Shown here: piece after piece, positions 1 to 64,000 of the stretch | How the letters are laid out: the number at the start of each line of letters is the position of its first letter | Position numbering within the stretch: position 1 is the first letter of the stretch | Assembly: GCA_947457935.1 (NCBI GenBank) | Contig: CANGXP010000005.1 | Span: 2,511 to 66,510 of the forward strand | Length of the DNA stretch: 64,000 nucleotides | Direction of reading: 5' to 3' | DNA from: Alphaproteobacteria bacterium | GTDB lineage: Bacteria > Pseudomonadota > Alphaproteobacteria > JAJTHO01 > CANGXP01 | Made by a program: the position numbers and the translations under genes | The notes under the pieces: model-generated | Database searches by the model: none | Told to the model about the DNA's origin: nothing | Seen by the model: only the letters and a program-made list of their open reading frames with translations

Positions 1-159
1 GGAATCCAGTCTTAAACAAAGCGGTTTTAAGTGTGGATCCCCCTTTTCAGGGGGATGACAGACAGAGCAGTTGTTTCGCGTAAATATAGAGGAAGTCTTT
101 TACGCTGTTTCAATGCGTTTGGGAATATGTTTCATCATCCATACATATACTTTATCCCT

Positions 160-477
160 CTAATTCACAGCCTCCACAACAGCCGCAGGATTAGAGGCAA
201 TGGTTTTAAGGTACGCGATAGCATAAGAAGGCGGCGTGTTTTTGCCCTGTTCCCATGAGCGTAATGTTTCAGTGTTGATTTTGAATTTTCCGCAAAAGTC
301 GTTTTGCGTCAGCCCGAGTTTCTTGCGAACGGCTTTAATATCAATCTCATCCGCTGCATAATGCGTGATGCGGAAACCTTCCGTTTTGCCGTTGGCATAG
401 TCTAGCGTTTGCTGCAAGCCACGCAATAAGCTCTCTCCCAATGCAGAAGGTGCATCGTCAATGATATTTTTTGCCAT
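160..477 (-). CDS. XRE-family HTH antitoxin (HigA-like)
   Basis: 105-aa ORF. The C-terminal HTH segment (LGLTQNDFCGKFKINTETLRSWEQGKNTPP) resembles the HTH of the BrnA protein at 29430-29813. It overlaps the 3' end of the toxin fragment by 20 nt, with toxin-then-antitoxin order as in HigBA pairs. Confidence 0.6.
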   Translation of the reverse strand: MAKNIIDDAPSALGESLLRGLQQTLDYANGKTEGFRITHYAADEIDIKAVRKKLGLTQNDFCGKFKINTETLRSWEQGKNTPPSYAIAYLKTIASNPAAVVEAVN

Positions 478-933
478 GTTCTAAACTCCTTTTGATAGCC
501 TCTGCAAGCATTGCTGCAGCGCGTAAATCTCCTGCCGATAAGTCGTCTTTTTCATTCTTGCCATACGCCGTGATAAGCGTTAGCGGCAACCGTTCATCAT
601 AGTAAAAGTAGATAACCCTTGCGCCGCCACGTTTTCCCCGTTGCTTTGATTGCCAACGCATAGTCGTTTCAATTTAAAATTACCCATAGCCGAAAACGAG
701 TGCAGCGGCGCGAAGTGTACCTCTTCGTACATGAGAGACGCTAAAGGAAGTTTGCAGGCATGGGTAATTTTAAAGTGGAATAACTATAGCTTGCGTACAC
801 CGCCTGAACCCTTAATCACATCCCCCGCCAAAGGATTGACTGACAGAAACATCTTGAGGGCTTCCACTTGCTCTTCTGTAAACAGCTTTTCAGCTTGTTT
901 GGTAAATTCTGGTGTTTCGGCAACGGTAAGCAT
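458..933 (-). pseudogene. RelE/HigB-family toxin gene interrupted by a 129-bp palindromic element
   Basis: The minus-strand N-terminal fragment (933 down to about 787) reads MLTVAETPEFTKQAEKLFTEEQVEALKMFLSVNPLAGDVIKGSGGVRKL and stops at a TAG created at the element junction. The C-terminal fragment (661-458) reads MRWQSKQRGKRGGARVIYFYYDERLPLTLITAYGKNEKDDLS, a typical RelE/HigB core. Removing the element and one TA restores an in-frame ...GGVRKLRWQSK... ORF. Confidence 0.6.
659..788 (+). mobile_element. Palindromic MITE-like element copy 1 (about 129 bp, TA target)
   Basis: Termini are TAGTCGTTTCAATTTAAAATTACCC ... GGGTAATTTTAAAGTGGAATAACTA, flanked by CA/TA. The copy is homologous over its full length to the copies at 3410, 7883 and 63319. 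Confidence 0.6.
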
Positions 934-960
934 GGTTGATAGTAGTATATAATACGACTA

Positions 961-1542
961 TTGTCAACTTCTATAACACCTCTATGTAACTACCTGATGC
1001 GCAATTCACATTGTATAACACCTGATTTTTTGTTAAATTACAGAATACTTTACGAGGAATTGAATTTGCTCAGTCTTTTGTTAGCGGGGGTGTTGATAGC
1101 CAGCGCACCCCCCGAGTTGCCAAAGCAACTCACGAAGGCACAATACTGCCTCCGTCTTTATGGCTACGAAATTTCTGACCTTCTGGGAGTGAATGGACTT
1201 CCAATAGGTCTTAAATATCTAGGAAAAATAGAAAAATGCCAACCCCTGCGGGATGGTATTTTTATTTTCCCTCCAGCACTCTCCGATGAGTTCTGGGGTA
1301 TTCTGGATGGCACCGTCAAAGTGCCAACACCGATTGTTTTTAGTCTCAAAAATCAGCGGGCAACAAAATTGCCAAGCCTGATTAAGGGGCTGAAAGCAAT
1401 GTCTAAAACCACAACAGGATTCGTGGTTTTGGACGAAAGATTCGACAGAAAAGTCTTGTCTGATAACCTCGGACAAGAAGCGTTCTACTCAGTAAACTTC
1501 CTCCTACGGGAGGAGGATTTGGACAGAGCAGTAAGAAAATAA
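961..1542 (+). CDS. hypothetical protein (start uncertain, possibly secreted)
   Basis: 193-aa ORF with no recognisable motifs. An internal hydrophobic stretch (LNLLSLLLAGVLIASAPP) could be a signal peptide if the true start is internal. A terminator follows the ORF. Confidence 0.35.
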   Translation: MSTSITPLCNYLMRNSHCITPDFLLNYRILYEELNLLSLLLAGVLIASAPPELPKQLTKAQYCLRLYGYEISDLLGVNGLPIGLKYLGKIEKCQPLRDGIFIFPPALSDEFWGILDGTVKVPTPIVFSLKNQRATKLPSLIKGLKAMSKTTTGFVVLDERFDRKVLSDNLGQEAFYSVNFLLREEDLDRAVRK

Positions 1543-1561
1543 ACTACTGCTCACAAACCTT

Positions 1562-1593
1562 CCCTCTTCTTCCATTCAAGAAGAGGGTTTTTC
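1562..1593. terminator. Rho-independent terminator hairpin, possibly bidirectional (hypothetical gene and recJ)
   Basis: CCCTCTTCTT / AAGAAGAGGG stem followed by TTTTT. It lies between the convergent ORF 961-1542 and recJ. Confidence 0.5.
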
Positions 1594-1612
1594 TAAACAA
1601 TATTTAGATCCC

Positions 1613-3418
1613 TCAAGCCGCCAACCCTTCCCCCCAGCCCCGTGTCTCCGCCGTGGGCAGCATCACATCCTCAATAAACACTTGCGGCGTGGGGGTTTTG
1701 CCCCATGTATCCAGTTTTAACGTGCCCGCAATATGCAACGGCTTACCTTGGTTGGAGAGCAACACCTGCCCGATATTCTGGTCAAGGGCACGGAATGCCA
1801 TCGCTTTCACGGTAAAAGCGCGGTCTTTATCTCCCAACACACACCGCACATGATTATCCCCCACAACGGCGGCTTGGCGAATAATCACCTCAGGCAACAA
1901 AAACCGTGGTTGCGGATTGCCCGCCCCAAACGGCGCGAGTTGCTCTAATTTTGTGATAAAGTCCGCTGTGATGCCCTTAATGTGCATTGTGCCATCTAAA
2001 TGCAACAGCGGCGTAATATTCTGTGCAGCAATAAGGCGTTGCACCTGTTCTTCTAAGTAGTCTGTGAAGACAGGCAGCATGCTTGCATGGATACTAAACC
2101 CCGCCGCCATTTCATGCCCACCACCAGCCAACAACATCTCTTGTTGCCGTGCGGCAATCACTAAATTGCCCAAATGCACGCCACTCACCGAACGACATGA
2201 TGCCTTACCAATCCCTTTTTCATCAAAGGCTATTACGCAGGTTGGCAGGTGATACCTTTCTTTAAGACGTCCCGCTACAATGCCAATCACCCCTGCGTGC
2301 CACCCCTGCCCTGACACAATCAACACACTTCTTTTACTCGCCGCGTCATTGGTAAGAGCCTCTGCCTGCACCAATGCTTCACTTAAAACAGTATATTCAA
2401 TGGCTTTTCGCTCTTTGTTAAACTCTTCTAACAGCGTTGCAATGTGCTGTGCTTCGGCAGGATTTTTCGTACTCAGCAATTTTGCGCCTAAATCCGATTG
2501 CCCCACACGCCCCCCTGCATTGATCCGTGGACCCAACACAAACCCTAAATGATACGCCGTCGGCACTTCCTTAACACCCGCCGTATCCATCAGCGTTTTC
2601 AGCCCCAAATTTTGCCGATTTGCCATCACTTTTAAGCCTTGCGCCACAAAAGCTCGATTCAGCGTGGTCAGACTCACCACGTCACACACGGTGCCTAGCG
2701 CCACAATATCGAGTAAATTAAGCAAGTTAGGCTTTTTTGTTTGTGTAAAAAACCCCCGCGCTTCCAAAATGGTGTTGGTCGCAATCAGCAACAAAAACAC
2801 CACGCCCACGGCCGCTAAGTGCTTATAATCACTGTCTTCATCAAACCGATTCGGGTTCACCACCGCCACCGCCGCTGGCATGGTTAACTCACTCGCATGG
2901 TGATCAATCACCAGCACTTCTAACCCACAGTTTTTGGCGGCCTCAAGGGGGGCAAATGCCGTGGTGCCACAATCAACGGTAATCACCAAGTCAACGCCTT
3001 CTGCCCGCAGCTTTTCTAGTGCAGGCGCATTAGGACCATACCCCTCTTTCATGCGGTCAGGCACATACAATTGAATGACTTGCCCTAACATCTGAAAGTA
3101 ATTTAATAGCAATGCAGAAGAAGTTGCGCCATCTACATCATAATCACCCCACACTGCCACCGATTGCTTGCTGATAATTGCTTCAGCTAATCTATTCGCT
3201 GCCGCTTGCATATCTTTGAGATGCAATGGATTTGGCAGCGCATCTTTGAGACGCGGCTCTAAAAACCCCTCCGCCTCTTCTAAGCCAATATTGCGCGCCG
3301 CGAGCAGCTGCCCCAAAACCACAGGCAGTTGAAATCGTTGACTCAACGCTAACGCAAGGCGTTCATCATGCGGTTTAAAGCGCCACGTTCTAGCAGAGGC
3401 TGAAAGCATTATAATCAT
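1613..3418 (-). CDS. recJ: Single-stranded-DNA-specific exonuclease RecJ
   Basis: 601-aa protein with DHH and DHHA1 family sequence features (VITVDCGTTA, DHH). The alternative start at 3409 (MLSAS...) is more likely. Either start lies inside element copy 2. Confidence 0.9.
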   Translation of the reverse strand: MIIMLSASARTWRFKPHDERLALALSQRFQLPVVLGQLLAARNIGLEEAEGFLEPRLKDALPNPLHLKDMQAAANRLAEAIISKQSVAVWGDYDVDGATSSALLLNYFQMLGQVIQLYVPDRMKEGYGPNAPALEKLRAEGVDLVITVDCGTTAFAPLEAAKNCGLEVLVIDHHASELTMPAAVAVVNPNRFDEDSDYKHLAAVGVVFLLLIATNTILEARGFFTQTKKPNLLNLLDIVALGTVCDVVSLTTLNRAFVAQGLKVMANRQNLGLKTLMDTAGVKEVPTAYHLGFVLGPRINAGGRVGQSDLGAKLLSTKNPAEAQHIATLLEEFNKERKAIEYTVLSEALVQAEALTNDAASKRSVLIVSGQGWHAGVIGIVAGRLKERYHLPTCVIAFDEKGIGKASCRSVSGVHLGNLVIAARQQEMLLAGGGHEMAAGFSIHASMLPVFTDYLEEQVQRLIAAQNITPLLHLDGTMHIKGITADFITKLEQLAPFGAGNPQPRFLLPEVIIRQAAVVGDNHVRCVLGDKDRAFTVKAMAFRALDQNIGQVLLSNQGKPLHIAGTLKLDTWGKTPTPQVFIEDVMLPTAETRGWGEGLAA

Positions 3419-3539
3419 TCCACTTTAAAATTACCCCTGCCTGCAAACTTCCTTTAGCGTCTCTTCTGTACGAATAGGTACATTTCGCGCCGCTGCAGTC
3501 GTTTTCGGCTATGGGTAATTTCAAATTGAAACGACTATA
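3410..3539 (-). mobile_element. Palindromic MITE-like element copy 2
   Basis: TA-TAATCATTCCACTTTAAAATTACCC ... GGGTAATTTCAAATTGAAACGACTA-TA. The core is reverse-complemented relative to copy 1. It overlaps the 5' end and start codon of recJ. Confidence 0.6.
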
Positions 3540-3702
3540 CGAGAGGCGGGAGAATAATGTTAAAATTACAAAACCCTTGTCTTTACTGTGCATATTGCGT
3601 ATGGAAACGCAACGTAAAAGGTAACGGAGCCTAGAGGATGGCACTTTTCTCTCGCCTCTCGCCTCCCGCCTTTTGCCTCCCGCCTCATTCAGGAATAAAG
3701 CC

Positions 3703-4761
3703 ATGCACCCCACTCTTAAACCAGCCACCCCGTCTTTAAAAGAAGAACTTCTTGCCAATGTTGTAGAACACATTGATATTACATCTTTTGATGCGCGTCC
3801 GATTGTGGATGCTATGGCGAAAATGTCGTTCACCTCGCGGGATCTGGCGAAAGCGGCAGACATTTACAACAAGATGCTGGCGGACAAAGACTGTTCTATC
3901 ATCCTCACCATCGCGGGGTCAACCTCGGCGGGCGGCTGCATGGATCTCTATGCAGAACTCATCAAAAACAACATGGTAGACGCGATTGTTGCCACAGGCG
4001 CAGCTATTGTGGACATGGACTTTTTCGAGGGACTAGGCTTCAAACACTACCAAGGCACGCCGTTCATTGATGACCGCGTCTTGCGCGATAACTATATCGA
4101 CCGTATTTATGACACCTATATCGATGAGCAAGACCTGCAATCCACCGATCACCTGATTAAAGATATTGCCGATAGCCTCCCCGCCAAAGCCTATTCTTCC
4201 CGTGCATTCATCCGCGAAATGGGGCGTTACCTCAGCAAAAACGGCAAAAAAGAAAATTCTCTGGTGAAATTGGCGTTTGAGCACAATGTGCCTATCTTCT
4301 GCCCTGCTTTCACTGATTCTAGCGCGGGTTTTGGTTTAGTAGTTCACCAAGTGGAACAAGCTAAAGCTGGCAAACCCTACCTCACCATTGATTCTATTGC
4401 CGATTTCCGCGAACTTACCGAGCTAAAAATCAAAGCCAACGTCACAGGCTTGCTGATGATTGGCGGTGGTGTGCCGAAAAACTTTGCGCAAGACACCGTT
4501 GTATGCGCTGAAATCTTAGGACATGACGTGCCGATGCACAAATATGCGGTGCAAATCACCGTTGCGGATGTGCGCGATGGCGCGTGCAGCAGCTCCACCC
4601 TTAAAGAAGCCTGCTCATGGGGCAAGGTGGATACAACGTACGAGCAAATGGTGTTTGCAGAAGCCACCAGCGTGTTGCCACTCCTTGCCAGCGATGCCTA
4701 CCATCGTGGCTACTGGAAAAACCGCCAAAAACGGGCGTTTGGAACGATGTTCGGAGAGTAA
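3703..4761 (+). CDS. Deoxyhypusine synthase-like protein (possible homospermidine synthase-type enzyme)
   Basis: Deoxyhypusine synthase family similarity along the full length. AGGAA ribosome-binding site 8 nt upstream of the ATG at 3703. First gene of a polyamine cluster. Confidence 0.75.
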   Translation: MHPTLKPATPSLKEELLANVVEHIDITSFDARPIVDAMAKMSFTSRDLAKAADIYNKMLADKDCSIILTIAGSTSAGGCMDLYAELIKNNMVDAIVATGAAIVDMDFFEGLGFKHYQGTPFIDDRVLRDNYIDRIYDTYIDEQDLQSTDHLIKDIADSLPAKAYSSRAFIREMGRYLSKNGKKENSLVKLAFEHNVPIFCPAFTDSSAGFGLVVHQVEQAKAGKPYLTIDSIADFRELTELKIKANVTGLLMIGGGVPKNFAQDTVVCAEILGHDVPMHKYAVQITVADVRDGACSSSTLKEACSWGKVDTTYEQMVFAEATSVLPLLASDAYHRGYWKNRQKRAFGTMFGE

Positions 4762-4767
4762 AAAACA

Positions 4768-5976
4768 ATGGATTCCGTCCTTATTATTGGTGCAGGGGCA
4801 GCAGGTGCCGTTGTTGCGAAGAAATGCGGCCTCAACCGCGACATTTTCAAACACATTCACCTTGCATCCCGCACGCTGTCTAAGTGCGAGAAAATTCAAA
4901 AAGAATGCGCCTCTCCCATCACCATCTCACAACTTGATGCAGATGACTCAACGCAAACCATTGCCCTCATCAATCGCATCAAGCCCCACCTTGTCATTAA
5001 CATGGCATTGCCGTATCAAGATCTTGCCATCATGGATGCTTGCCTTGCAACAGGCGTGCATTACATGGACACCGCCAACTATGAACCCAAAGACGTTGCC
5101 AAGTTTGAATATTCTTGGCAATGGGCATACCAAGAGCGTTTCCGTGAAAAGGGCTTAATCGCTATCTTAGGCTGTGGTTTTGATCCGGGGGTTACGAATA
5201 TTTTTTGTGCTCACGCCCAAGAAGTACTGTTTGACGAAATCCACACCATTGATATTATTGATTGCAATGACGGCAACCACGGCAAAGCCTTTGCCACCAA
5301 TTTTAATCCTGAAATTAACCTGCGGGAAGTCACCCAGCGCGGCAAATATTGGAAAAATGGCGAGTGGATTGACATTGACCCGTTAAGCATTGCCTGCATG
5401 ATTGACTACCCCGAGGTGGGCGCACGCAAAAGCTACCTCATTTACCATGAGGAAGAAGAATCCCTCGTGCAAAACATTAAGGGCTTGAAGCAAATCCGCT
5501 TCTGGATGACGTTTTCTGATAACTACATCAAACACCTCGATGTGCTGCAAAACATTGGCATGACGCGGATTGACCCCGTGCGCTTTCAGGGCATCGACAT
5601 TATCCCCATTGAGTTCTTAAAAGCCCTGTTGCCCGAACCCTCCTCTTTGGCGGAGAATTATAGCGGTAAAACCTCCATCGGCTGCATTATCCAAGGGATA
5701 AAGGACGGCAAACAGGTGCGTCACCTGATTTACAACGTGTGCGACCACGCGATGTGCAACAAGGAAGTGCAAGCGCAAGCCGTGTCCTACACCACAGGCG
5801 TGCCGCCCGTTGTGGGTGCAATCATGCTCTTTCAAGGGCATTGGCAGGGCAACGGCGTGTTTAACGTGGAACAACTCCCCGCTCAACCATTCTTGGCAGA
5901 ACTCACCAAGCAAGGCTTGCCGTGGCACATATGGGAACTCAAAGAAGCAGAACAAGCGGCTTTGTTTGCTGTTTAA
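4768..5976 (+). CDS. Carboxynorspermidine/carboxyspermidine dehydrogenase (saccharopine dehydrogenase family)
   Basis: N-terminal Rossmann motif IIGAGAAGAVVA and overall saccharopine dehydrogenase-like layout. Directly followed by the decarboxylase gene. Confidence 0.8.
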   Translation: MDSVLIIGAGAAGAVVAKKCGLNRDIFKHIHLASRTLSKCEKIQKECASPITISQLDADDSTQTIALINRIKPHLVINMALPYQDLAIMDACLATGVHYMDTANYEPKDVAKFEYSWQWAYQERFREKGLIAILGCGFDPGVTNIFCAHAQEVLFDEIHTIDIIDCNDGNHGKAFATNFNPEINLREVTQRGKYWKNGEWIDIDPLSIACMIDYPEVGARKSYLIYHEEEESLVQNIKGLKQIRFWMTFSDNYIKHLDVLQNIGMTRIDPVRFQGIDIIPIEFLKALLPEPSSLAENYSGKTSIGCIIQGIKDGKQVRHLIYNVCDHAMCNKEVQAQAVSYTTGVPPVVGAIMLFQGHWQGNGVFNVEQLPAQPFLAELTKQGLPWHIWELKEAEQAALFAV

Positions 5977-5982
5977 AGCGTT

Positions 5983-7119
5983 ATGCTCTCTATTCCACAC
6001 CCTCTCAAAACCCCCGCCTATATCGTTGATATGGGCAAACTAAAAGCAAACCTCGCAACCACCACCCGCATCAAACAACAAGCAGGGTGCAAAATCTTAC
6101 TTGCCACCAAAGCGTTTGCGCTCCCCGCCGTTTTTCCCCTCATGCGCGACTATCTTGATGGCAGCACCGCTAGTGGATTGCATGAAGCACGCCTCGGTTT
6201 TGAAGATTTCGGCAAAGAAGTGCATGTCTATTCCCCCGCTTATGCACAGTTTGAGATGGCGGAACTCCTCACTCTTGCTGACCATCTCTATTTTAACTCT
6301 CCCCAACAACTCACGCAATTTTTGCCGCAAGCTCGCGCTGCCTCCCCTTTAAAACAAATTGGCATCCGCCTTAATGCGGGGTATTCCAACGCAACCTTGG
6401 GCGGCGCACTCTATGACCCCTGCGCCCCCTGCTCCCGTTTTGGCACAACACAACAACACCTGAATGAATTACCGTGGAACGACATTGACATCCTCCACTT
6501 CCACAGCCTGTGTGAAGCAACGCACGAAGGCTCGGTAGGGCTTATCAACCATGTTGCAACGCATTTTGCCGACTACATCGCCCGTGTTAAAACCGTGAAC
6601 TTTGGCGGCGGGCATCTGCTGAACAAAGCAGGATACAATATTGACGCGCTTATCACAGCAATTAAAAATTTCCGCACCCGCTTTGGCGTTGAAGTTATCC
6701 TTGAACCGGGGGCAGGATTAGTGGTGGATGCGGGGTATTTTGCAACACGCGTGCTGGATATTCACCATAACGAAAAAGACATTGCCATTCTGGATGGCTC
6801 GGCAAGCTGTCATCTCCCCGATGTGCTGGAAGTGCCCTACACACCACCCGTTTTTGGCACGGATGACGCACACCCCCACCCCTATATCCTTGCAGGTGCA
6901 ACCTGCATGACAGGGGATATACTGGGCGAATATCGCTTTGAACATCCGCTAAAAACAGGCGATATCATCGTGTTCGGCGATATGCTTCACTATACATTTG
7001 TGAAAAACAATACCTTTAATGGCACGCCCCTACCCGATTTAGCCTTGCTGCATGAAGATGGTCGCTATGAAGTCGTGCGCTCGTTTGGCTATCAAGATTT
7101 CAGGGGGCGGCTGGGGTAA
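5983..7119 (+). CDS. nspC: Carboxynorspermidine/carboxyspermidine decarboxylase
   Basis: PLP-dependent decarboxylase fold III features and an N-terminus typical of NspC. Downstream partner of the dehydrogenase. Confidence 0.8.
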   Translation: MLSIPHPLKTPAYIVDMGKLKANLATTTRIKQQAGCKILLATKAFALPAVFPLMRDYLDGSTASGLHEARLGFEDFGKEVHVYSPAYAQFEMAELLTLADHLYFNSPQQLTQFLPQARAASPLKQIGIRLNAGYSNATLGGALYDPCAPCSRFGTTQQHLNELPWNDIDILHFHSLCEATHEGSVGLINHVATHFADYIARVKTVNFGGGHLLNKAGYNIDALITAIKNFRTRFGVEVILEPGAGLVVDAGYFATRVLDIHHNEKDIAILDGSASCHLPDVLEVPYTPPVFGTDDAHPHPYILAGATCMTGDILGEYRFEHPLKTGDIIVFGDMLHYTFVKNNTFNGTPLPDLALLHEDGRYEVVRSFGYQDFRGRLG

Positions 7120-7203
7120 ACAGGTATTGTGCAAAACCCCCTTGCTTCCCGTCGTAAGTTAGGCAATATGCGGAAGCATATCCCTCTTTAATGGAATTCC
7201 CCC

Positions 7204-7887
7204 ATGAACGACATCCTCAAAGAAGCCCAATCAGACCTCACCCAAGAAAAACTGCGCGTTTTCTTCCAAAAACACACGGGCAAATTGGTAGGCGGTGTGG
7301 TGGTAGTATTGCTCTCAGCGGGGGCAGCAAGCTGGATGCACAGCGAAAAACAAGAAAAACTCGAAGCCCTCAATGTGCAATATCATGCCGCCGAAAAATT
7401 CATTGCGGAAAGCAGCCTTGCCGAAGCCAGCAACACGCTGGATGCACTGGCAGATCAAGAAGGAAAACACGGTTTTGGTACACTCGCTCGTTTCCGCAAG
7501 GCATCCTTATTGCTGATACAAAACAGAGAAGAAGAAGCGCAAAAAATTTACGCAAAACTCGCTAAAGACGGCAGCATTTCCCCTTCTTTACGCGAGTACG
7601 CGAGTATTTTATACGCCTACGGTGCGCTGAACACACAAACGGGCATTGATGCCGATACAACCAAACAACTCACAAAAATCATTGACGATAAAGGGGCGTG
7701 GAAATTTGCCGCGCGTGAGATTCTCGCGCTGCAAAGTCTGCAAGACCTGAAGAAAATCTCTAACCCTGATGAAAAGCGCGTTCAAGAAACTGCGGAGAAA
7801 TTCCAAAGTCTCACAGAAGAAGCCGAAATCCCCAGTGCAATGAAACAACGCGCCGAAGCCATCCTCACTGTGCTCCCCCAACTATAG
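7204..7887 (+). CDS. YfgM-like membrane-anchored TPR protein (UPF0070)
   Basis: N-terminal TM helix followed by an alpha-helical TPR-like body. Conserved position upstream of bamB. Its TAG stop lies inside the terminus of element copy 3. Confidence 0.6.
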   Translation: MNDILKEAQSDLTQEKLRVFFQKHTGKLVGGVVVVLLSAGAASWMHSEKQEKLEALNVQYHAAEKFIAESSLAEASNTLDALADQEGKHGFGTLARFRKASLLLIQNREEEAQKIYAKLAKDGSISPSLREYASILYAYGALNTQTGIDADTTKQLTKIIDDKGAWKFAAREILALQSLQDLKKISNPDEKRVQETAEKFQSLTEEAEIPSAMKQRAEAILTVLPQL

Positions 7888-8011
7888 TCATTCCACTTTA
7901 AAATTCCTCATGCCTGCAAACTTTCCTTAGCGTCCCTCATGTACAAAAGGTACACTTCGTGCCGCTGCGGTCGCTTTCGGCTACGGGGAATTTTAAATTG
8001 AAACGACTATA
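7883..8011 (-). mobile_element. Palindromic MITE-like element copy 3
   Basis: TA-TAGTCATTCCACTTTAAAATTCC ... GGAATTTTAAATTGAAACGACTA-TA with clean TA duplication. It fills the whole yfgM-bamB intergenic region. Confidence 0.65.
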
Positions 8012-8034
8012 CAACCAAAAAATAAGGGGCTTTT

Positions 8035-9348
8035 ATGAAAAACTCTCTCCGCAAAACACTGCTGTTGTCTACTTGCCTTGTCACGCTTGCAGGATGCAGC
8101 CTGTTTGAAGAAGCGCCCCAACCCGTGATTGACAAAAGCAAGCGTCTCTCTGTGTTACAGCTAGAGAAAAAACTCACGCCCGAAACCAATACGCCCGTGG
8201 TGTTGCCTGAAGCCATCACCAATGATGCATGGCTGCAAGCAGGCGGCAATGCCACCCATGCCTTCCCGCCCCTTGCACTCGGCAAAACGCTGGAACAAAG
8301 ATGGCGCACCAATGTTGGCACGTCCTCTGAAGAAGAGGGGTTCACGCCCATCTCCCCCCTCATCACGGGCAACAAACTCATTGCGCTTGATGCACAAGGC
8401 ATGCTTACCGCGCTTAATACTCAAGATGGCGAAAAGCTTTGGGAAATAGGGGTTGCACCCGAAAAAGAAGAAGTAACGCTGATGCGCGGCGGCATGGCGG
8501 TCAGCGGCGGTGTTATTTATATTGCCTCAGGCTATGCAGAACTCATCGCGGTGGAAGCAGAAGCGGGGAAAGTGTTGTGGCGTGTGCCTCTGCCCGCCCC
8601 TGTTCACGCCGCCCCCATCATTGAAGGCAATAAATTATTCCTCATCACTGTTGATAATGAAATGTATGCCTACGGGCTTCCTGCTGGCAATTTGCTGTGG
8701 AATAGCGCGGGCTTAACCGAGAATGCCGCCATTGCAGGTACAGGCAGTGTTGCTGCCACGAGCGATATTGTTGTCGTCCCCTATTCTTCAGGCGAACTTT
8801 CTGCTGTGCTGAATGGAAACGGCCGTGTTGTGTGGGAGCAATCGCTTGTTGCCGCCAGCCGCCTTTCTGCCGCTGGCTCTTTGTCTTCCATTGTTGGCCG
8901 CCCGATTATTCACAACGGCAAAGTTTTCGCTGTGGGGCATGGCGGGCGCACCATCGCGGTGGATGCACGCTCTGGCAAACGCCTGTGGAGCAAAGACATC
9001 GGCAGCATTCGCAGTCCTTGGCTTGCAGGAGATTTTCTCTACGTTATCACCAACGACAACCAACTCGTTTGCTTGAATACAGAGGGCGGCATTCGCTGGG
9101 TCACACAACTGCAACGCTATGAAGACAGCGACGAAAAAGACAACCCTATCCTCTGGAGTAGCCCGATTATCGGCGGCAACCGCTTATTACTAACCAACTC
9201 AATGGGGCAACTAGTCAGTGTATCCCCCACCACAGGGGCAATCATAGCAACCGAAGACCTCCCCGCACCCACCATCGCCGATCCTGTTATTGCGCGGGGC
9301 ACGCTTTATCTTCTTACTAATGAGGGGGATGTTGTCGCGATGCGATAG
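8035..9348 (+). CDS. bamB: Outer membrane protein assembly factor BamB (PQQ-repeat beta-propeller lipoprotein)
   Basis: Lipoprotein signal peptide with LAGC lipobox. Repeated PQQ-like blades (NGKLIALDAQGMLTALNTQDGEKLW and similar). Confidence 0.85.
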   Translation: MKNSLRKTLLLSTCLVTLAGCSLFEEAPQPVIDKSKRLSVLQLEKKLTPETNTPVVLPEAITNDAWLQAGGNATHAFPPLALGKTLEQRWRTNVGTSSEEEGFTPISPLITGNKLIALDAQGMLTALNTQDGEKLWEIGVAPEKEEVTLMRGGMAVSGGVIYIASGYAELIAVEAEAGKVLWRVPLPAPVHAAPIIEGNKLFLITVDNEMYAYGLPAGNLLWNSAGLTENAAIAGTGSVAATSDIVVVPYSSGELSAVLNGNGRVVWEQSLVAASRLSAAGSLSSIVGRPIIHNGKVFAVGHGGRTIAVDARSGKRLWSKDIGSIRSPWLAGDFLYVITNDNQLVCLNTEGGIRWVTQLQRYEDSDEKDNPILWSSPIIGGNRLLLTNSMGQLVSVSPTTGAIIATEDLPAPTIADPVIARGTLYLLTNEGDVVAMR

Positions 9349-9527
9349 CGTTTGAAAAGATTTGATTTCCGTTGGAACTTGTCCTCACGGAAGTGAAGAC
9401 GGGAATGGTTTCGCATCAGCCCTAGAAGAAATAACCAGCTGCTTCTGACCCTTTTAAGTAATTATTTTTTATATGCATTATTTGAATTATTAATGCTTTT
9501 TTAACTATATTATGCTAACATTTCCGA

Positions 9528-11684
9528 ATGCACAGTGAGGAACTTTCTTCCGTTATTTTAAAAACAACATCTGCTGCGCTTGCGGTACGATTCCCCCCAT
9601 CTAGCCCAGAACGCGCCAAAATTAGACTACCCCTTTACGGCATAACCTTAGACGACATAAAAAAAGTTTGGCAAGATCAAGGGAAATTTGTTCCGCTGGA
9701 AGAAGCCTACACTGCACACGTTGCGGCACAACTCAAAGCAATTTGTTTAGAAAAAGGGTATGTTGCATATGATGGGGGGGTTGCCCTTGCACAAGCACAA
9801 AGCGCAAAGGACAATCTCACAGGTTTCTACAGGGGAGACTTCTGGGAAACAAACATCGAACTGGCGCAAGAATACGTCAAAATAAATAAAAATAACATCG
9901 CAACCGCTTACTATAAAGCGCGTCTAGGCGGCGATGAATTTGTGTATTTGACCGTTACTAAATCAGGCGTAACAGTACAGATTGCAGACTTTGCTAACCT
10001 AAGTGGGCTTAATCCCGCTCTCAGCAGTGAATTTGAAATTCTACAAGAGCTTAATCAGAAAGCATCAATAGCTAAGTTTGCTGGTGAGGAAAATAATGCT
10101 ATCACCACAGAAGAAAATCTAAACGAGGAAGCAAGCGCTAGCAATTCAAGACGAAAAACACAAGGGGATGATAGGCGCATAATTCCCCTAGGCGCACAGA
10201 GTGTAGAAGGCTACCAGCGTGCTGACGAGTACCTCAAAGCCATGGTGCAGCTCTATGGCGCAATAACGGAAAGACCAGCACTTCCAAACGAGGATCCAGA
10301 ACAAAAAGCACAACGTGATTTGAAGGATTTCTATACGGCACAGAAGGGATTTAATAAAGTTACAGGACTAGATCGAATTCAGCGCCTCAAGCAAGATACA
10401 GAGAACGTTACCGTTGGAACAGGGCTGGCAATCGCCTTCCAAATTTTGGATAAAAACAATACATCGCTTAATCTGCCACAATGGTGGGAAGCACAAATAA
10501 AAGAGCAGAAAGTACATTGCCAAACTATTGTTAAAGAGGGTGATCCACTCCCCTTGATAAGAATCGATAATCCTGAAGCTTTTGAGGCAACACTTAAAGT
10601 TTTTAAAGTTTTTATGGATCAATATACTAACGAGCTAAACTTAAAACCTTTTGTACAGCAGGACTCTGCAGTTCAAGAACCGCAAGCAAGCACTTTAGAG
10701 TTAAACTACGTTACATCAACAGGTAATGAATCGCAACCTTCAGCCAAGTCATTCCTCGAAGCCAAATTTGGGAACGCATATGCGATTGTCGCAAACGGCT
10801 TGGCAGGCGTTTCGCATGATAACGAGCAAAAGTATAAAAATATTCTCAATGGAATTTTGAATAACTACCTTGGCGGTGCAGGGCGCGTTCTACACCTTTC
10901 GCAAGACATTCAAAGTGCTGCCGATAAAGGCAACAGTCATGTTGGATTACTCGAAATTGGTAATTTCGCAGGAATGAACGCAGAATACACACACCATGGA
11001 TGCGATGCCATCAGCAGCACACTCTATGAAATAGCTAATAGCTCCATACAAAAATCCCTCTCAACACTAAAGGAACGGGGCGATGCCCCCGATACCTCTA
11101 GGGTATTACCCTACGAAAAAGTTGGCTTACGAGAGAGGGAGGATGCGGGAAAAATGGGCTTTGTCTTTGAAGGCATAACGGCAGAACAAGCGACTGCTTT
11201 GTTGGCTAAAGCTAAAGAAGACGTAGATAGTTTTATTGTTGCCCTCCATCTTGACAAGCTGCCCTGTCCTAAGGCGCCCGTTGCTGGTGTGCGAACGTAT
11301 ACAACTGTTAAAGCCATTCCGCAAGATTGCAATACCACCGAAGCTGCCTTTGCGTTCGTTGGCACCCTGCATGAACAACTAAACGCCACAAAAACAGCAG
11401 AGAAGTCAATGGCGGGGGAAGGAAGCGACTACGCCACACAACAAGTCGCTTGGCAAGAACATCAAGAAACAGCAAGCAGAGCCGTAAAGCCTCTTACTGA
11501 AGAACACAAGAATGCTTCTTTGCCCGCTCCAAAAGATATTGTCCGTGATTTACAGTTGAATCCCCCGCACCGCTTTGCGTCTAGTGTGTCTTTTGACTAC
11601 AGAAACAGTGATGTTTATCCTGATTTACACACATATGAAAGTCTCACCATCCAACTAGCAGCCGCCGCCTTATCTGGGCGTTAA
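9528..11684 (+). CDS. Large hypothetical protein (718 aa), low GC, with GGDEF-like motifs
   Basis: No confident family match. Contains ARLGGDEFVYL and a later segment LLEIGNFAGMNAEYTHHGCDAISSTLYEI...GKMGFVFEGIT resembling degenerate GGDEF cores. It is more AT-rich than its neighbours. Confidence 0.45.
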   Translation: MHSEELSSVILKTTSAALAVRFPPSSPERAKIRLPLYGITLDDIKKVWQDQGKFVPLEEAYTAHVAAQLKAICLEKGYVAYDGGVALAQAQSAKDNLTGFYRGDFWETNIELAQEYVKINKNNIATAYYKARLGGDEFVYLTVTKSGVTVQIADFANLSGLNPALSSEFEILQELNQKASIAKFAGEENNAITTEENLNEEASASNSRRKTQGDDRRIIPLGAQSVEGYQRADEYLKAMVQLYGAITERPALPNEDPEQKAQRDLKDFYTAQKGFNKVTGLDRIQRLKQDTENVTVGTGLAIAFQILDKNNTSLNLPQWWEAQIKEQKVHCQTIVKEGDPLPLIRIDNPEAFEATLKVFKVFMDQYTNELNLKPFVQQDSAVQEPQASTLELNYVTSTGNESQPSAKSFLEAKFGNAYAIVANGLAGVSHDNEQKYKNILNGILNNYLGGAGRVLHLSQDIQSAADKGNSHVGLLEIGNFAGMNAEYTHHGCDAISSTLYEIANSSIQKSLSTLKERGDAPDTSRVLPYEKVGLREREDAGKMGFVFEGITAEQATALLAKAKEDVDSFIVALHLDKLPCPKAPVAGVRTYTTVKAIPQDCNTTEAAFAFVGTLHEQLNATKTAEKSMAGEGSDYATQQVAWQEHQETASRAVKPLTEEHKNASLPAPKDIVRDLQLNPPHRFASSVSFDYRNSDVYPDLHTYESLTIQLAAAALSGR

Positions 11685-11799
11685 CAACCCACTTGCTTTT
11701 GCATATCGCAAAACCGCAGCATATCCCGATATAGCACTTGCCAACCCCTCCCAACTCTATTATTAACAGCCATTATCAGAACATTCTGCGAGAAAAAAT

Positions 11800-12969
11800 A
11801 TGAACATTCACGAGTATCAAGCCAAAGAAATCCTCAAAAAATACGGTGTAAATGTCCCCCGTGGCGGCGTTGCATACACCGAACAAGAGGCGGTAAAAGT
11901 GGCGAATGACCTTGGCGGGCCCGTCTATGTTGTCAAAGCGCAAATTCATGCGGGCGGGCGTGGTAAGGGCGGCGGCGTAAAAGTTGTTAAATCCGTGGAT
12001 GAAGTTAAAGCACAATTCAAAGCCATGATGGGGATGCAACTTATCACCCACCAAACAGGGCCAGAAGGCAAGCAAGTAAAACGCCTGTATGTTGAAGACG
12101 GGTGCGACATTAAGCGCGAACTCTACCTCTCCATGCTCACCGACCGCGATACCTCGCGCATCACCATTCTCTGCTCTACCGAAGGCGGGATGGACATTGA
12201 GGAAGTGGCAGCGCACACCCCAGAAAAAATCATCAGCTTTTCTGTTGATCCTGCGGCGGGCTTACAAGCCTACCACGGTCGCAAAGTCGCCTATGCCTTG
12301 GGCTTAGAGGGCGACCAAGTTAAATCCTGCATCAAATTCGTTAACGCGCTCTACAAAGCGTTCATCGACATGGATGCCAGCATCGTTGAGATTAACCCCC
12401 TCGTTGTCACCGGCAAAGGTGATGTCATTGCCCTTGATGCCAAAATGAACTTTGACGATAACGCCCTCTTCCGTCACCCTGACGTGGAAGCGTTGCGCGA
12501 CGAAGACGAAGAAGACCCGATGGAATTAGAAGCCATTAAGCACAGCCTCAATTACATCAAACTCGATGGAAAAATTGGCTGTATGGTTAATGGGGCGGGG
12601 CTTGCCATGGCAACCATGGACATTATCAAGCTCTATGGTTCAGAGCCTGCAAACTTCCTCGATGTGGGCGGCGGCGCAACCAAAGAGCGCGTAACGACAG
12701 CGTTTAAGTTGATTCTCTCTGACCCGAACGTCGAAGGCATCTTGGTGAACATCTTCGGCGGTATTATGCGCTGCGATATTATTGCCGATGGCATCATTGC
12801 AGCCGCAAAAGAAGTCAGTCTCCATGTGCCCCTCGTTGTGCGCTTGGAAGGCACCAACGTAGATTTAGGCAAGAAAATTCTGGCGGAAAGCGGCTTGCCG
12901 ATTGTCTCTGCTGATAACCTTGCCGATGCAGCGGAAAAAATCGTGAAAGCGGTGAAAGCGGCGGCGTAG
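11800..12969 (+). CDS. sucC: Succinyl-CoA ligase (ADP-forming) beta subunit
   Basis: Starts [17 protein letters not shown], the canonical SucC N-terminus. ATP-grasp and CoA-ligase motifs follow. Confidence 0.95.
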
Positions 12970-12977
12970 GGGGTTTT

Positions 12978-13217
12978 ATGCCAGATATTATTCTTCATGA
13001 TGTTCCTGATCATGTATTTGCGCTTCATCTGCAGCAAGCAGAACAAGAAGGCGTTGATATTGAGCAGCATATTCAAAGGATATTAGCTCAAAAACTTCCC
13101 TCAAAACGACTTGAAACGATTACCCAAATAGAAGCGTTGCGGCGTGAAATAAAAACTGAATACGGTGTTCTTGACGATAGCACGCCTCTTATTCGTGAAT
13201 TTAGAGATACACTCTAA
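12978..13217 (+). CDS. Ribbon-helix-helix antitoxin (VapB/FitA-like)
   Basis: 79-aa protein with Arc/MetJ-type N-terminus (IILHDVPDHVFALHLQQAEQEGVDIEQHIQRIL). TAATG overlap with the downstream PIN gene. Confidence 0.6.
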   Translation: MPDIILHDVPDHVFALHLQQAEQEGVDIEQHIQRILAQKLPSKRLETITQIEALRREIKTEYGVLDDSTPLIREFRDTL

Positions 13218-13636
13218 TGGTTGTTGTTGACGCAAGCGTTGCCGTAAAATGGTTTTTAGAAGAACAGGATAGCGACCGTGTTGCCCACCTGCTTTATGAA
13301 CAACAGTCTTTATGCGCCCCACAAATCATTTTCTTGGAAGTTTTTTCGGCTTTTTGTAAAAGAGCACGCGTTGGCTCTCTTAAAAAAGCAACTGCCAAAA
13401 AATTATGCGATCGTTGGTTTCTGGGTGGGCAAGATATTTTTTCGGAAATTTTCCCACCAGCTTTATTTATACAACAAGCCTATACAATAGCCTTAGAATA
13501 CAACCATGCCTTACCAGACTGTTTTTATTTAGCAGTTGCCTTGCAAGAACATCTCCCTTTATTAACGTTTGATGTCCGCCTCGCCAATCTTGCAAAGACT
13601 CTTAATATTCCAACCCCACTACAACACATTAATTAG
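13217..13636 (+). CDS. vapC: PIN-domain toxin VapC
   Basis: N-terminal VVDASVAVKWFLEE with conserved acidic residues of the PIN fold. Translationally coupled to the upstream RHH gene. Confidence 0.7.
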   Translation: MVVVDASVAVKWFLEEQDSDRVAHLLYEQQSLCAPQIIFLEVFSAFCKRARVGSLKKATAKKLCDRWFLGGQDIFSEIFPPALFIQQAYTIALEYNHALPDCFYLAVALQEHLPLLTFDVRLANLAKTLNIPTPLQHIN

Positions 13637-13651
13637 TAAGAAGGTTTCGTT

Positions 13652-14542
13652 ATGTCCGTCCTCGTCAATAAAAACACAAAAGTCATCTGCCAAGGCTTCA
13701 CAGGTGCCCAAGGCACGTTCCACAGTGAGCAAGCCATTGCCTACGGCACCAAAATGGTGGGGGGCGTCACCCCAGGGAAAGGTGGCTCGCTCCACCTCAA
13801 TTTGCCCGTGTTTGACACCGTTGAGCAAGCCAAAGCTAAAACAGGCTGCAACGCCTCTGTCATCTATGTACCGCCTCCCTTCGCCGCAGATGCAATCTTA
13901 GAAGCCATTGATGCAGAAATCGAACTCATCGTGTGCATCACAGAAGGCATTCCTGTGCTCGACATGGTCAAAGTTAAGCGTGCGTTGAGTGGCACCAACA
14001 GCCGCCTCATTGGGCCTAACTGCCCAGGGATTATTACACCGGGTGAGTGCAAAATCGGCATTATGCCGGGACACATCCACAAGCGTGGCAAAATCGGCAT
14101 TGTGTCTCGTTCTGGTACACTCACCTACGAAGCAGTGGCACAAACCACCGCAACAGGCTTAGGACAAACCACCTGCATCGGCATCGGTGGTGACCCTGTG
14201 AACGGTACCAACTTCATTGATGCGATTGACCTCTTCCTCCGTGACCCCGAAACCGAGGGTATCATCATGATTGGCGAAATAGGCGGCGCAGCAGAAGAAG
14301 ACGCGGCGCAATTCATCAAAGACAGCAAAATCAAAAAGCCCACCGTTGGCTTTATCGCAGGTGTTACCGCCCCTGCTGGCAAACGCATGGGACACGCAGG
14401 CGCAATCATCTCTGGCGGCAAAGGCGATGCAGCAAGCAAAATGAACGCGATGCGCGAAGCGGGTATTTTTGTCTCCGCCTCCCCTGCTGAATTGGGTAAA
14501 ACCATGCTGGCGGTGATGGAAGGCAAGCTGAAGGCGGCGTAG
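13652..14542 (+). CDS. sucD: Succinyl-CoA ligase alpha subunit
   Basis: Starts [27 protein letters not shown] and carries the CoA-binding and His-phosphorylation loop motifs. Confidence 0.95.
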
Positions 14543-14565
14543 TTCAGACGCTCAGAACGAATAAG

Positions 14566-14591
14566 AACCCCGCCTTGTGCGGGGTTTTTTA
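14566..14591 (+). terminator. Rho-independent terminator after sucD
   Basis: CCCCGC-cttgt-GCGGGG stem followed by TTTTTT. Confidence 0.6.
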
Positions 14592-14797
14592 TGGTTGAAT
14601 ATTTTCGGGATTATTTCTATTTTTTATTGCGTTTTAAAATTACGATGCGCAAGTTAAATATCACTCACAAGAGCAACTTACTATACAAACTGTATATTTA
14701 TTTTTTACAACTAAGGTGCGTACACATTTCCACGCCCCGATCAGAAAGGACTGCTAGATGACAGAGCAGCATCAATCCGCCCAAGAAAAAGCGTTAC

Positions 14798-15121
14798 TTA
14801 ATCAAACAAATCGAAGATAGAGCGAACGCGGCTTTTCTTGCCATACTTGTGTTTGTAGTAATCATCGTAATCGTCATCATCCCGATAGTGGCGCGGGTGT
14901 GTTGGTTGCTGATAGTGTTGTTGGGGGCGGGTTTGCTGATACGCAACATACTCTTGTCTGTCCGCAACAACGGCAGATTGCACCGCGTTCAACAGTTTTT
15001 CTAATTCGCCTTTATCTAACCACACACCGCCTGAAACAGGGCAACGGTCAATCTCAATCCCATCGCGGATAATTTGCTGCATGGGGGTTTGCCCATCAAT
15101 CGGGCTTACAAGTAACGGCAT
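14798..15121 (-). CDS. Zinc-ribbon (TFIIB-type) domain protein, degenerate, with D/Y-rich tail
   Basis: IEIDRCPVSGGVWLDKGELEKLL matches the second half of the zf-TFIIB ribbon. The first CxxC pair is absent. The C-terminus is low-complexity (DDDDYDDYYKHKYGKK). Confidence 0.45.
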   Translation of the reverse strand: MPLLVSPIDGQTPMQQIIRDGIEIDRCPVSGGVWLDKGELEKLLNAVQSAVVADRQEYVAYQQTRPQQHYQQPTHPRHYRDDDDYDDYYKHKYGKKSRVRSIFDLFD

Positions 15122-15180
15122 TCTTTTCTCCCAAATTATAAAACTCTTTATTACATGGGAGCGCTGCGGAAAAATACAAG

Positions 15181-15468
15181 TTAATGCAATACAACTTTTT
15201 TAGGAGGCGCTTGTTCTTCCCGTGTTTCCAGCATCACACGATGCTCTTGCAGCAGCTCAAACGCTTCTTTATCAAAGCACAGCATGGCATGGGTTGTATC
15301 GCGCTGTTGGTAAAAACGAATGCCCAATTCAGAGAGAGCTTGGCAAATATACGTCACATCTTCCTGCGGCAAGCTGTGCATATCCATTTTCAGCGTATGG
15401 ACACTTAATGGCAAGGGTTTGTATTTTGCGATAAAGTCAATGTTGTGAGTGAGGGTTGAGGGTTGCAT
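15181..15468 (-). CDS. hypothetical small protein
   Basis: 95-aa ORF divergent from glyQS with no recognisable motif. Confidence 0.3.
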   Translation of the reverse strand: MQPSTLTHNIDFIAKYKPLPLSVHTLKMDMHSLPQEDVTYICQALSELGIRFYQQRDTTHAMLCFDKEAFELLQEHRVMLETREEQAPPKKVVLH

Positions 15469-15621
15469 TTGTTACGATCCTGTTAACTATTTTTTCATTA
15501 TGAGTAATTTTATTACAAAAAGCAAGATTATTTTGTTTGTAAGTTATACGTCGTGAGGGTTAAAAAAGTATTAGCGATGCAGCATAAAAAATCGATATGA
15601 TTATAAAAAAAGATCTCTCTG

Positions 15622-16124
15622 TTGACCTGAAACGCTTGTTTTGCAACGCTTTCAGCCGATTTTTTATCGAAAAATAAAATTGCAAGTCACTGATATATAA
15701 TAATATTTTTTGTAAGTAGTAGTGTACGAAAAAATAATAATTTTGCAGGATGACCTGAAAGGTGCTTTTTTCCTTGTTCTTAGCCGATTTTCTGCAAAAA
15801 TTATTATCGCTAAGCCATTGACAAATAATATTATTCTCTGCGATGTGTTTTGTAAGAAAAATACCTTGTTATGCAAAATGGCTTGAAAGCCGCCTTTTTC
15901 CTTGCTTTCAGCCGATAATGTGTAAAAAGCCACATACGCAACACATTGATAAACAACATTATTTTTTAATTGCACTCGCTATAAAAAATATTTCCGTCAT
16001 CAAGTTGCCTTAAGAAGGGCTTTTTTCTTGCCTTTCAGCCGATTTTCCCACCTCAATTTTTGCGTTTTTCATCAACACAAGTACTGTTGCGGAAGTGCCT
16101 ACAGTTTGCTACCGTGTGCGGATT
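15622..16124 (+). repeat. Tandem array of four degenerate ~127-bp direct repeats upstream of glyQS
   Basis: Units start at 15622, 15751, 15879 and 16005. Each begins TTGACCTGAAAG/TGGCTTGAAAGC/TTGCCTTAAGAAGG followed by a T-rich stretch and CTTTCAGCCGAT. Units 1-3 also share an internal ATTGA(C/T)AAA(T/C)AA(T/C)ATTATT segment. Confidence 0.6.
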
Positions 16125-19100
16125 ATGACACAGCCCCTCTCGTTCCAAAACATCATTCTCACCCTCCAGAAATTCTGGGGAAACCAAGGCTGTGCCTTGC
16201 TTCAGCCATATGATGTGGAGATGGGCGCGGGCACCTTTCACCCCGCAACAACCCTAAGATCTTTGGGCGAACAGCCGTGGCGCGCTGCCTATCCCCAACC
16301 CTGCCGCCGCCCTACCGATGGCCGCTATGGCGAGAACCCTAACCGCCTTCAGCACTACTATCAGTTCCAAGTTATCATAAAACCCTCGCCTGCCAACATC
16401 CAAGAATTGTATCTAGAAAGCCTGAAAGCCTTAGGAATAGACATTTCTAAGCACGATATTCGGTTTGTGGAAGACGATTGGGAAAGTCCTACTTTGGGGG
16501 CAGCGGGTCTTGGTTGGGAGGTGTGGTGCGATGGCATGGAAGTCACGCAATTCACCTATTTCCAGCAGGTTGGCGGCTTTGATTGCGCGCCCGTTTCTGC
16601 CGAGATTACCTACGGATTAGAACGCCTTGCCATGTATATTCAAGGCGTGGAGAATGTGTATGATTTGATTTACGTTGAAGGGGATAGGCACGAGGCACGA
16701 GGCACGAGGGAAGAAATGATTTCCTCTTCTCGCGCCTCGTGCCTCGAGCCTCTTACCTATGGAAACGTCTTCCTCCGCAACGAACAAGAATTTTCCGCCT
16801 ATAATTTTGAGCACGCAACCACCGAAAAGTTATTCCAACACTTTGCTGATGCCGAGCTAGAATGCCAGCACTTGCTCGCACAAAACCTTGCCCTGCCTGC
16901 CTACGACCAGTGCATCAAAGCCAGTCATACCTTTAATTTGCTGGATGCACGGCGGGTGATTAGTGTTTCCGAACGCGCCAGCTACATCGGGCGGGTACGC
17001 GCTCTTGCCAAGGGATGTTGCGAGGCATGGCTTGCGAAAGCGGCAGCAAGCAACAATCTTCAAGGTGCAGCACAAGAAAAAACTTTCTCCAATCCCCAAA
17101 CTCCAAACCTGAAAACCGAAAACAGCTTTTTATTGGAACTCCTTACCGAAGAAATCCCCGCACGGATGCAGCAAGCGGCACGGGCAGATTTATTACGGCT
17201 ATTCACGCAAAAGCTGGAAAAGCGCGGTATTACAGGGTTTAACGCAACAAGTTGTGTCACGCCACGCCGCCTTGCGTTGTTGGTGGAGGGCTTACCTGCC
17301 GCACAACCCGCCACCACGGAGGAACGGAAGGGCCCCAAAGTGGGCGCACCACAACAGGCGTTGGATGGCTTCTTGCGGAGTGCGGGTATTGAGGCAAGTA
17401 CGCTAAAACCTGTTCACAATCTCGCTAGACTGCAAGCGAAAATTGATGTTCCCGAGAACCAGCGCGCAGTGTATCCTTCATACATGAGCACTGGAAGCGC
17501 AGAGAACATCAATTTGCAGCAAGGTATAGTAGAGAGTGGGGATAGGTTTTTAGAACAGCGTGATGACGGCAAAGGCAACCTCTATTATTACGCGACGTTA
17601 CGCACGCCAGAAACCCCGCTTTCTGGGGTTCTTCCCGTTGTTATCAGTGAAATTTTGCTAGAATTTGCATGGGCAAAATCCATGCGTTGGGGCAATGGCG
17701 CGTTCCGTTGGGTGCGTCCGTTGCAAAATATTTTGGCGGTGCTGAATGGCGTACCGCTCGCGGGCGGCTTTGACCTTGGCAATCATCTTGAGAACTACCC
17801 TGCTGGCTATGTGACCGAATGGCATAGCGGGCAAACTGTGTTGGTGTTTAATAACACAACGGTGGGGCATCGCGTTCATGCGCCTGAAGCATTGCAAATC
17901 AACACGCCGCAAGAATATTTGAGCGCACTGCGTAATGCCTCTGTTGAGCCATGCGTTGAGGCACGCAAAAAGAAAATTATTGAGCACGCAACATTGCTTG
18001 CACCCAAGGGTTTAACCATTGATTTTAATGAGAAATTATTGGAAGAAGTGGCGGGCTTAAATGAGCATCCCGTGCCGTTATTGGGGCAAATTGACGCGAA
18101 ATTTATGACCGTGCCGCCTGAAATTCTCACCACAAGCATGGCGAGTCACCAGCGGTATTTCGCGTGTTATGATGCCGCTGGCACACTCCAGCCCTATTTT
18201 ATCGCGGTTGCCAACCAAAACAGTGATGATGCGGGTCTCGCCATTATTCAAGGCAATGAAAAAGTGCTCCGCGCCCGCCTGTTTGACGCGGCGTTTTTCT
18301 GGGAAAACGATAAAAAGCAAGCTGTTGAACGGGGTATGGAGAGCTTCCTTGAGCCGCTGAAGAACGTGGTGTTTCATCAGGGTTTGGGGACGGTGTATGA
18401 CAAGGCGATGCGGATTGCTGCCCTTGCTATGTCCTTCGCTGACGTTGTAGGGGGCGATGCATCTCACATACACAAGGCAGCCCTCCTTGCCAAAGCAGAC
18501 CTTTCCAGCGGGGTTGTGGGGGAGTTCCCCGAATTACAGGGGATTATGGGGAGTTATCTAGCAACGGCAGCGGGGCTAGATAAAAATATCGCTCTTGCTA
18601 TTCGTAAGCATTATCAGCCGATTGGTGATAGCCCTGTGCCTGCCAACCCTGTGAGTGTGGCGATTGCCTTAGCCGATAAAATGGACACGCTGGTGGCGTT
18701 TTTTGCGATTGGCGAAAAGCCTACGGGTTCAAAAGACCCGTTCGCGTTGCGCCGTGCCGCGATTGGCATTATTCGGTTGATTGTGGAAAATAAACTTCCT
18801 TTAAGCATTAAAAATTTAGTTCTGTGGGGATGCATTGAGTTTCAGCATCAGCATATAAAACCAATAGATGGCAGCGTTGTAGACGATTTAACAAACTTCC
18901 TTAAAGATCGCTTCGTGGTCTACCTCCGCGATACCCACACTCTCCGCCCCGACATCATTCACGCTGTTTTGGCTGCACAACCACAGTTTGGTGACCTTGT
19001 TGCCCATAAACAGGCGATTGAGCAAACACAAGCGTTTCTTGCTTTGAACCCGAATGCGCCTGCCTTAGTGGCGGGGTATAAACGGGCGGTGAATATCCTA

Positions 19101-19406
19101 AACATTGAAGAGAAGAAAGATAAACGCCGCTATGACGGCATTGTTGACGCGGCATTGCTGCAAGACGCTGCGGAAAAGGCATTGGATGCAGCGTTAAACG
19201 CTGTGACCACAGCGCTTGCAACAACAGCGGACTACACCGCAATGCTGGAGCAACTCGCAACCCTGCGCCCCGCCATTGACGCGTTTTTCACCGAGGTGTT
19301 GGTGAATAGCGAGGATGTGAGCGTGCGGGAAAATCGCTTGTTTATGTTGCACTCGTTCCGCGCACTCGTGCAGCGCGTGGCGGATTTTGGCGGGGTGGAG
19401 GGGTAA
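16125..19406 (+). CDS. glyQS: Fused glycyl-tRNA synthetase alpha+beta subunits
   Basis: The N-terminal ~300 aa align to GlyQ ([36 protein letters not shown]). After a short linker the sequence continues as GlyS ([16 protein letters not shown] ... [16 protein letters not shown]). It is a single uninterrupted ORF. Confidence 0.9.
16688..16751. repeat. Imperfect ~64-bp palindrome embedded in-frame in the glyQ portion
   Basis: GGCACGAGGCACGAGGCACGAGGGAAGAAA-tgatttc-CTCTTCTCGCGCCTCGTGCCTCGAGCC. It encodes about 18 extra residues ([18 protein letters not shown]) relative to E. coli GlyQ between VYDL and YG(D/N)VF. Confidence 0.6.
17400..17550 (+). mobile_element. Decayed in-frame copy of the 129-bp palindromic element inside the glyS portion
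   Basis: CAGCGCGCAGTGTATCCTTCATACATGAGCA...AATTTGCAGCAAGGTATAGTAGAGAGTGGGGAT aligns to the element core (CAGCGGCGCGAAGTGTACCTCTTCGTACATGAGAGA...AGTTTGCAGGCATGGGTAATTTTAAAGTGGAATG). GlyS is about 43 aa longer than E. coli GlyS at exactly this position. Confidence 0.45.
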
Positions 19407-19411
19407 GCCCC

Positions 19412-19439
19412 TTGCAATATGCCGCATTGCTTGTATAGT
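19412..19439 (+). promoter_or_regulatory. Candidate sigma70 promoter for the SH3-domain gene
   Basis: TTGCAA, then a 16-nt spacer, then TATAGT, located about 30 nt upstream of the ATG at 19471. Confidence 0.3.
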
Positions 19440-19470
19440 ACGCGCATAATTCCCGTTTGGAGCACACTTT

Positions 19471-19974
19471 ATGTTTTCCCGTTTTGCCGCTTTGTTGTTG
19501 GTCACCTTTTGTTTCTTGAGTGCCGCGCCTGCATTTGCCGAAAATGGCGCGGTGACAGGGTTGCCCCTACCCCGCTTTGCAACGCTTAAAAGTGAAGAAG
19601 TAAACGTGCGCACAGGCCCCGGAAAACGGTATCCTATTGATTGGATTTTCACGCGTGAAAACATGCCTGTAGAAATTGTGGCGGAATATGATGCTTGGCG
19701 CAAAATTCGCGACTGGCAAGGCGTTGAAGGCTGGGTGCATCAAGCGATGTTGTCTGGTCGTCGTTCCGTGTTAGTGACGCAAGACGGCTTTATGCTGCGC
19801 CGTGAACCCGCCTATAATGCCGCCCCTGTGGTGAAGTTAAAATCTACGCTCACAGGCGAATTAGAAACCTGCCAAAATGGGTGGTGTCAAATTAACGTAG
19901 CAGGTTTTAAGGGCTGGATTCACCATGACTATATCTGGGGTGTGAGTCAAGAAGAAGCCTTTAAGACGATGTAA
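19471..19974 (+). CDS. Secreted bacterial SH3-like (DUF1058) domain protein
   Basis: Signal peptide. Two SH3b-like halves with W/G-rich motifs (GWVHQAML, GWCQINVAGFKGWIHHDYIWG). Confidence 0.7.
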   Translation: MFSRFAALLLVTFCFLSAAPAFAENGAVTGLPLPRFATLKSEEVNVRTGPGKRYPIDWIFTRENMPVEIVAEYDAWRKIRDWQGVEGWVHQAMLSGRRSVLVTQDGFMLRREPAYNAAPVVKLKSTLTGELETCQNGWCQINVAGFKGWIHHDYIWGVSQEEAFKTM

Positions 19975-20028
19975 TACCATCACAAAAAATTCTTCAGGCA
20001 AAATCGCCACCCCTTCCCAGATAGGCTC

Positions 20029-20763
20029 TTAAAAAGGACAGGTTAGGACTTGCAGGGTATTTCTCGCTGGCATGTCAGTTTTCGCTAAGACAACGTAAAG
20101 TCGCTCCGCTGCATCATAATAGGGGCATATTTTGTAGTTACCCGCCTCAATATCGAGGCTACAGCAAGAGAGCGTATCAGAGAAAACATATATTTTCCCT
20201 GTGGTAACGCTGATAATTGCCGCGTCGAATGCCCCGACCATTTTACGGGCTTCTTTGTTGGGCAAAAGTGGTTCTGGCACATCAACCAGCAACAGTGTAA
20301 CGCTAAAAACACCATCTGCCCCCGTGTTCACCCGCAAAAATACCCCTTCATTAATAAGTTTGCAGGATGCATCATCATCAAGAGCAATCAGCCTCTCTTT
20401 ATCCAAAGCATCAGCGATTAAAAATGAACCCCTTTCCGTTTTAAGATTTTTTCTCAATTTTTGCTGAATAACAGGTTCCCTGCCAAATAATAAGAAGCTC
20501 TGCTTGGCTTGGGCACGGGTAAGAGCTTTTTGCAGCGTCGCTCTATCAATATTTTCGAAAGAGAGTTGCAGAATAGTTTTCAGGGCGCCAATATAAAATT
20601 CTAAAGGCTCAAGCGCTTCTTCCTTGGCGACAGCGGTAACAATATCATTGCCTACCGTACGGAAAAATTTAATTTTTTCTCGGGTCGGCATGCCGATGCT
20701 TTTTTGCCAGTCCGCTTTTATAGAGTCGTACGTTACGTTTTTAATATATTTATGATTCGGCAT
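20029..20763 (-). CDS. hypothetical protein (244 aa), last gene of the kinase/cyclase operon
   Basis: No recognisable domain. Only 32 nt separate it from the cyclase gene on the same strand. Confidence 0.45.
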   Translation of the reverse strand: MPNHKYIKNVTYDSIKADWQKSIGMPTREKIKFFRTVGNDIVTAVAKEEALEPLEFYIGALKTILQLSFENIDRATLQKALTRAQAKQSFLLFGREPVIQQKLRKNLKTERGSFLIADALDKERLIALDDDASCKLINEGVFLRVNTGADGVFSVTLLLVDVPEPLLPNKEARKMVGAFDAAIISVTTGKIYVFSDTLSCCSLDIEAGNYKICPYYDAAERLYVVLAKTDMPARNTLQVLTCPF

Positions 20764-20795
20764 ATGTTCCTCAAGGTGTGATTGTGATAAAGTAT

Positions 20796-22214
20796 CTATT
20801 CCCGCCGCAACGTATACACCTGTAAGCCATCCATCACCTCGCCATCCAGCGGCACACAGTCTCGCACATGGTCTTCATGCAGCGCCGCAATAGTTGATTC
20901 GAGGAGAATAATCGGGGCTTGGTGCTTTTTGCTCACGGGTTGCAGTTTGGCGGCTTGGTTCACGGCATCACCAATCACGGTATAATCCATTCGTTCGGGT
21001 GCACCAATATTGCCCGAAACAACAGTGCCGCTGGCCATACAAATGCCGATTCTAAGCGGCATGTTTATCTCTTGCCCCAGTGACTCCACCCGTTCTAAGA
21101 TGCGTTTAGCGGAAATGAGGGCGTTGTCCGCATCTTGCCCGCTGCTATAGGGCACACCGAATACGGCAAGCACGCCATCGCCCATAAATTTATCAATAAT
21201 CCCGTCATTACCCCGCACTATACGCACAATTTCTGTGAAATATAAATTCAAGATACGCACTGTCTCGCTTGCGCCTAATTGCCGCGTTAGCCCTGTGAAC
21301 CCGCGAATATCCGCAAATAAAATGGTCGCTTCCTGCTCAACACCGCCTAAACTGTTGGCATTTTCTGAGAGCATTTTATCCGCCACACCTCTGGGGAGAT
21401 AGCGCGAAAGCGTGATGCGTGACCGCCACAAGTCTGCATTGTTAAAGGCGGTTGAGGCAATAGTGGCGAGGGTTGCAACGCGTTGCAAATAAATGGTATC
21501 GAACGTGAAATCAGGCTGTAGGGACACGAGAAACAGGCATAAGCCGCTATCTACATGCAAGGGATAGCATAAGGAGGCGTGCCACGGCTCTGCCTCTTGT
21601 TGCTGGTTTAAAATGCGGGGTTTATCGGGGAGTATAATTTCTACCTGCTCCCCTGCTTGAAAGATGCCCGCACCTGCTAACACTGTTCCATCCCGCTGTA
21701 GCAACGCCACGCCATCCATGGCAGCAAAATAATTGATGAGTGTTTCCGCAATGTCTTTGTTATCAACCTGCCCAATAAACGCTTGCGCTGCTTTTAATAC
21801 CACCGCGCTTTCACGATATTGTGTGAGCATTTCCGTTGAAAGCTGCTGGCGCACTTGGTCTTGCGCCCAAATGTGCTGCAAGGTGCTGCCCACCAACGCA
21901 ACAAGCGCATCGAGTGCAGGCGAGAATTCTGCCGTTGCAAAGCACACTTCTAAGGATAGGTGTTGTTCCGCGTTAATCGGATAGGCAACACGATGCGCCA
22001 TGGGGAGGAACTTAGCCTCAGGGTATTGATAAATAACAATATCTCCATCTTGCACGCGGAATGTCACTTTATTATCGGCCGCATTGGCAGCAAGCAGCCA
22101 AAACTCCTCCTCCGCTAAGCGGCGACACAGTTTATACAACCGATGGACAAGGGTGCTTTTATGACGCACGGCGCAGCTCCTGTCTTGCCAGCGCGAGCAC
22201 TTTATCGGGGTCAA
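20796..22214 (-). CDS. Class III adenylate/guanylate cyclase with N-terminal GAF-like sensor region
   Basis: The C-terminal domain carries ILFADIRGFTGLT ... DKFMGDGVLAVFG ... PLRIGICMASGTVVSGNIG, a canonical class III cyclase catalytic core. The preceding ~280 aa are GAF-like. The annotated ATG overlaps the receiver gene by 56 nt, so the true start may be internal. Confidence 0.75.
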   Translation of the reverse strand: MTPIKCSRWQDRSCAVRHKSTLVHRLYKLCRRLAEEEFWLLAANAADNKVTFRVQDGDIVIYQYPEAKFLPMAHRVAYPINAEQHLSLEVCFATAEFSPALDALVALVGSTLQHIWAQDQVRQQLSTEMLTQYRESAVVLKAAQAFIGQVDNKDIAETLINYFAAMDGVALLQRDGTVLAGAGIFQAGEQVEIILPDKPRILNQQQEAEPWHASLCYPLHVDSGLCLFLVSLQPDFTFDTIYLQRVATLATIASTAFNNADLWRSRITLSRYLPRGVADKMLSENANSLGGVEQEATILFADIRGFTGLTRQLGASETVRILNLYFTEIVRIVRGNDGIIDKFMGDGVLAVFGVPYSSGQDADNALISAKRILERVESLGQEINMPLRIGICMASGTVVSGNIGAPERMDYTVIGDAVNQAAKLQPVSKKHQAPIILLESTIAALHEDHVRDCVPLDGEVMDGLQVYTLRRE

Positions 22215-22545
22215 ACGGCTTATTCAGATAAAAATGTGCGCCTGCCTCTACACTTGTTTGGTGCGCACTTTCTTCCCCGCGAGCAGTGAGAATTGCCACA
22301 ATGGTGTGCTGTAGATAGGGATTCTTACGAATGGCGGCGCACACTTCAAACCCTGATAAACGAGGCATCATCACATCGAGAAATACAAAATCAGGTGCAA
22401 TAATTTCTGCTAACTCCAAGCCCTCTTGCCCATCACTGGCGGTGACAATCCGCACGCCCTCCTCTTCCAACGGCTCAAGCGTTTGCTCCAGCAAAGCGCG
22501 GATGTATGCTTCATCTTCAACAATGAGAATGGTTTTAGGACTCAT
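22159..22545 (-). CDS. Single-domain response regulator (CheY-like receiver)
   Basis: 128 aa with IVEDEAYIR, the phospho-acceptor context FLDVMMP, and the conserved T/K (ILTARG...NKPF). No output domain. Confidence 0.85.
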   Translation of the reverse strand: MSPKTILIVEDEAYIRALLEQTLEPLEEEGVRIVTASDGQEGLELAEIIAPDFVFLDVMMPRLSGFEVCAAIRKNPYLQHTIVAILTARGEESAHQTSVEAGAHFYLNKPFDPDKVLALARQELRRAS

Positions 22546-24488
22546 GCTGTAGTCTCATTACATATGGTGTCATTAAGGGGTAAGGTGATGGTGAAGGTTG
22601 TGCCTTGCCCGAATACAGAATCAAGCGTTATCGTGCCTTTATAATGTTCCACAATTTGCCGCGAAATAGCAAGCCCCAGCCCTGTTCCTTTGGGCTTATT
22701 TTTCAGATTATCCTCATTAATACTGGCTTGCTGAAAACGCTTGAAAATTTTGTCAAAATCTTCCTCGCGAATACCCATGCCTGTATCCGTAATAGAACAA
22801 TACAGATGCGCTTCTGCAGCCCAACACTTTAATGTTACCGTGCCTGTATCCGTGAATTTTACCGCATTCACAAGAAGATTGATGAGCACTTGCTGGAGTC
22901 TATCGGGGTCAATCACAAGGGTGGGCAGTGTTTGGGGCAAATCGAGGACTAATTGCACTGTTGGTTTTTTGGCAAACTCTTCCGCTGTTGCTTGTTTCGT
23001 GAAGTGAATTACCTCTATGATATTCACCTGTTTGTCATTCCACGGCATTCTTCCTGCATCAATGCGTGCAACATCCAGCACATCATCAATCAGGCGATTG
23101 AGTCTATCTGTTTCTTTAATAATAATGTCCAAATTACTGATAATACGTTCACTTTTTTTATTAAGCCCCGCATAATTTTCCACAACAGGGGCGATGAAGC
23201 GGCTAAAGTCATCCGTAATGCGCCGTGAAAATCCATAGATAGTGGTGAGGGGCGTTTTCAATTCATGGGAAACCGACGAGACGAAATAATTTTTTGCTTG
23301 GGTTAATGCCAGCAATTTTTCATTGTTTTCTGCGGCAGCTTGCAAAGATTGCGATAACTGTTGCACCCCTTTATTAATTTCAACGATTTCTTCTAAGTTT
23401 CCTTCCGTACGCAACTGCGCACCAACAAACTGGTGTGTTGCAATACTTCGTAATGCACGGGCAGCTTTAACAATAGGTTGCACGACCTTCAGGCGAATCG
23501 TTAAACCCAACAGCAGAAAACCCGCTGCAAGCATGGAGAAAGCAACTTGGGTTTTTTTTAGGGTACTTTCTGCATTATTAGCGATTTTTGTTGCCCCCTC
23601 ACTCGCAAGTTGCGAGGCATTACTGGTGATGTCTCCCGCTATGAACGCAAGTGTTTCATTGATTGTTTTGAGGCGCACGGGTTTATTGGCTATTAATCTT
23701 AATACTTCACGTTGAATAACAAACAAAGAAGATAATTTCTTGTATTCAATAATTATTTTTCGTATTTCTTGGCGTTTTTCCCATGCAGGTAAATTATCAA
23801 CAAGTGCAACAGCAACTTCCAACAACCCATTGAAAAAACTTTCTTCATTGTATGTCTCTGCTAATGTTGCTGTTTCCTTTAAACTTGATAACCGTAGGCG
23901 CAACGATAAGAGCACATTTTTAAGTTGCGAGGCATAGAGGTACTCTTGCAGTGCATCTGCATCAGATTTTTTTGCTTGCTGCATTTTCTCTGACTTTTCT
24001 AGAATTAACTTCGTTAGCACTGTGTTCGCTTGATAGAGTGAGAGATCTGCGCCCCGCACCTTATTCAAAATTTCCGTTCTGTTTTTTTGAATAGCATCCT
24101 TCTCCTCTTTCAGGAGGCTAATTTCCTTAAAAACACTGTCAAAACCCTTTTGCATGAGAGGGGGGGTGTTTTCTTTGAGTGTTTCTGTCAAGGCGAGTGC
24201 CTTTAGCAAGGCTTCATCCCTTGCCTTAACTGTATCTGATTCCGACATGATATTACTAAACAAACCAAGCTGACGTACCTGTAATGCTTTTTCGTGTTGC
24301 TTTAATGCCTCAGGAATAATATCGGTGCGGGTTTTTTGTGCAAGCTGTGTAAGATTTTGTAAATCCAACGCAATAATCATCGACACGGCAATAATGAACA
24401 AGAAGGCAAGTGCCGTCACCCCGTAGGCAAGGTTTTTCAAACTTAAAGGGGGAGCTTTGCGCTCTGTCTCTTCAAAACTTTGTATCAT
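22542..24488 (-). CDS. Sensor histidine kinase with large periplasmic helical sensor domain
   Basis: Two TM segments flank a roughly 280-aa helical extracytoplasmic region. HisKA H-box (SSVSHELKTPLTTI) and HATPase_c motifs (GTGLGLAISRQIVE ... GQGTTFTITLP). AT-rich gene. Confidence 0.85.
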   Translation of the reverse strand: MIQSFEETERKAPPLSLKNLAYGVTALAFLFIIAVSMIIALDLQNLTQLAQKTRTDIIPEALKQHEKALQVRQLGLFSNIMSESDTVKARDEALLKALALTETLKENTPPLMQKGFDSVFKEISLLKEEKDAIQKNRTEILNKVRGADLSLYQANTVLTKLILEKSEKMQQAKKSDADALQEYLYASQLKNVLLSLRLRLSSLKETATLAETYNEESFFNGLLEVAVALVDNLPAWEKRQEIRKIIIEYKKLSSLFVIQREVLRLIANKPVRLKTINETLAFIAGDITSNASQLASEGATKIANNAESTLKKTQVAFSMLAAGFLLLGLTIRLKVVQPIVKAARALRSIATHQFVGAQLRTEGNLEEIVEINKGVQQLSQSLQAAAENNEKLLALTQAKNYFVSSVSHELKTPLTTIYGFSRRITDDFSRFIAPVVENYAGLNKKSERIISNLDIIIKETDRLNRLIDDVLDVARIDAGRMPWNDKQVNIIEVIHFTKQATAEEFAKKPTVQLVLDLPQTLPTLVIDPDRLQQVLINLLVNAVKFTDTGTVTLKCWAAEAHLYCSITDTGMGIREEDFDKIFKRFQQASINEDNLKNKPKGTGLGLAISRQIVEHYKGTITLDSVFGQGTTFTITLPLNDTICNETTA

Positions 24489-24584
24489 GTCGCTAAAGTC
24501 TCACAAAACCTTTAACAAAGCAACAAAGAGGTGATACACGTCACATAGAGGGCTTATAAACATCAAGCAGTCAGTTAGTAAGAA

Positions 24585-24625
24585 ATAAGGGCTTACGCGA
24601 GAAAATGATACGCATAAGCCCTGCA
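24585..24625 (-). terminator. Candidate terminator hairpin between small ORF 24646-24906 and the kinase operon
   Basis: AGGGCTTACGCG ... CGCATAAGCCCT forms a 12-bp stem (11 of 12 paired) downstream of the minus-strand ORF, followed by a T-rich tract on that strand. Confidence 0.35.
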
Positions 24626-24645
24626 ATTAAATTTTTTATTATCTA

Positions 24646-24906
24646 CTATTTTATAGCGGTGTTAGAAAACAGTTGCATGACCATTTGCATCGCACTTCCT
24701 TGCACTTGTTGCTTAAGATTTTTTGGCAAAGGAACAACAGATACGTCGCCATACCCTGAATGAGACTCTAAATGCCCTTCTGAAGTAAAACGCACAGTTG
24801 CGTTTTTGCCAACATTATCAGGATCAAATGCTCTGATTTGGCTTGTGATTTTTTCCGCCACACTTGCGTCAATTTTAATTCCCTGCTTGTCAAATAAGTT
24901 TATCAC
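24646..24906 (-). CDS. hypothetical small protein
   Basis: 86-aa ORF with no motif recognised. Confidence 0.3.
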   Translation of the reverse strand: MINLFDKQGIKIDASVAEKITSQIRAFDPDNVGKNATVRFTSEGHLESHSGYGDVSVVPLPKNLKQQVQGSAMQMVMQLFSNTAIK

Positions 24907-25038
24907 AGCAACATTAAGAACCAGTCATCTAAAAAATTTTAGGAAATAGCAGGCGGAATTTTTGTCGGATTACGAGGAGCGAGGATTGCGTGTTCTTTGT
25001 TGTGTTGAGAAAAATATCTTTTGGTATAGTCTCTAAAG

Positions 25039-25752
25039 ATGCTCAAAAAAATTCTCGCTGCCCTGTTACTCTGCACTGGCTTTTGTACGCTCCTTTTTTT
25101 GGGAACGTGGCAACTGCAACGCCTACACTGGAAAGAGGGCTTGATTGCCCAACAACAAACGGCACAACAAACAACACCGTTGTCGCTGGAAAAACTCGTG
25201 ACGTTACCTGAGGACGCACAGCGATTCCGCACCATTCGCCTTGAGGGGCAATTTTTGCCTGAAAAGCGGTTGCTATTGGGGATTCGTGCGTTTGAGGGGA
25301 AATCAGGCTATTATAGTGTTATCCCGTTTAAAATTAGCGATGGCGAGTTTAAGGGCACACATATTCTCGTTACGCTCGGCTGGCTGCCATTTGAAACAGC
25401 AAAAAATTGGCAACCACCTGAGATTTTCAACACTTCGGTAGAAATAACGGCTGTAACGCGTCCTGCCGTTGTGCCAACATGGCTGACGCCCACCAACAAA
25501 CCTGATAAGGGCGAGTGGTATAGCCTCTATATTCCAGAAATTGCCAGTTTTTATGGGTTAAAGCCGTTTTTGCCGTTTTCCGCGCAACTCACGCAACCGT
25601 TGGAAGACATTACCCAACAAATGCCGCTGATTCTGCCACAACAACTTGAGTTAACTAACAACCACCTGCAATATGCAATAACGTGGTACACATCGGCAGG
25701 CATTATGATAATCATGACTTTTTTCTTGGTAAGACGTTCGAATGCTCGCTAA
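25039..25752 (+). CDS. SURF1-family cytochrome oxidase assembly protein
   Basis: N-terminal TM with GTWQLQRLHWKEGLI. C-terminal TM with LQYAITWYTSAG. Confidence 0.8.
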   Translation: MLKKILAALLLCTGFCTLLFLGTWQLQRLHWKEGLIAQQQTAQQTTPLSLEKLVTLPEDAQRFRTIRLEGQFLPEKRLLLGIRAFEGKSGYYSVIPFKISDGEFKGTHILVTLGWLPFETAKNWQPPEIFNTSVEITAVTRPAVVPTWLTPTNKPDKGEWYSLYIPEIASFYGLKPFLPFSAQLTQPLEDITQQMPLILPQQLELTNNHLQYAITWYTSAGIMIIMTFFLVRRSNAR

Positions 25753-26503
25753 AATCCGCTATCTTTACACAAGCCACGACCGCAAAGCACAACAATTTCG
25801 CTATGTGTTGCTTGCGTTGGATGCCTTAAGCATCGCGTTTTTTATTATTTCTTCTTTTTATTTCGGGCATCCGCTTGTTGAAAATATTGACAAGATTTTG
25901 GGCGCGTACATTGCGCTAGACCTTGCAGCGCGTTTTGTTGCCGAGGGGTGCGAGCGACGGTTTTTCCTCAGAATTTTCACTATTCTTGATATTCTTGTGA
26001 TTATTTCTTGTTTCGCCCCCCAAGAGGGGCATTATCTTGCTTTTCTGCGCGCTTTTGCCATTACGCGCCTGTTTCGCTCTTATTGCGTGCTGCATCGGCT
26101 CCGCAACGATGTGCCGTATTTTAAGAAGAACGAGGATACTGTTGTTAATGCTATCAACCTGATAATTTTTATTTTTGTGATGACGGAGATTGTGCTGCAA
26201 ACACAAATCGGCAGAAACCCGCATATCAATCACTTTATTGATGCACTCTATTTCACCATCACCACCCTCACCACCACGGGCTTTGGTGATATTACGTTGC
26301 AAGGAACGGATGGGCGGGTGCTGGCGATCATTACCATGATTTGCGGGGTTACCTTATTTTTACGGCTCATTCGCAGTTTAATCCGCCCGAATAAAGTGTA
26401 TTTCCCCTGCTCTTCTTGCGGATTATATTTGCATGACCGCGACGCGGTGCATTGCAAACATTGCGGGATTACGCTAAATATTCCTGATGAAGGACACGTA
26501 TAA
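25742..26503 (+). CDS. Voltage-sensor-type K+ channel homologue with C-terminal zinc ribbon
   Basis: S4-like helix with Arg every third residue (LAFLRAFAITRLFRSYCVLHRLR). Pore helix and selectivity filter TLTTTGFGD. C-terminal CSSC...CKHC ribbon. The start overlaps the SURF1 stop by 11 nt. Confidence 0.65.
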   Translation: MLAKIRYLYTSHDRKAQQFRYVLLALDALSIAFFIISSFYFGHPLVENIDKILGAYIALDLAARFVAEGCERRFFLRIFTILDILVIISCFAPQEGHYLAFLRAFAITRLFRSYCVLHRLRNDVPYFKKNEDTVVNAINLIIFIFVMTEIVLQTQIGRNPHINHFIDALYFTITTLTTTGFGDITLQGTDGRVLAIITMICGVTLFLRLIRSLIRPNKVYFPCSSCGLYLHDRDAVHCKHCGITLNIPDEGHV

Positions 26504-26584
26504 AAACCTTGTTCTCTCGTATCATCCGCTCTATATGATTTTGTGCATTGCGTGGTGCGTGCGCTCTTATAATGCAGTATCCAT

Positions 26585-27442
26585 ATGAAAATTAAAAGTT
26601 TTTGCTTTTTTGCATTGTTGTTTGTGGTGGCGATGCAAGCCGTTGCTGTTGCCGCTGTGCCACAGCCGTGGGGTATAAATTTTCAACCCTCCGCCTCTCC
26701 TGTGCAGGAAGAAATTCATAAGTTTCACAATCTGTTATTGTGGATTATCGTTCCTATTGTTTTATTCGTTACGGGACTATTGCTCTATGTGATGCTGCGC
26801 TTTAATGCGAAACGCAATCCCGTTGCCTCCAAAACCTCGCACAACACGCTGATTGAAATTATCTGGACTGCGATTCCTGTGTTGATTTTGGTGGTGATTG
26901 CCGTCCCATCTTTCCGTTTACTGTATTTTGAAGGCAAAGTTGTTGACCCTGAAATGACCGTAAAGGTAACAGGGCATCAATGGTATTGGCAGTATACCTA
27001 CCCCGATCATGGCGATATTGATTTTGATTCGAACATGATTGCGGACAAAGATTTAAAACCAGAACAGTGGTCAAACCGCTTGCTGGAAGTAGATAACCAG
27101 ATGGTTGTGCCCGTTGATACTAACATTCGGATTATCAGCACCGCAGCGGATGTGTTGCACAGTTGGGCTGTTCCCTCACTCGGTGTGAAAAAAGACAGCG
27201 TACCTGGTCGCCTCAATGAAACATGGTTTAAAGCCTCCAAAGAAGGGGTTTATTACGGTCAATGCTCAGAAATTTGCGGTGTGGGGCATGGATTTATGCC
27301 CATTGCTGTTAACGTTGTTTCGAAAGACGCTTTTACCGCATGGGTGAAAGCAAAGGGTGGCACCATGGAGAAGAAAGTTACTGTTGTGCCTGTTGATACA
27401 AAGGCTGAGAAAACGGCAGTTGCTACCCCTGCGCAAAAATAA
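26585..27442 (+). CDS. coxB: Cytochrome c oxidase subunit II
   Basis: Signal/TM region, CuA centre motif (HSWAVPSLGVKKD ... CSEICGVGHGFM). Confidence 0.95.
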   Translation: MKIKSFCFFALLFVVAMQAVAVAAVPQPWGINFQPSASPVQEEIHKFHNLLLWIIVPIVLFVTGLLLYVMLRFNAKRNPVASKTSHNTLIEIIWTAIPVLILVVIAVPSFRLLYFEGKVVDPEMTVKVTGHQWYWQYTYPDHGDIDFDSNMIADKDLKPEQWSNRLLEVDNQMVVPVDTNIRIISTAADVLHSWAVPSLGVKKDSVPGRLNETWFKASKEGVYYGQCSEICGVGHGFMPIAVNVVSKDAFTAWVKAKGGTMEKKVTVVPVDTKAEKTAVATPAQK

Positions 27443-29083
<1,641 letters not shown>

Positions 29084-29090
29084 GACAACA

Positions 29091-29122
29091 AAAGCCTCTT
29101 ATGAAAATAAGAGGCTTTTTTG
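29091..29122 (+). terminator. Rho-independent terminator after coxA
   Basis: AAGCCTCTTA-tgaaaa-TAAGAGGCTT followed by TTTTTT. Confidence 0.6.
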
Positions 29123-29176
29123 TGGGGTGCCACAAACACCCTCTTGACAAAACTACTGGATAGCAGTATATATTAT

Positions 29177-29482
29177 ATGTCTGATGATATTCTTTTCGAG
29201 TGGGATGCACAAAAGGCTCTCAGCAATTTGCAAAAGCATGGTGTGTCTTTTGAATTTGCGATGGGTGCATTTTGTGACCACTTTGCCGTTGAAATACAGG
29301 ATAATCGGGTTGATTATGGCGAGCGGCGCATTAACCGACTGGGGTTATGGGATGGTGTCATCTTGCATGTAACATATACGCAGCGTGAAGAAAAAATCCG
29401 CCTTATTTCCGCCAGAAGGGCAGCACAGCATGAACGAGACTATTATTACAGCCAGAATGCAGCAGAACGGCACGATTATTAA
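29177..29482 (+). CDS. brnT: BrnT-family (DUF497) ribonuclease toxin
   Basis: MSDDILFEWDAQKALSNLQKHGVSFEFA ... VILHVTYTQREEKIRLISARRA is the characteristic DUF497/BrnT sequence. Confidence 0.7.
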   Translation: MSDDILFEWDAQKALSNLQKHGVSFEFAMGAFCDHFAVEIQDNRVDYGERRINRLGLWDGVILHVTYTQREEKIRLISARRAAQHERDYYYSQNAAERHDY

Positions 29483-29813
29483 CTATGCAGCAAACGGGGA
29501 GGCAATGCCCTTTTTTGTGCCGCCCCTTCGAGAAATGACAGAGGCAGACATTATTGCTGCTGCAAAAAGTGATGCGGATGCACAGCCGTGGACACAAGAA
29601 GCTTTAGAAGCTGCGCCAAAAATTTCCCGCCTTGCACAATTGCGCCGCAACCTCCATCTTACCCAAGAAGGATTTTCGTCGCGCTATCGCATTCCGCTTG
29701 GCACGCTGCGCGATTGGGAGCAAGGACGCAGCATCCCTGACCAAACAGCGCGGGCGTATTTAACCGCGATTGCCGCTGCCCCTGAGGTGATTGCAACAGC
29801 GTTGCAGGGGTGA
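29430..29813 (+). CDS. brnA: BrnA-type HTH antitoxin
   Basis: Overlaps the 3' end of brnT. C-terminal HTH (LRRNLHLTQEGFSSRYRIPLGTLRDWEQGRSIP). The start is uncertain, with an alternative at 29385. Confidence 0.55.
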   Translation: MNETIITARMQQNGTIINYAANGEAMPFFVPPLREMTEADIIAAAKSDADAQPWTQEALEAAPKISRLAQLRRNLHLTQEGFSSRYRIPLGTLRDWEQGRSIPDQTARAYLTAIAAAPEVIATALQG

Positions 29814-29888
29814 TTCTTTTCTAACCTGAATTTTCACCCTCCCCCTTGCCTTTCTCCCGCAACCTGTTAAAGATTTTTTAACAGGTAA

Positions 29889-30890
<1,002 letters not shown>

Positions 30891-30940
30891 AGTTCGTGCC
30901 GCGCAAAAGAACATCTGCCTTGCGCATTTGTCTCTTTAAA

Positions 30941-31333
30941 ATGACATCTCATCCCTTTTTTCGCTTCCTCCTTGTTGGTAGCGCCGCGTTTGTGGCGGAT
31001 ATTGTTTATACAAAAGCGCTGCTATTATTTGCTGTGCCGATTGTGCCGCTGCGCGTCAGCTCCTTTCTGATATTTTCCGCGCTGGTGTGGTATGCCAACA
31101 GAACGTATAGTTTTCAGGTCAAAACACCCCCAACATGCAGAGAATACTTGAAGTTCATGGCATCTGCAAGCGTAGGCGGGGCGGTGAATGTTGCGGTGTC
31201 CAGCTATGTTTTACACACCTATACCACCCTGCCCTTCCCTACCACGCTTGCCATTGCAGCAGGGGTGGCGAGTGGCATGGTGTTTAATTTTATGGCGATG
31301 CGCTATGTGGTGTGGGGAAAAGAAAAGAGTTAG
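30941..31333 (+). CDS. GtrA-family membrane protein
   Basis: Four-TM small protein (FFRFLLVGSAAFVADIVYTKAL ... FNFMAMRYVVWGK) typical of GtrA-like proteins. An alternative upstream start exists at 30896. Confidence 0.55.
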   Translation: MTSHPFFRFLLVGSAAFVADIVYTKALLLFAVPIVPLRVSSFLIFSALVWYANRTYSFQVKTPPTCREYLKFMASASVGGAVNVAVSSYVLHTYTTLPFPTTLAIAAGVASGMVFNFMAMRYVVWGKEKS

Positions 31334-32202
31334 GCGGGCTGTATTGTGTAGGCTGCTTCCTTTTCTTGGCATCTTTTAATAAGATTAATGGCGTTCGCAT
31401 ACTGCCCTATCGTCCCTGCATTGGGTGCATTATACCCTGTTTCTTCAGAGGGTTGATATACCTTTGCGTGCAGTGCATTGCCATATTGCATTAAAATATC
31501 AAGATTTTCGCCTTTTGTGGCGATAACCATTTCTTGCAATTCTTGAAGACGTTCTTCTGCCGCACTCATGCGAGTTGTTTCAACAGCTTGTTCAACACCT
31601 TTGTTTTCTTGCGTCATCTCGAAAGCAGTTGTTGTTTTTGCGGTGACAGCACTATCGCTACCACGACGCGCAACATCGCCCATCACTTTTTCCGCTGCCT
31701 TTTCCATGGTAGCAGCATCTTGCTGTGAGGATACTAAACCCGCTGTTTTTAGCCCCATTCTATCTGCGAGAACTGCTGCTTCACGGTTTTGTTTAAAAGC
31801 ATTTTGTGCTTGTTGCGGAGAATCTTGCTCTTGTAACCGCTTCGCAACTGTTTGCTTATCGACATTTCCAATTAATAACACTGCGCCTGTGGCAGCAAGT
31901 ACATTTGCATTCTTAGGTGCAGCTTGCACAGTGCGCGAATCGCGAAGTCCTAATCTTGCTTCTATATCTTGCGTTTTTGTTTTGTCTTGTTGTGCTGTTA
32001 CTGTCATCATTGCACTAATTGTCCCTATCGTTTCCGCTATTTTCTCAAAAATATTTGTTTTTCGTTGCGGAAAATTTTCACGAACATATCGCTCTTGTTG
32101 TTGTGTATTAATCGCGAATAACCCTGCTGGCTGCATTGCAGCAAGCGAATTGTTTGATTTCTCAACAGGGATTGAACGGTTGTCCATATCAATACTATAC
32201 AC
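31330..32202 (-). CDS. hypothetical Q/A-rich protein (290 aa)
   Basis: Low-complexity, helix-prone sequence. No domain recognised. Forms a two-gene minus-strand unit with 32294-33241. Confidence 0.4.
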   Translation of the reverse strand: MYSIDMDNRSIPVEKSNNSLAAMQPAGLFAINTQQQERYVRENFPQRKTNIFEKIAETIGTISAMMTVTAQQDKTKTQDIEARLGLRDSRTVQAAPKNANVLAATGAVLLIGNVDKQTVAKRLQEQDSPQQAQNAFKQNREAAVLADRMGLKTAGLVSSQQDAATMEKAAEKVMGDVARRGSDSAVTAKTTTAFEMTQENKGVEQAVETTRMSAAEERLQELQEMVIATKGENLDILMQYGNALHAKVYQPSEETGYNAPNAGTIGQYANAINLIKRCQEKEAAYTIQPA

Positions 32203-32293
32203 TATATGATGAATAAATCTTGTATTTTCTTAATGTATCTCAAAAAACTCTATTTTGCAAGTGATTTTTGCAAAATCGTTAACTATTTGTTAA

Positions 32294-33241
32294 CTAAATC
32301 ACTTTATGTGCCATGTTTTTTATTGAAGCCTGTGCAATGATGGTAAGCAACTGACTGTCTTGCTTATACATTTCTGAATTAAGCGGTATTAACAAAGCAC
32401 CCTCCCCCTTATCCATAAATCGCGTATTATAATTATCACCTAATGCACCGTGCCAATAGCAGACATCCCCAATAGCTTTCACCCATGCATTAAGGAATTC
32501 TTGATTTGTGGGACGTTGATAGTCTGCTGTTAGCAGACCTCTAGGTTGCAATTCTTGTCGCTCAATCTGCACTGCATGCAAAATAGTTTCTGCAGGGTTT
32601 ATCACAACATCACTGTTAAACTCTGCGCTATTACGAGGGAATGTGTCGTGCAAAGCATAATACACCGCCCCTAACACTTCTTCTTTGTCTGAAATACCAT
32701 TTCGAGGTAGGATATGCGCTAATAAGTTATGCCGTGGATTAGCCGTAAAATCTTGCTGTAAATTATGTTGCTGACAAAATGCCGCTTCCACTATCGGGGC
32801 AGGGACAAAGGTGAGTTGCGGGTTTCCTTCTGGTGTTTGGTGGCTTTTTCCTTCAGCATACCGCTGTTCAAAAATCTCTATGTTGCTATAAAAAGCCTGT
32901 AATGCTGCAAGAGGCCAAACAGGGAAGTTTTCGTCGTGGTGTCTTGGGCGCTGGGAGAGGGAAGCAGACGGCTGTAATTGCGTGAGCGCAAATCGCGCAT
33001 GACTGGATAAAACATGAATGGCTTGCGCGTACTCACTCCCTATTCTGAGTTGTTGACTTAAACTCATTGCTTCGCGCACAAGAGGAATTTTAATATCAGG
33101 TTCAATATTACCAATGAAAGTGGCTATCTTTGAAAAGTCACGCTCCCTATAAAGTTTTTGAAATTGCGCCTGTCCTTCTGCTATAAGAAGACGCCCTAAG
33201 GATAATGCTTCATCCATAAACCACCACTTTTTACTATACAA
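32294..33241 (-). CDS. hypothetical protein (315 aa)
   Basis: No domain recognised. Divergent from purB. Confidence 0.4.
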   Translation of the reverse strand: MYSKKWWFMDEALSLGRLLIAEGQAQFQKLYRERDFSKIATFIGNIEPDIKIPLVREAMSLSQQLRIGSEYAQAIHVLSSHARFALTQLQPSASLSQRPRHHDENFPVWPLAALQAFYSNIEIFEQRYAEGKSHQTPEGNPQLTFVPAPIVEAAFCQQHNLQQDFTANPRHNLLAHILPRNGISDKEEVLGAVYYALHDTFPRNSAEFNSDVVINPAETILHAVQIERQELQPRGLLTADYQRPTNQEFLNAWVKAIGDVCYWHGALGDNYNTRFMDKGEGALLIPLNSEMYKQDSQLLTIIAQASIKNMAHKVI

Positions 33242-33301
33242 TTAATTAAATATTGCATAGTGTGCCGCATTATTCTCATTTTGTAAAGGATTTTTAGACG
33301 C

Positions 33302-34594
33302 ATGATTCCCCGCTATTCCCGCCCGCAAATGACCCGCATCTGGGAAGAAGACAACAAGTATAAAATCTGGTTGCTGATTGAGCAATATGCCTGTGAGGCA
33401 CAGGCGAAACTCGGCGTTATCCCCGCCAGTGTTGCAGAGGCGATTGCGGCGAAAGGCGTGGTGAATGCTGCAAAAATTGATGAAATTGAGCGGGTTACCA
33501 AGCACGATGTGATTGCGTTCCTCACCAACTTGGCGGAATCCATTGGCGATGAGGCGCGGTTTGTGCATCAGGGGATGACCTCCTCTGACGTGCTCGACAC
33601 TTGTTTGGCGGTGCAACTCACCCAAGCGACGAATTTGCTAGTTGAAGGATTAGACCGTGTGCTCGCGGCACTCAAAAAACGGGCATTTGAGTATAAAGAC
33701 ACGCCGTGCATCGGCAGAAGCCACGGCATTCACGCCGAACCGATTACCTTTGGCTTGAAACTCGCGACATTTTACGCAGAGTTTACCCGTGCCAAAGAAC
33801 GCCTGTTGTTCGCCCGCAAAGACATTGCCACCTGTGCGATTTCAGGGGCGGTGGGCACGTTCGCGAATATCAACCCGTTTGTGGAAACGTTTGTGGCGGA
33901 AAAATTAGGGTTGGCGGTGGAACCTGTTTCCACGCAAGTTATCCCGCGTGATAGACACGCCATGTTCTTTTCCGTGTTGGGGGTGATTGCCGCGAGCATT
34001 GAGCATCTCGCTGTGGAAATTCGCCACCTGCAACGCACTGAAGTGCGCGAGGTGGAAGAGTTTTTCAGTGCGGGGCAAAAAGGCAGCAGTGCCATGCCGC
34101 ATAAACGCAACCCTGTATTATCGGAAAATCTCACAGGGCTGGCGCGGGTGGTGCGGGCGGCGGTGAACCCTGCCTTGGAAAACGTGGCGTTATGGCATGA
34201 GCGGGATATTTCCCACTCCAGCGTTGAGCGCGTCTTTGCGCCCGATGCGACTATTGCCCTTGATTTCGCGCTGCATCGCTTGGGCGGCCTATTGGAAAAC
34301 ATGCTGGTATACCCTGAAACCATGCAGAAAAACCTTGATCAACTGAAGGGCTTGGTGTTCTCGCAACGGGTATTATTGGAACTCACCCAAAGTGGCTGTA
34401 GCCGTGAAGATGCCTATACACTGGTACAACGCAACGCCATGCGCGTGTGGGCAGGTGACGGCACATTTATTGACCTGCTCGCTGCCGATGCGGATGTAAC
34501 ACGCTATTTATCGGTGGAGAAATTACAGCCGTTGTTTGATATGAGCTATCATACCAAGCATGTGGATACGATTTTTAAACGGGTGTTTGGGTAG
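33302..34594 (+). CDS. purB: Adenylosuccinate lyase
   Basis: MIPRYSRPQMTRIWEEDNKY N-terminus and fumarate-lyase signature (GSSAMPHKRNP). Confidence 0.97.
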   Translation: MIPRYSRPQMTRIWEEDNKYKIWLLIEQYACEAQAKLGVIPASVAEAIAAKGVVNAAKIDEIERVTKHDVIAFLTNLAESIGDEARFVHQGMTSSDVLDTCLAVQLTQATNLLVEGLDRVLAALKKRAFEYKDTPCIGRSHGIHAEPITFGLKLATFYAEFTRAKERLLFARKDIATCAISGAVGTFANINPFVETFVAEKLGLAVEPVSTQVIPRDRHAMFFSVLGVIAASIEHLAVEIRHLQRTEVREVEEFFSAGQKGSSAMPHKRNPVLSENLTGLARVVRAAVNPALENVALWHERDISHSSVERVFAPDATIALDFALHRLGGLLENMLVYPETMQKNLDQLKGLVFSQRVLLELTQSGCSREDAYTLVQRNAMRVWAGDGTFIDLLAADADVTRYLSVEKLQPLFDMSYHTKHVDTIFKRVFG

Positions 34595-34605
34595 ACTCTG
34601 TTGAC

Positions 34606-34640
34606 AATTAAACGGGGGCAGCGGCTGCAAGATTTTTTTG
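34606..34640 (+). terminator. Possible weak terminator after purB
   Basis: GGGGCAGCGGCTGC short GC stem followed by AAGATTTTTTT. Confidence 0.25.
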
Positions 34641-34751
34641 TTGTGATAGAACTTTTTTAAGAGGTTTCTTGGGCGATCGAAAAGACTTTAAATCTGTCTA
34701 AAGCCAAAAAACCTCCTAAAAAGCACTGTGACAACAACGATATCCTCATTG

Positions 34752-35315
34752 TCAACAGAGCCTAGAAAGCGTACCCTCTTCCGTCACAATACAGTCAAGC
34801 AATACATCATGCTCTTCCAACGGTAGCACGTCCGCCTGTTGGCACGCATACCCAACACCAATCGTCTTACCCTGCCAACCTTTTGCTTTTAAGGCAGCCA
34901 GCGTTTTATCGTAATACCCTTTGCCACTGCCCAAACGCCCACCCTCTTTGGTGAACGCAAGGAGCGGCACAAGAATAACGTCAGGGACAACTGGCATTCC
35001 GTCTTTGGGCGATAAAATACCATATTTCCCTACGCTCAACGCACTTTTATAGCCATTCCATGGCAGAAAATCGAGTGTGCCCTCTTCCGTTACACGCGGC
35101 AATAGAAGACGGCATTGCTTGTCTTGCAGCACCTGCAGCAGCGGCAAAATATTCAACTCATGGTTATGGGGATAATACGCCGCAACCACCGCACGGGGCT
35201 TTATGAGTGTTGATACTAAGGGAATAATCGCACTGGTGGCTAAAGAGGCATGATGCGGGGGAATGGCAGCACGAAGGGATTTATAGTGCGCTCGAAGCGT
35301 CTTCTTATTCATCAT
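34752..35315 (-). CDS. 5-formyltetrahydrofolate cyclo-ligase
   Basis: 187 aa with the GSGKGYYD motif and family length. Confidence 0.75.
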   Translation of the reverse strand: MMNKKTLRAHYKSLRAAIPPHHASLATSAIIPLVSTLIKPRAVVAAYYPHNHELNILPLLQVLQDKQCRLLLPRVTEEGTLDFLPWNGYKSALSVGKYGILSPKDGMPVVPDVILVPLLAFTKEGGRLGSGKGYYDKTLAALKAKGWQGKTIGVGYACQQADVLPLEEHDVLLDCIVTEEGTLSRLC

Positions 35316-35586
35316 TATAGGTCTTTACCGATACAAAAAATGTAGCCACACCTGCCGTTGAGTGATTGATTCCACAGACCCTATATAATAGGTGGGTGCC
35401 AGATGATAAAAACCACGGTTCTTACCAGCGCCAGATCCCTGTGAAATCGTATGGACCGAGGAATGACAAAACCCTATCGCACAGGGCAGCTACATCAGAC
35501 ACTATACAACAAACCGCCGCCCAATACAACTTTGCATTAGGGCTGTTTTTCTGCTATGGTTAATGTTCACATTAGGGAGAAACGTC

Positions 35587-36084
35587 ATGCCCAAAGATAA
35601 ATCCGTCACCACCCTCACCGTTACCCCCAAAGCCAGCGCGAAAGAAAACCGCAAGGTCGTCATTGCCATCCTGCAAGCACAACTAGCGGATTCGTTTGAC
35701 CTCTACAGCCAAATCAAGCAAGCACATTGGAACGTGAAAGGCGCAGAATTTATCGCGCTCCATGAACTATTCGACACAGTTGCCGCAACAGTTCTCCTTG
35801 CAACAGACACAATTGCCGAACGCATTCTCCAACTCGGCGGGGAAGCGGCAGGCACAGCACGATTTGTGGCAAAAAAGTCCACCTTGCCTGAATATCCGCA
35901 CCTCACGGCAGATTGCAAACAGCACGTTAAAGCCGTGAGCACCGTGTTAGAATTATACACCACCGCCTCCCGCGAGGCCATCAACAGCACGGATGACTTG
36001 GGCGATCCCGTCACGGCTGATATTCTCACAGGTATCACCCGCGATATTGATAAGCAGCTGTGGTTTGTCTCATCGCACTTATAG
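35587..36084 (+). CDS. dps: Dps-family DNA-binding ferritin-like protein
   Basis: LQAQLADSFDLYSQIKQAHWNVKG ... ferroxidase site residues. GGGAGA ribosome-binding site upstream. Confidence 0.9.
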   Translation: MPKDKSVTTLTVTPKASAKENRKVVIAILQAQLADSFDLYSQIKQAHWNVKGAEFIALHELFDTVAATVLLATDTIAERILQLGGEAAGTARFVAKKSTLPEYPHLTADCKQHVKAVSTVLELYTTASREAINSTDDLGDPVTADILTGITRDIDKQLWFVSSHL

Positions 36085-38688
36085 AGTAATCGCACCCTGC
36101 CACGCCCGAGCAGGCACACCCGCCGTATCGCCAATCACGCTTGCATTGGTGTAGAGCATATTGGTGATAACGGGGTTTTGTCCGCCCACATAGTCAACCA
36201 GCCATCCTGTAACAGGGGTAACACTCGGTGTTAAGCGCACCATCGTTGCGGTGGGGATTGCTGTTGTGGTGATGCTGATGTGCTTGCGGAACGTAATAGT
36301 CCCCGTGGCGGGGGTTGCCGCTTGCTCATGCACCCCGTAACGGAAAGTGTTAGCATCCACCACAAACACCGTTGCATCCGCCATATTATATTCATTGGTG
36401 GTTGCCCCAAACACACCGATTTTATTGTTGGTTGCCAAGCCATGCGCGGTAGAGGTTGCAGTTGCATAAGCAGCGCGTAATGTTCCTGTTGCTGATGCTG
36501 CCGCTGATGCACTGATTGTGTAAGTGAACGTGGTAGTGGTGGGTGTTGAGGCAACAATCTTTTGTCCGTTGTAGTAACTGCCCGTTGCGCCACTGATAAA
36601 CACGGGTTGCCCCACACTTAACCCATGCGCCGCGCTGGTGGTTGCCGTTGCTGTTGTGCCGCTCTTGGTGATGCTGTTTACGGTCAGCGTTGTCTCAACA
36701 GCGGTCATGCTTTGCGCCGCACCATACACCACAAAGCCCGTCAAGCCCGTTGCGCCTGTTAAGCCTTGCAAGGTTGTGCCGTTGTTCAACGTATAGCTAA
36801 TATCAATGGTGCTGCCGTTAATCACCGCCCCTGTAGGCCCTGCCCCGCGCAAGCCCGTAGTATAGGTTGCACTGTCTAAATAGTTCAGCACCGCCTGAGC
36901 AAACATTTTCTCAAACCGCCAGTAACCCGATACAGAGCCAGACGGGTGCAAGTCATCATCATGGGTGAGGGAATGTGACGCACCTTGTGTGAAGCAGTTG
37001 GTAATAGTGGGAATAGTTGTTTGTTGCGCGTTCCGTACTGCCCTAAAATTATTGTCGTTTGGTGAAGAGGTTGCGTCATTCCGCGCTGTTTCAGAAGCGA
37101 ATACAGGCAGTTGCGCCGCCGTTCTGCTGAAATTCGCCCGTAACAGCGATACCATCGTAGGGAATTGTGCCGCCCATTCCGCTTGTGTGCGCGGTGTTGC
37201 GTTGTTGCTATCGTTCGTACCGAGGCGAATAGAGATGACTTCCGCGTCACCCCCTGCATTGGTTAAGGCACTGGCGAAAGCGGTATGCACCGTTGAACCC
37301 GAAACACTCCATGTATTGCCGCTAGTTGGCAACAGCGTTGTGCCACTGGTTGCTCCGTTATAATGGGCAACGGGAATGCCTAAAGCGATTGAAAGCCTTG
37401 TTAAGCTATGCACCACCACGGAGGAAGGACTCGCATCGCGTAAACTTTTATACGTCCCCGATGATTGCTGCCACGCGCTAATCATCTCGCTGTTGGCGGT
37501 AAAGTCTGTTCCCGCCGTGCCAGAAGCCCCCACAGAGCGTTGGTCTTCCAAACTCTCTCCTGCACCCAGAATAATAATGCCCACGCCCCACGGTAACTGT
37601 GTGCGCTGAATATTCGCCACGTTGTTTGTGTGGCGCACTTCAAGGGCATATTGCCCCCCTTGTGGCACGCTAGGAAGCGTCACACTCCACGTCCCTGCTG
37701 TGGGGGTAGCGGCACGCGTCCATGCTATCACTTGCGCCCCCGCACTATCAATCACCCGCGCTTCAATGCCACTCGGCGAACCCGTATAAGTCCCTGTAAA
37801 GGTGAGCGTTTTGCTGGTTGTGCCCGCCGCCCGCTGGAATACTTTTGCATAGACGGTGTCAACGCCGTGGGTTGACGTATCAATCGCAACAGGCACGCCT
37901 GTAAATGGATAACAGCCCCGCGCTTGCGGCGCGCCCACACGGGTAATCACGTTTGCGCCCGTGCCGCTATCGGCAATCGTTGCAGCAGACGTATCAAATT
38001 TTGCATACAGGCTCGGGCTTTTCGCTAAATCAGTGATAATGTCCTGCCCCGCCGCAAGGTTGTTAATATCCGCATTGCTCAACGTACCATCTAGCTTGAA
38101 CAAGTAGCTTAAATGATTATTGAGAAAACTGTTTATAGCTTGGTCATAGCGGCAGCCAATAAAGAAATTACCAGAAGGTGTTATGGTAGAAGGCGACCCA
38201 ATCGCGACGGGTGTGCCCACCGTCACTGTACCACCGACAGGCGCAGAAAACACCTCTAGATTTGTGCCATTTCGGCGCATCCCCACAATATACCACCCAT
38301 TGACGTTGTTTGAGACAAGGGTTGCACCTGTTGCTATTGTTTGCGCCGTACCATTACGCGCCACACCTGTTAATAACCCATTTGCTAAGTATATTCGTGT
38401 ATTGTGCGCACCCCCTGTGTTGCCATGATTAAAGATATGCTGCGTCAATGATGCATGTAGTCGGGTGATTTTAACCAGTGCGCACACCGCCCAATCACTA
38501 TTTGGATAATCAAGGTTTGCGGCATCCGTCACCGCATAATAATCTGTCGTGCCGTTAAAATAGTTTGAGCCACGCGCTACCACGGTGGATGTGCCGCTGG
38601 GCAAGGGTGGCAGAATCGTTGTGCCTTTATTCGGCATAATTGCCTTTGCAACGGCGGTTGATGCGGGGCGTTTTATCTTTCTTTGCAT
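36079..38688 (-). CDS. Orphan phage-tail-fibre-like protein (LamG-like jellyroll, SASA/SGNH-type esterase, Thr/Ala-rich beta region)
   Basis: N-terminal LamG-like segment (DWAVCALVKITRL ... NGWYIVGMRRNGTNLEVF). Central segment with IILGAGESLEDQ resembling sialate-O-acetylesterase-type hydrolases. C-terminal TGxT/GATG-rich repeats. AGGAG ribosome-binding site 9 nt before the ATG at 38688. Confidence 0.6.
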   Translation of the reverse strand: MQRKIKRPASTAVAKAIMPNKGTTILPPLPSGTSTVVARGSNYFNGTTDYYAVTDAANLDYPNSDWAVCALVKITRLHASLTQHIFNHGNTGGAHNTRIYLANGLLTGVARNGTAQTIATGATLVSNNVNGWYIVGMRRNGTNLEVFSAPVGGTVTVGTPVAIGSPSTITPSGNFFIGCRYDQAINSFLNNHLSYLFKLDGTLSNADINNLAAGQDIITDLAKSPSLYAKFDTSAATIADSGTGANVITRVGAPQARGCYPFTGVPVAIDTSTHGVDTVYAKVFQRAAGTTSKTLTFTGTYTGSPSGIEARVIDSAGAQVIAWTRAATPTAGTWSVTLPSVPQGGQYALEVRHTNNVANIQRTQLPWGVGIIILGAGESLEDQRSVGASGTAGTDFTANSEMISAWQQSSGTYKSLRDASPSSVVVHSLTRLSIALGIPVAHYNGATSGTTLLPTSGNTWSVSGSTVHTAFASALTNAGGDAEVISIRLGTNDSNNATPRTQAEWAAQFPTMVSLLRANFSRTAAQLPVFASETARNDATSSPNDNNFRAVRNAQQTTIPTITNCFTQGASHSLTHDDDLHPSGSVSGYWRFEKMFAQAVLNYLDSATYTTGLRGAGPTGAVINGSTIDISYTLNNGTTLQGLTGATGLTGFVVYGAAQSMTAVETTLTVNSITKSGTTATATTSAAHGLSVGQPVFISGATGSYYNGQKIVASTPTTTTFTYTISASAAASATGTLRAAYATATSTAHGLATNNKIGVFGATTNEYNMADATVFVVDANTFRYGVHEQAATPATGTITFRKHISITTTAIPTATMVRLTPSVTPVTGWLVDYVGGQNPVITNMLYTNASVIGDTAGVPARAWQGAITL

Positions 38689-39003
38689 TATGGCTGCTCC
38701 TATTTTTGGGCAAAAAAAACGCCGCCTCCCGTGGGGGAGACGACGTTATTGTAAAACTTTTGAGTGCACTTACGGCAACTCTAAACCTACAGTACCCTAT
38801 TTTTTAGAAAATGTCTATAGGGGGGACGTGATTTTTTTCTACATGCATTAATCAATAAAAGCTCATAAATGTTATTTAATTGCTTTTTCGTAACAAAACT
38901 GCTACAATTTGTTTAGATTTTGCTTTGTGCTTGCACAAGCTCCGCTTCGCGGCATCTCTCTAAAAAATAGATGAAAAACTGTTGTTTATCCTTAAGGAAA
39001 ACT

Positions 39004-39747
39004 ATGAATCGTCGTATTCTCATTGGTTCAGGTATCGGGTTCGGTGCGGTTATTCTTTCGCTTGTTGGTCTTTTTACTTTCAATGCTGGTGCTCGTCACA
39101 CGGCAAATATTCTTGGAAGTGATGATTATCGGGCGAAATGGCTGACACAAATTTCAACGGATCTTGAATATCGCAAGTCTCAAATCTCTGTATTCCCTGT
39201 GTTTTTTACAATTGCTAATCGTCCATTAACGACCAAGCTTGTTGAAGCTTCCCTAAAGGCTGAACAACAGGTGGAAATTAATTGGAAGATTTCAGATTTG
39301 GTTGATAACTGGGATGACTTGACGAAGGAATTGCAGACCGCTGATTTTCGCAACCCTGTCTTTGTTCCAAAAACAAAGCCCATTTACAAAAACAATCGGG
39401 ATGCTTTTTACGCGTTGCTTGGGAGCAATTTTGCTTTCGAGCTTCGTGAAAATGGCACTTTTCGAGCCTGCATAACCGGACAATTTGTCTGGTTTACCAA
39501 TTATCCTGGTACACAAGACAACTGGATTCCACTGCCAAACCTGTTTAACTCCTTCCGAGGGGAGAAGACAGAAGCGGCACTACAAAATTCAGAGGTTGCG
39601 AGGTTTTTGAAGATCGATACAGATCCAGACGGCAGCGATCCCACGATTCCATGGGCATCCCCCAAAGGCTTTGTTGAGCCATTGGTTGAGTCTGGAAACA
39701 TCAGTTTCCCAACCTACAAAGTTTGTGGGGAGTGGCATTCGATATAA
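39004..39747 (+). CDS. hypothetical membrane-anchored protein, low GC
   Basis: N-terminal TM (ILIGSGIGFGAVILSLVGLF). AGGAAA ribosome-binding site. Followed by a strong terminator. Confidence 0.5.
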   Translation: MNRRILIGSGIGFGAVILSLVGLFTFNAGARHTANILGSDDYRAKWLTQISTDLEYRKSQISVFPVFFTIANRPLTTKLVEASLKAEQQVEINWKISDLVDNWDDLTKELQTADFRNPVFVPKTKPIYKNNRDAFYALLGSNFAFELRENGTFRACITGQFVWFTNYPGTQDNWIPLPNLFNSFRGEKTEAALQNSEVARFLKIDTDPDGSDPTIPWASPKGFVEPLVESGNISFPTYKVCGEWHSI

Positions 39748-39769
39748 CTTAATCCAACAATAGTGGATA

Positions 39770-39801
39770 AAGAGGGTGGTTTTATATCACCCTCTTTTTT
39801 T
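39770..39801 (+). terminator. Rho-independent terminator
   Basis: GAGGGTG-gttttatat-CACCCTC followed by TTTTTTT. Confidence 0.6.
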
Positions 39802-39842
39802 ATGGATCTGAACTTAGGGTTTGTAAATCTTACTCAAGGGAT

Positions 39843-40034
39843 TCAACGGACACCTTGAGGAAAATGCCTCGTTTCATAGGCATCAACCAACGCACCTAAA
39901 ACCTCCAGTTCGTCAAAAGCAAGGCTGCCTGCCTGTGCATCAAACAATTCTTCGATACGCGCAACAGCACGTTCATACTCTTGCGCGGTGCGCAGTGGTT
40001 TAACATCCATTGTCAACAACCGCCTAATACTCAA
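39843..40034 (-). pseudogene. Remnant of HigA-type antitoxin (N-terminal part only, HTH lost)
   Basis: LRTAQEYERAVARIEELFDAQAGSLAFDELEVLGALVDAYETRHFP matches the N-terminal dimerisation region of HigA-2-type antitoxins. The ORF stops where the HTH should begin. Confidence 0.4.
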
Positions 40035-41316
40035 TCCTTAACATCGTCGGCTTGGCACTCAAGAAATCGCTGCTCTCAAGGTGGCTCAGTACCCGCTTCA
40101 TCACGGCTTCACGGCACGCATGGGTGGTGAACACCAGCGGCACAGCCCCTTGTATTTTTTGCTCGCGCTGGGTTAGCGTCTTAATCGAAATGCCTTCTTT
40201 GCTGAGTTCTGACGCGATTTGCGCCACCACACCAGCCTTGTCCAACACCATCAGGCGCACATAAAAACAGCCCTCATGGCTTTCCTCAGGTACAGGCGCG
40301 GCGATGGCTAAATTCTCGGTTTTGCGCCCAAATGCACTGGAAACACGCCCATTCGCCAAATCCAACAAATCGGCGACAACGGCGGATGCCGTGGGGTTGC
40401 CCCCTGCGCCGCGCCCTTGAATCATCACCTGCCCCACATAATCGCCGAAAAACACCACGGCGTTATACACATCATCAACAGGGGCAATCACCGCATTTTT
40501 TGGCACTAAACAGGGGTAAACACGTTGACTCACCGCATCGCCTCGTTTTTCGGCAAACCCTAACAGCTTAATCACATAGCCCAAGCTATCCGCCATCTGA
40601 ATATCTTCAAACACCACACTGCGAATACCCTCGCATTGCACCGCGCCTAAATCAACCCGTGTGCCAAAGGCAATACTGCTCAGGATTGCCAGCTTATGCG
40701 CGGTGTCTGTGCCATCAATATCAAAACTAGGGTCTGCCTCGGCATAACCCAAATGCTGTGCTTCTGCCAACACATCAGCAAAATCTGCGCGGGTTTTTTT
40801 CATGGTGGTGAGGATGTAATTGCACGTCCCATTCAAAATACCATAAAACTTTTCAATGGTATTCGCCGCGCCGCCTTCCCGTAATGCCTTGATAATGGGA
40901 ATGCCGCCCGCCACCGCCGCCTCAAACGCCAATGTCGCGCCATTTTTCTCGGCTAGTTGTGCCAACGCAAAACCATGATGCGCCAACAGGGATTTATTCG
41001 CGGTGATAACAGATTTTCCTGCTGTTAATGCCGCCTCAACCACGGCACGGGCTGTGCCCTCTGCCCCGCCAACAAGCTCCACCACCACATCCACATCGGG
41101 GTGGGTTGCCAACGCAACAGGGTCATCCATCCACTGAATATTGCTTAAATCCAGCCCCCTGCTCCGCCCTGCATCACGCGCTGAAACTGCCACCACCTGC
41201 AACGGACGCGGCGAACGATGCGCCAGTGCCCCTGCCTCATTATGCAGCAAGTTCACAACACTTGCCCCCACGGTTCCTAAGCCAACAATGCCAATCCGAA
41301 GCGGGTCGTTTTCCAT
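40024..41316 (-). CDS. hom: Homoserine dehydrogenase
   Basis: N-terminal NAD-binding motif RIGIVGLGTVG, catalytic region, C-terminal ACT domain. Confidence 0.95.
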   Translation of the reverse strand: MENDPLRIGIVGLGTVGASVVNLLHNEAGALAHRSPRPLQVVAVSARDAGRSRGLDLSNIQWMDDPVALATHPDVDVVVELVGGAEGTARAVVEAALTAGKSVITANKSLLAHHGFALAQLAEKNGATLAFEAAVAGGIPIIKALREGGAANTIEKFYGILNGTCNYILTTMKKTRADFADVLAEAQHLGYAEADPSFDIDGTDTAHKLAILSSIAFGTRVDLGAVQCEGIRSVVFEDIQMADSLGYVIKLLGFAEKRGDAVSQRVYPCLVPKNAVIAPVDDVYNAVVFFGDYVGQVMIQGRGAGGNPTASAVVADLLDLANGRVSSAFGRKTENLAIAAPVPEESHEGCFYVRLMVLDKAGVVAQIASELSKEGISIKTLTQREQKIQGAVPLVFTTHACREAVMKRVLSHLESSDFLSAKPTMLRIEY

Positions 41317-41321
41317 TGTGT

Positions 41322-41651
41322 TTAGGCTCCTGATGCTGCGCTGAAGAACTCTTCTTTGCCTGCCTTGCCCTTCCACGCATCAGCATCGGGGAGTGCGTCT
41401 TTCTTCTTGGTGATATTTTTCCACGACTCAGAATAGGTACGATTAATTTCCAACCATTTTTCCACACCGCTCGTGCTATCGGACACAATCGCCTCTGCAG
41501 GGCACTCAGGCTCACACACCCCACAATCGATACACTCATCGGGGTTAATCACCAGCATGTTTTCGCCCTCATAAAAACAGTCAACAGGGCACACTTCCAC
41601 GCAATCTGTATATTTGCACTTAATACACGCGTCCGTTACAACGTAAGCCAT
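41322..41651 (-). CDS. fdxA: 7Fe ferredoxin (FdxA type)
   Basis: [26 protein letters not shown] ... [12 protein letters not shown] cysteine pattern. Confidence 0.9.
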
Positions 41652-41721
41652 TTAGAATACTCCTTCAATGAGCGCACTATATTACGAGGAAACGGGTGGT
41701 TTTCAAGTGAAAAGGTAACAA

Positions 41722-42186
41722 TTAGAATTGCCGCCGCCGATTCTGCTCTTGCACTTGCATTCGCACCGTCTCGCATTCTTGCTCAGAAATAAGCAATAAC
41801 CCTGAAATACGACGAATTATCGCTACTTCTTCAGGATCAGAAAAGGCATCGGCTTGCACCACGCCCCACACCATCTCCAGAATTTTCAATCGCCCTGCAG
41901 GATCAAAATTATCTTTCAGAATTTTAACACAATCATAAAAATGATCAGGATTTTGCAATGCCCCATCGGCTCCTTGCAGGAAATGCGCTGCTTGCGCCCG
42001 TGTGCAGCCAAGTTTCTGCTCTAAATACCCAAGGATTTTTTGCTGAACAACAGCTTCCAAAATACCGTTCACCAATGCTGTATCCAGCAATAATGTTGCA
42101 AGTGCAATCGGCACAATCTCCGCTTCATTTACAGGAGGGTGCTCTTCATCGCCTTTACCCGATTTTCCAAACCCGAATAGTCCCAT
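41722..42186 (-). CDS. TerB-like domain protein
   Basis: LEMVWGVVQADAFSDPEEVAIIRRISGLLLISEQE resembles the TerB/DjlA N-terminal helical fold. Confidence 0.5.
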   Translation of the reverse strand: MGLFGFGKSGKGDEEHPPVNEAEIVPIALATLLLDTALVNGILEAVVQQKILGYLEQKLGCTRAQAAHFLQGADGALQNPDHFYDCVKILKDNFDPAGRLKILEMVWGVVQADAFSDPEEVAIIRRISGLLLISEQECETVRMQVQEQNRRRQF

Positions 42187-42327
42187 TATCGCCCTCTTGT
42201 TGTTATGCGAATACACTTTACTGCACTATAGACTCAAAGCGTAAACAAACTCTCTTCAATAATCAAGAAAAAGGCTGTAGACTACTATGCTTGCTCTGTT
42301 GATACAGCATAGGAAACGGAACACACG

Positions 42328-43773
42328 ATGATGCACTATACTTTACTATTGGGAAAAAACATTCAACCATGGCAGTGCCATACAGTTGCGCATGCACGCG
42401 ATATTTATAACAGCATTTATAACACCCCCACGCCAAACATTGCGCCCCCAAAATGGCAAGCGATGCTTGAGAATACTTTATTTAAATATCGTGCTCCACA
42501 CATTCCCTCTATTCCCCTTAAAAAGACAGCCATACCGCCGCAACAGAGCGGTGTTATTGATTTAACAGGCATCTCCACAACGTTACCGCACAAAAACACC
42601 CTGTTGAAGCCATTTTTTAATGGATCGTTTGATGCACAAGCGCTGCACACCAGCCTTGTGCAAGGCATAGCGCCCACTATTGGCTGGGCAATGCGTGATG
42701 CGACCGATAGCCCGTGGTATGTGCTTATTGAAGCGGACATTGCAGTAAGAGAACCCTTGGCATTGCAACCCGCACTCTCGCTCTGCGGGGAACGCTTGCA
42801 ACAGCTGTTCACACGCGGGATACAGAAGCTAAATACAGGCTATTTGCCCACCATCCCTTTCATACCGCAAGAACAGCCTCTATCTTTTTCCTACACAACG
42901 CTCGCGCTCAAACAGCTTAAACTCAAACTGCCGCATATCGTGCACAAACTTTTTTTGCGGAGAAACCATTGGGAAATGGCAATTGCGCGGCGCGATGCAA
43001 TCACGCCTGATGCATGGCAACGTCTGATTACTCCCCGTATGCACTTTGAAGCAGATCCGTTTTTGTGGGAAGAAAACGGCAAGACGTATCTTTTTTATGA
43101 ACAAGCGGTGTACCCATGCGGCAAAGGGCGCATCGCCTATCGTGTGGTTGCCGATGATGGCACGGCAAGCGAACCCGTGGTCGCCTTAGAACGCCCCTAT
43201 CACTTTTCTTATCCGCATTTATTTCGCTATAATGATACAACCCATATACTTCCTGAAAGCCGCGCTGGTAGACTAGAAATCTATAAAAGTGTTGTATTTC
43301 CTGATCATTGGGAATTAGCACACACCTTTTTTGAAGGCGTGAATGCGGCTGATTCTACCCTACATTACGATGGGCAACGCTGGTGGTTGTTTACCAACAT
43401 TGCGACAGGAGATGTCCCTAATTGGGACGAGCTGTTTTTATTTTATGCTGATAGCCCGTTTGGCGAGTGGACACCCCATCCGCAAAATCCCATCAAAGCC
43501 AGCGCAGCGGGGGCACGCATGGCGGGAAATTTGTTTAAGCAAAACGGCAACCTCATCCGCGTTGGACAAGATTGTCGTGGGGATTATGGTTTACAAGTGT
43601 TATTTTTTCGGGTGGATACCCTCACCCCTGAACAGTATGCAGAAACAGCTATCCCCTGCCCTATTACGCTGCCTAAAACGTACAAGATGGATGGCAAGAA
43701 GTTCCGCTGGCACAGCTATAGCCAATCGTCAAAATTTGTGGCAATTGATTATAATCGGGTGAAAAGGCGGTGA
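42328..43773 (+). CDS. hypothetical protein with C-terminal five-bladed beta-propeller glycoside-hydrolase-like domain
   Basis: The C-terminal ~250 aa (FEADPFLWEENGKTYLFYEQ ... RWWLFTNIATG ... NLIRVGQDCRGDYG) resemble GH43/GH130-type propellers. The N-terminal ~230 aa have no recognisable family. Confidence 0.4.
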   Translation: MMHYTLLLGKNIQPWQCHTVAHARDIYNSIYNTPTPNIAPPKWQAMLENTLFKYRAPHIPSIPLKKTAIPPQQSGVIDLTGISTTLPHKNTLLKPFFNGSFDAQALHTSLVQGIAPTIGWAMRDATDSPWYVLIEADIAVREPLALQPALSLCGERLQQLFTRGIQKLNTGYLPTIPFIPQEQPLSFSYTTLALKQLKLKLPHIVHKLFLRRNHWEMAIARRDAITPDAWQRLITPRMHFEADPFLWEENGKTYLFYEQAVYPCGKGRIAYRVVADDGTASEPVVALERPYHFSYPHLFRYNDTTHILPESRAGRLEIYKSVVFPDHWELAHTFFEGVNAADSTLHYDGQRWWLFTNIATGDVPNWDELFLFYADSPFGEWTPHPQNPIKASAAGARMAGNLFKQNGNLIRVGQDCRGDYGLQVLFFRVDTLTPEQYAETAIPCPITLPKTYKMDGKKFRWHSYSQSSKFVAIDYNRVKRR

Positions 43774-43777
43774 GGAA

Positions 43778-43812
43778 TATAGTCATTCCACTTTTAAATT
43801 GAAATGACTATA
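43778..43812. mobile_element. Core-less mini copy of the palindromic element (termini only)
   Basis: TA-TAGTCATTCCACTTTTAAATTGAAATGACTA-TA. The two terminal repeats are joined directly, with no core and intact TA flanks. Confidence 0.55.
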
Positions 43813-43822
43813 CTTGAAAAAC

Positions 43823-44365
43823 CTACAACTTCTTAAACGTAATCACCAATTCGCCCACCGTGATGTTATATTTCTTCATGCTGGTGCGGTTAATGAGGGT
43901 TTTTTCATCCATTAAGAATAGCCAGTCATCCATGGTGAGGCGGATTGTTTCGCCGCTTGCGCGTTTTGCGTCCAGAACATAACTCATGTTCACTGCATTG
44001 CCGTCTTGCGTGCCCTTGGCAATACCCACCACATCATGCGCGGTTGCAGTGAAAGTGCGATCATCTTGGAAGGTAATTGTCCACGTGCGTTGGTCTTTGC
44101 GGCCATCACTATACACAAAATCTTCTTTAAGCGTGCCAACATTGCCCTGCCAGCTACCCACCATTTTCACGGTGAAAAACAAGTCTGCCTTGCCGCTGTA
44201 ATCAAATAAAATACCGCTGGCTTCCAAGGGACCATTAAGATAATCGCGAATGTCCAATTTTGGCGTGTTTGCCGCATAATCCTTGGTGGTCATGGCGGTG
44301 GAACACCCCCCTAGTGTCAGCATTAAACCGCTGGCAATGGCGGCGATTTTTTTTCTTGTACTCAT
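43823..44365 (-). CDS. DUF3833-family lipoprotein
   Basis: Lipobox LTLGGCS. Family typical of the cyclopropane-fatty-acid-synthase-like cluster. Confidence 0.6.
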   Translation of the reverse strand: MSTRKKIAAIASGLMLTLGGCSTAMTTKDYAANTPKLDIRDYLNGPLEASGILFDYSGKADLFFTVKMVGSWQGNVGTLKEDFVYSDGRKDQRTWTITFQDDRTFTATAHDVVGIAKGTQDGNAVNMSYVLDAKRASGETIRLTMDDWLFLMDEKTLINRTSMKKYNITVGELVITFKKL

Positions 44366-44425
44366 AAATTTGCTCCTTTCTGTTGTGGTTGCAGATGTGC
44401 GTTTCATCTTAAAACGAGAATAAAA

Positions 44426-45685
44426 TTATTTTTTCTCTATCGGACTCAACACTAAAGTAAGTAGAGCAAGAACCTTAAAAGTACAGGGCAATACCGCATA
44501 ACTGAGTTGCAACGCATGAATACTGCCCCCATCAGTGCTTTGTGTGCCTGTGTAACCCAACATGCCCAAAGCGGGAAGCGCAATGCCCGCCGCCAACGCC
44601 AGTGTGAATTTACTGATAAAATTCCACACGCCGAACGCCAAGCCGCCCTGCTCTTTATCGTCTTGCAGTGTATCTGCCAATAGCGAGGGCAATAAGGCTA
44701 AATCCCCGCCCAATGCTGCCCCTGACGCAATGCAAATCACAAAAAATGGTAGCGTATCCCCTGCCCCCAAAAAATATGCCCAAACAAAGGAGATAATCGC
44801 AAGGCTCATCGCGCCCATCAACGCCCGCTTTTTGCCAATTTTACGGCTTAACTTTGCCCACAACGGCATGGCGCACATTGCCGCCAGAAAATACACCAGC
44901 AAAAATGCGCCACTCATCGCTTCTGCTTGCAAGACAGAGGCGGCAAAGAACAAAAATAACGTGGCGGTAATTGACGGCGGAATGGCATTCAGCAAAAACA
45001 CGCCAAACACCCAGCGCAGCGGGCGATTCGCCCATATTTTTTTCCACGCGCCCGTTGAAACGTCTGTGTTATCCCCTGCTATCGCAGTTATTTTCTTCAA
45101 CAACGGAGAAAAAGCAAACACACCCACCGCCAACACCCCCACAAACACAAGGCTAAACAGGTGATAGGCTGCTTGTTGCGGCATTTTCGTGATTAGCACT
45201 TGCGGCAAAATGGAGGCAACCAACACCCCGATAATAATCGCTGTTTCCCGCCATGCCGATACACGGGTTGTTTGCGTGGCATCCGCCGCCAAGGGTAATC
45301 CCGCTGCATAATAGTTAATACTCAACACACTATAGGCGATGTAGGTGCAACTCATCCCCAAGCCCAGCAAAACCGCCGCATTCCCCGCCGTTGCAAAACT
45401 TGGCAAGTAGAACAAAAATAGCACACCCAACGCCAACACGGGCACACTACCCAACATAATTTGCTTGCGGCGATGCGGATAGGCATCCGACATCCTACCA
45501 ATTAGCGGATCAAGAAAGCAATCGAGCAGCCGTGTGATAAATAGCAAGGTGCCCAGCAAGGCGAGGCTGAGCGGCAAGGTATCTGCATAGTATTTCGGCA
45601 GATGAACATAGAGCGGCAAGCCCACAAATCCTAGGGGAATGCCAAGGGCGGCGTAGCGTGTGAGGGGGGGATGTTGGGTTGTCAT
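44426..45685 (-). CDS. MFS-type transporter (glycoside-pentoside-hexuronide-like)
   Basis: 12 predicted TM helices. Conserved cluster position. Confidence 0.7.
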   Translation of the reverse strand: MTTQHPPLTRYAALGIPLGFVGLPLYVHLPKYYADTLPLSLALLGTLLFITRLLDCFLDPLIGRMSDAYPHRRKQIMLGSVPVLALGVLFLFYLPSFATAGNAAVLLGLGMSCTYIAYSVLSINYYAAGLPLAADATQTTRVSAWRETAIIIGVLVASILPQVLITKMPQQAAYHLFSLVFVGVLAVGVFAFSPLLKKITAIAGDNTDVSTGAWKKIWANRPLRWVFGVFLLNAIPPSITATLFLFFAASVLQAEAMSGAFLLVYFLAAMCAMPLWAKLSRKIGKKRALMGAMSLAIISFVWAYFLGAGDTLPFFVICIASGAALGGDLALLPSLLADTLQDDKEQGGLAFGVWNFISKFTLALAAGIALPALGMLGYTGTQSTDGGSIHALQLSYAVLPCTFKVLALLTLVLSPIEKK

Positions 45686-45836
45686 GGTGTACGGCTAGGA
45701 AAGTTAGAGGGAGGAATGACGGCGGCGCGGCGCAAAATCTTCGATTTTGAAAACGAGCCTTAAGAAGGTGTTGCAGCACAGATGAGGTAATCGTTTGGCT
45801 CGTTTGCGGGACGGAGTCCCGCCGCGCCGCGCCTAT

Positions 45837-46370
45837 CTACAACCCCAACAATTTCTTCCGTAACTTCGGCTCAGACGTTTTTTCGCCTAACCAAATATCG
45901 AAAAATCGTTGCGAAAGAGTTTTATCGGTAATGGCGCCCGTTTCCTCGCCATTGTGATAGAACGTTGTCACGCCACTCGGTTGATAAACAGCGGTGATCG
46001 TATCGTTTTCTGCCACATCAGGGAAACTTGCCTCTAGGGCAATGGTAAGATTTTTGCGCTCATCGGCGGTCAATTTTTGCTGACCATCCATTTCTTTCAA
46101 AGTACGTTCAATCAAATCTGTTTTCGAAAAATCCATTTCGTATTTGATGCGCAACGCAAACGGCACATCGTAAGACCATGCACCTGCATCACACCATAAC
46201 TCAGCCGTATAAGCATCAAACATCAACCATGAGAGCTGTCCTGTTCCTAGAGGCTTTTCGCTGGTGAATTGGTCGTCAATTTCTGCTGGCGGACTTGCGA
46301 TAGCAGACACAGATGTGAGCAAAGCAACACCCAATGCCACCACAAAACTCTTCGCGCCTCTCGCCTTCAT
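45837..46370 (-). CDS. Chalcone-isomerase-like secreted protein
   Basis: Signal peptide. Family co-occurring in the conserved lipid cluster. Confidence 0.5.
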   Translation of the reverse strand: MKARGAKSFVVALGVALLTSVSAIASPPAEIDDQFTSEKPLGTGQLSWLMFDAYTAELWCDAGAWSYDVPFALRIKYEMDFSKTDLIERTLKEMDGQQKLTADERKNLTIALEASFPDVAENDTITAVYQPSGVTTFYHNGEETGAITDKTLSQRFFDIWLGEKTSEPKLRKKLLGL

Positions 46371-46383
46371 ACTCTCGCCTCTC

Positions 46384-47553
46384 CTACGCATGAACCAACT
46401 CCACCTGCATGACATCCGTTCTGCTACACGCAAACGACGCGGCGCACATCGCTAAATACAGCCGCCAACTGCGCAAAAATGGCTCGTCATAGCCCAGCGC
46501 CCGAATGGCTGTCTCTGCCTTATTGAACGACACAAGCCATTCTCTCAATGTGCGGGCATAATCTTGCCCGAATAAGAATACCTCACGGCACGCAAGCCCC
46601 GCTTTTTCTGCCTGTGCCTTAAACCGTTCAACGGACGGTAACAATCCCCCTGGAAAAACATAATGGCGAATGTAATCGCCCCGCTTGGTATAGCCCTTAA
46701 ACAGCGCGTCTTGAATGGTGATGGTTTGAATCATCGCCACACCATCGTCTTGCAAGGAATTCTTGAGGGTTTGAAAGTATTGCGGCCAATATTTTTTACC
46801 AACCGCCTCAAACATTTCGATGGAGGCTATCGCCGAAAACTTGCCCGACAACCGCCGATAGTCTTTGAGTTGAATGTCTGCCTTGTTGCCCAATCGCTCA
46901 CTAGCAAAGGCATGTTGCTGTTTGGAAATAGTAATTCCTGTAACATGATGCCCGTTCGCCGCCGCTTCTTCTGCAAAACCGCCCCATCCACAGCCAATTT
47001 CCAAGATATTTTCCCGTCCGCTACCAATTTTTTGCAAAAGTCGTTGATATTTCTGCTTTTGCGCCCGTTCTAGCGAGGTGTTATCATTGACAAAATAAGC
47101 GGATGAATAGGTCATCGACGGGTCAAGCCAGAGTTTGTAAAACGCATTCCCCACATCATAATGCTGGCGAATGTTGCGCGTGCTGCCTTTGACGCTGTTG
47201 CGGCGGAACACATTGTTGACGAGCGCGAAAATAATCTTGCTCATAAAATGCCCGTGGGCATAACGTTCGAGGTATTCCATGTTTTCAATAAACGAGGTGA
47301 AAAGCACCTCCAAATCGGGGGTATCCCACAGTCCTGCCGTGTAGGTCTCACCTAAGCCAATATCACCGCGGCTGCCAATTGCCCAATAGGTTTCGGCGTT
47401 GTGGATTGTCCACGCGGCATCCACCCCCGCTGTTTCGCCTTTAAAAACATGGATTTCGCCTGATGGCATGGTGAGGGTGAGTGTACCAATACGAATCCCT
47501 TTTTCTAAGGTCGCAAGGAATTCATGTTCAATTAATTTAGTCTTTAGTGTCAT
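46384..47553 (-). CDS. Cyclopropane-fatty-acyl-phospholipid synthase family methyltransferase
   Basis: SAM motif ILEIGCGWGGFAEEAA. Family length and C-terminal region. Confidence 0.85.
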   Translation of the reverse strand: MTLKTKLIEHEFLATLEKGIRIGTLTLTMPSGEIHVFKGETAGVDAAWTIHNAETYWAIGSRGDIGLGETYTAGLWDTPDLEVLFTSFIENMEYLERYAHGHFMSKIIFALVNNVFRRNSVKGSTRNIRQHYDVGNAFYKLWLDPSMTYSSAYFVNDNTSLERAQKQKYQRLLQKIGSGRENILEIGCGWGGFAEEAAANGHHVTGITISKQQHAFASERLGNKADIQLKDYRRLSGKFSAIASIEMFEAVGKKYWPQYFQTLKNSLQDDGVAMIQTITIQDALFKGYTKRGDYIRHYVFPGGLLPSVERFKAQAEKAGLACREVFLFGQDYARTLREWLVSFNKAETAIRALGYDEPFLRSWRLYLAMCAASFACSRTDVMQVELVHA

Positions 47554-47554
47554 G

Positions 47555-48313
47555 TTAGGTAATAAACTCTTCTGGTGGCACGGGGGGTTTACGACGATAT
47601 TGTATCCCCTTGCGTACCAATTTCAATGCTTGAAAATGAATTAGAGCGATAACCTTAATTGTCACGAGCGGATAGCGAAAAAAACAGGCAAGTAACTTTT
47701 TTGTGGTGTAGGGATGCCTATTGCCGATGAGCGAGGTGGTCAGAATTTTCTCCTTATTCTCATAATAATCAATCCATACTGCGATTGTATTCGTGCTATA
47801 CGCAAAGCGAAAATGATAGTCTCCGCGCACGGGCAGAAACGGGGAAACGTGCATCACTTTTGTTGCAAACAGCCAATCTTGCGCTGTTATCACACGATTA
47901 TCTTCATGATGACACAAATAACAATGCTTTTCGCCAAAGGTGTTGGAAACTTCAGCTAGTACGGCACGGAGATTGCCTTCCACGTCTAAGCAAAACCAGA
48001 AACTTACAGGATTAAAGGCATAGCCCAACACCCGTGGCAGGGTGAGGAGCACAATCTCCCCGTCTGCTTCGTGAATATTGCGCCGCTGCAACAGGGTTTT
48101 TATCCATATTTCTGGTGAGGTTTTGCCGTCACCATAATTCTTTTCATGGATGCTAAACAGGTTAAACTTACCCAGAGAAAATATTGAATTCTTGAGATTT
48201 TTCCATGCAGATAGGGCAAAACAGAGGTAATACACCTTATAATGAAACGCGTTGCGTTTGGGCGACAGGCGGGCGTGCGCAACGTCCGCGATGAGGAGGG
48301 ATTTATTAATCAC
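47555..48313 (-). CDS. DUF1365-family protein
   Basis: Typical N-terminus (HARLSPKRNAFHYKVYYL). 2-nt spacing to the CFA-synthase gene. Confidence 0.7.
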   Translation of the reverse strand: MINKSLLIADVAHARLSPKRNAFHYKVYYLCFALSAWKNLKNSIFSLGKFNLFSIHEKNYGDGKTSPEIWIKTLLQRRNIHEADGEIVLLTLPRVLGYAFNPVSFWFCLDVEGNLRAVLAEVSNTFGEKHCYLCHHEDNRVITAQDWLFATKVMHVSPFLPVRGDYHFRFAYSTNTIAVWIDYYENKEKILTTSLIGNRHPYTTKKLLACFFRYPLVTIKVIALIHFQALKLVRKGIQYRRKPPVPPEEFIT

Positions 48314-48320
48314 TGATTAA

Positions 48321-49583
48321 TTATCCTTGCCGCCATGATGGCACAACTCCTAAGGATTCTGCTACTTTCACCGCACTTTGTAAGCCATCTTCATGGAAAC
48401 CATAGCGTTGATACGCGCCGCAAAACCAGATATTCCGCACGCCTTGGATGGTGGGGATTTGTGCTTGCGCTGCAATCGCCGCGCGGGTGAAAATGGGATG
48501 CGTGAAGGTGTGACGCTCAAAGATTTTATCTTCTGCAATGGAGGAAAGCGGATTAAGCGTCACGAACAACGGTGTTTTTTTGTTAATGTTCTGCAAGTTG
48601 TTCATCCAATAACTCACAGAAACTTTTTGATTTTTCGTGCGCGTATCTATCGCATATACCCAACTTGCCCAACAGCGTTTGCGTTTTGGCATCACAGATT
48701 TATCCCTGTGCAACACCATCGTGTTTATTTCATATTGGAATGCCCCTAAAACGCTTTGTTCTTCAGGAGTTGCATCTGTTAACATTTGCAACACTTCATC
48801 GGCGTGCGCCGCAAAGATAACGTGATCATAAAGGTGCGTCACCCCCGTTGTATCGGTTACAGCAACACGTTCTCCTTGTTGTTCAACACGCTGCACGGCA
48901 CTGTTAAGGCGCGGCGTTGTACCCAAAGCCGCAACCACGCGGCTAACATATTCCCGACTGCCGCCTGTCACCGTATACCACTGATGCTGCCCATCTAACG
49001 ACAACAACCCATGATTCTGGAAAAACTGAATAAACGTGCGGGCAGGAAACGCGAGGATTTGTGCGGCAGAACAACTCCAAATCGCCGCCCCCATCGGTAA
49101 AATGAACTTTTCAGCAAAGGCTTTGCCCAGATTAAGGTCACGCAACAGGTCGCCTAGAGTCAGGGTTTCAGGCGCATCACGGTAGGCAGGGGCTTTTTTA
49201 AAGAACTTCCGCACATCCAGCAAAATCTTATAAAATGACGGCTTAAAGATGTTGCGCCGCTGCCCAAACATGCTGCTAAGATTCATTGCCGCCCATTCAA
49301 ACGCCCCGCCATTCTGCGTGAACCCGAAAGACATAGTGCTTTCTTCAATGGGCACATTAAGTTTTTTGAATAAGCCCTTGAGTTCAGGATAATTCACGTT
49401 ATTATAGACAATAAATCCTGTATCAACAGGAATAGTCACCCCATCATAATTCACGTCCCGTGTGCGGGCATGTCCGCCCACATACTCATTCTTTTCATAG
49501 AGGGTGACACTGTATTTTTCGCGCAGTAAATAAGCCGCGCCTAATCCCGAAATGCCACTACCGATAATTGCTACGTTTTTCAT
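48321..49583 (-). CDS. FAD-dependent oxidoreductase (amine-oxidase-like)
   Basis: Dinucleotide-binding motif VAIIGSGISGLGAAYLL ... EKNEYVGGHA. Confidence 0.8.
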   Translation of the reverse strand: MKNVAIIGSGISGLGAAYLLREKYSVTLYEKNEYVGGHARTRDVNYDGVTIPVDTGFIVYNNVNYPELKGLFKKLNVPIEESTMSFGFTQNGGAFEWAAMNLSSMFGQRRNIFKPSFYKILLDVRKFFKKAPAYRDAPETLTLGDLLRDLNLGKAFAEKFILPMGAAIWSCSAAQILAFPARTFIQFFQNHGLLSLDGQHQWYTVTGGSREYVSRVVAALGTTPRLNSAVQRVEQQGERVAVTDTTGVTHLYDHVIFAAHADEVLQMLTDATPEEQSVLGAFQYEINTMVLHRDKSVMPKRKRCWASWVYAIDTRTKNQKVSVSYWMNNLQNINKKTPLFVTLNPLSSIAEDKIFERHTFTHPIFTRAAIAAQAQIPTIQGVRNIWFCGAYQRYGFHEDGLQSAVKVAESLGVVPSWRQG

Positions 49584-49688
49584 GGAGCTTAAGATAAGGC
49601 TTTTGCGTGGTTTGCCAAGGGGAAAGTATCCGTTGCAATTCCTTCCATTATGTGATACATATAAAAGTACATACATTCATTCATACAT

Positions 49689-49931
49689 ATGGCGCAACTC
49701 ATGGATACACTCACCACAAAAGTCTTTCAAAGCGGCGGCAGCCAAGCGGTGCGCTTGCCTAAAGAATTTCGCTTTATAGGAGAGGAAGTTTTTATCTCGC
49801 GTGATGGCGAGAAAGTTATCTTATCTGCCAAGCCCCCCTCATGGGATAGCTATTTTTCTCAAGCGACTCTTGCGCCCGATGATTTCATGGCTGGCGTGGA
49901 AGACTTACCGCCTCAAACACGGTCTTTTTAA
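49689..49931 (+). CDS. vapB: AbrB/SpoVT-type antitoxin VapB
   Basis: [18 protein letters not shown] swapped-hairpin motif. TAATG coupling to vapC. Confidence 0.7.
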
Positions 49932-50338
49932 TGCGATACCTACTTGACACAGATACCTGCAGCTACATCATGCGGCAAAAACCCCCTGCCGTTTGGCAAC
50001 GCTTGAATCAGATTGGCGTGGGCAATGTTGCCATATCCGTAATGACGGTTGCAGAACTACGGTTTGGTGTGGAAAAACTGCATAGCACACACTTTACACA
50101 ACGGGCAGTGGATGATTTTATTCGGTATTGTAGCGTTTTATCGTGGGAGGAGAGCATTACCCCTATTTATGCTCAACTTCGCCATTTTCTTGACCAGCAA
50201 GGCACGCCCATTGGCAACATGGATTTACTCATTGCCGCCCATGCCCTACAACAAAACTGTATTCTTGTTACCAATAATACGCGTCATTTTTCCCGTGTGC
50301 CGAACTTAACAATCGAGAATTGGACAACGATTAATTAA
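49931..50338 (+). CDS. vapC: PIN-domain toxin VapC
   Basis: [14 protein letters not shown] ... conserved acidic residues. 135 aa. Confidence 0.75.
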   Translation: MRYLLDTDTCSYIMRQKPPAVWQRLNQIGVGNVAISVMTVAELRFGVEKLHSTHFTQRAVDDFIRYCSVLSWEESITPIYAQLRHFLDQQGTPIGNMDLLIAAHALQQNCILVTNNTRHFSRVPNLTIENWTTIN

Positions 50339-50349
50339 AAACAGCGCTG

Positions 50350-51123
50350 TCATTTTTTATTTACAAAATTCTTCAATCGCTTTACACGACGACGCACCAC
50401 CCTATCGCGCTCTAAAGGCTTAACGCTTAACGCAATAAGATACACCGCTGGCGCAACCACCGCCCAAAACCCCACCGTGTGAAACAGTATTGTCCCCGCA
50501 ATACCCCCGCCAATAAACGCCCCAATAAGAAGGATATGCAAGCAGAGTCGCTGTTTATTTGCAGCATAGATTGCTTGCTGGGGATCGTGTCTGAAAAAAC
50601 AGGCGCGTGCAAGCGCAATGCCTATATCCGTTGTCATGCCTGTAATATGCGTGGTGCGAATACGCGCTTCCGAAATTTTGGTAATCACCGCATTTTGTAG
50701 CCCCATAAGAAAACACAAGCTCGCAACCACCCAAATGCTATGCGATACTGTGGTTTCGCCCTGCCCCCAAACAATCCCTGCGAGGATTAACAATAGCAAA
50801 GCCTCTAACAACAGCGGCAACGCATACACACCTTGAATTCTGTGTCGCTTCCCCCACAATACCAACACCGTGCTTACAACCGCCCCGCCCACAAACGCCA
50901 CAAACCACAAGAGAAACGGCAATGCTGCGCCAAAATGCGCTTGCCCCACCAATCCTGCAAAGGAAGAGACAATGCCTGTCATATGGGAGGTATGATGCTC
51001 TACGATTAAATACCCGCCAGCATTAATCGCCCCCGCTATTGCCGCCAACGCAAGCCCCAACTGGCGATCACGCTGTTCGTCACGTATTTTACCAAGCAAT
51101 GCAGTTTTATAGGGCTTAATCAT
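50350..51123 (-). CDS. DUF1275 (YoaK-like) membrane protein
   Basis: Repeated TGN-type motifs (HMTGIVSS, THITGMTTDIG) in a six-TM protein. Confidence 0.6.
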   Translation of the reverse strand: MIKPYKTALLGKIRDEQRDRQLGLALAAIAGAINAGGYLIVEHHTSHMTGIVSSFAGLVGQAHFGAALPFLLWFVAFVGGAVVSTVLVLWGKRHRIQGVYALPLLLEALLLLILAGIVWGQGETTVSHSIWVVASLCFLMGLQNAVITKISEARIRTTHITGMTTDIGIALARACFFRHDPQQAIYAANKQRLCLHILLIGAFIGGGIAGTILFHTVGFWAVVAPAVYLIALSVKPLERDRVVRRRVKRLKNFVNKK

Positions 51124-51250
51124 AATGATCAGGGGCGTTTCAGAAAACACTTGCATCTCTTACTAAGAGGCATAAGAGAGTCGAGACGTTCTGTTTTAAT
51201 CAATGTTTCTCTATAAAGAATGAACGCCCCAACACAATGAGTCTACTCAA

Positions 51251-53212
51251 ATGATTTCTTTGCAGCGAATTAAATGCTTTGTTTTAGGTGCACCGCGTGA
51301 TCCTTTAAGTCGTGAAACACGCCACAGCGTTGCCCTTGTTGCTTTTATGGCATGGATTGGCCTAGGGGCAGATGGTCTCTCCTCTTCCAACTATGGCCCT
51401 GAATTAGCTTATCTTGCGTTGGGTGAACACACAGCTATCGCGATTTATTTAGCCATTGCCACCGCTGCTACCGTTTTTATTATCTCGATTGCCTATACGC
51501 AAGTGATCGAATTATTCCCCAACGGTGGGGGGGGGTATCAAATAGCCTCCACCCTGCTGGGCAAACGTGCAGGGCTGCTGTCTGGCTCTGCCCTTATTAT
51601 TGATTATGTGCTTACTATTGCCATTTCGGTGGCAAGCGGGATGGATGCCCTGATGAGTGTGTTACCACACGCATTTGAACAGTTTAGTTTGGGGCTTTCG
51701 ATTGCTGTTGTTGTGTTGCTGATGTTCCTCAACCTACGCGGTATGAAAGAATCAATTAAAGTTCTCATGCCCATTTTCCTTGGGTTTGTAATTACGCACG
51801 TTGGGCTGATTCTTGCGGGTATTTTCACGCATACGGAGGGTTTAAACACCCTACTTTCTGACGCGGTAACCGACACGATCACAACGGCAGATAGCATGGG
51901 ATGGGTGTTCTTTGTTGCCATTCTTCTCAAAGCGTTTTCCATGGGTGGGGGAACGTATACAGGCTTAGAAGCGGTTTCTAATAACGTGAACACGCTGGCT
52001 GAACCCAAGGTAAAAACGGGGAAGCTCACCATGTTGTTTGTGGCAATTTCCCTTGCATTCATGGCAACAGGGATCATCACCATCTATTTATTGTGGGATG
52101 TACGCCCTGTGGCAGGAGAAACACTGAATGCCACTGTTTTCAAAGCGATTACGGCAAGCTGGACGCTTGGCGGCGTTTCGCTCTCCCCCTTCATTGTGCC
52201 GATTACCTTATTATTTGCCACAGGATTACTGTTTGTTGCAGGAAACACGGGGTTCTTAGCAGGCCCCACCGTGCTCGCCAACATGGCGACAGATCAATGG
52301 ATGCCGCACTCGTTTGCCTCTCTTTCTAGCCGTCTCGTCACCAAAAATGGCGTGTTTATTATGGGCGGCGCGGCGATTGCAGCCCTCCTTGCAACGGGTG
52401 GTAGTGTCGAAATTCTCGTGGTTTTGTATAGCATTAACGTGTTCATCACCTTTACGCTTTCCATGATGGGACTGTGTAAATATTGGTGGATGAACCGCAA
52501 TAAGCCACAATGGCGACGCAAGCTATTTACCGCAGTGATTGGGTTTGTGGTGTGTTTCAGCATCCTGATTGTCACCATAGTTGAGAAGTTTGCAACAGGC
52601 GGCTGGCTGACCATGCTCGTTACCTCGTTTGTGTTTCTGCTGGGGTGGCAGATCCGCACGCATTATATTGAAACCACCCGCAAGCTTTGCGAAGCAGATG
52701 ATTTGCTCACGCAACAGGGCGTGGTGAAGGTAGACGAGCCACCCCACTTGCAACATGACAAGCCAACCGCTGTTTTGTTGGTCAACGAGCATATTGGCAA
52801 TGGGATGCATACCTTGTTGTGGATTATGCGCCTGTTTCCCAAAGCATTCACCAATTTTGTGTTTGTTAGTGTGGCTGAGGTTGACTCCGCCGCCTTTGGC
52901 GAAGATGTTGTGTGGCAGAAGCGCCGCCGTGATATTAAAAAATCGCTAAAGTACTATGTAAATTTCTGTAACCAACACAATCATGCTGCCACTTTCTATC
53001 TTGATTATTGCACAGATGTAGTAGGCAAACTCAGTGAGTTATCAGACAAAGTTGCTGCTGACTTCCCCAATGCGGTGTTTTTTGGCAGCAAGCTTATCTT
53101 TGAGAATGAAGGGTTCTTTAAACAACTCCTTCATAACCAAACCGCCTATATGATTCAGCGGCGGCTACACAGCAAAAACAAGCCGATGATTATTTTGCCA
53201 ATTCGGGTGTGA
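51251..53212 (+). CDS. APC-superfamily transporter resembling the KimA K+/H+ symporter, with cytoplasmic C-terminal domain
   Basis: GADGLSSSNYGPE, FPNGGGGYQIAS and LIIDYVLTIAISVASGMDAL align to the corresponding KimA motifs (SSDALSSVAYGTE, YPQGGGAYIVS, LLVDYILTVAVSISAGTDAI). A roughly 200-aa soluble tail follows. Confidence 0.55.
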   Translation: MISLQRIKCFVLGAPRDPLSRETRHSVALVAFMAWIGLGADGLSSSNYGPELAYLALGEHTAIAIYLAIATAATVFIISIAYTQVIELFPNGGGGYQIASTLLGKRAGLLSGSALIIDYVLTIAISVASGMDALMSVLPHAFEQFSLGLSIAVVVLLMFLNLRGMKESIKVLMPIFLGFVITHVGLILAGIFTHTEGLNTLLSDAVTDTITTADSMGWVFFVAILLKAFSMGGGTYTGLEAVSNNVNTLAEPKVKTGKLTMLFVAISLAFMATGIITIYLLWDVRPVAGETLNATVFKAITASWTLGGVSLSPFIVPITLLFATGLLFVAGNTGFLAGPTVLANMATDQWMPHSFASLSSRLVTKNGVFIMGGAAIAALLATGGSVEILVVLYSINVFITFTLSMMGLCKYWWMNRNKPQWRRKLFTAVIGFVVCFSILIVTIVEKFATGGWLTMLVTSFVFLLGWQIRTHYIETTRKLCEADDLLTQQGVVKVDEPPHLQHDKPTAVLLVNEHIGNGMHTLLWIMRLFPKAFTNFVFVSVAEVDSAAFGEDVVWQKRRRDIKKSLKYYVNFCNQHNHAATFYLDYCTDVVGKLSELSDKVAADFPNAVFFGSKLIFENEGFFKQLLHNQTAYMIQRRLHSKNKPMIILPIRV

Positions 53213-53879
53213 ACTTCCCCTCCTCTAAAAAACACACCATTTGCTGCAAAACTTCCTTATTATACACCATCCCTGTATGAGATGTCGGAAGAACAATATG
53301 ATCCGCCATGTCTGGCAGCTTGGTGCTGACAACGCTCACCTTGCCGTCATTCGGGCGGGGCAATAGGCAGTATCCTGATAACGGATCCCAAAACCGATTA
53401 CCTGCAATAATCCCCAACGGATAGTCTATGGATTGTTGAAAATGCTGCTTTACCGCCGTGGTGGTCAATTCTGCCCCTGCTATCCCAAAAAATTTACGAT
53501 ACAATTGTCGTGCAATCGGGTATTTCACTAGAAAATCTGCCACTTCTGACCCCTGATGCGGCGTGCCTAGCATGACTACCCGCCCTAAGTTTGGCGGGCG
53601 ATAGGTGGCTAACAGTTGCCGAATGAGCAAGCCACCCATGGAGTAGCCCACGAAGTGAATGGGTTGTATAGTGCGGGCAACCGCCGCTTGCACCTGCGGC
53701 AAAATCACCTGCGCCACACAGTCTGTCATGCTTAGTTTTGTGGAAGGATAATCAATAGCAAGAACAGTGTAGCCATTATTTTCAAGGGTTTTTATCACGG
53801 CGCGCATAAACCATGCGTTGCACGCAATACCATGAAGGACGATGACGAGTCCTTTGGATGGGGGACAGAGCATAGTCAT
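53190..53879 (-). CDS. Alpha/beta-fold hydrolase
   Basis: GYSMGG nucleophile elbow and HG oxyanion motif (VLHGIAC). Confidence 0.6.
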   Translation of the reverse strand: MTMLCPPSKGLVIVLHGIACNAWFMRAVIKTLENNGYTVLAIDYPSTKLSMTDCVAQVILPQVQAAVARTIQPIHFVGYSMGGLLIRQLLATYRPPNLGRVVMLGTPHQGSEVADFLVKYPIARQLYRKFFGIAGAELTTTAVKQHFQQSIDYPLGIIAGNRFWDPLSGYCLLPRPNDGKVSVVSTKLPDMADHIVLPTSHTGMVYNKEVLQQMVCFLEEGKFTPELAK

Positions 53880-53882
53880 TGT

Positions 53883-54854
53883 TCAAGCTGAACGCTTTAG
53901 TGTATTATGAGGTAGCTCAAAGGAAGAAGAGAAATTAAATAACGAACTTTTTGTTGCTCCATCAATACAATACTCCCGTATTGCACTCGCAACAAATGCA
54001 GCAAGGTTAACAGGGACTGCATTACCAATCATTTGTTCTAAATTTGTTTTTGTCCCACAAAACTTAAAATCCTTAGGAAATGTTTGCAGATAACTACGTT
54101 CAATCGTAGTCAACGGTCTAATATTTTCGAGTATGATATTGTCAGGATCACAAGAATTCAGCTTGTATCCCTTAGGAATGGGTCTATTGACCCCGCGTAT
54201 TGTCGGACTCGGCTCATCAATAGTAAAGATACCGCGCCGATTGTAATTGCGTGGATGACGATAATAAGCCTCTAATCCCAGTGTATCTCCTAGATATTCA
54301 CGTATAGTCATTTTTCTCTCAGACAAATTTTTTCTTAAAACTTCTCTTAATTGATTATGCTCATCATGCAAATGCCCTATGAGAAAAAAGCGGGATCTCG
54401 ATTGTGGAACACCACAGAATGATGCATCCAAAATCACTGCGGTTAATCCATAACCTGCTTGTATAAACTGTCTTATAACATGCTCTATGATGGTGCTTTT
54501 TTTAATTTGCTCCACATTCTCCATAACAAACCAACTTGGTCTTATCGCACAAACAATATTAGAAAAACTAAGTGTTAAATTCGCTCTCCCTTGCGTTATG
54601 TCACGCTTACCAGCACTCGAAAAATCTTGACATGGCGGTCCCCCCATAATCAAGTCAGGAGAAAATTCTTTTATTTTCGCAATAGATTCATCTTCTTGAG
54701 TAAGATCTTGTTTAAAGATTGGATGTGTAAAGTTATTTCTATACAAAGAAATCGCTGCTTCCCAATTTTCAAAAGCAGCAATTACATCAAGCTTCGCCTT
54801 CTGAAAGCCAAGAGAAAGCCCTCCGCAGCCTGCAAAAAGATCAACACACTTCAT
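53883..54854 (-). CDS. DNA (cytosine-5)-methyltransferase
   Basis: Motif I DLFAGCGG, motif IV PPCQDFS, motif VI ENV, motif X near the C-terminus. AT-rich. Confidence 0.85.
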   Translation of the reverse strand: MKCVDLFAGCGGLSLGFQKAKLDVIAAFENWEAAISLYRNNFTHPIFKQDLTQEDESIAKIKEFSPDLIMGGPPCQDFSSAGKRDITQGRANLTLSFSNIVCAIRPSWFVMENVEQIKKSTIIEHVIRQFIQAGYGLTAVILDASFCGVPQSRSRFFLIGHLHDEHNQLREVLRKNLSERKMTIREYLGDTLGLEAYYRHPRNYNRRGIFTIDEPSPTIRGVNRPIPKGYKLNSCDPDNIILENIRPLTTIERSYLQTFPKDFKFCGTKTNLEQMIGNAVPVNLAAFVASAIREYCIDGATKSSLFNFSSSFELPHNTLKRSA

Positions 54855-55894
54855 CGAAATAAATCTGGAGAATTAAATAGAATTGCGTCAAAACGACGTT
54901 CTGGGCTTAATAAATTTTGTCCCCCGCCTAATATAATGTTCTTAATCTCAGATTTTCTTATAATTGGGGTTACAAGCCTTGGAGATGCCATATATTTGTT
55001 AGTGATATTACCTGCTGACGCAAAAGCTTTATCATTTTTTGTATTATAGGACAGAGTGTCAATAATTTTTGCGTGATTGAATTTTTTCTCATCCTTTATA
55101 TCGCTAAGCATTTTATACAACCAAACAGCGGTTCTTGTTTGTCTCGTTATACTCGTTGCTTGAGAACTCCAATTTGCAATACTTGCTATAAAATGGCTAA
55201 ATCCTGCATTGCTCCATACGACTATATCTAAACAATTTTCTGCTAATTCTGGTGATTTCCCTATTGTTTTCCAAATTGGTTGTAACAAGAACGCATGTTG
55301 CTTTTCTTCAAGTAATGCTGTTATTTTCATTATAGCATTAAGTATTTCATTTATTTTCTGTAATACTAACCGTGCATCCGACCAATCCATAATGTCGATA
55401 GTAGGCAGAAAATCCCCCAAGGATTGACCAAGATTACTTGCTATACTACATGCTAAATAAACAATAGTATCTGGTCTTACGACAAGTTCACTTCCATAAA
55501 ATTCTTCTCTAAGATCACATGTTGTATTATCTGGCAGAGCAGTGAGTTTTACCTCAAGCCCCACGAGACATTCGCCTGTACTCTCTTTTTGAACAACAAG
55601 ATCAGTTCTAGGCAGCGTTCCAACAACATATTTTTGATAAGGTGTGTGCTGTGCCTCAAAAGCAAAGTATGTGTCTTTGTTTTCAGCAGGAATTCCAAAA
55701 ATATTTTCTATAGTAATGAAATTTGATTTTAGCTTGCCATTTAGAATCGATAAATAATTCGCCTCAATATTTCTTGAGGCAAGATAACAGCACAAAGCCA
55801 CTGGGAAGGAAGAATTGAACTGGTTTTTGCCCCACGCTTCTTTCTGTGAAAAATCCCTGTTGGTTTTTGTTAATCCGAAGAGACTCGGGTGCAT
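54851..55894 (-). CDS. Putative type II restriction endonuclease partner of the m5C methyltransferase
   Basis: AT-rich ORF overlapping the methyltransferase start by 4 nt. No family recognised. Call is by position and composition only. Confidence 0.4.
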   Translation of the reverse strand: MHPSLFGLTKTNRDFSQKEAWGKNQFNSSFPVALCCYLASRNIEANYLSILNGKLKSNFITIENIFGIPAENKDTYFAFEAQHTPYQKYVVGTLPRTDLVVQKESTGECLVGLEVKLTALPDNTTCDLREEFYGSELVVRPDTIVYLACSIASNLGQSLGDFLPTIDIMDWSDARLVLQKINEILNAIMKITALLEEKQHAFLLQPIWKTIGKSPELAENCLDIVVWSNAGFSHFIASIANWSSQATSITRQTRTAVWLYKMLSDIKDEKKFNHAKIIDTLSYNTKNDKAFASAGNITNKYMASPRLVTPIIRKSEIKNIILGGGQNLLSPERRFDAILFNSPDLFR

Positions 55895-55898
55895 AATT

Positions 55899-56612
55899 TC
55901 ATCCCCTCGCCGCCGCGACAAAAGCCTGCATAATCCGCTTATCACCCTCGCAAACGTGATATTCAGGGTGCCACTGCACGCCGAGGCAAAACTTATAGGA
56001 ACGGTCTTCCACGCCTTCAATCACGCCATCGGGGGCGTAAGCGTTAATCACCGTATTGCCGCGCACGGTTTTCACCGCCTGATGGTGCGCGGTGTTGACA
56101 GCCAGCGTGTCACTGCCCACAATCTCGTGCAGCAACGTGCCTTTGGTGACGGTGACAACATGTCCCACCTCAGTGCGGGGGGTGGGTTGTTCGTGTTCCA
56201 GTGCGCTGTCCACACTATCAGGGATATGCTGAATGAGCGTGCCGCCCAACGCCACGTTCAGCAACTGCTCACCACCACAAATGCCCAAAATCGGGATGTT
56301 GCGTTCTAATGCCCGTTTGGTAATGGCATATTCAAACGCCGTGCGCTTGTCTTTCACTTGAACTGTACTGTGGCGTTCTGCCTCGCCATAGAGCGCAGGA
56401 TCCACATCAAACGCCCCACCTGTTACGAGTAATCCTTTAATCAGGTCAAGATAGGCATCTACATCCCCTGCAAAGTGCGGAATGGCTATTGGTAAGCCCC
56501 CTGCCTCGCGCACGCTATCAAAGTAGTTCTCGCGCAAGGCATACCATGGCATCCGCGAATAACCGCCGCCGTGTTCTGCATCCAAGGTGAGACCGATAAG
56601 GGGGAGAACCAT
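55899..56612 (-). CDS. Class I glutamine amidotransferase-like gamma-glutamyl-GABA hydrolase family protein
   Basis: GICGGEQ catalytic Cys motif and HPE(Y) region. Confidence 0.7.
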   Translation of the reverse strand: MVLPLIGLTLDAEHGGGYSRMPWYALRENYFDSVREAGGLPIAIPHFAGDVDAYLDLIKGLLVTGGAFDVDPALYGEAERHSTVQVKDKRTAFEYAITKRALERNIPILGICGGEQLLNVALGGTLIQHIPDSVDSALEHEQPTPRTEVGHVVTVTKGTLLHEIVGSDTLAVNTAHHQAVKTVRGNTVINAYAPDGVIEGVEDRSYKFCLGVQWHPEYHVCEGDKRIMQAFVAAARG

Positions 56613-56676
56613 GATTAATATTTTTCCGTTGCTTACATCAAAAATATTTCAGACTGCTAAAAATTCTTTATTGAGT

Positions 56677-56758
56677 CTGGATACCAGCTTTCGCTGGTAA
56701 TTCGCCACTCTCGCAAGGATTATCTGCGGTGCGCTTACCAGCGAAAGCTGGTATCCAG
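56677..56758. repeat. Perfect 24-bp inverted repeat with 34-bp spacer
   Basis: CTGGATACCAGCTTTCGCTGGTAA ... TTACCAGCGAAAGCTGGTATCCAG. Each arm also contains its own CCAGC-tttc-GCTGG hairpin. It lies between pntB and the amidotransferase gene. Confidence 0.7.
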
Positions 56759-56789
56759 AAATTAAACAGTGATTAATTGTTTTTGCCTC

Positions 56790-58184
56790 TTAATGCCCCA
56801 ACGCCTTCACAATTTCCTCGGTCATTTTCTTGGCATCCGCAAACAGCATCATGGTGTTATCGCGGAAGAATAATTCATTTTCCACACCCGCGTACCCTGC
56901 TGCCATGCCGCGTTTGATAAACAATACAGTTTTTGCTTTTTCCACATCGAGAATCGGCATACCGTAAATAGAACTGGTGGGGTCAGTTTTTGCAGCAGGG
57001 TTGGTCACATCGTTCGCACCAATGACGAACGCCACGTCTGCACTGCCGAAATCGCGGTTAATGTCTTCTAATTCAAACACATCATCGTAGGGCACATTCG
57101 CTTCTGCCAACAACACGTTCATATGCCCTGGCATTCTACCCGCCACAGGGTGAATCGCGTATTTTACAGACACGCCTTCTTTTTTCAGCAAATCGCCCAT
57201 TTCTTTGAGGGCGTGTTGTGCTTGCGCAACCGCCATGCCGTATCCCGGAACGATAATTACAGAGGAGGCATTTTTCATGATGAATGCCGCATCTTCCGCG
57301 CTGCCTGATTTTACCGACTTGTCACCGTGAGATGCCGCCGTCCCTGCTGTGGCGGTGTCACCACCAAAGCCGCCCAAAATCACGTTGAAGATAGAGCGGT
57401 TCATGCCTTTGCACATAATGTAACTGAGAATCGCGCCTGACGAGCCAACCAACGCCCCTGTGATAATCAACAGGTTATTTTGCAGGGTGAAGCCAATGCC
57501 GCACGCCGCCCAACCAGAGTAAGAATTCAGCATCGACACCACAACGGGCATATCCGCCCCGCCGATGGGGAGAATCAGCAAAAAGCCCAACAGCAACGCA
57601 ATAATCAGAATGCCCCAGAAAAAGAACGTGGATTCTGTGCCCGCAAATAACACTGTGCCTGCAACCAAGCCCAAGCCCAATAAGGCATTAAAGAAATGTT
57701 GCCCCCCGAAGGTAAGCGGCTTGCCGCCGATGATGCCTTGCAATTTACCGAACGCCACCAATGACCCTGTAAAGGTAATCGCGCCCACCGCAAGCCCGAT
57801 GCTCATTTCAATGAGGTTTGCGAGAGGAAGCTGCCCTTTTGTACCAATGCCTAAGGCTTCAGGAGAGTACACGGCAGAAATCGCAACGAAAACAGCGGCC
57901 AAGCCAACCAAGCTATGAAACGCTGCAACAAGCTGCGGTAACGCCGTCATTTTAATACGTTTTGCAATCACCGCGCCGATGCTTCCACCAAGCGCGATTG
58001 CGACAATAATACTGCCGTAACTTTGCACGCTTGGTAACGCCAAGGTGGTACCAATGGCAATCGCCATCCCTATCATACCATACATGTTGCCTTTTTGGGC
58101 ACTTTCAGGCGAGGATAAGCCGCGCAACGCAAGAATAAACAGCACGGAAGCCGCGAGATAAAGGAGAGCAGAGAGATCAGACAT
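56790..58184 (-). CDS. pntB: NAD(P) transhydrogenase beta subunit
   Basis: Multi-TM N-terminus plus the NADP(H)-binding dIII domain (GYGMAVAQAQH). Confidence 0.95.
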   Translation of the reverse strand: MSDLSALLYLAASVLFILALRGLSSPESAQKGNMYGMIGMAIAIGTTLALPSVQSYGSIIVAIALGGSIGAVIAKRIKMTALPQLVAAFHSLVGLAAVFVAISAVYSPEALGIGTKGQLPLANLIEMSIGLAVGAITFTGSLVAFGKLQGIIGGKPLTFGGQHFFNALLGLGLVAGTVLFAGTESTFFFWGILIIALLLGFLLILPIGGADMPVVVSMLNSYSGWAACGIGFTLQNNLLIITGALVGSSGAILSYIMCKGMNRSIFNVILGGFGGDTATAGTAASHGDKSVKSGSAEDAAFIMKNASSVIIVPGYGMAVAQAQHALKEMGDLLKKEGVSVKYAIHPVAGRMPGHMNVLLAEANVPYDDVFELEDINRDFGSADVAFVIGANDVTNPAAKTDPTSSIYGMPILDVEKAKTVLFIKRGMAAGYAGVENELFFRDNTMMLFADAKKMTEEIVKALGH

Positions 58185-58378
58185 AGAGTTTCCTAAGTTC
58201 TTACAGGACTTACGCAGTGCTCGTCTTTTTTGCGCTTTCATCGTTAGAAAATTGCTCAAAATGCTCATTTACCTTAAGTAAACTCCGCTTTTTCACAATT
58301 TTCTGCCTTGAAATCATCAAAAATCCTTCACCTGCCTAAGTCCTGTATCACGTCAAAAATACGATAGAGTGTTTTGTA

Positions 58379-58807
58379 TTATTTTGTTTTCTTCTTAAAC
58401 ATTTGCAACATCCGCTGTGTCACAATAAAGCCACCAAAGATATTGATAGAGGCAAGCAACACCGCAAAAAAGCCCATGGCTTTAGCGAACGCACTGCCTT
58501 CACCGCCGCCCGCTGCAATCAATGCGCCCACAATAATTACGGAGGAAATCGCGTTAGTCACGCCCATCAAGGGAGAGTGCAAGGCAGGTGTCACCCGCCA
58601 CACCACATAATATCCCACAAAACACGCGAGCATAAACACGGTAAGACTTGTAATAAACGGACTGCCGTGCCCTGCCCCATTCGCGCTAAACGCTGCCACT
58701 TTTGAGGAAAACAGCATAATTTCATTGGCAAGGTCAGCGGCTTTGTTGGTGAGAACATCCGCTTGCTGGATAAGATTTTCTTGGGTGGTCATATCAACAC
58801 TCATCAA
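58379..58807 (-). CDS. NAD(P) transhydrogenase alpha subunit part 2 (membrane)
   Basis: Small 4-TM protein typical of split PntA. Confidence 0.85.
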
Positions 58808-58812
58808 AAGAG

Positions 58813-59943
58813 TTAAGAAGCAAAATTCGGATGCACAATCGCCCCATTATGGGTGAGCAACGTGCCTTTGATAATCTCGTCTTCTAGCGGGATGGAGATT
58901 TTTTTCTCTCCTTTATCAATCAATAAGGTGATAAAGTTCAACACGTTCTTTGCGTAAAGAGCACTCGCATCTGCCGCAATACGGCTAGGCACGTTGGCAT
59001 GACCAATGATTTTCACGTCATGCTTTTCAACAATTTTACCGCATTCCGTGAGTTCACAGTTCCCGCCGCGTTCTGCTGCTAAGTCCACAATCACGGAACC
59101 CGCCTTCATGTCTTTTACCATCGCTTCAGTAACGAGGATAGGTGCGGGTTTCCCAGGGATTAACGCCGTGCAAATCACAATATCCATTTTCTTGATCGTC
59201 TCATGGATTTTGGCTTGTTGCTTTTGCTTGTATTCTTCCGTCATTTCCTTGGCATAGCCGCCTTTGGTCTCGGCATCAGCAGCGGCATCTACCTCCACAA
59301 AGGTTGCACCCAAACTTTGCACTTGTTCTTTGGCGGCTGCCCGCACGTCAAAGGCAGAAATCACCCCGCCTAACCGTTTCGCCGTGGCAATCGCCTGCAA
59401 GCCTGCAACCCCCGCCCCCATCACCAACACTTTTGCAGGGGCAACCGTGCCCGCTGCGGTCATCATCATCGGGAACGCATGCCCATATTCCGTTGCGGCA
59501 TCAATTACCGCGCGATAGCCCGCCAAGTTACTTTGCGAGGACAACACGTCCATCGCTTGCGCACGGGTGATGCGCGGAATAAGCTCTAAAGCAAAAGTAG
59601 AGAGTTTTTTTGCAGCAAAGTCTTTGAGTTGCTCTTTATTGTCAGACGGCGCGAGGATAGCAGCGAGAATCGCCCCTTCTTTGGCATCCCCTAAGAATGT
59701 GTCTTTTTCCTCAGGGGCTTGCACTTTCAGAATAATATCCGCATCGCCCACAGCTGCTTTGGCGGTTGCCGCAATGGTCGCCCCTGCGTCTTTATAGGCA
59801 GTGTCACTATAGGATGACGCCTCCCCTGCCCCTTTTTCAACAGCAACACTCGCGCCCAGCGCAATGAATTTCTTTACTGTTTCAGGGGATGCAGCAACAC
59901 GCGCTTCAAGATGTTTCTTTTCTTTTAAAACCGCAATTTTCAT
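58813..59943 (-). CDS. NAD(P) transhydrogenase alpha subunit part 1 (dI, alanine-dehydrogenase-like)
   Basis: Rossmann motif [21 protein letters not shown]. Confidence 0.95.
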
Positions 59944-60334
59944 GACTACCCTTAATGTTATTTTTGTGCGGAAAAACTATATAGTTTTTCATAGTTACAA
60001 AACAATGGCTTTGTTGTCTAGGGGTAAAAGCACCTTGGCAAAGTTGCTTTTCTGTGTTCGCTATAGAATACTTGCTGCGCAAATGGGGCTGAGATAGGCA
60101 CCTACGATAGTTTGCTGGAAGCACAGCAGTTTGTGCATACCATTGAAAAACGGCAATCGCTAAAAATTTCCTGCTTGGAAGAAATTGCCTACCATAATAA
60201 ATGGCTTAATGACGCACAAGTTGAAACAGCCGCTGCGATGTATAGCAAAACGTCTTATGGGGAGTATTTACGCAATCTGCTGCCTTTCACTAACACCCGC
60301 TTCGAAAACTAATGAGGGCAATTACATGCGCATC

Positions 60335-60748
60335 TTAAGCAAGGAGCGCATCGCGTAGGGGTTGCAGCATTGAAGCACACTCTTGTGCTGCAGCAGGGTT
60401 ATTGTTTTTGTTAATGGTATCAAGGCTGTAAATCATGAATTGCAGGAGTTTTTGCAGGTTTTCTGCAACATGGTTGCCATCACTTGCATCAATCGCTTGG
60501 GTTAAATGTTGGAGCAACGCTTTGCTTTTATTGACAGCCTTACTACGCGCCAATTTATTTTCCACCAAGCAATAGTAAGAAATCTCATTAAGGCTATTCA
60601 CCGCCTTATCAATAAGCCCCGCAACCTCTTTCGGGGTGAGATATTGTGATGTAACCGCAATATCTTTAACAACAATAGCATGAACAGAGTGCATAATAAT
60701 CCTCAAACATAATAAATATATACTTTGGTTGTGCAAAGAACGTGCCAA
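60335..60748 (-). CDS. FliS-family chaperone-like protein
   Basis: [22 protein letters not shown] ... [10 protein letters not shown] fits the FliS helical-bundle pattern. A more likely start is at 60694. Confidence 0.4.
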
Positions 60749-60835
60749 GCAACAGGTTACGTTTCTTTAATCTTTTTTTTATATCATCACAAAACATACA
60801 ATCGAATGCATAACGACGACGCAGGGAGCACTACA

Positions 60836-61864
60836 ATGCCACACAAAATTAAGAAAATTATTCATCAGCTAGAGGAACAAGCACAACGCTTTGCTAAAAC
60901 AAACGAAGAAATCGCAGGAAAAACAAATTTACTGGCACTTAATGCAACTATTGAAGCCGCCCGTGCGGGGGACGCAGGCAGAGGATTTGCTGTTGTTGCA
61001 ACTGAAGTAAAAAATCTTGCGAATAACGCTACTAAAAATTCTAAAGAGTTTCGCGGCGAGATGATTAAGTGCATTGAAGAAGGGCTAGCAATTACAGATG
61101 CCTTAATCGCTGATATTGAAGGCACAAAACTTATTGATATGGCGCAAATTCTCGTGCAACTGATTGTGCGCAATCTTTACGAACGCACTGCCGATGTGCG
61201 ATGGTGGGCGACAGATGAAGCATTCTGGAAAGCTGCTGAAAATCCCACCCCAGAAAACTGCCTACTCGCAACGCAACGTCTTGCAACCATTAATCGTTTT
61301 TACAGCGTTTATCTTAATCTTATATTGATAGATGCAAACGGCAAAATCCTTGCTGTCTCTCAACCTGAACAATTTTCAACACTTACTGGTAAGGATGTAA
61401 GACACGAACGATGGTTTCAAAATACACTCCGCACACACAGCGGTGATGAATATATTGTTGATGATATTAAAAACTGCCCCCTACATCACAATGCCCCTGT
61501 TGCGCTCTATGCCTCTTCCGTGCGCGAGGGCGGCAAAATAAACGGCAAATTATGCGGAGTGTTAGGCGTTTACTTTAACTGGAGCGACCAAGCGCGCAGC
61601 ATCGTGAAAGACGAACCTACTTTAAACAAAGAAGAATGGACTCGGTCGCGTGTTTTACTGCTTGATGGAGCACACCGTATTATTGCAGCATCCGACAACA
61701 ATAATCTATTGCAGTCATTTCCCTTAGAAACAAACGGAGCAACAAAAGGCTGCTATAAGAGCAGCAATAGGGAGACTATCGCTTTTGCTAAGACAATCGG
61801 CTACCAAGAATATAGTGGCTTAGGCTGGTATGGTGTGGTGATACAGCGTCCTATTGCCGAGTAA
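60836..61864 (+). CDS. Methyl-accepting-chemotaxis-like protein with atypical domain order
   Basis: N-terminal [33 protein letters not shown] is the hairpin-tip motif of the MCP signalling domain. It is followed by a roughly 270-aa sensor-like region ([14 protein letters not shown]...). Confidence 0.55.
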
Positions 61865-63227
61865 CACTCTGCCCATACCCCAACCCTAAAATCATCGCAT
61901 AAAACACCGCGATACTTGGCATTTGCAAGCTAAAATCTATCATTGCATGTGCACCCACCAAAACAGAAACGGCGACCGCGAGCGTTGGATAAATTTTCTG
62001 CCGTTGCCGCCTTTTTATACCGCGCCAACAAATAGCAATAATCCACAGAATGCTTGTGTAAAACAGGATTGCAGCAGGAATGCCTAGCTCAAAAATCAAC
62101 TCTAAATAGTCATTATGGGCACGATCATAATAGCCTACCACCGTATAATCCCGATAGAGCGGGAAGGTGTTTTTAAAATTCCCCAAGCCATATCCCGTGA
62201 GCGGTGCATCCTCAATAGCTTGCACCAAAATTGCATAAACAGGCCACCGCCCCTCTTCCGCCAAATCCGCTGACATACGTCCGAAAGTGCGGGTATTGCT
62301 CCCCGCAACAACCGCCACGATCATCGCAATGGCAGCAACACCCCCCAACAGCTTTACCCACCGTGGCAAGCGTGTTGTGCGTAACGAAAACCCAATAAGT
62401 GTCAACATCCCCGCTACCGTGCTCATAAAACCCGCGCGCGAGTTACTCAGCAATACCGTACTCAACACCACAAAAACTGCCGTAAGCATCAATAAACTTT
62501 GTGGTTTGAGTAACTCTTTAATCATCCGCTGCATAAAGGAACGCCGCCGCAACCGCGCCTTTTCTGCAATAATTTTCAAGCGTTGCGTCCACAGTGCCAT
62601 CAGGCACAACGTGCCTACCCCTGCAAACGTGGCATAAGAGTTTCTATTCACAAACGTGCTGGTCAGATCCTTGAAATACGCCCATTTCGCCGTCCAAAGA
62701 ATACTGGTGTTGCCATTAAAATAAATCCACAACCCATAACATGCATAGCCTAATGCCGCAAAACTCAAGGCTTTAAGGGCTATTTCTGCCCGTTTGGCAT
62801 TGTGCGTAAGAAGCGCGGTTAAAATAAAAACGAGTGCATAGCTAAAAAATCGGAGAATGTGTTGATAGGTGCGTTGCGTATCAAGCGCGATGCTACTGTG
62901 TAAGGGCTTGCCCAAGGCCTTCTCTGCTTCTTGCCACAACGGATGATGCCATGCAACAGGCGTGAAAGACGCTGTTTGCAAGGCTGCCCACAGCAAAACC
63001 AGTAAAAATAGCAGCAGCGGTATTTTTAACGGGGATAAGGCAGGTAGAGTGACGGGAGATTCACCCCGCACCGCTAATAATGCGAAGAAAACCGTTGCAA
63101 GCGTTGTTATGCCGATGCACAGCGGCAACCACGCCCAATCCCGCGCCGCGCCAAAAGGAAACGGGGACAGCACCACCAAGGCAAGCAGTGCATAGAAAAT
63201 ACCAAGGGCGATGGGGCGCGTTGTCAT
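61851..63227 (-). CDS. O-antigen ligase family (Wzy_C) membrane protein
   Basis: 12-TM protein with [17 protein letters not shown] loop motif. Confidence 0.7.
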
Positions 63228-63318
63228 AAAGGAGGCAAGAATAGATGGGCAGGAGGAAAGAGAAAAGGGATTATCTAGAAAACTTCTAGCCTTCTGCCTT
63301 CCAACTCCCGCCTCGTTT

Positions 63319-63449
63319 TATAGTTATTCCAAAACAAAATTACCCGCTGGCGAAAACAACCGCAACCGAGCGAAAGTGTACATCTTAGTACATGAGCGAG
63401 GTTAAGGGAAGTTTGCAGTCGTGGGTAACTTTGTTTTGGAGTGACTATC
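63319..63449 (+). mobile_element. Palindromic MITE-like element copy 5 (divergent)
   Basis: TA-TAGTTATTCCAAAACAAAATTACCC ... GGGTAACTTTGTTTTGGAGTGACTA-TC. Core homologous to copy 1. It ends one base before the recA stop codon. Confidence 0.55.
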
Positions 63450-64000
63450 TTATTCCGCAGCGTTCGGCTCAACACCCTCTTCGTCGGCACCGTCGTTGTC
63501 ATTTGATAACAACGCATCGACCAACCCTGTGTTGCCGCGCAACGCTTTTTCGATTTGCTCGGCAATCGCAATGTTTTCTTTAAGGAAGATTTTGGCGTTT
63601 TCGCGGCCTTGACCAATTTTCTGATTGTTATACGCAAACCATGCACCTGACTTTTCAATCAATCCTGCTTTCACGCCAAGATCAATGAGTTCGCCCATTT
63701 TGGAGATCCCTTGGCTGTACATAATGTCAAATTCCACCTGACGGAACGGCGGCGCAACCTTATTCTTCACCACTTTCACGCGGGTATTATTGCCAATAAT
63801 TTCTTCGCCTACTTTAATTTGCCCGATGCGGCGAATATCCAATCGCACGGACGCATAGAATTTCAGCGCGTTCCCGCCTGTTGTTGTTTCAGGATTGCCA
63901 AACATCACGCCGATTTTCTGGCGAATCTGGTTGATAAAAATAACCATACAATTTGTGCGAGAAATAGACGCAGTGAGCTTGCGCAAGGCTTGGCTCATTA
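63450..64000 (-). CDS. recA: Recombinase RecA (C-terminal part; gene continues beyond window end)
   Basis: [40 protein letters not shown] is the canonical RecA L2/core sequence. Confidence 0.97.

Follow-up and report, generated by a model that had tools for sequence, protein, structure and literature searches.

Mobile elements often knock out the toxins of toxin-antitoxin pairs. The HigB-2/HigA-2 pair of Vibrio cholerae (PDB 5JA8, 5JAA), which lies in the superintegron, is a toxin-first operon with overlapping genes; its toxin has a Lys/Gly-rich beta2-beta3 loop, and its antitoxin of about 105 aa carries a C-terminal HTH. Alanine substitution in VcHigB2 has defined Arg51, Arg64, Tyr82, and Lys84 as active-site residues (PMC5416850). 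Bacterial MITEs, in turn, have been given a working definition as non-coding sequences of less than 200 bp that have inverted termini and 5'-TA-3' ends and are transcribed into a stable stem-loop; they insert both within genes and between them (PMC2229807).

We analyzed a stretch of 64,000 nucleotides, referred to here as the window, in which these two kinds of sequence meet. With high confidence, we interpret the locus as a type II toxin-antitoxin operon whose HigB-2-type toxin gene was split by a 126-nt MITE, the antitoxin being left intact. The operon resembles that of V. cholerae in its toxin-first order and overlapping genes, in the Lys/Gly-rich loop and all four catalytic residues of the toxin, and in the size and C-terminal HTH of the antitoxin. 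It differs in that the toxin gene is interrupted, the location is chromosomal, between recJ and a FAD oxidoreductase gene, and it is found in an uncultured bacterium from a lake. The antitoxin also resembles HigA-2 only weakly (E 1.7e-4 against the PDB protein, residues 43-99) and is closer to Agrobacterium Atu1735 (E 1e-9).

Layout of the split toxin gene and position of the break

The toxin gene is present as two fragments on the minus strand. The N-terminal fragment (787..933, codons 1-49) belongs to a minus-strand ORF at 784-933 that runs from MLTVAET to GSGGVRKL and then meets a TAG, giving 49 sense codons (full read MLTVAETPEFTKQAEKLFTEEQVEALKMFLSVNPLAGDVIKGSGGVRKL, 933-787). The element opens with this TAG (784-786), as the preliminary description had stated in calling the stop immediate. 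Upstream of it, the last two bases of the Leu49 codon CTA form the left flanking dinucleotide TA (787..788, minus strand). The element itself, MITE copy 1, occupies 661..786 on the minus strand (126 nt, TAGTTATTCCAC...GAAACGACTA) and has imperfect terminal inverted repeats. It is followed by the right flanking dinucleotide TG (659..660, minus strand), which together with the last A of the element makes an ATG at 659-661. The C-terminal fragment (458..658, minus strand) comprises codons 50-115 plus the stop and is offset by 2 nt from the reading frame of the N-terminal fragment. The corresponding minus-strand ORF at 458-661, M-RWQSKQRGKRGGARVIYFYYDE..., is made of these 66 toxin codons and the start codon built from the element A and the flank TG; it reads M-RWQSKQRGKRGGARVIYFYYDERLPL...HGKKYH from 661 to 458. 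No Shine-Dalgarno sequence was seen before this junction ATG when the sequence was read.

We then excised the insert in silico. Removal of 128 nt, made up of the 126-nt element (TAGTT...GACTA) and the dinucleotide flanking it on one side or the other, gave a continuous 115-aa ORF, ...GSGGVRKLRWQSKQRGKRGG..., and removal of the 126 nt alone gave a frameshift. The preliminary description had proposed a single higB-like toxin gene in fragments of 48 and 67 codons, restored by excising the element and one TA. The single gene in two fragments stands, and the 128-nt removal does restore the frame; however, the fragments measure 49 and 66 codons, and the right flank is TG, with CTG as the ancestral target.

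The joined protein was compared with known toxins. It matched Pfam RelE (PF06296) over residues 16-105 and across the junction; the score, 27.6 bits where the cut-off is 27, is marginal for a single sequence. All listed homologues carry a precomputed PF06296 match, bar one truncated 90-aa protein. V. cholerae HigB-2 from the PDB aligned gap-free with residues 6-103 of the joined protein (E 1e-21). By sequence comparison, the joined ORF is a member of the RelE/HigB-2 toxin family (PF06296), and ribosome-dependent mRNA cleavage, neutralized by the antitoxin, is its predicted activity. The gene stands first in the operon and overlaps the HTH antitoxin gene, an arrangement found in all intact loci.

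Twenty-four homologues all share G44, G45, R47, K48, R50, R63, Y81, and K83. With a one-residue alignment offset, R50, R63, Y81, and K83 correspond to Arg51, Arg64, Tyr82, and Lys84 of VcHigB2. The insertion set codons 49 and 50 apart by 128 nt, inside the invariant GG-V-RK-L-R block of the family, and the break point falls just after K48-L49, between L49 and R50, the equivalent of the first catalytic arginine. In an AlphaFold model of an intact homologue (pLDDT 82.8), this is the middle of strand E46-52. According to the same model, the N-terminal fragment supplies beta1, alpha1, alpha2, and beta2 up to its midpoint; all four catalytic residues lie outside it. The C-terminal fragment begins at R50 and also carries R63, Y81, and K83.

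Intact alleles, operon control, and fate of the toxin

A protein database search returned an uninterrupted 115-aa protein (P0001) that is 99% identical to the joined fragments over 100% of the length, a match well outside what chance would give. It is found on 16 related lake-metagenome contigs, where the gene order is the same as in the window: a deoxyhypusine-synthase-like gene, recJ, small ORFs, the toxin gene, the 105-aa HTH gene, and a FAD/NAD oxidoreductase gene. When the window was aligned at the DNA level with eight of the 16 contigs, the sequences were collinear save for one clean 128-nt gap exactly at the element, with flanking identity of about 92-96%. The empty site at the higB locus reads AAGCTGCGTTGG. 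These 99% identical intact homologues, and the PF06296 and HigB-2 alignments across the junction, bear out the earlier claim that the two fragments belong to one protein; a comparison with intact HigB homologues and a search for the uninterrupted locus in relatives had both been recommended, and both were found.

To the intact allele, the split toxin shows 13 synonymous differences and 1 non-synonymous difference (pS 0.16, pN 0.004). The resulting pN/pS of 0.023 is indistinguishable from the 0.027 of the intact antitoxin, which has 11 synonymous differences and 1 non-synonymous difference to its relative. We polarized the changes with a more distant intact lineage from another genomic context (L017/L018, 30/348 nt different). 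Five substitutions fell on the window branch, and all five were synonymous, an outcome with a probability of about (79/345)^5 = 6e-4 under neutrality; the single amino-acid change of the toxin was assigned to the other lineage. The toxin fragments have neither indels nor further defects. The toxin gene was thus under purifying selection for essentially the whole window branch, and therefore the insertion is recent, in agreement with the dating originally given to it.

The higA-2-like antitoxin gene (160..477, minus strand) encodes 105 aa with a C-terminal HTH and overlaps the toxin 3' end by 20 nt. Its ribosome-binding site AAGGAG (486..491, minus strand) lies 8 nt before the higA ATG, inside the toxin 3' end. 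The protein scored 26.0 bits against HTH_3 (cut-off 23), and it equals its relatives in length, differing by 1 aa, a conservative L/M exchange. With the AAGGAG intact as well, the antitoxin is undamaged, as first described. Assignment to the NadS family (NCBIfam NF041265) was rejected at 44 bits, below the cut-off of 60. The N-terminal 40 residues matched no profile or solved structure in profile and PDB searches; they may be a disordered neutralizing segment that binds the toxin.

Upstream of the toxin gene lies a promoter-like site, TTGACA-17 nt-TACTAT (939..967, minus strand; 10/12 consensus matches), whose end is 5 nt away from the ATG of higB; it shares bases with a AGTCGTATTATATACTACT motif that is palindromic in part. 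The promoter block TTGACAA-AGTCGTATTA-ATACTACT is kept in three lineages in which the surrounding DNA differs. We infer that TTGACA-17-TACTAT acts as the promoter, and the AGTCGTATTATATACTACT motif is likely the HigA operator. A promoter and terminator scan found no terminator-like site or U-tract in or after the element, and no outward promoter in it. Because higA has its own AAGGAG, the promoter ahead of higB is undamaged, and no terminator-like U-tract occurs in the element, transcription probably still runs through the element into higA, and HigA is probably produced, by now an orphan antitoxin that acts as autorepressor; Rho-dependent polarity would have to be absent and the antitoxin stable. 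The higA transcript would then carry the element hairpin (-40 kcal/mol), which by analogy with Correia and ERIC elements could be a target of RNase III.

The intact state of the antitoxin, of the higA ribosome-binding site, and of the promoter would also suit an allele that spread because toxin loss was favored, the antitoxin being kept as a regulator or anti-addiction factor. To our knowledge, toxin-first decay is established as the only viable route for losing a toxin-antitoxin pair, and the split allele, through its 49-aa product, is recorded on four contigs. However, the insertion is too young for the retention of higA to reveal selection, and intact alleles are seen more widely, on 16+3 contigs. 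We therefore consider it unlikely, while still granting it an appreciable chance, that the disruption is a selected state and not a neutral accident.

What this insertion would do to the toxin can be read from the junctions. The TAG contributed by the element ends translation after Leu49, and the remaining 66 codons are left 2 nt out of register and without a ribosome-binding site. A functional toxin is thus not expected from the split allele. We considered whether toxin might still be made, either because the element is removed in the RNA or bypassed, or as a C-terminal mini-toxin restrained by HigA. The stop directly follows a possible take-off codon CUA and is succeeded by a strong hairpin, with a second CUA at the far end of the element; moreover, R50, R63, Y81, and K83 all lie in the C-terminal fragment, which has the junction-made ATG. 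However, landing at the distal CUA resumes out of frame (TGC GTT...) and meets a stop after 26 codons, which rules out a translational hop over the element. Likewise, no intron, ribozyme, or other known RNA family of Rfam matched the region at the gathering score or at E up to 1. As for a mini-toxin, the junction ATG has no Shine-Dalgarno sequence, and the model places beta1, alpha1, alpha2, and half of beta2 outside the C-terminal fragment, which is therefore unlikely to fold. Continued production of toxin is therefore very improbable, and loss of the toxin remains our reading.

Since the data are of metagenome type, the element is repeated, and repeats are known to cause mis-joins, the insert might be a repeat wrongly threaded into the contig. 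However, an independent MEGAHIT assembly (L009) contains the split allele with identical junctions, at 100% identity over 3.9 kb. Given this identity and the four contigs that record the 49-aa product, the split allele did not arise in assembly. In addition, its boundaries are exactly the element termini, and it differs from the empty site by precisely 128 nt, which a mis-join would not produce. Hence, an artefact is hardly credible. That the two ORFs are independent small genes merely resembling toxin halves, each with its own ATG and one annotated in public assemblies as a gene for a 49-aa product, deserves practically no weight, given the 99% identical uninterrupted protein at the orthologous locus, the Pfam and HigB-2 alignments that cross the junction gap-free, and a downstream ATG built from an element base and flank bases.

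The MITE family and its relation to Correia elements

Copy 1 of the element is 126 nt long (786-661, TAGTTATTCCACTTTAAAATTACCCA...TGGGTAATTTTAAATTGAAACGACTA), with inverted-repeat arms of 38 nt that are 79% complementary, and its RNA is predicted to fold into a hairpin of -40 kcal/mol (z = -5.2). Five copies are present in the 64-kb window, against 0.01 expected for the terminal 21-mer, and the element ends read TAGTC(A/G)TT(C/T)CA(C/A)TTTAAAATT. Besides copy 1 (661-786, minus strand), which splits higB, copy 2 (3412-3537, plus strand) abuts the recJ start codon, and copy 3 (7885-8009, plus strand) cuts short, at its 3' end, a yfgM-like gene that lies upstream of bamB. Copy 4 (43780-43810) is a 31-bp internally deleted copy, and copy 5 (63321-63447, minus strand) is a diverged copy after recA. 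The splitting of the toxin gene by copy 1 and the trimming of another gene by copy 3 support the earlier view that the element can inactivate genes.

Further copies were found in five other contigs (L001, L002, L004, L010, and L011), and related contigs also contain a 148-nt long variant that differs from the 126-nt form by an internal block. The only GTDB genome matched was a Lake Mendota MAG labeled "Alphaproteobacteria bacterium", with one copy 94.6% identical to copy 1. Two sequence scans of the metagenome contig collection gave no match, although JGI contigs found by protein look-up carry the element. In viral and phage contigs, the element core had no match and the terminus a single chance match inside a phage gene; PLSDB plasmids and Rfam gave none, and literature searches with element strings returned only chance primer matches. 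No parent IS or cognate transposase with the termini of the element was found in the window or in the scanned genome, metagenome, and viral collections.

The element is a bacterial MITE by this definition: it is short and non-coding, has inverted repeats, is dispersed, and shows filled/empty polymorphism. The family seems to be undescribed and active at present in a freshwater lineage that is uncultured, and the host appears to be, probably, a freshwater alphaproteobacterium. An identity with the CIR repeats of Caulobacter was ruled out, as the copies read contain no GANTC sites. Like ERIC/IRU and RUP (the latter mobilised by IS630-Spn1; PMC2229807), the element is below 200 bp, non-coding, and bounded by inverted termini with TA ends, has a predicted stable stem-loop transcript, and inserts in genes as well as intergenic DNA. 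It differs from them in that we found no sequence similarity and no IS with matching ends, and in that copy 1 is flanked by TA/TG at a TG target, unlike a simple IS630-type TA duplication.

Correia/NEMIS elements come closer. They too are small (105-108 or 153-157 nt, against 126 nt here), come in a short and a long form set apart by an internal block (here 126 and 148 nt), have TA at both ends in most copies with terminal TAGT, and give a long-hairpin transcript; a cognate transposase is known for neither. We compared the element termini, anchored at their ends, with Correia repeat variants taken from PMC5039591 and PMC9778887. The right terminus TAGTCGTTTCAATTTAAA agreed with the Correia repeat TAGTGGATTAAATTTAAA in 15/18 bases (17/26), which was reached in 0/200,000 shuffles and, with TAGT fixed, in 62/200,000. 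The left terminus agreed in only 12/18 (14/26). Using four Correia copies taken from a chromosome of N. gonorrhoeae that PLSDB lists, blastn found only chance-level short matches to the element core (E at least 0.58), and an apical GTAC-N5-7-GTAC mini-hairpin was the sole core feature common to both. In contrast to Correia/NEMIS, whose host is Neisseria, the element apparently resides in a freshwater alphaproteobacterium. The non-matching core, which cannot be aligned, rules out membership in the Correia family despite the similar termini; judged by its sequence, the element resembles Correia elements in architecture and termini without being one of them.

Junctions and mode of transposition

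TA was present on both sides of the element in five of eight insertions. The remaining three were flanked by TA/TG (copy 1), GA/TA (copy 5), and CA/TA (one copy in L001). For copy 1, the empty site reads C-TG-C both in the sister lineage and in the outgroup lineage (L017/L018). Because both other lineages read C-TG-C, the target of copy 1 was most parsimoniously TG; a TA target would need two extra substitutions in a very young insertion. A plain duplication of a TA target accounts for the junction only in part, since the right flank reads TG and the empty site C-TG-C, and a classical 2-nt duplication of TG would predict TG/TG flanks rather than the TA/TG observed. For copy 5, the relatives L011, L013, and L014 were too diverged in the recA-ligase spacer for comparison at the base level.

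Two models would each fit all three odd junctions without extra mutation, one empty site of the three being known: the mobile unit may be a 128-nt sequence, ATAGT...ACTAT, inserted between two bases without duplication, so that the terminal A...T would move along with the element, or a 2-nt core may be exchanged on insertion in the manner of site-specific recombination. The features common to the element and Correia elements, namely TA-TAGT termini, the AATTTAAA block, and the apical GTAC hairpin, may point to a wider, unrecognized superfamily that includes Correia. We put this forward tentatively and consider it improbable. If it is true, the IS630-like "TA duplication" assumed for this class of MITE needs rethinking, and so does the search for the long-missing Correia transposase.

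At the level of the gene, the event is routine; its value is that of a clean, datable case, with pristine fragments and a break just one residue ahead of a catalytic arginine. At this one locus, alleles with and without the element exist side by side in lake populations, and in the genome of the window MITE copies reshape gene ends and 5' regions, as at the yfgM-like gene and the recJ start. What goes beyond routine here, the Correia-like ends and the TA/TG junction, offers small leads on how MITEs without a transposase of their own move.

Element copies at the bamB and recJ starts

Copy 3 of the 126-nt inverted-repeat MITE (7885-8009, + strand; site 7883-8038) lies inside a coding region. The ORF at 7204-7887 ends at a TAG that is the first triplet of the copy, and the next gene is bamB (PQQ_2, 8035-9348). 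We regard this ORF as yfgM-like from its position upstream of bamB; its match to the TPR_21 domain was weak and below the cut-off. When copy 3 and one TA were excised in silico, the ORF gained 8 codons (QPKNKGLL) and stopped at a TGA sharing bases with the bamB ATG (ATGA). Because excision restores both these codons and the ATGA overlap, copy 3 is an insertion that cut short the end of a gene and disrupted its probable translational coupling to bamB.

Copy 2 (site 3407-3539) adjoins the recJ start codon, with the junction ...GATTA-TA-ATG. Since it directly abuts the start codon, the ribosome-binding region of recJ is made of element sequence. The corresponding contig of a related lineage (L001) carries a 145-nt copy of a different subfamily at 2154-2298, in reverse orientation and 1 nt off the position of copy 2, with the junction ...ACTA-TATG. 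Comparison of the two copies suggests either that the same spot was struck independently, or that an inversion with replacement took place.

The higBA promoter and the segment beside it

Directly upstream of the toxin-antitoxin operon higBA, in the stretch 934-967 (- strand), we found a promoter-like site whose -10 element, TACTAT, ends just 5 nt from the higB ATG. At so short a distance, a transcript of higBA would have little or no leader. The -10 and the spacer are overlapped by AGTCGTATTATATACTACT, a conserved, partly palindromic sequence with 14/19 positions self-complementary, which is a candidate operator for the antitoxin HigA.

Between recJ and this promoter, the window (961-1612) and the sister lineage (L001, 4079-4945) are non-homologous. 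The window version is about 630 nt long and holds one 193-aa ORF on the + strand, for which no Pfam match was found, whereas the sister version is about 870 nt long and holds 158-aa and 67-aa genes, both on the higB strand. On sequence comparison, this segment is a replaced cassette beside the toxin-antitoxin locus.

Reduced and diverged copies, and database records

A 31-bp mini-copy, TAGTCATTCCACTTTTAAATTGAAATGACTA (site 43778-43812), consists of the two termini only. It is flanked by TA/TA, sits between the convergent genes 42328-43773 and 43823-44407, and appears to have lost its interior by a deletion running from the TTTAAA block of one arm to that of the other. Copy 5 (site 63319-63449, - strand) is diverged, at ~78% identity, lies 2 nt past the recA stop codon and has GA/TA flanks. 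Both of its arms bear the same substitution block, CCAAAACAAA replacing CCACTTTAAA / TCAATTTAAA, so its terminal changes are compensatory.

Real copies of Correia, the Neisseria repeat family, were taken for comparison from PLSDB records NZ_CP119140.1 and NZ_CP119142.1, which are Neisseria gonorrhoeae chromosomes of 2.17 Mb each, mislabelled as plasmids. In the same collection, the Correia core (positions 27-79) also matched Cupriavidus and Ralstonia replicons at ~85% identity. In the Rfam search, the sole family reaching its gathering score within the window was RF00013, a 6S RNA gene at 35339-35495 (- strand, 60.9 bits).

Other MITE families at shared sites

On contig L009, from the window's own lineage, a different MITE, TAATACCAAACCCC...GGGTTGGTAT, lies downstream of the oxidoreductase gene, at 5415-5560. 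At exactly this site, a sister-lineage contig (L002, 3316-3467) carries a 148-nt variant of the present family. A further element, on contig L011 (975-1112), has the core GTGTACGAAGAGGTACAC in common and different ends. These genomes therefore hold several MITE families that have sites and core modules in common.

What the first reader, a model, noticed from the sequence alone, without database searches (positions are those of the whole stretch)
659..63449. A family of ~129-bp palindromic MITE-like elements inserting at TA
Five homologous copies are present in 64 kb: 659-788, 3410-3539, 7883-8011, 43778-43812 (mini) and 63319-63449. All share termini TAGTC(A/G)TT(T/C)CA...TGAAACGACTA. The roughly 33 bp at each end are mutually complementary, so each copy is a long imperfect palindrome. 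Three copies are flanked by TA on both sides. The other two have one flank one base away from TA (CA, TC). This is the signature of TA target duplication seen with IS630/Tc1-mariner-type transposition. No transposase gene is present in the window, so these are non-autonomous elements. Pairwise identity ranges from very high (copy 1 versus copy 2) to clearly diverged (copy 5), suggesting several waves of insertion. I cannot name the family from memory.
Basis: seen in the sequence. Interest (0 to 1): 0.7.

Follow-up and report, generated by a model that had tools for sequence, protein, structure and literature searches.

The report
New palindromic MITE family, Correia-like
The window carries six copies of a small, hairpin-shaped, non-coding mobile DNA element (a MITE) that has recently moved in an uncultured freshwater alphaproteobacterium, splitting one gene, truncating another and adding about 48 amino acids to an essential enzyme; it is a new family of a well-known kind.

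Summary
The sixth sits in frame inside the fused glyQ-glyS gene.

Related strains that are 88-96% identical lack copies 1, 3 and 5. They carry other copies at sites that are empty here, so the element is or recently was mobile. It is a MITE.

Related 35-150-bp variants occur in six public MAG species labelled Rickettsiales or Alphaproteobacteria, including UBA6149 (Ca. Mitibacteraceae). No transposase was found.

The TA-duplication/IS630 reading is not established. The cleanest empty site has CA, not TA, which suggests an element ending A...T that inserts between T and A.

The two halves stay complementary over the whole length through compensatory changes. The outer ~20 nt resemble Neisseria Correia repeats; the interior does not.

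Verdict: a new member of a known kind, of moderate interest.

The parts
659..788 (-). Copy 1 (130-bp type). The net insertion is 660-787 (128 nt), inside a RelE/HigB-like toxin gene.
   Evidence: blastn; covariance model 130.8 bits. The empty allele is in L082. Removing 128 nt restores the 115-aa ORF.
458..933 (-). RelE/HigB-like toxin gene split by copy 1. It now ends at the TAG of the element terminus. The HTH antitoxin gene follows at 160-477.
3410..3539 (+). Copy 2 (130 bp). It abuts the recJ start codon (3407-3409, minus strand) and lies upstream of the divergent deoxyhypusine-synthase-like gene.
   Evidence: In L082 a different 148-bp subfamily copy, in the opposite orientation, sits 1 nt away. 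Promoter-like hybrids use its TATAGT and TTGAAA.
7883..8011 (+). Copy 3 (129 bp), inserted in the last codons of a 227-aa gene upstream of bamB. Its TAG (7885-7887) is now the stop codon.
   Evidence: Orthologues P0001 and P0002 are 4-5 aa longer, and their contigs L075 and L076-L081 lack the element.
17405..17550 (-). Copy 6: a degenerate copy of the 143-150-bp subfamily, translated in frame inside the fused glyQ-glyS ORF (16095-19406). Its termini have mutated so that no stop codon remains.
   Evidence: nhmmer E=1e-14; covariance model 72.1 bits, E=1e-11, full length; alignment. About 48-49 extra residues at exactly this place relative to solved GlyRS beta chains.
43778..43812 (+). Copy 4: a 35-bp mini element made of the two termini joined at TTTAAA, lying between convergent genes.
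   Evidence: covariance model E=6.5e-5
63319..63449 (-). Copy 5 (131 bp), a diverged subfamily with compensating changes in both arms. It lies directly after the recA stop codon.
   Evidence: absent from the orthologous recA contig L083

Best explanation

**Anatomy**
- Conserved ~23-bp termini: (T)ATAGTYRTTYCAMTTTAAAAYT.
- A variable stem whose two sides co-vary.
- Invariant inner motifs CTGCAAA / TTTTCG.
- A central CATGTAC-loop-GTACA hairpin.

**How it most likely works**
- A transposase encoded elsewhere in the genome moves it in trans by recognising the termini. This step is inferred; no transposase was found.
- It lands at T|A dinucleotides. This is shown as a strong preference: 27 of 32 ends have the expected outer base.
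- It has moved recently in this lineage. This is shown by filled and empty sites in strains that are 88-96% identical.
- I rate a Tc1/mariner/IS630-type enzyme with TA duplication at roughly 45%, and insertion of an A...T-ended element between T and A without duplication at roughly 30-35%.

**Consequences shown here**
- One copy splits a toxin gene.
- One copy cuts off the last codons of a gene and supplies its TAG stop.
- One copy replaces the sequence directly upstream of the recJ start codon.
- One old copy is read through as a 48-49-residue insert in glycyl-tRNA synthetase.

Whole-length complementarity is kept by compensatory changes. A single-stranded hairpin (DNA or RNA) therefore either matters for the element or is self-correcting. 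Which of these holds is inferred, not shown.
For: - **Copies and significance:**
- **Empty versus filled sites:** copy 1, copy 3, copy 5. L082 carries copies at the window-equivalent of 7120 and after a Pyr_redox gene, and a different copy at the recJ site.
- **Same family in six species-level MAGs and one JGI contig:** sizes 35, ~80, 117, 130 and 143-150 bp, with copies at contig ends.
- **Recent activity elsewhere:** two 98.6% identical copies with different flanks in one MAG.
- **T/A at the outer positions of most copies:**
- **Hairpin covariation:** 38 pairs, 20 with double changes, 93.8% paired versus 81.8% in shuffles and about 38% when slid.
- **Fold stability:** z-scores from -2 to -13.
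- **No coding capacity or transposase in the window:**
- **No Rfam family:**
- **Architecture:** matches bacterial MITEs as reviewed in PMC2229807 and PMC10969869.
Against: - No autonomous partner was found with matching ends.
  - It is absent from the ~75 kb of this contig that was read.
  - It is absent from 240 kb of held DNA from family-bearing genomes.
  - The element itself finds nothing in the plasmid, phage or E. coli collections.
- A target duplication, a usual hallmark, is not demonstrated. Copy 1 shows CA in the empty site and CA...TA in the filled site. Copy 3 is one base short.
- Genome-wide copy number could not be measured, because the source is a single metagenome contig.
- Whole-length complementarity is more than a transposase needs.
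Confidence: 0.8

Rival explanations
1. REPIN-like element. The hairpin is the substrate of a single-copy HUH/Y1 (RAYT or IS200/IS605-type) transposase acting on single-stranded DNA. It inserts without target duplication and persists vertically, with lineage-specific variants.
For: - The clean empty site of copy 1 shows no true duplication.
- Complementarity is maintained over the whole length.
- One strand folds better in 16 of 16 copies.
- Each MAG lineage has its own co-varying stem variant with conserved ends.
Against: - The termini are long inverted repeats ending TATAGT, not a REP with a GTAG/GTGG head.
- Flanks share no conserved tetranucleotide of the kind IS200/IS605-type insertion leaves on one side.
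- No Y1 transposase domain occurs in the window ORFs.
- G.U versus A.C counts are not strand-biased (52 vs 42).
Confidence: 0.1
2. The repeat is primarily a functional structured RNA or regulatory hairpin (terminator, RNase III site or small RNA) that is selected at each site, rather than a mobile element.
For: - Strong covariation and very stable folds.
- Several copies sit at gene ends or starts.
- Promoter-like hybrids occur at copy 2.
Against: - Presence differs between near-identical strains at every comparable site.
- One copy destroys a gene and one lies inside a coding region.
- There is no T-run after the hairpin.
- There is no Rfam match, even at E<=1.
- Both orientations occur next to recJ.
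Confidence: 0.05
3. The copies are remnants of one longer duplicated segment, or a chance similarity of AT-rich palindromes.
For: None found.
Against: - Similarity stops at the element ends and the flanks are unrelated.
- The terminal pattern hits 9 times against 0.01 expected.
- Precise presence/absence is seen in relatives.
Confidence: 0.01

Closest known systems
Correia elements / NEMIS / CREE of Neisseria (Betaproteobacteria)
   Same: - Size classes produced by internal deletion: 69-73, 104-108 and 153-157 bp there; 35, ~80, 117, 130 and 143-150 bp here.
- Termini start with TATAG[CT]. The outer 20-22 nt are 16-17 identical to TATAGTGGATTAAATTTAAA (patterns from PMC2649163).
- Two terminal variants exist, one with an A-run and one with TTTAAA.
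- T/A at both borders.
- No known transposase (PMC2649163).
- Insertion at gene starts and gene ends, and gene disruption.
   Different: - The interior shows no similarity (z about 0).
- The family HMM finds nothing in 40 kb of N. gonorrhoeae that holds two CREE.
- Mismatches are 9 of 27 against the 3 allowed by the published search.
- No IHF consensus is present.
- The host class is different.
- Here the whole element is self-complementary.
Rickettsia palindromic elements (RPE)
   Same: - Palindromic repeats of 105-146 bp in the order Rickettsiales that can sit in frame inside conserved protein genes and be translated (PMC2229807). Copy 6 does this in GlyRS.
- The hosts here are MAGs labelled Rickettsiales. 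One of them, UBA6149, is placed in the deep-branching Ca. Mitibacteraceae (bioRxiv 10.1101/2021.08.31.458344).
   Different: - Sequence relationship could not be tested, because no RPE sequence was available.
- Only one of six copies is intragenic and in frame.
- A peptide search found no other proteins carrying the 130-bp type.
- The host is flagellate with 47% G+C, not a Rickettsia.
IS630/Tc1-mariner-derived MITEs such as RUP of Streptococcus pneumoniae
   Same: Small elements with terminal inverted repeats found at TA. For RUP a parent IS630-Spn1 with matching ends is known (PMC2229807).
   Different: - No parent IS is known here.
- TA duplication is not confirmed here.
- No DDE_3-type motif was found in the held DNA.
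ERIC/IRU of enterobacteria
   Same: An imperfect palindrome of about 127 bp with TA at the termini, intergenic, forming a long stem-loop (PMC2229807, PMC3184786).
   Different: No sequence similarity to anything in 5,426 E. coli genomes.

Membership tests
MITE (generic) | Terminal inverted repeats | tested here: met
   Arms are complementary over 26-38 nt or more in every copy.
MITE (generic) | Small, non-coding, dispersed in multiple copies | tested here: met
   Six copies of 35-146 bp in 64 kb, with unrelated flanks. Further copies occur in six MAG species.
MITE (generic) | Insertion polymorphism with clean empty sites | tested here: met
   Copy 1 versus L082, where removing 128 nt restores an ORF. 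Copy 3 versus L075. Copy 5 versus L083.
MITE (generic) | Target site duplication | tested here: inconclusive
   T...A flanks occur at 27 of 32 ends. However, copy 1's empty site has CA and its filled site reads CA...TA, and copy 3 is off by 1 nt.
MITE (generic) | Autonomous element with the same termini | tested here: inconclusive
   None was found among the loci hit by the terminal pattern in 185,579 species genomes, or in the JGI metagenome and IMG/VR scans. The pattern was strict, and the source genome itself is not in those sets.
IS630/Tc1-mariner-derived MITE | Faithful duplication of a TA target | tested here: inconclusive
   Compatible at TA-flanked copies. Not met at copy 1, where the target is CA.
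IS630/Tc1-mariner-derived MITE | DDE_3-type transposase in the genome whose IS ends match | tested here: inconclusive
   No transposase Pfam hit in the window. No YSPxLNPxE motif in 240 kb of held DNA. Whole genomes were not available.
Correia/NEMIS | 26-27-nt Correia repeat, with at most 3 mismatches to the published patterns | tested here: not met
   The best match is 18 of 27 identical; the outer 20 nt match at 17 of 20.
Correia/NEMIS | Conserved core sequence, and an IHF site in the long form | tested here: not met
   Interior alignment z about 0. No WATCAR-N4-TTR in any copy. The HMM gives no hit on a CREE-bearing locus.
Rickettsia palindromic elements | In-frame insertion in conserved protein genes | tested here: met
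   Copy 6 in GlyRS beta: 48-49 extra residues at the element's position.
Rickettsia palindromic elements | Sequence similarity to the RPE-1...RPE-n consensus sequences | not testable with these tools
   No RPE sequences were held. The only related check was a search of the plasmid collection with copy 3, which found no match of any kind.
REP/REPIN-RAYT | Associated Y1 (RAYT) transposase gene flanked by the repeats | tested here: inconclusive
   None in the window ORFs. The genome was not available.
REP/REPIN-RAYT or IS200/IS605-type | Conserved short target or cleavage motif on one flank, with no inverted termini | tested here: not met
   Flanks share only T and A, and the element has long inverted termini.
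ERIC | Sequence similarity to the enterobacterial consensus | tested here: not met
   No blastn match in 5,426 E. coli genomes.
Any Rfam RNA family | Covariance-model match | tested here: not met
   None at gathering score for the window (apart from 6S RNA elsewhere), and none at E<=1 on copy 2.

The most novel reading that the evidence does not exclude
The element does not duplicate TA at all. Its true ends are A...T, and it is placed between the T and the A (or another base) of the target without duplication. That would point to a transposition chemistry other than IS630/Tc1-mariner for this Correia-like class of palindromic MITEs. Because the outer 20 nt resemble Correia repeats, whose mobilising enzyme has never been identified, the same unknown enzyme type might move both.
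Probability: 0.3. Interest if true: 0.55.

Novelty: new member of a known kind. Interest (0 to 1): 0.4.

Why it matters
- It adds a well-documented, recently active MITE family to a barely studied lineage: uncultured freshwater relatives of the deep-branching, apparently free-living Rickettsiales.
- It shows in one 64-kb stretch the usual range of MITE effects: gene disruption, a new stop codon, replaced upstream sequence, and a translated insert in an essential enzyme.
- The translated insert parallels the palindromic elements of Rickettsia.
- The termini parallel Neisseria Correia elements, whose transposase is still unknown.
- With complete genomes of these MAG lineages, the family could serve as an independent handle on what moves such elements and on whether TA is really duplicated.
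- In practical terms, these repeats break assemblies of these genomes; several copies sit at contig ends.

Tried and rejected
**Searches that found nothing or little**
- The exact-pattern scan of JGI metagenomes gave 31 loci, of which only one (L044) was real.
- The IMG/VR scan gave only chance hits.
- blastn of the element against plasmids, phages and E. coli genomes gave no match.
- Four exact-protein look-ups failed to find called genes: the two RecJ ORF versions, the DS gene and the 105-aa HTH gene. The 2.5 kb of the source contig before the window start therefore could not be read.
- A profile search with the stop-free reading frame of copies 1 and 2 against 1.84 billion representative proteins returned two short ORFs lying over other copies and one spurious hit. 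This gives no evidence that the 130-bp type is widely translated.
- The IS630 motif regex over 240 kb found nothing.
- There were no IHF or GANTC sites.

**Ideas considered and set aside**
- An RNA-strand bias. The R-arm-first strand folds better in 16 of 16 copies, but the G.U/A.C count is 52 vs 42, which is not significant. I therefore make no claim of RNA-level selection.
- A weak covariance-model hit at 58202-58347 (E=0.59) has no recognisable termini and was rejected.
- An extra ~140 nt in L075 relative to window 9348-9403 is not this element.
Full report
**1.

The five reported copies are at the stated positions.

- blastn within the window gives 93% identity for copy 1 vs 2, 89% for 1 vs 3, 86% for 2 vs 3, and 72-75% for copy 5 vs the rest. 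All matches stop at the element borders.
- A 22-nt terminal pattern with up to 3 mismatches hits 9 times, against 0.01 expected from shuffles.
- A profile and a covariance model built from 16 copies recover the four full copies (118-131 bits) and the 35-bp mini copy (E=6.5e-5).
- No ORF of 90 aa or more in the window has a transposase domain.
- Rfam finds only a 6S RNA elsewhere in the window, and nothing on the element.

**2. Source and host**

- The window is part of a 78.7-kb ENA metagenome contig, ERZ27280134:k141_664683. A further 10.5 kb of that contig holds no more copies.
- RecJ is 53-58% identical to named alphaproteobacterial RecJ proteins. RecA is 82-83% identical to 'Holosporales bacterium' MAG proteins.
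- The contig encodes FliS, a chemoreceptor and cytochrome c oxidase.
- An exact-pattern scan of one genome per species (185,579 genomes) found the family in six MAG species only, all labelled Rickettsiales or Alphaproteobacteria bacterium: JBILKT01, DIUV01 (UBA6149), CAZGVV01, JAJNBL01, JBIIEL01 and CANEUT01. The other hits were chance 22-mers.
- UBA6149 is assigned to the free-living, flagellate, deep-branching Ca. Mitibacteraceae (bioRxiv 10.1101/2021.08.31.458344).
- That the host belongs to or near that group is an inference. It rests on one 72%-identical gene segment and on the shared element.

**3. Anatomy**

- Sizes are 35, ~80, 117, 129-131 and 143-150 bp. The short forms look like internal deletions.
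- The outer ~23 nt are conserved across all lineages.
- Next comes a stem segment that differs between lineages but always on both sides: ACCC/GGGT, TCCG/CGGA, ATAC/GTAT. In copy 5 it is CCAAAACAAAG/TTTTGTTTTGG.
- After that come the invariant motifs CTGCAAA (left) and TTTTCG (right), another co-varying stem, and a central CATGTAC-loop-GTACA hairpin.
- RNAalifold gives one long hairpin of 38 pairs. Twenty of these show double compensatory changes. 93.8% of cells are paired, against 81.8% in shuffles (0 of 500 as high) and 36-42% when the partners are slid.
- Individual copies fold with z-scores from -2 to -13.
- The R-arm-first strand is more stable in all 16 copies. However, the G.U versus A.C tally (52 vs 42) is not significant, so I do not claim selection on a particular strand or on RNA.

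**4. Mobility is shown directly**

- **Copy 1.** Contig L082 (Logan; flanks 96% and 92% identical) lacks copy 1. Deleting window 660-787 (128 nt) restores a 115-aa RelE/HigB-like ORF that matches the L082 gene. Copy 1 therefore split a toxin gene, which now ends at the element's TAG.
- **Copy 3.** Contigs L075 (88-90% identical) and L076-L081 lack copy 3. Their 231-232-aa proteins run 4-5 residues beyond the window's 227-aa product, whose stop codon is the TAG of the element terminus.
- **Copy 5.** Contig L083 (recA 92% identical) lacks copy 5.
- **Copies present only in L082.**
  - One lies at the window-equivalent of position 7120.
  - One lies after a Pyr_redox gene and again supplies the gene's TAG stop.
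  - One is at the recJ start: a 148-bp copy of another subfamily, in the opposite orientation and one base away from the window's copy 2. This points to independent hits at the same spot.
- **Other signs of recent activity.** Two 98.6% identical copies with different flanks occur in CANEUT01. Many copies sit at contig ends.

**5. The target site is not settled**

- Most copies read T-ATAGT...ACTAT-A, in 27 of 32 ends. This is what a TA duplication would give. It is equally what insertion of an A...T-ended element between T and A would give.
- Only non-TA sites can tell the two apart.
- At copy 1 the empty allele reads ...CAACGC|AGCTTG... and the filled one reads ...CAACGC[ATAGTCG...AACTAT]AGCTTG.... 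The target was CA, and the T on the right side came with the element. A faithful 2-bp duplication would give CA...CA.
- The alternative is a duplication followed by a C-to-T change that happens to recreate TA. That is unlikely for a copy about 5% diverged.
- At copy 3 the net insertion relative to L075 is 126 nt rather than 127. That is one base off under every simple model, and the comparison sequence is only 88-90% identical.
- At copy 5 the flank is too diverged to use.
- Across copies the outermost base deviates at 5 of 32 ends, and the next base at 1 of 32. This suggests that the inner A/T belongs to the element.
- I therefore rate TA duplication by an IS630/Tc1-mariner-type enzyme at about 45%, and duplication-free insertion at about 30-35%.

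**6. No mobilising gene was found**

- The terminal pattern picks up only MITE copies in the family-bearing MAGs.
- The JGI metagenome scan added one copy. The IMG/VR scan added none.
- blastn of the element against plasmids, phages and E. coli genomes found nothing.
- The conserved Tc1/IS630 motif YSPxLNPxE is absent from 240 kb of held DNA from these genomes.

**7. The in-frame copy**

- Copy 6 lies in the beta-subunit part of a fused glyQ-glyS ORF of 1103 aa.
- It aligns over its full length to the 143-150-bp subfamily at 53-61% identity. Its termini have changed so that no stop codon remains.
- E. coli GlyRS beta (7yse/7eiv) aligns to residues 6-99 and 161-216 of the region, with 61 residues against 13 in between.
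- The fused glycine-tRNA ligase chain 7xjy leaves 53 against 4.
- That gives 48-49 extra residues exactly at the element's position.
- This is the behaviour described for Rickettsia palindromic elements (PMC2229807).
- It appears to be a single case here. A profile of the stop-free frame of copies 1 and 2, searched against 1.84 billion representative proteins, found only two short ORFs lying over other copies.

**8. Comparison with known families**

- **Correia/NEMIS elements of Neisseria are the closest in architecture.**
  - Published search patterns are TATAG[CT]GGATTAA(CAAAAA|ATTTAAA)..., with size classes 69-73, 104-108 and 153-157 bp. Their mobilising mechanism has never been determined (PMC2649163).
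  - The outer 20 nt of our right arm match TATAGTGGATTAAATTTAAA at 17 positions. The inner part gives p about 0.003 by shuffling, uncorrected for the 24 comparisons made.
  - I confirmed real CREE copies in a N. gonorrhoeae chromosome. The interior shows no similarity (z about 0, against z of 3-4 for whole elements, driven by the ends). The family HMM does not hit that locus. No IHF consensus is present.
  - So this family works like Correia and has Correia-like ends, but it is not a member.
- ERIC is excluded by sequence.
- A REPIN/RAYT mechanism remains a minority rival.
- An RPE relationship could not be tested for lack of RPE sequences.

**9. Possible regulatory effects (inferred only)**

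- At copy 2 the terminal TATAGT pairs with a flanking TTAACA as a promoter-like site facing recJ.
- The arm's TTGAAA pairs with a flanking GAGAAT facing the divergent gene.
- These are consensus matches only.

**10. Verdict**

This is a real, recently mobile, palindromic MITE family, new as a family but ordinary in kind.

- Its mechanistic label (TA duplication, IS630) is plausible but unproven, and the best empty site contradicts it.
- The translated copy in GlyRS, the Correia-like ends and the host lineage lift the interest somewhat above that of a routine repeat.

Noticed in passing
window 56671-56767; also L074 6585-6676 and L084 613-708 (same contig, outside the window): A second, unrelated palindromic repeat family of about 92-96 bp with a perfect 25-bp inverted repeat (TCTGGATACCAGCTTTCGCTGGTAA...). 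Three copies on the contig are 88-93% identical.
   Followed up: partly
window 15590-16100: Four tandem units of about 128 bp (64-72% identical) lie just upstream of glyQS. Each has a TTGCAA-N17-TAATAT-like site and a CTGAAAG...CTTTCAG hairpin followed by a T-run. They are candidate tandem small-RNA genes. There is no Rfam hit at gathering score.
   Followed up: partly
window 3643-3689, 16679-16760, 46352-46384, 63285-63317: Arrays of 7-bp units (CTCGCCT / CCCGCCT / AGGCACG). The array at 16679-16760 is a 30-nt inverted pair inside the glyQ coding part, where Pfam aligns 299 residues to 276 model positions. GAGGCGGGAG also lies next to copies 2 and 5.
   Followed up: no
window 16095-19406: Glycyl-tRNA synthetase alpha and beta subunits are fused in one 1103-aa ORF.
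   Followed up: partly
window 35339-35495 (minus strand): 6S RNA (RF00013, 60.9 bits).
   Followed up: no
window 160-933, 13217-13636, 29120-29813, 49931-50338; L074 350-923 and 7973-8652: The contig is dense in toxin-antitoxin modules (HigBA-like, PIN, BrnT with an HTH partner, ParDE, Gp49/HTH_37). It also carries a HindVP-type restriction-modification pair at window 54851-56020 / 53883-54854.
   Followed up: no
L083 about 3375-3450: In the relative that lacks copy 5, the recA-downstream spacer holds a different, near-perfect G+C-rich palindrome (GGGCCCCTGCCTTCGCAGGGGATTCG...CGAATCCCCTGCGAAGGCAGGGGCCC).
   Followed up: no
L021 5387-5549: A 164-nt stretch that is 74% self-complementary, possibly yet another palindromic element in the JBILKT01 MAG.
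   Followed up: no
L017 1-265: A full copy (36-184) appears to be nested inside another copy of the same family. The outer copy's GGCTGCAAAT lies on the left and its model positions 47-117 resume at 193-265.
   Followed up: partly
PLSDB records NZ_CP119142.1 and NZ_CP119140.1 (L094): Two 2.17-Mb Neisseria gonorrhoeae chromosomes are filed as plasmids in the plasmid collection. This was useful here as a source of real Correia copies.
   Followed up: no

What the first reader, a model, noticed from the sequence alone, without database searches (positions are those of the whole stretch)
15622..16124. Four tandem ~127-bp repeats forming the whole glyQS upstream region
Units of 129, 128, 126 and about 120 bp each start with a TTGACC/TTGCCT-like hexamer. 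This is followed by CTGAAAG, then a T-rich stretch, then CTTTCAGCCGAT. The CTGAAAG/CTTTCAG arms are inverted repeats able to form a hairpin in each unit. Three units also share ATTGAYAAAYAAYATTATT. The unit length is close to that of the 129-bp mobile element but the sequences are unrelated. It could be a reiterated promoter/operator, a small-RNA array, or a tandemly amplified different MITE.
Basis: seen in the sequence. Interest (0 to 1): 0.6.

Follow-up and report, generated by a model that had tools for sequence, protein, structure and literature searches.

The report
Conserved four-unit non-coding repeat upstream of glyQS
A 430-bp stretch between an orphan regulator-like gene and the glycyl-tRNA synthetase gene consists of a 128-bp non-coding unit repeated three and a half times; three related uncultured bacteria keep it almost unchanged, so it is probably functional, most likely a phased set of protein-binding sites, but its role is not proven.

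Summary
The repeat is real. A 47-nt core occurs at 15618, 15746, 15874 and 16001 (spacing 128/128/127). Three homologous 81-nt B segments lie between the cores, giving (A-B)x3 + A. The fourth "unit" is only a core.

The array does not fill the whole intergenic region. 15469-15617 carries the promoter and operator of a divergent orphan gene (orf95). 16048-16124 carries the glyQS promoter, which an array-less relative also has.

Two related metagenomic lineages have the same four cores at the same spacing. There are no indels across 430 bp. Variable columns are 22-32%, against 46% at four-fold synonymous sites. The duplication is therefore old, stable and under selection.

- It is non-coding.
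- It has no Rfam match.
- It is unrelated to the resident MITE.
- No further copies were found.

Conservation is of sequence blocks: YTGAAAG, an invariant YAGCCGAT, and an IHF consensus at unit positions 66-78 in 7 of 9 B segments. Stems are often broken and the small hairpins sit in different registers. Only unit 1 has a conserved promoter-like site.

Best reading (about 0.4): a phased cis-acting protein-binding array between two divergent promoters. Main rival (about 0.3): plus-strand regulatory RNA(s). Function is not shown.

The parts
15618..15664 (+). Core A1. Most divergent copy: TTGACCTGAAAC...CTTTCAGCCGAT, with an inner stem CTTG/CAA(C).
15746..15792 (+). Core A2: ATGACCTGAAAGG-T run-CCTTGTTCTTAGCCGAT. 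The long hairpin is poor here.
15874..15920 (+). Core A3: ATGGCTTGAAAGCC-T run-CCTTGCTTTCAGCCGAT. Best imperfect palindrome of the four.
16001..16047 (+). Core A4, the last copy. It is followed by unrelated sequence.
15665..15745 (+). Segment B1, homologous to B2 and B3.
   Evidence: z 5.0 and 3.4
15793..15873 (+). Segment B2.
15921..16000 (+). Segment B3.
15683..15695 (-). IHF-consensus site (WATCARNNNNTTR) in B1: TATCAGTGACTTG, unit positions 66-78.
15811..15823 (-). Homologous site in B2: TGTCAATGGCTTA. One mismatch here; exact in both relatives.
15939..15951 (-). IHF-consensus site in B3: TATCAATGTGTTG.
15651..15680 (+). Candidate promoter in unit 1 only: TTCAGC-N18-TAAAAT. The hexamers and spacing are kept in all three lineages; the spacer has one change in L098/L099.
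16087..16115 (+). Context: probable glyQS promoter TTGCGG-N17-TACCGT (TGn-extended -10). Hexamers conserved, spacer variable. Also present in the array-less relative L082.
15497..15525 (-). Context: probable orf95 promoter TTGCTT-N17-CATAAT. The palindrome GTAATTTTATTAC (15504-15516) lies in its spacer.
15181..15468 (-). Context: orf95, a 95-aa orphan gene divergent from the array. It is present wherever the array is present.
16125..19406 (+). Context: fused glyQS, 1093 aa.

Best explanation
**Proposed mechanism.** The array is a clade-specific, vertically inherited, non-coding cis-acting DNA module. It arose by an old tandem triplication of a 128-bp unit and sits between two divergent promoters that are each self-sufficient (orf95 and glyQS).

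Each unit carries three elements at fixed positions:
- an imperfect inverted repeat, AT(G/C)RSYTGAAA ... TTTCAGCCGAT, around a T tract;
- an invariant YAGCCGAT;
- an IHF-type bending site 48 bp further on.

The 128-bp period is about 12 helical turns, so the cores lie on roughly the same face of the helix. Bound factors plus IHF-like bends could therefore stack the four cores into one looped nucleoprotein complex. That complex would modulate or insulate the two divergent promoters.

**Shown:** the repeat architecture, its orthology in three lineages, purifying selection, the strict spacing, the absence of coding signal, and the conserved consensus matches.

**Inferred:** that proteins (IHF and an unknown core-binding factor, possibly the orf95 product) bind there, and that the output is promoter control.
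For: 1. The same four cores at the same spacing occur in L094/L095 and in L098+L099. Orthologous cores are 79-91% identical (U4 in L094 versus L098: 68%); paralogous cores are 47-77%.
2. Variable-column fractions are 0.22 (cores) and 0.32 (B1-B3), against 0.46 at four-fold sites of glyQS. Pairwise four-fold identity is 0.77 and 0.55-0.59, against about 0.88 and 0.78 for the spacer.
3. There are zero gap columns in 15618-16047 among the three lineages, although the DNA is full of homopolymer runs.
4. Constraint falls in discrete blocks (unit positions 9-16, 33-56, 73-88, 113-120). The stretches between them vary at about the neutral rate.
5. The IHF consensus WATCARNNNNTTR is at unit positions 66-78 on the minus strand in 7 of 9 B segments; the other two have one mismatch. 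The specified positions are kept and the NNNN varies.
6. Consensus folds of the three-lineage alignments show about as many broken pairs as consistent ones on either strand. The small hairpins of units 2, 3 and 4 are in three different registers. Both strands of 15687-16030 fold equally (z -2.1).
7. There is no codon-position bias in the ORFs that stay open.
8. Both flanking genes have compact, conserved promoters of their own outside the array.
Against: - No binding was or can be tested here. The IHF match is a consensus match in AT-rich DNA (13 matches in the window against 6.2 expected).
- The half-sites of the core palindrome are about 28 bp apart centre to centre, which is unusual for a simple dimeric operator.
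- About 60% of each B segment is constrained, more than isolated binding sites would need.
- The long inverted repeat tolerates G-T more than A-C: 84% paired read as plus-strand RNA, against 75% for the minus strand and 69% Watson-Crick only. Pair 12-36 shows GC, AT and GT. This leans towards RNA.
- The relative with 76%-identical GlyQS, and five distant orf95 homologues, all do without an array. Neither neighbour therefore needs it.
Confidence: 0.4

Rival explanations
1. Plus-strand regulatory RNA. There are two versions. In the first, three paralogous small RNAs are each made of a B segment and end at the hairpin plus T run of the next core. In the second, one RNA of about 340 nt starts at the unit-1 promoter (TSS near 15687) and ends at the terminator-like hairpin of core 4 (16007-16026), with the cores as repeated hairpins that carry pyrimidine-rich loops.
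For: - The terminator-like scan finds hairpin plus T run at 15879-15892 and 16007-16020.
- A promoter-like site TTCAGC-N18-TAAAAT in unit 1 keeps its hexamers and spacing in all three lineages.
- G-U tolerance favours the plus strand (84% against 75%).
- The covariation score is 0.286 against 0.223 in shuffles, with 20 of 500 shuffles as high.
- There is a compensatory T-A to C-G change in the B3 hairpin ATGTGT/ACACAT and an A-T/C-G exchange in the unit-1 inner stem.
- The extra 430 bp lies between two promoters that do not need it, a common home for sRNA genes.
- Tandem sRNA arrays are known, for example NsiR1 with 12 copies, each with its own promoter (PMC4030482).
Against: - Units 2-4 have no conserved promoter.
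- The small hairpins have 4-5 pairs, lie in different registers, and their T runs decay in L098/L099 (AGTTTT, TTGTT).
- Broken pairs are as frequent as consistent ones in consensus folds.
- There is no strand asymmetry in folding energy.
- The most invariant letters (CCG of GCCGAT; TG.C at the 5' side) face invariant C-C and G-G mismatches, so they are not stem positions.
- No Rfam family matches.
Confidence: 0.3
2. Reiterated promoters: each core is a promoter for glyQS, or for an alternative sigma factor such as sigma-28, whose -10 element is GCCGATAA. The result would be four tandem start sites.
For: GCCGAT is invariant in all 12 cores and reads GCCGATAA in unit 3 of the window. Each core begins with a TTGACC/ATGACC-like hexamer.
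Against: - TAAA at the sigma-28 -35 position (N15) is absent in 12 of 12 cores.
- The sigma-70 scan finds no conserved -35/-10 pair in units 2-4.
- TTGACC is followed at 17 nt by AACGCT-type hexamers only.
- The glyQS promoter that is conserved beyond the clade lies at 16087-16115, outside the array.
Confidence: 0.07
3. Functionless relic of an old tandem amplification, or of a selfish element such as a MITE, that merely persists.
For: The array is absent from the nearest sampled relative outside the clade. The genome carries other repeats and insertions.
Against: - It evolves more slowly than four-fold synonymous sites.
- It has no indels in 430 bp.
- It shows block-wise constraint.
- Copy number is fixed at four.
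- It is unrelated to the resident MITE and has no other copies.
Confidence: 0.08

Closest known systems
NsiR1 tandem sRNA array of heterocystous cyanobacteria (PMC4030482)
   Same: Both are direct repeats of a short non-coding unit next to a protein gene, kept across related genomes. Both have a conserved core and a hairpin plus T run in each unit.
   Different: Each NsiR1 copy has its own promoter and gives a 60-nt RNA. Here only unit 1 has a conserved promoter-like site, the hairpins are weak and out of register, and transcription is unknown. There is no sequence relation.
UAS-IHF-promoter architecture of sigma-54 promoters and lambda-attP-type intasomes (own knowledge)
   Same: Inverted-repeat protein sites are combined with an IHF bending site at fixed distance in AT-rich DNA upstream of promoters.
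   Different: There are four identical modules at 128-bp spacing rather than one. No -24/-12 element is present: the GG dinucleotide is present in only 3 of 12 cores. No recombinase or enhancer-binding protein gene lies nearby.
E. coli BIME-1/RIP elements: REP palindromes flanking an IHF site (own knowledge)
   Same: Imperfect palindromes are associated with an IHF consensus site in intergenic DNA.
   Different: REP/BIME elements are dispersed in many copies, with alternating orientation, mostly at 3' ends of operons. Here there is a single locus, all cores are direct, and the array lies between divergent promoters.
Intergenic tandem repeats (VNTR) of Ehrlichia and Wolbachia (own knowledge)
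   Same: The unit length is about 100-150 bp, the repeats are intergenic, and the host is an alphaproteobacterium.
   Different: VNTR units are nearly identical and vary in copy number. Here the units are 47-77% alike, copy number is fixed, and the sequence is under constraint.
Tandem T-box leaders of aminoacyl-tRNA synthetase genes, e.g. B. subtilis thrZ (own knowledge)
   Same: Repeated hairpin plus T-run modules lie upstream of an aminoacyl-tRNA synthetase gene.
   Different: There is no T-box or other Rfam match. Units of 128 nt are too short for a T-box. The conserved glyQS promoter lies downstream of the array, so the array need not be in the mRNA.

Membership tests
sigma-28 (FliA) promoter | -10 element GCCGATAA | tested here: inconclusive
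   GCCGAT is present in 12 of 12 cores. The following AA is present in 1 of 12; the others read TT, GA or AC.
sigma-28 (FliA) promoter | -35 element TAAA about 15 nt upstream of the -10 element | tested here: not met
   Absent in 12 of 12 cores. A T run occupies that position.
Tandem sRNA gene array (NsiR1-like) | Each repeat has its own promoter | tested here: not met
   A conserved sigma-70-like site is found only in unit 1. Alternative sigma factors were not testable.
Tandem sRNA gene array (NsiR1-like) | Each repeat ends in an intrinsic terminator | tested here: inconclusive
   Two of four units pass a simple scan. Stems have 4-5 pairs and lie in different registers, and the T runs are eroded in L098/L099.
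Tandem sRNA gene array (NsiR1-like) | Discrete transcripts are detected | not testable with these tools
   No expression data were available.
MITE | Many dispersed copies with terminal inverted repeats and target-site duplications | tested here: not met
   There are no copies outside the array in the window or in 1 Mb of loci. The units are unrelated to the resident MITE.
VNTR / recent tandem amplification | Near-identical units with copy number varying between strains | tested here: not met
   Paralogous cores are 47-77% identical. There are four cores in all three lineages.
CRISPR array | Near-identical repeats separated by unique spacers | tested here: not met
   The repeats are 64-72% alike, and the 'spacers' B1-B3 are homologous to each other.
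Known RNA family (T-box, glycine riboswitch, alphaproteobacterial sRNAs) | Match to an Rfam covariance model | tested here: not met
   Nothing in 15469-16124 apart from two weak chance-level rows (E 1.5 and 2.3, far below gathering scores).
IHF binding site | Consensus WATCARNNNNTTR with an AT-rich 5' flank | tested here: met
   Exact in 7 of 9 orthologous and paralogous sites at unit positions 66-78. The N positions vary.
IHF binding site | Binding and bending by IHF | not testable with these tools
   Needs EMSA or footprinting.
Replication origin / iteron array | DnaA boxes or short iterons next to a Rep gene | tested here: not met
   No TTATCCACA-like box (up to 1 mismatch) lies in 15400-16200. 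There is no similarity to plasmids or phages.
Protein-coding repeat | Third-codon-position bias and an excess of synonymous changes | tested here: not met
   Substitutions are spread evenly over codon positions. Synonymous to non-synonymous counts are about 5:18 in every frame.

The most novel reading that the evidence does not exclude
The array could be a previously undescribed regulatory device. One version is a family of repeated hairpin RNAs with pyrimidine-rich loops, made from one locus next to an aminoacyl-tRNA synthetase gene. The other is a four-module, IHF-bent 'stacked' nucleoprotein switch. In that version the module is bound by the product of the adjacent orphan gene orf95, whose family appears to be an unrecognised class of small autoregulated DNA-binding proteins, and it couples expression of that gene to glyQS.
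Probability: 0.2. Interest if true: 0.65.

Novelty: new variant of a known kind. Interest (0 to 1): 0.42.

Why it matters
Old, diverged tandem repeats in bacterial intergenic DNA that are nevertheless kept under selection are uncommon. When understood, they have turned out to be sRNA gene arrays or organised protein-binding platforms. This array has a very regular anatomy: four cores, three IHF-type sites, and no indels across lineages. It sits in front of an essential translation gene in a poorly sampled alphaproteobacterial lineage. That gives a small, well-defined object for testing how repeated cis modules act on divergent promoters, or for finding a new sRNA family. It also points to a tiny uncharacterised protein family (orf95) with a conserved promoter palindrome.

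Tried and rejected
- **Tandem Repeats Finder** does not report the array.
- **Rfam** (E-value mode) gives nothing meaningful.
- **Genome-contig scan with GlyQ** returned only distant alphaproteobacterial glyQ loci, none with the array.
- **Degenerate core pattern against metagenome contigs** gave nine single hits that look like chance matches in unrelated DNA.
- **Plasmid and phage blastn** gave no match.
- **Replication origin** was rejected: no DnaA boxes and no skew turn.
- **Decayed tRNA array** was rejected: ARAGORN finds nothing.
- **Coding** was rejected. A 104-codon minus-strand ORF and a 56-codon plus-strand ORF stay partly open in relatives but show no codon-position bias.
- **Sigma-54** was rejected: the -24 GG is present in only 3 of 12 cores.
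- **Sigma-28** was rejected: there is no -35 TAAA.
- **Small hairpin as a conserved terminator** was rejected: three different registers and eroding T runs.
- **Mini-ORF NTG-NCN-TRA** is present in 11 of 12 cores, but it has no Shine-Dalgarno sequence and one copy reads through. It is treated as a by-product of the ATGNCYTGAAAG motif.
- **Core as a copy of the orf95 operator** is weak. The half-sites TGAAAG and TGTAAT differ and their spacing differs.
- **A-tract periodicity** shows only harmonics of 128 (32, 11.75 and 9 bp) and is not informative on its own.

Full report
**1. What is there**

The window is chromosomal DNA of about 47% G+C. Around the finding the gene order is:
- sucC (11800-12969);
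- a PIN-domain gene (13217-13636);
- sucD (13652-14542);
- two minus-strand small genes, a TFIIB-type zinc-ribbon protein (14798-15121) and a 95-aa protein without Pfam match, orf95 (15181-15468);
- a fused glyQS (ATG at 16125, stop at 19406, 1093 aa).

The spacer 15469-16124 is 656 bp and 33% G+C.

The repeat finder finds four in-register copies of a 47-nt core at 15618, 15746, 15874 and 16001. Spacing is 128, 128, 127 and identity to the reference copy is 64-72%. Pairwise local alignments of the cores exceed shuffles by z 5.8-11.9.

The segments between cores (B1 15665-15745, B2 15793-15873, B3 15921-16000) are also related to one another (z 3.4-5.0). The sequence after core 4 (16048-16124) and the sequence before core 1 (15469-15617) are related to nothing in the array. 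The array is therefore (A-B)x3 + A and spans 15618-16047. Tandem Repeats Finder misses it because the units are too diverged.

**2. Is it unique, and is it conserved?**

A profile of the cores finds no other copy in the 64-kb window or in about 1 Mb of fetched loci. The units are unrelated to the ~130-bp MITE family that occurs four to five times in this window. Rfam, plasmid and phage searches are negative.

The exact contig occurs in a metagenome assembly. GlyQS has only one close relative cluster (76% identity). There, glyQS lies next to ribonucleotide reductase behind a 262-bp spacer without any core.

orf95 has three close homologue clusters (94, 87 and 82% identity). Contigs with enough flank carry the same orf95/glyQS spacer with four cores at the same spacing. 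These are L094/L095, and L098 plus L099, which are identical over 487 nt of overlap and were merged.

Orthologous cores are mostly 79-91% identical and paralogous ones 47-77%. The duplication is therefore older than the split of these lineages, and copy number has not changed.

**3. Selection**

| Comparison | Four-fold synonymous sites | Spacer |
|---|---|---|
| window vs L094 | 0.77 identical | about 0.88 identical |
| window vs L098/L099 | 0.55-0.59 identical | about 0.78 identical |

The fraction of alignment columns that vary among the three lineages is:

| Region | Variable fraction |
|---|---|
| cores | 0.22 |
| B1-B3 | 0.32 |
| orf95-proximal part | 0.21 |
| glyQS-proximal part | 0.36 |
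| four-fold sites of glyQS | 0.46 |

Constraint is block-wise. Unit positions 9-16 (YTGAAAG), 33-56 (YAGCCGAT plus about 12 nt), 73-88 (the B box) and 113-120 (AAAAATA) hardly change. Positions 57-72 and 97-112 change at about the neutral rate. There is not a single gap column in 15618-16047, although the DNA is rich in homopolymer runs.

ORFs that stay open in all three lineages show no third-position bias. The region is non-coding.

**4. What lies at the edges**

A scan for sigma-70-like sites kept in all three lineages gives:
- on the minus strand, TTGCTT-N17-CATAAT (15497-15525) in front of orf95;
- on the plus strand, TTGCGG-N17-TACCGT (16087-16115) in front of glyQS;
- on the plus strand, TTCAGC-N18-TAAAAT (15651-15680) in unit 1;
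- three weaker sites: TAGCGA-N18-TATGAT (-10 ending at 15601), TTGACC-N17-AACGCT (-10 ending at 15650), and on the minus strand CTTACA-N17-TAATAT (at 15828, inside unit 2).

The glyQS site has conserved hexamers, a TGn-extended -10 and a variable spacer. It aligns with the upstream region of the array-less relative L082, where homology stops exactly upstream of the -35. The glyQS promoter is therefore outside the array and older than it.

The orf95 promoter has the palindrome GTAATTTTATTAC in its spacer. A profile search of 1.84 billion representatives finds only five distant homologues of orf95 (E 1e-13 to 5e-6). Four of the five have the same TTGA/TTGC -35 followed by TTTTTG(T/A)AAT-N3-ATT(A/T)C in front of the gene. 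None has an array.

This suggests that orf95 encodes a small autoregulated DNA-binding protein. It also shows that neither neighbour needs the array for basal expression. The AlphaFold model of orf95 is confident (pLDDT 84; topology alpha-beta-alpha-beta-beta-alpha) but has only weak PDB matches, all to nucleic-acid-binding folds.

**5. DNA element or RNA?**

Across the 12 cores the invariant letters are T6 G7 C9 T11 A15 T23 T25 T33 T35 and AGCCGAT (37-43).

Pair 12-36 occurs as GC, AU and GU. The covariation score exceeds most but not all shuffles (20 of 500 as high), which is not decisive.

Unit 2 does not form the hairpin. The invariant CCG and TG.C face each other as constant mismatches.

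The 4-5-bp hairpins followed by T runs in units 2, 3 and 4 are in three different registers. Their T runs erode in L098/L099.

Consensus folding of the three-lineage alignment, unit by unit and on both strands, gives about as many broken as consistent pairs. There are isolated compensatory changes:
- the B3 hairpin ATGTGT/ACACAT, T-A to C-G;
- the unit-1 inner stem, A-T/C-G.

Both strands of 15687-16030 fold with the same z of -2.1.

The B box, read on the minus strand, is the IHF consensus WATCARNNNNTTR at unit positions 66-78 in 7 of 9 copies; the other two have one mismatch. The specified letters are conserved and the N letters vary.

The GCCGAT box resembles the sigma-28 -10 element, but the -35 TAAA is absent in 12 of 12 cores. 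A sigma-54 -24 GG is present in only 3 of 12.

**6. Interpretation**

The data show an old, stable, selected, non-coding module inserted between two self-sufficient divergent promoters. Four observations fit a DNA-level, protein-binding role best:
- block-wise sequence conservation;
- strict spacing, with 128 bp being about 12 helical turns;
- conserved IHF-type sites at a fixed offset from each core;
- lack of a per-unit promoter or terminator.

I therefore favour a phased array of composite binding sites that, with IHF-type bending, forms a looped or stacked complex acting on P_orf95 and/or P_glyQS (confidence about 0.4). Binding and regulatory output are inferred, not shown.

The main rival is plus-strand RNA: three sRNAs, or one repeat-containing RNA from the unit-1 promoter to the core-4 hairpin (about 0.3). 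G-U tolerance, a few compensatory changes and the precedent of tandem sRNA arrays (NsiR1; PMC4030482) support it.

Reiterated promoters, a functionless relic and a MITE are unlikely, for the reasons given above.

**7. Verdict**

- **Observation:** partly confirmed (real repeat, corrected extent and anatomy).
partly supported (operator or sRNA still open; MITE and reiterated promoter not supported).
- **Novelty:** a new variant of known kinds of intergenic repeat arrays, restricted to a small uncultured alphaproteobacterial clade. The lineage assignment is tentative: zinc-ribbon homologues are named Holosporales and Thalassospira, and GlyQ is closest to alphaproteobacteria.
- **Interest:** moderate. 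The anatomy is unusually regular and testable, but the function is unresolved.

Noticed in passing
15181-15468 (-) and 15497-15525; loci L101:2940-2975, L102:2030-2065, L103:205-245, L104:525-560: orf95 belongs to a tiny family with no Pfam match: five distant homologues among 1.84 billion representatives. Four of those five distant members, plus the window's own clade, have the palindrome G(T/A)AAT-N3-ATT(A/T)C between the -35 and -10 of the gene's promoter, with symmetric T/A changes in both half-sites. This looks like an unrecognised small autoregulated DNA-binding protein.
   Followed up: partly
16679-16758 (inside glyQS): An imperfect inverted repeat of heptads, (AGGCACG)x3.4 facing CTCGAGC-like copies, encodes an in-frame insertion of about 26 aa in the GlyQ domain. 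The insertion is absent from Magnetococcales fused GlyQS and differs strongly between the window and L094. It recalls in-frame palindromic-element insertions.
   Followed up: partly
657-788, 3410-3541, 7882-8012, 63320-63448, partial 43765-43800: A ~130-bp MITE-like family with internal inverted repeats (up to 92% between copies, in both orientations), unrelated to the array.
   Followed up: partly
12978-13636; L094:4900-5190: A PIN-domain gene with a small upstream ORF (probable toxin-antitoxin pair) is inserted between sucC and sucD. In the close relative L094 a GIY-YIG gene occupies that position instead. The sucC-sucD junction is an insertion hotspot.
   Followed up: no
core starts: 15622-15630, 15750-15758, 15878-15886, 16005-16013: Eleven of the 12 cores in three lineages begin with a start codon, one sense codon and a stop codon (e.g. 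ATG ACC TGA, ATG GCT TGA, TTG CCT TAA). TGA/TAA exchanges keep the stop. There is no Shine-Dalgarno sequence, so this is probably a by-product of the motif.
   Followed up: partly
L098:550-565 versus L099:128-143 (units 4 and 3 of the second relative): In L098/L099 the first 16 nt of core 4 (TAAGATGGCTTGAAAG) are identical to those of core 3, unlike in the window and L094. This suggests local gene conversion between units.
   Followed up: no
15584-15594 and 15657-15667: A perfect 11-nt inverted repeat, ATAAAAAATCG / CGATTTTTTAT, brackets core 1. Both arms lie in blocks that are invariant in all three lineages.
   Followed up: no
15847-15863: B2 contains TTTTGTAAGAAAAATAC, which matches 15 of 17 positions of the orf95 promoter palindrome region TTTTGTAATAAAATTAC. 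It is less similar in the relatives (13-14 of 17). It is a possible weak secondary operator.
   Followed up: partly

Follow-up and report, generated by a model that had tools for sequence, protein, structure and literature searches.

In Rickettsia, palindromic repeats inserted in frame within protein genes mostly occupy the same site in orthologues and, as a result, it is difficult to work out how the insertion took place. MITEs that generate TA-type duplications include the Correia elements (CREE) of Neisseria and derivatives of IS630/Tc1 or of IS5 (IS1031/IS427 group), while the repeats Bru-RS1 and Bru-RS2 of Brucella were reportedly described by Halling and Bricker in 1994. The Rickettsia palindromic elements (RPE) have been divided into RPE-1 to RPE-10 (Ogata et al. 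2000, 2002, as summarised in PMC10969869 and PMC3767692). They are found in housekeeping genes, and PheRS beta was one of three templates used for homology modelling (PMC3767692).

Here we describe a lineage-specific in-frame insertion of palindromic repeat DNA, confirmed by alignment, in the glyS part of a fused glyQS gene which lies within a 64-kb stretch of alphaproteobacterial DNA, referred to below as the window.

16095 to 19406, plus strand: fused glyQS ORF, 1103 aa from GTG 16095 in the ORF list, with GlyRS alpha and beta in one chain

An identical database protein, P0001, starts at ATG 16125 and carries the Pfam domains PF02091, PF02092 and PF05746. Four contigs encode a protein identical to P0001, and the sources of this cluster include both ENA and NCBI. 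The closest relative is the glyQS gene of a sister genome (locus L001), the product of which is 85% identical over aligned residues; GlyQS identity to anything beyond the sister is at most 48%. The sister contig is labelled 'MAG: Alphaproteobacteria bacterium ... 3300042517_group7_bin76' and belongs to the ME (Rohwer) metagenome series. Purifying selection acts on glyQS, with a dN/dS of 0.14 against the sister gene both for the whole gene and for up to 60 codons on each side of the insert. The gene is probably the cell's essential GlyRS; our view of the genome is the 64-kb window, so that a second GlyRS could render glyQS dispensable.

The boundaries of the insertion and its target site are as follows.

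17403 to 17405, plus strand: left target-site copy, CTA (TA at 17404-17405), read directly from the sequence
17406 to 17552, plus strand: inserted DNA, consisting of the element and one target-duplication copy, 147 nt or 49 codons, a single clean gap against the sister gene
17550 to 17552, plus strand: right target-site copy, TTA (TA at 17551-17552), read directly from the sequence

In the nucleotide alignment the sister gene carries the empty site GCC-TTA-GAA, with a single TTA. The CTA and TTA flanking the insert are compatible with a target duplication of TA or TTA, one of 2-3 nt only and with the left copy differing at one base; given that the sister's empty site is TTA, the T-to-C change at the left copy is a synonymous Leu change. 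Protein alignments of 116 homologues demonstrated that neither the sister nor any of 115 further fused GlyQS proteins has the 49-residue segment, and that the insert columns hold at most 13 residues in any other GlyQS and four in most. Stops occur in five of the six reading frames of the insert, and the one that is stop-free is the frame used by glyS. The clean gap against the sister and the use of the only open frame bear out the original prediction of an in-frame, stop-free palindromic insertion in this part of glyQS. Its further expectation, that orthologues would lack the segment, was correct for the sister and the 115 others, with a size of 49 residues rather than about 43; the predicted unit of 129 nt, or 43 codons, has to be replaced by one of 147 nt, and the 129-nt arithmetic fits the window's 127-nt copies instead (see below).

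The insert folds as DNA into one end-to-end hairpin of -29.1 kcal/mol (z -5.5), which none of 200 shuffles equalled, and as RNA into an end-to-end hairpin of -54.3 kcal/mol (z -6.1). Its paired arms are the following.

17405 to 17423, plus strand: left terminal inverted-repeat arm AAAACCTGTTCACAATCTC, 19 nt and 79% complementary in the inverted-repeat search
17440 to 17451, plus strand: inner arm AAATTGATGTTC, pairing perfectly (12 of 12) with 17504-17515 in the inverted-repeat search
17504 to 17515, plus strand: inner arm GAACATCAATTT, the partner of 17440-17451 in the inverted-repeat search
17532 to 17550, plus strand: right terminal inverted-repeat arm GAGAGTGGGGATAGGTTTT, from the inverted-repeat search and the end-to-end hairpin

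A 17-nt stretch of the left arm, AACCTGTTCACAATCTC, is repeated without a mismatch at one end of an intergenic copy (L042) in the sister genome. With 52 centre-spanning base pairs, the insert ranks 10th among 68 full-length family members, for which the median is 47. It is therefore a structurally intact element of 144-145 nt, and not the decayed copy that had been supposed.

A conserved core is shared with a superfamily of palindromic elements of about 145 nt.

17468 to 17519, plus strand: conserved superfamily core AGTGTA-N7-TACATGAG-N24-TTTGCAG, with the apical stem-loop GTGTA/TACA, located by pattern match

The columns of this core are invariant or almost so in 39 aligned copies. A pattern scan yielded at least 116 DNA stretches, and all those that are named among the matches listed are alphaproteobacterial; the hosts among these matches are Rhizobiales, Sphingomonadales, Rickettsiales and Holosporales MAGs only, with no group outside the Alphaproteobacteria. 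From these stretches, 111 copies from other alphaproteobacterial genomes were assembled into a profile, which matched the window best at 17409-17550 (E = 9.6e-24, model positions 3-143). The score is partly circular, given that the profile sequences were gathered with a pattern drawn from the window, and masking was used as a control: when the 21 scan bases were masked, the left arm alone still gave E = 3.6e-4. In pairwise comparison the insert is most similar to copies from a Rickettsiales MAG, at 101/126 and 99/125 (80%), and to the sister-genome copy that shares the 17-nt terminus, at 102/135 (76%). The median length of superfamily copies is 145 nt. Compensatory changes occur at 32 of the 43 consensus pairs in the 39 copies, and the insert follows the consensus hairpin with its conserved internal loops and obeys the covarying pairs, for example with an A-T pair at the CCAG/CTGG position. 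Across orders the termini vary more than the internal core. The triplets TCA, TTA and TGA were read by eye at the flanks of some copies, and they suggest that target duplications within the superfamily are of both TA and TNA type. These TA/TNA flanks were also seen to prolong the palindrome in superfamily copies. At the Rfam gathering score no family was found for the element, either in the window or at eight loci of other genera, and full-text literature searches on core sequence strings retrieved nothing relevant.

Related but shorter elements are dispersed in the window.

657 to 788, plus strand: intergenic 127-nt element of a related short subfamily, superfamily profile E = 6.8e-9
3410 to 3541, minus strand: intergenic 127-nt element of the short subfamily, also matched by the superfamily profile
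7882 to 8013, minus strand: intergenic 127-nt element of the short subfamily, also matched by the superfamily profile
63318 to 63449, plus strand: intergenic 127-nt element, a diverged short-subfamily copy, also matched by the superfamily profile

The insert is a full-length member of a sister subfamily of this 127-nt element within the same superfamily. The dispersed copies thus comprise one 145-nt and four related 127-nt elements in the window, together with the sister-genome copy carrying the same 17-nt terminus; no second copy of the insert's exact subfamily was found within the 64 kb. When the whole window was scanned for hairpins, no in-frame palindromes came to light outside glyQS, and the strong hairpins near 29,100, 45,700, 56,700 and 58,300 proved to be intergenic when compared with the ORFs. 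A 128-nt array upstream of glyQS was not detected by Tandem Repeats Finder. When metagenomes were scanned for the exact terminus of the insert plus GCGAAAAT there were no matches, and a scan for the subfamily core yielded 16 contigs, with the prefixes SXGT or SXGU, in which every copy is intergenic. These prefixes are similar to SXRF, the prefix of one Rickettsiales MAG.

About 140 other superfamily copies were examined and they are exclusively intergenic or overlap gene ends, such that insertion into coding sequence must be rare for the superfamily. Several apparent further cases were discarded. For L034, L112, L049, L072 and L017, the long ORFs that span the element look spurious and are typical of high-GC DNA; for L016 the gene begins after the element; and the copy on a Shinella plasmid contributes only the final ~21 codons to a decarboxylase CDS.

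Several properties of the insert are those of a MITE, namely a length of 144-145 nt without a transposase gene, 19-nt terminal inverted repeats, and a target duplication with a corresponding empty site. The search for an autonomous parent IS ending in the same termini was negative: no second inverted terminus occurs 0.6-3 kb away in the fetched loci, which cover about 1 Mb of flanking DNA and constitute a weak negative.

At the protein level, the AlphaFold2 model of the product has a mean pLDDT of 88.7 and a pTM of 0.84. Model residues 431-471, which lie within the insert (428-476), are precisely those with a pLDDT below 50, and no secondary structure is predicted there; the confident flanks consist of a helix at 410-419 on one side and a beta-hairpin at 474-494 on the other. 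In the alignment with E. coli GlyS, the insertion point corresponds to beta residues ~103-107, within the B2 domain (66-124). This domain has been described as extending away from B1 (PMC8464048) and as poorly ordered when tRNA is bound (PMC9908026). On this model a probably disordered loop of 49 residues follows helix H2 and precedes the next beta-hairpin of B2, and it would lie on the protein surface. The small, mobile and protruding nature of this accessory domain would explain why the insertion is tolerated. We infer that the segment is translated and that the enzyme remains active. B2 has been proposed to touch the tRNA elbow, and the insertion may therefore not be harmless.

Could the insert nevertheless be a decayed 127-nt element like those at 657, 3410, 7882 and 63318, a 129-nt unit of element plus TA having added 43 codons? 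This parentage was part of the original prediction, and both core blocks quoted in its support exist and do align. With the 127-nt consensus, the glyS segment also has the highest Smith-Waterman score of any non-copy when 1344 combinations of segment and strand are compared in four scoring schemes, and one superfamily profile matches both element types. The formal profile test of this parentage fails, however: when the four 127-nt copies were made into an nhmmer profile, the insert went undetected even at E <= 100, in the whole window or in 17380-17570 alone, whereas the 111-copy foreign profile matches it end to end. Moreover, the insertion measures 147 nt rather than 129 nt, and it resembles the window's 127-nt elements at 68% over 81 nt only, against 76-80% over 125-135 nt for copies of the other subfamily. 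Its arms pair where they differ from the 127-nt element, as in the perfect inner stem, which is the opposite of independent decay, and its hairpin is more complete than the family median. Such an origin is consequently very unlikely. Chance likeness to a repeat, or an assembly artefact, in what would be an ordinary lineage-specific expansion loop has in its favour that the site tolerates length variation, up to 13 residues instead of the usual four in other GlyQS; we assign it a negligible likelihood in view of the profile match (about 1e-23, and still 3.6e-4 with the search pattern masked), a hairpin superior to all 200 shuffles and the occurrence of the identical protein on four contigs. The other element of the original prediction, an insertion resembling the Rickettsia palindromic elements in an essential aminoacyl-tRNA synthetase gene, agrees with the empty site, the TA/TTA flanks, the end-to-end hairpin and the profile match.

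Two further explanations concern the gene rather than the repeat. If glyQS were not a working GlyRS, being a recent pseudogene or redundant, or if the hairpin were cut out or blocked expression, the 49 residues would never occur in an active enzyme. Such RNA hairpins can be cleaved by RNase III, as for the Correia elements in Neisseria, and the stability of this one (-54 kcal/mol), together with a genome view of 64 kb, leaves some room for this explanation. We still judge it improbable, given that the 1103-codon ORF is intact, with columns that are invariant in 117 homologues listed as residues of the window protein, that the low dN/dS extends to the flanks of the insert, and that the element's sole open frame is the in-phase one; nor do we know of any mechanism of RNA excision and re-ligation for such elements. 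Alternatively, the segment might be ancestral and have been deleted precisely from the sister. Excision is possible for cut-and-paste elements and there is but one close relative for comparison, yet the segment is missing in all 115 more distant fused GlyQS proteins, the sister site is a single unscarred TTA, and the segment is a true member of a repeat family with its other copies intergenic. Insertion is therefore the direction of the change, and precise deletion is extremely unlikely.

The preferred reading, to which we give a probability of roughly 0.85, is that a MITE-like element of the ~145-nt superfamily inserted in frame in glyS after the split from the sister and was tolerated. A non-autonomous palindromic element of 144-145 nt would have transposed into the TA of a TTA (Leu) codon, duplicating TA or TTA, at a time later than the divergence from the closest sequenced relative; the type of transposase is one that we infer. 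Element and duplication together amount to 147 nt, and the only stop-free frame of the element is in phase with glyS, which kept the ORF open. The product would have gained a 49-residue loop in B2, apparently tolerated by a probably essential GlyRS, and a 145-nt RNA hairpin may form inside the coding region. The event could be a neutral accident without functional meaning. A broader interpretation, which we put forward tentatively and consider doubtful, is that this lineage has experienced repeated palindrome colonisation of coding sequence, with three separate in-frame palindromes in glyQS across two sister genomes, and that the superfamily is old and structure-constrained. Its conserved hairpin core with compensatory changes would then imply an undescribed function or mobilisation mechanism, and it could be related to the origin of RPE. 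If that were true, it would provide an environmental system, beyond Rickettsia and Wolbachia, for testing how selfish hairpin DNA makes new protein segments.

At glyS the empty site, the duplication and the intact hairpin can all be observed, as can close relatives of the element, and the case is therefore unusually clear as an instance of mobile DNA that extends an essential translation enzyme by a peptide. In-frame inserts of this kind can lead astray the annotation of genes, the assignment of orthologues and the modelling of structures in MAGs. The work also brings to light a superfamily that is confined to Alphaproteobacteria among the matches listed, has no Rfam match, and is distinct from Bru-RS and from RPE-4 to RPE-7.

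Among the known systems, TA-type MITEs share with the glyS element a size of 100-155 bp and terminal inverted repeats; both insert at TA and duplicate 2-3 nt in doing so, both carry no gene themselves, and both have many copies between genes. They differ in that the glyS element is a hairpin throughout and not at its ends alone, that the core of its superfamily is conserved across orders more strongly than the termini, which is unusual for MITEs, and that no cognate transposase was found for it in the fetched loci. [quoted passage not shown] The closest parallel is with RPE, which are also palindromic repeats of 100-150 bp in Alphaproteobacteria that lie within pre-existing ORFs and leave the frame unbroken. 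The peptide that RPE encode sits where the fold can accommodate it, and the low-confidence AlphaFold coil and the B2 alignment suggest that the same may hold here. In contrast to RPE, the host is an uncultured alphaproteobacterium and not Rickettsia or Wolbachia, the TACATGAG core is missing from R. conorii RPE-4, -5, -6 and -7 (the comparison covering these four families), and the glyS case shows an empty site in the sister and a TA/TTA duplication. The glyS case is thus an RPE-like in-frame insertion by a different, widespread element family, and it extends the phenomenon beyond Rickettsia and Wolbachia.

The gene that carries the insert is a single open reading frame, and the identical database protein, P0001, starts at ATG 16125 and matches Pfam PF02091, PF02092 and PF05746; since these include the domains of both GlyRS subunits, the gene is a fused glyQS. 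Its sole close relative among 5.8 billion clustered proteins is P0002, from a sister lineage, with 76% identity (BLASTP, whole query) or 85% over aligned columns, and the relatives that follow show at most 48% identity.

16095-19406, + strand: fused glyQS ORF, 1103 codons, single ORF
17405-17423 and 17532-17550, + strand: terminal inverted-repeat arms of the glyS insert (inverted-repeat search)
17440-17451 and 17504-17515, + strand: inner arms of the insert, a perfect 12/12 pair (inverted-repeat search)

Protein alignments show that 49 residues of the window GlyQS, KPVHN...GDRFL, are absent from P0002 and from 115 other fused GlyQS proteins, which was the orthologue check proposed with the original prediction; in the same columns most homologues carry 4 residues and none more than 13. 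At the DNA level, alignment with the sister contig L001 yields a single clean gap. The empty site in L001 reads GAG GCA CGT GCC TTA GAA GAA and the filled site in the window reads GAG GCA AGT ACG CTA [AAACCTG...AGGTTT] TTA GAA CAG. The net insertion, 17406-17552, is therefore 147 nt or 49 codons, with CTA at the left and TTA at the right, rather than the 43 codons (129 bp, one element plus TA) first proposed. The junctions can be read as a 145-nt element with a duplicated TA, or as a 144-nt element with a duplicated TTA whose left copy later underwent a synonymous T-to-C change. Since no outgroup has the segment, it was inserted in the lineage of the window and not deleted in the sister. Moreover, four contigs carry the identical GlyQS protein and its cluster draws on both ENA and NCBI sources, which speaks against an assembly chimera.

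The gene has been under purifying selection, as judged from the low dN/dS relative to the sister (0.14, with dS 0.67 and dN 0.093), a value that averages over both branches and is again 0.14 when only the 60 codons flanking the insert at either end are counted. Five of the six frames of the 147 nt contain one to three stops, and the only open one is in phase with glyS. Among 111 other copies of the family, any one frame is free of stops in just 6-25 of them, so that the open frame reflects a filter and not a trait shared by the family.

Folded as single-stranded DNA, 17404-17552 forms a single hairpin that is closed at its base by the two ends of the element. The folding energy of the insert is -29.1 kcal/mol (z = -5.5), matched by none of 200 shuffles, and as RNA it is -54.3 kcal/mol (z = -6.1); one of the 127-nt intergenic elements of the window folds likewise (z = -5.6). 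Together with the clean gap and a profile match described below, this bears out the in-frame insertion of a palindromic element in glyS. The parentage first assigned to it, a decayed copy of the 127-nt element, is wrong, and the insert belongs to a sister subfamily. The four intergenic copies are as follows.

657-788, + strand: 127-nt element plus TA, copy 1, about 127 nt
3410-3541, - strand: 127-nt element plus TA, copy 2, about 127 nt
7882-8013, - strand: 127-nt element plus TA, copy 3, about 127 nt
63318-63449, + strand: 127-nt element plus TA, copy 4, about 127 nt

In a Smith-Waterman comparison with the 127-nt element, the glyS window ranks first among the non-element windows, whereas an nhmmer profile built from the four copies gave no match to the insert (filters off, E <= 100); the relationship is thus real but distant. 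Only 55/81 positions are identical between the insert and the window's own elements, against 101/126 and 99/125 for copies in a Rickettsiales MAG (L056 and L076) and 102/135 for the copy in locus L042, which has the terminus AACCTGTTCACAATCTC in common with the insert. Synteny links L042 to window 1615-5972 (83-86% identity), and its source is metagenome 3300042517, as for L001, so that it is very probably part of the sister genome. Nor is the insert decayed: among 68 full-length superfamily copies (median 145 nt), the median is 47 centre-spanning pairs, and the glyS copy, with 52, ranks tenth. At the positions that set it apart from the 127-nt elements, one arm still complements the other, as expected of a member of a sister subfamily and not of a copy with independent mutations. 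In RNAalifold on 39 copies, 32 of the 43 consensus pairs vary at both positions while staying paired, and the glyS copy follows these changes. A 36-nt mini-palindrome at 43778-43813, TATAGTCATTCCACTTTTAAATTGAAATGACTATA, consists of just both termini of the 127-nt element and looks like an internally deleted copy.

The wider family was gathered by scanning one genome per species, for 185,579 species, with the core pattern AGTGTA-N7-8-TACATGAG-N12-30-TTTGCAG. At least 116 DNA stretches matched and, among the matches listed, all the named ones were from Alphaproteobacteria, including the genera Brucella/Ochrobactrum, Rhizobium, Allorhizobium, Mesorhizobium, Phyllobacterium, Sphingobium, Devosia and Hyphococcus, and MAGs labelled Rickettsiales, Holosporales/Holosporaceae, Rhodospirillales and Magnetococcales. 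A BLAST search of 72,556 plasmids with the family consensus yielded 34 records, from alphaproteobacterial genera only. The profile of 111 foreign copies found the glyS insert as its top match in the window (model positions 3-143, 77.8 bits, E = 9.6e-24), a score that is partly circular because the family was collected with a window-derived pattern; once those 21 pattern bases were masked in the window, E was still 3.6e-4 against the whole window for the left arm by itself. About 18 core positions are missing from the four 127-nt copies, and for that reason the same profile gives them only 19-30 bits. In loci L003-L118 and a family alignment, the core of about 90 nt is more conserved across orders than the termini; flanks of TCA, TTA or TGA in some copies suggest that TNA was duplicated, and other copies are flanked by TA. 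Rfam held no family matching the element and a literature search with core strings found nothing, and the superfamily appears to be undescribed.

With regard to the protein, phmmer against the PDB aligned the flanks of the insert to E. coli GlyS (7YSE, 7EIV), the left flank to beta residues 92-102 and LYYYATL to 116 onward, which puts the insertion point at approximately beta residues 103-107. This falls within the B2 domain (residues 66-124), a three-stranded sheet and helix H2 "stretched out" from B1. A conserved patch at the far end of B2 corresponds to the tRNA elbow-binding region of a CCA-adding enzyme (Ju et al., PMC8464048), and the dynamics of the domain leave it with weak density in the tRNA complex (Han et al., PMC9908026). 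An AlphaFold2 model of GlyQS from a 117-sequence alignment (mean pLDDT 88.7, pTM 0.84) contains three segments with pLDDT below 50, namely the alpha-beta linker, 431-471 and 553-569. The second lies within the insert (428-476) and is predicted as coil, with helix 410-419 before it and hairpin 474-494 after it. Alignment, model and these papers together place the insert in a linking stretch of an accessory domain that is small and mobile. The segment at 553-569 (ORF residues about 563-579, window about 17780-17850) is a second lineage-specific segment of the beta part, with about 22 residues, shared with the sister and one distant homologue (P0003); its DNA gave no hairpin signal.

The glyQS gene of this clade has been struck more than once by palindromes. 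Another in-frame palindrome lies in its glyQ part.

16679-16760, + strand: in-frame heptamer palindrome, 82 nt, about 23 residues

It is arranged as (AGGCACG)x3, a loop, TCGCGCC, TCGTGCC, TCGAGCC and TCTTACC, is common to the sister, where it is 9 nt longer, and is absent from the 115 other GlyQS; it is the second strongest hairpin of the window scan (z -4.9) and does not belong to the 145-nt family. Close to the C-terminus, the sister glyQS has a palindromic insert of its own, also in frame (L001 about 3938-4095, roughly 150 nt), CTGGACCCCTGCCTTCGCAGGGGAT ... ATCCCCTGCGAAAGCAGGGGTCCAG, unrelated to the glyS insert and standing in place of 18 nt for TTALAT (window about 19195-19215). Its CCTGCGAAAGCAGG stem-loop also occurs, in a different arrangement, in R. 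conorii RPE-6, a resemblance in sequence that may offer a weak lead.

For the superfamily, coding insertion is rare: of about 120 further copies in the genome loci retrieved and 19 in SXGT/SXGU metagenome contigs, none lies inside a convincing gene. On the Shinella sp. plasmid NZ_OZ000532.1 a copy (L135 2501-2617) overlaps the 3' end of an annotated pyridoxal-dependent decarboxylase CDS and provides its final ~21 codons and stop codon. The hairpin scan of the whole window revealed no in-frame palindromes outside glyQS, and the other strong hairpins compared with ORFs (near 29,100, 45,700, 56,700 and 58,300) are intergenic. The top outlier (z -6.5), at 56676-56760, pairs over a stem of some 25 bp, TCTGGATACCAGCTTTCGCTGGTAA ... 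TTACCAGCGAAAGCTGGTATCCAGA, and has no relation to the element family. Upstream of glyQS, 15560-16070 contains four AT-rich units that are degenerate, at about 66% identity, and recur every 128 nt, each with CTGAAAG-N-CTTTCAGCCGATTTT, a small hairpin with a T-run after it; Tandem Repeats Finder did not detect this array. A 6S RNA gene was also located.

35339-35495, - strand: 6S RNA gene (Rfam RF00013, 60.9 bits)

Among known elements, the glyS element resembles MITEs in its terminal inverted repeats, its TA-type duplication of 2-3 nt and the empty site in a relative, although MITEs do not usually have a core conserved across orders more than the termini; the fetched loci yielded no transposase partner. 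Identity with Bru-RS was rejected, as 224 B. melitensis sequences (PMC2267715 supplement) lack the core. Rickettsia palindromic elements (RPEs) are palindromic repeats of 100-150 bp that lie within ORFs without breaking them; RPE-1 to -3 often occur in genes (PMC10969869, PMC3767692), and PheRS beta is one of three RPE-carrying proteins modelled by homology in PMC3767692. The glyS insert represents the same phenomenon, an unbroken ORF containing a palindrome, as originally interpreted, but R. conorii RPE-4 to -7 (PMC2267715 supplement) lack the core of its family. The insertion is thus an unusually clean new case of a known kind of event, and in-frame coding palindromes are now seen beyond Rickettsia and Wolbachia, with an empty site and a traceable family.
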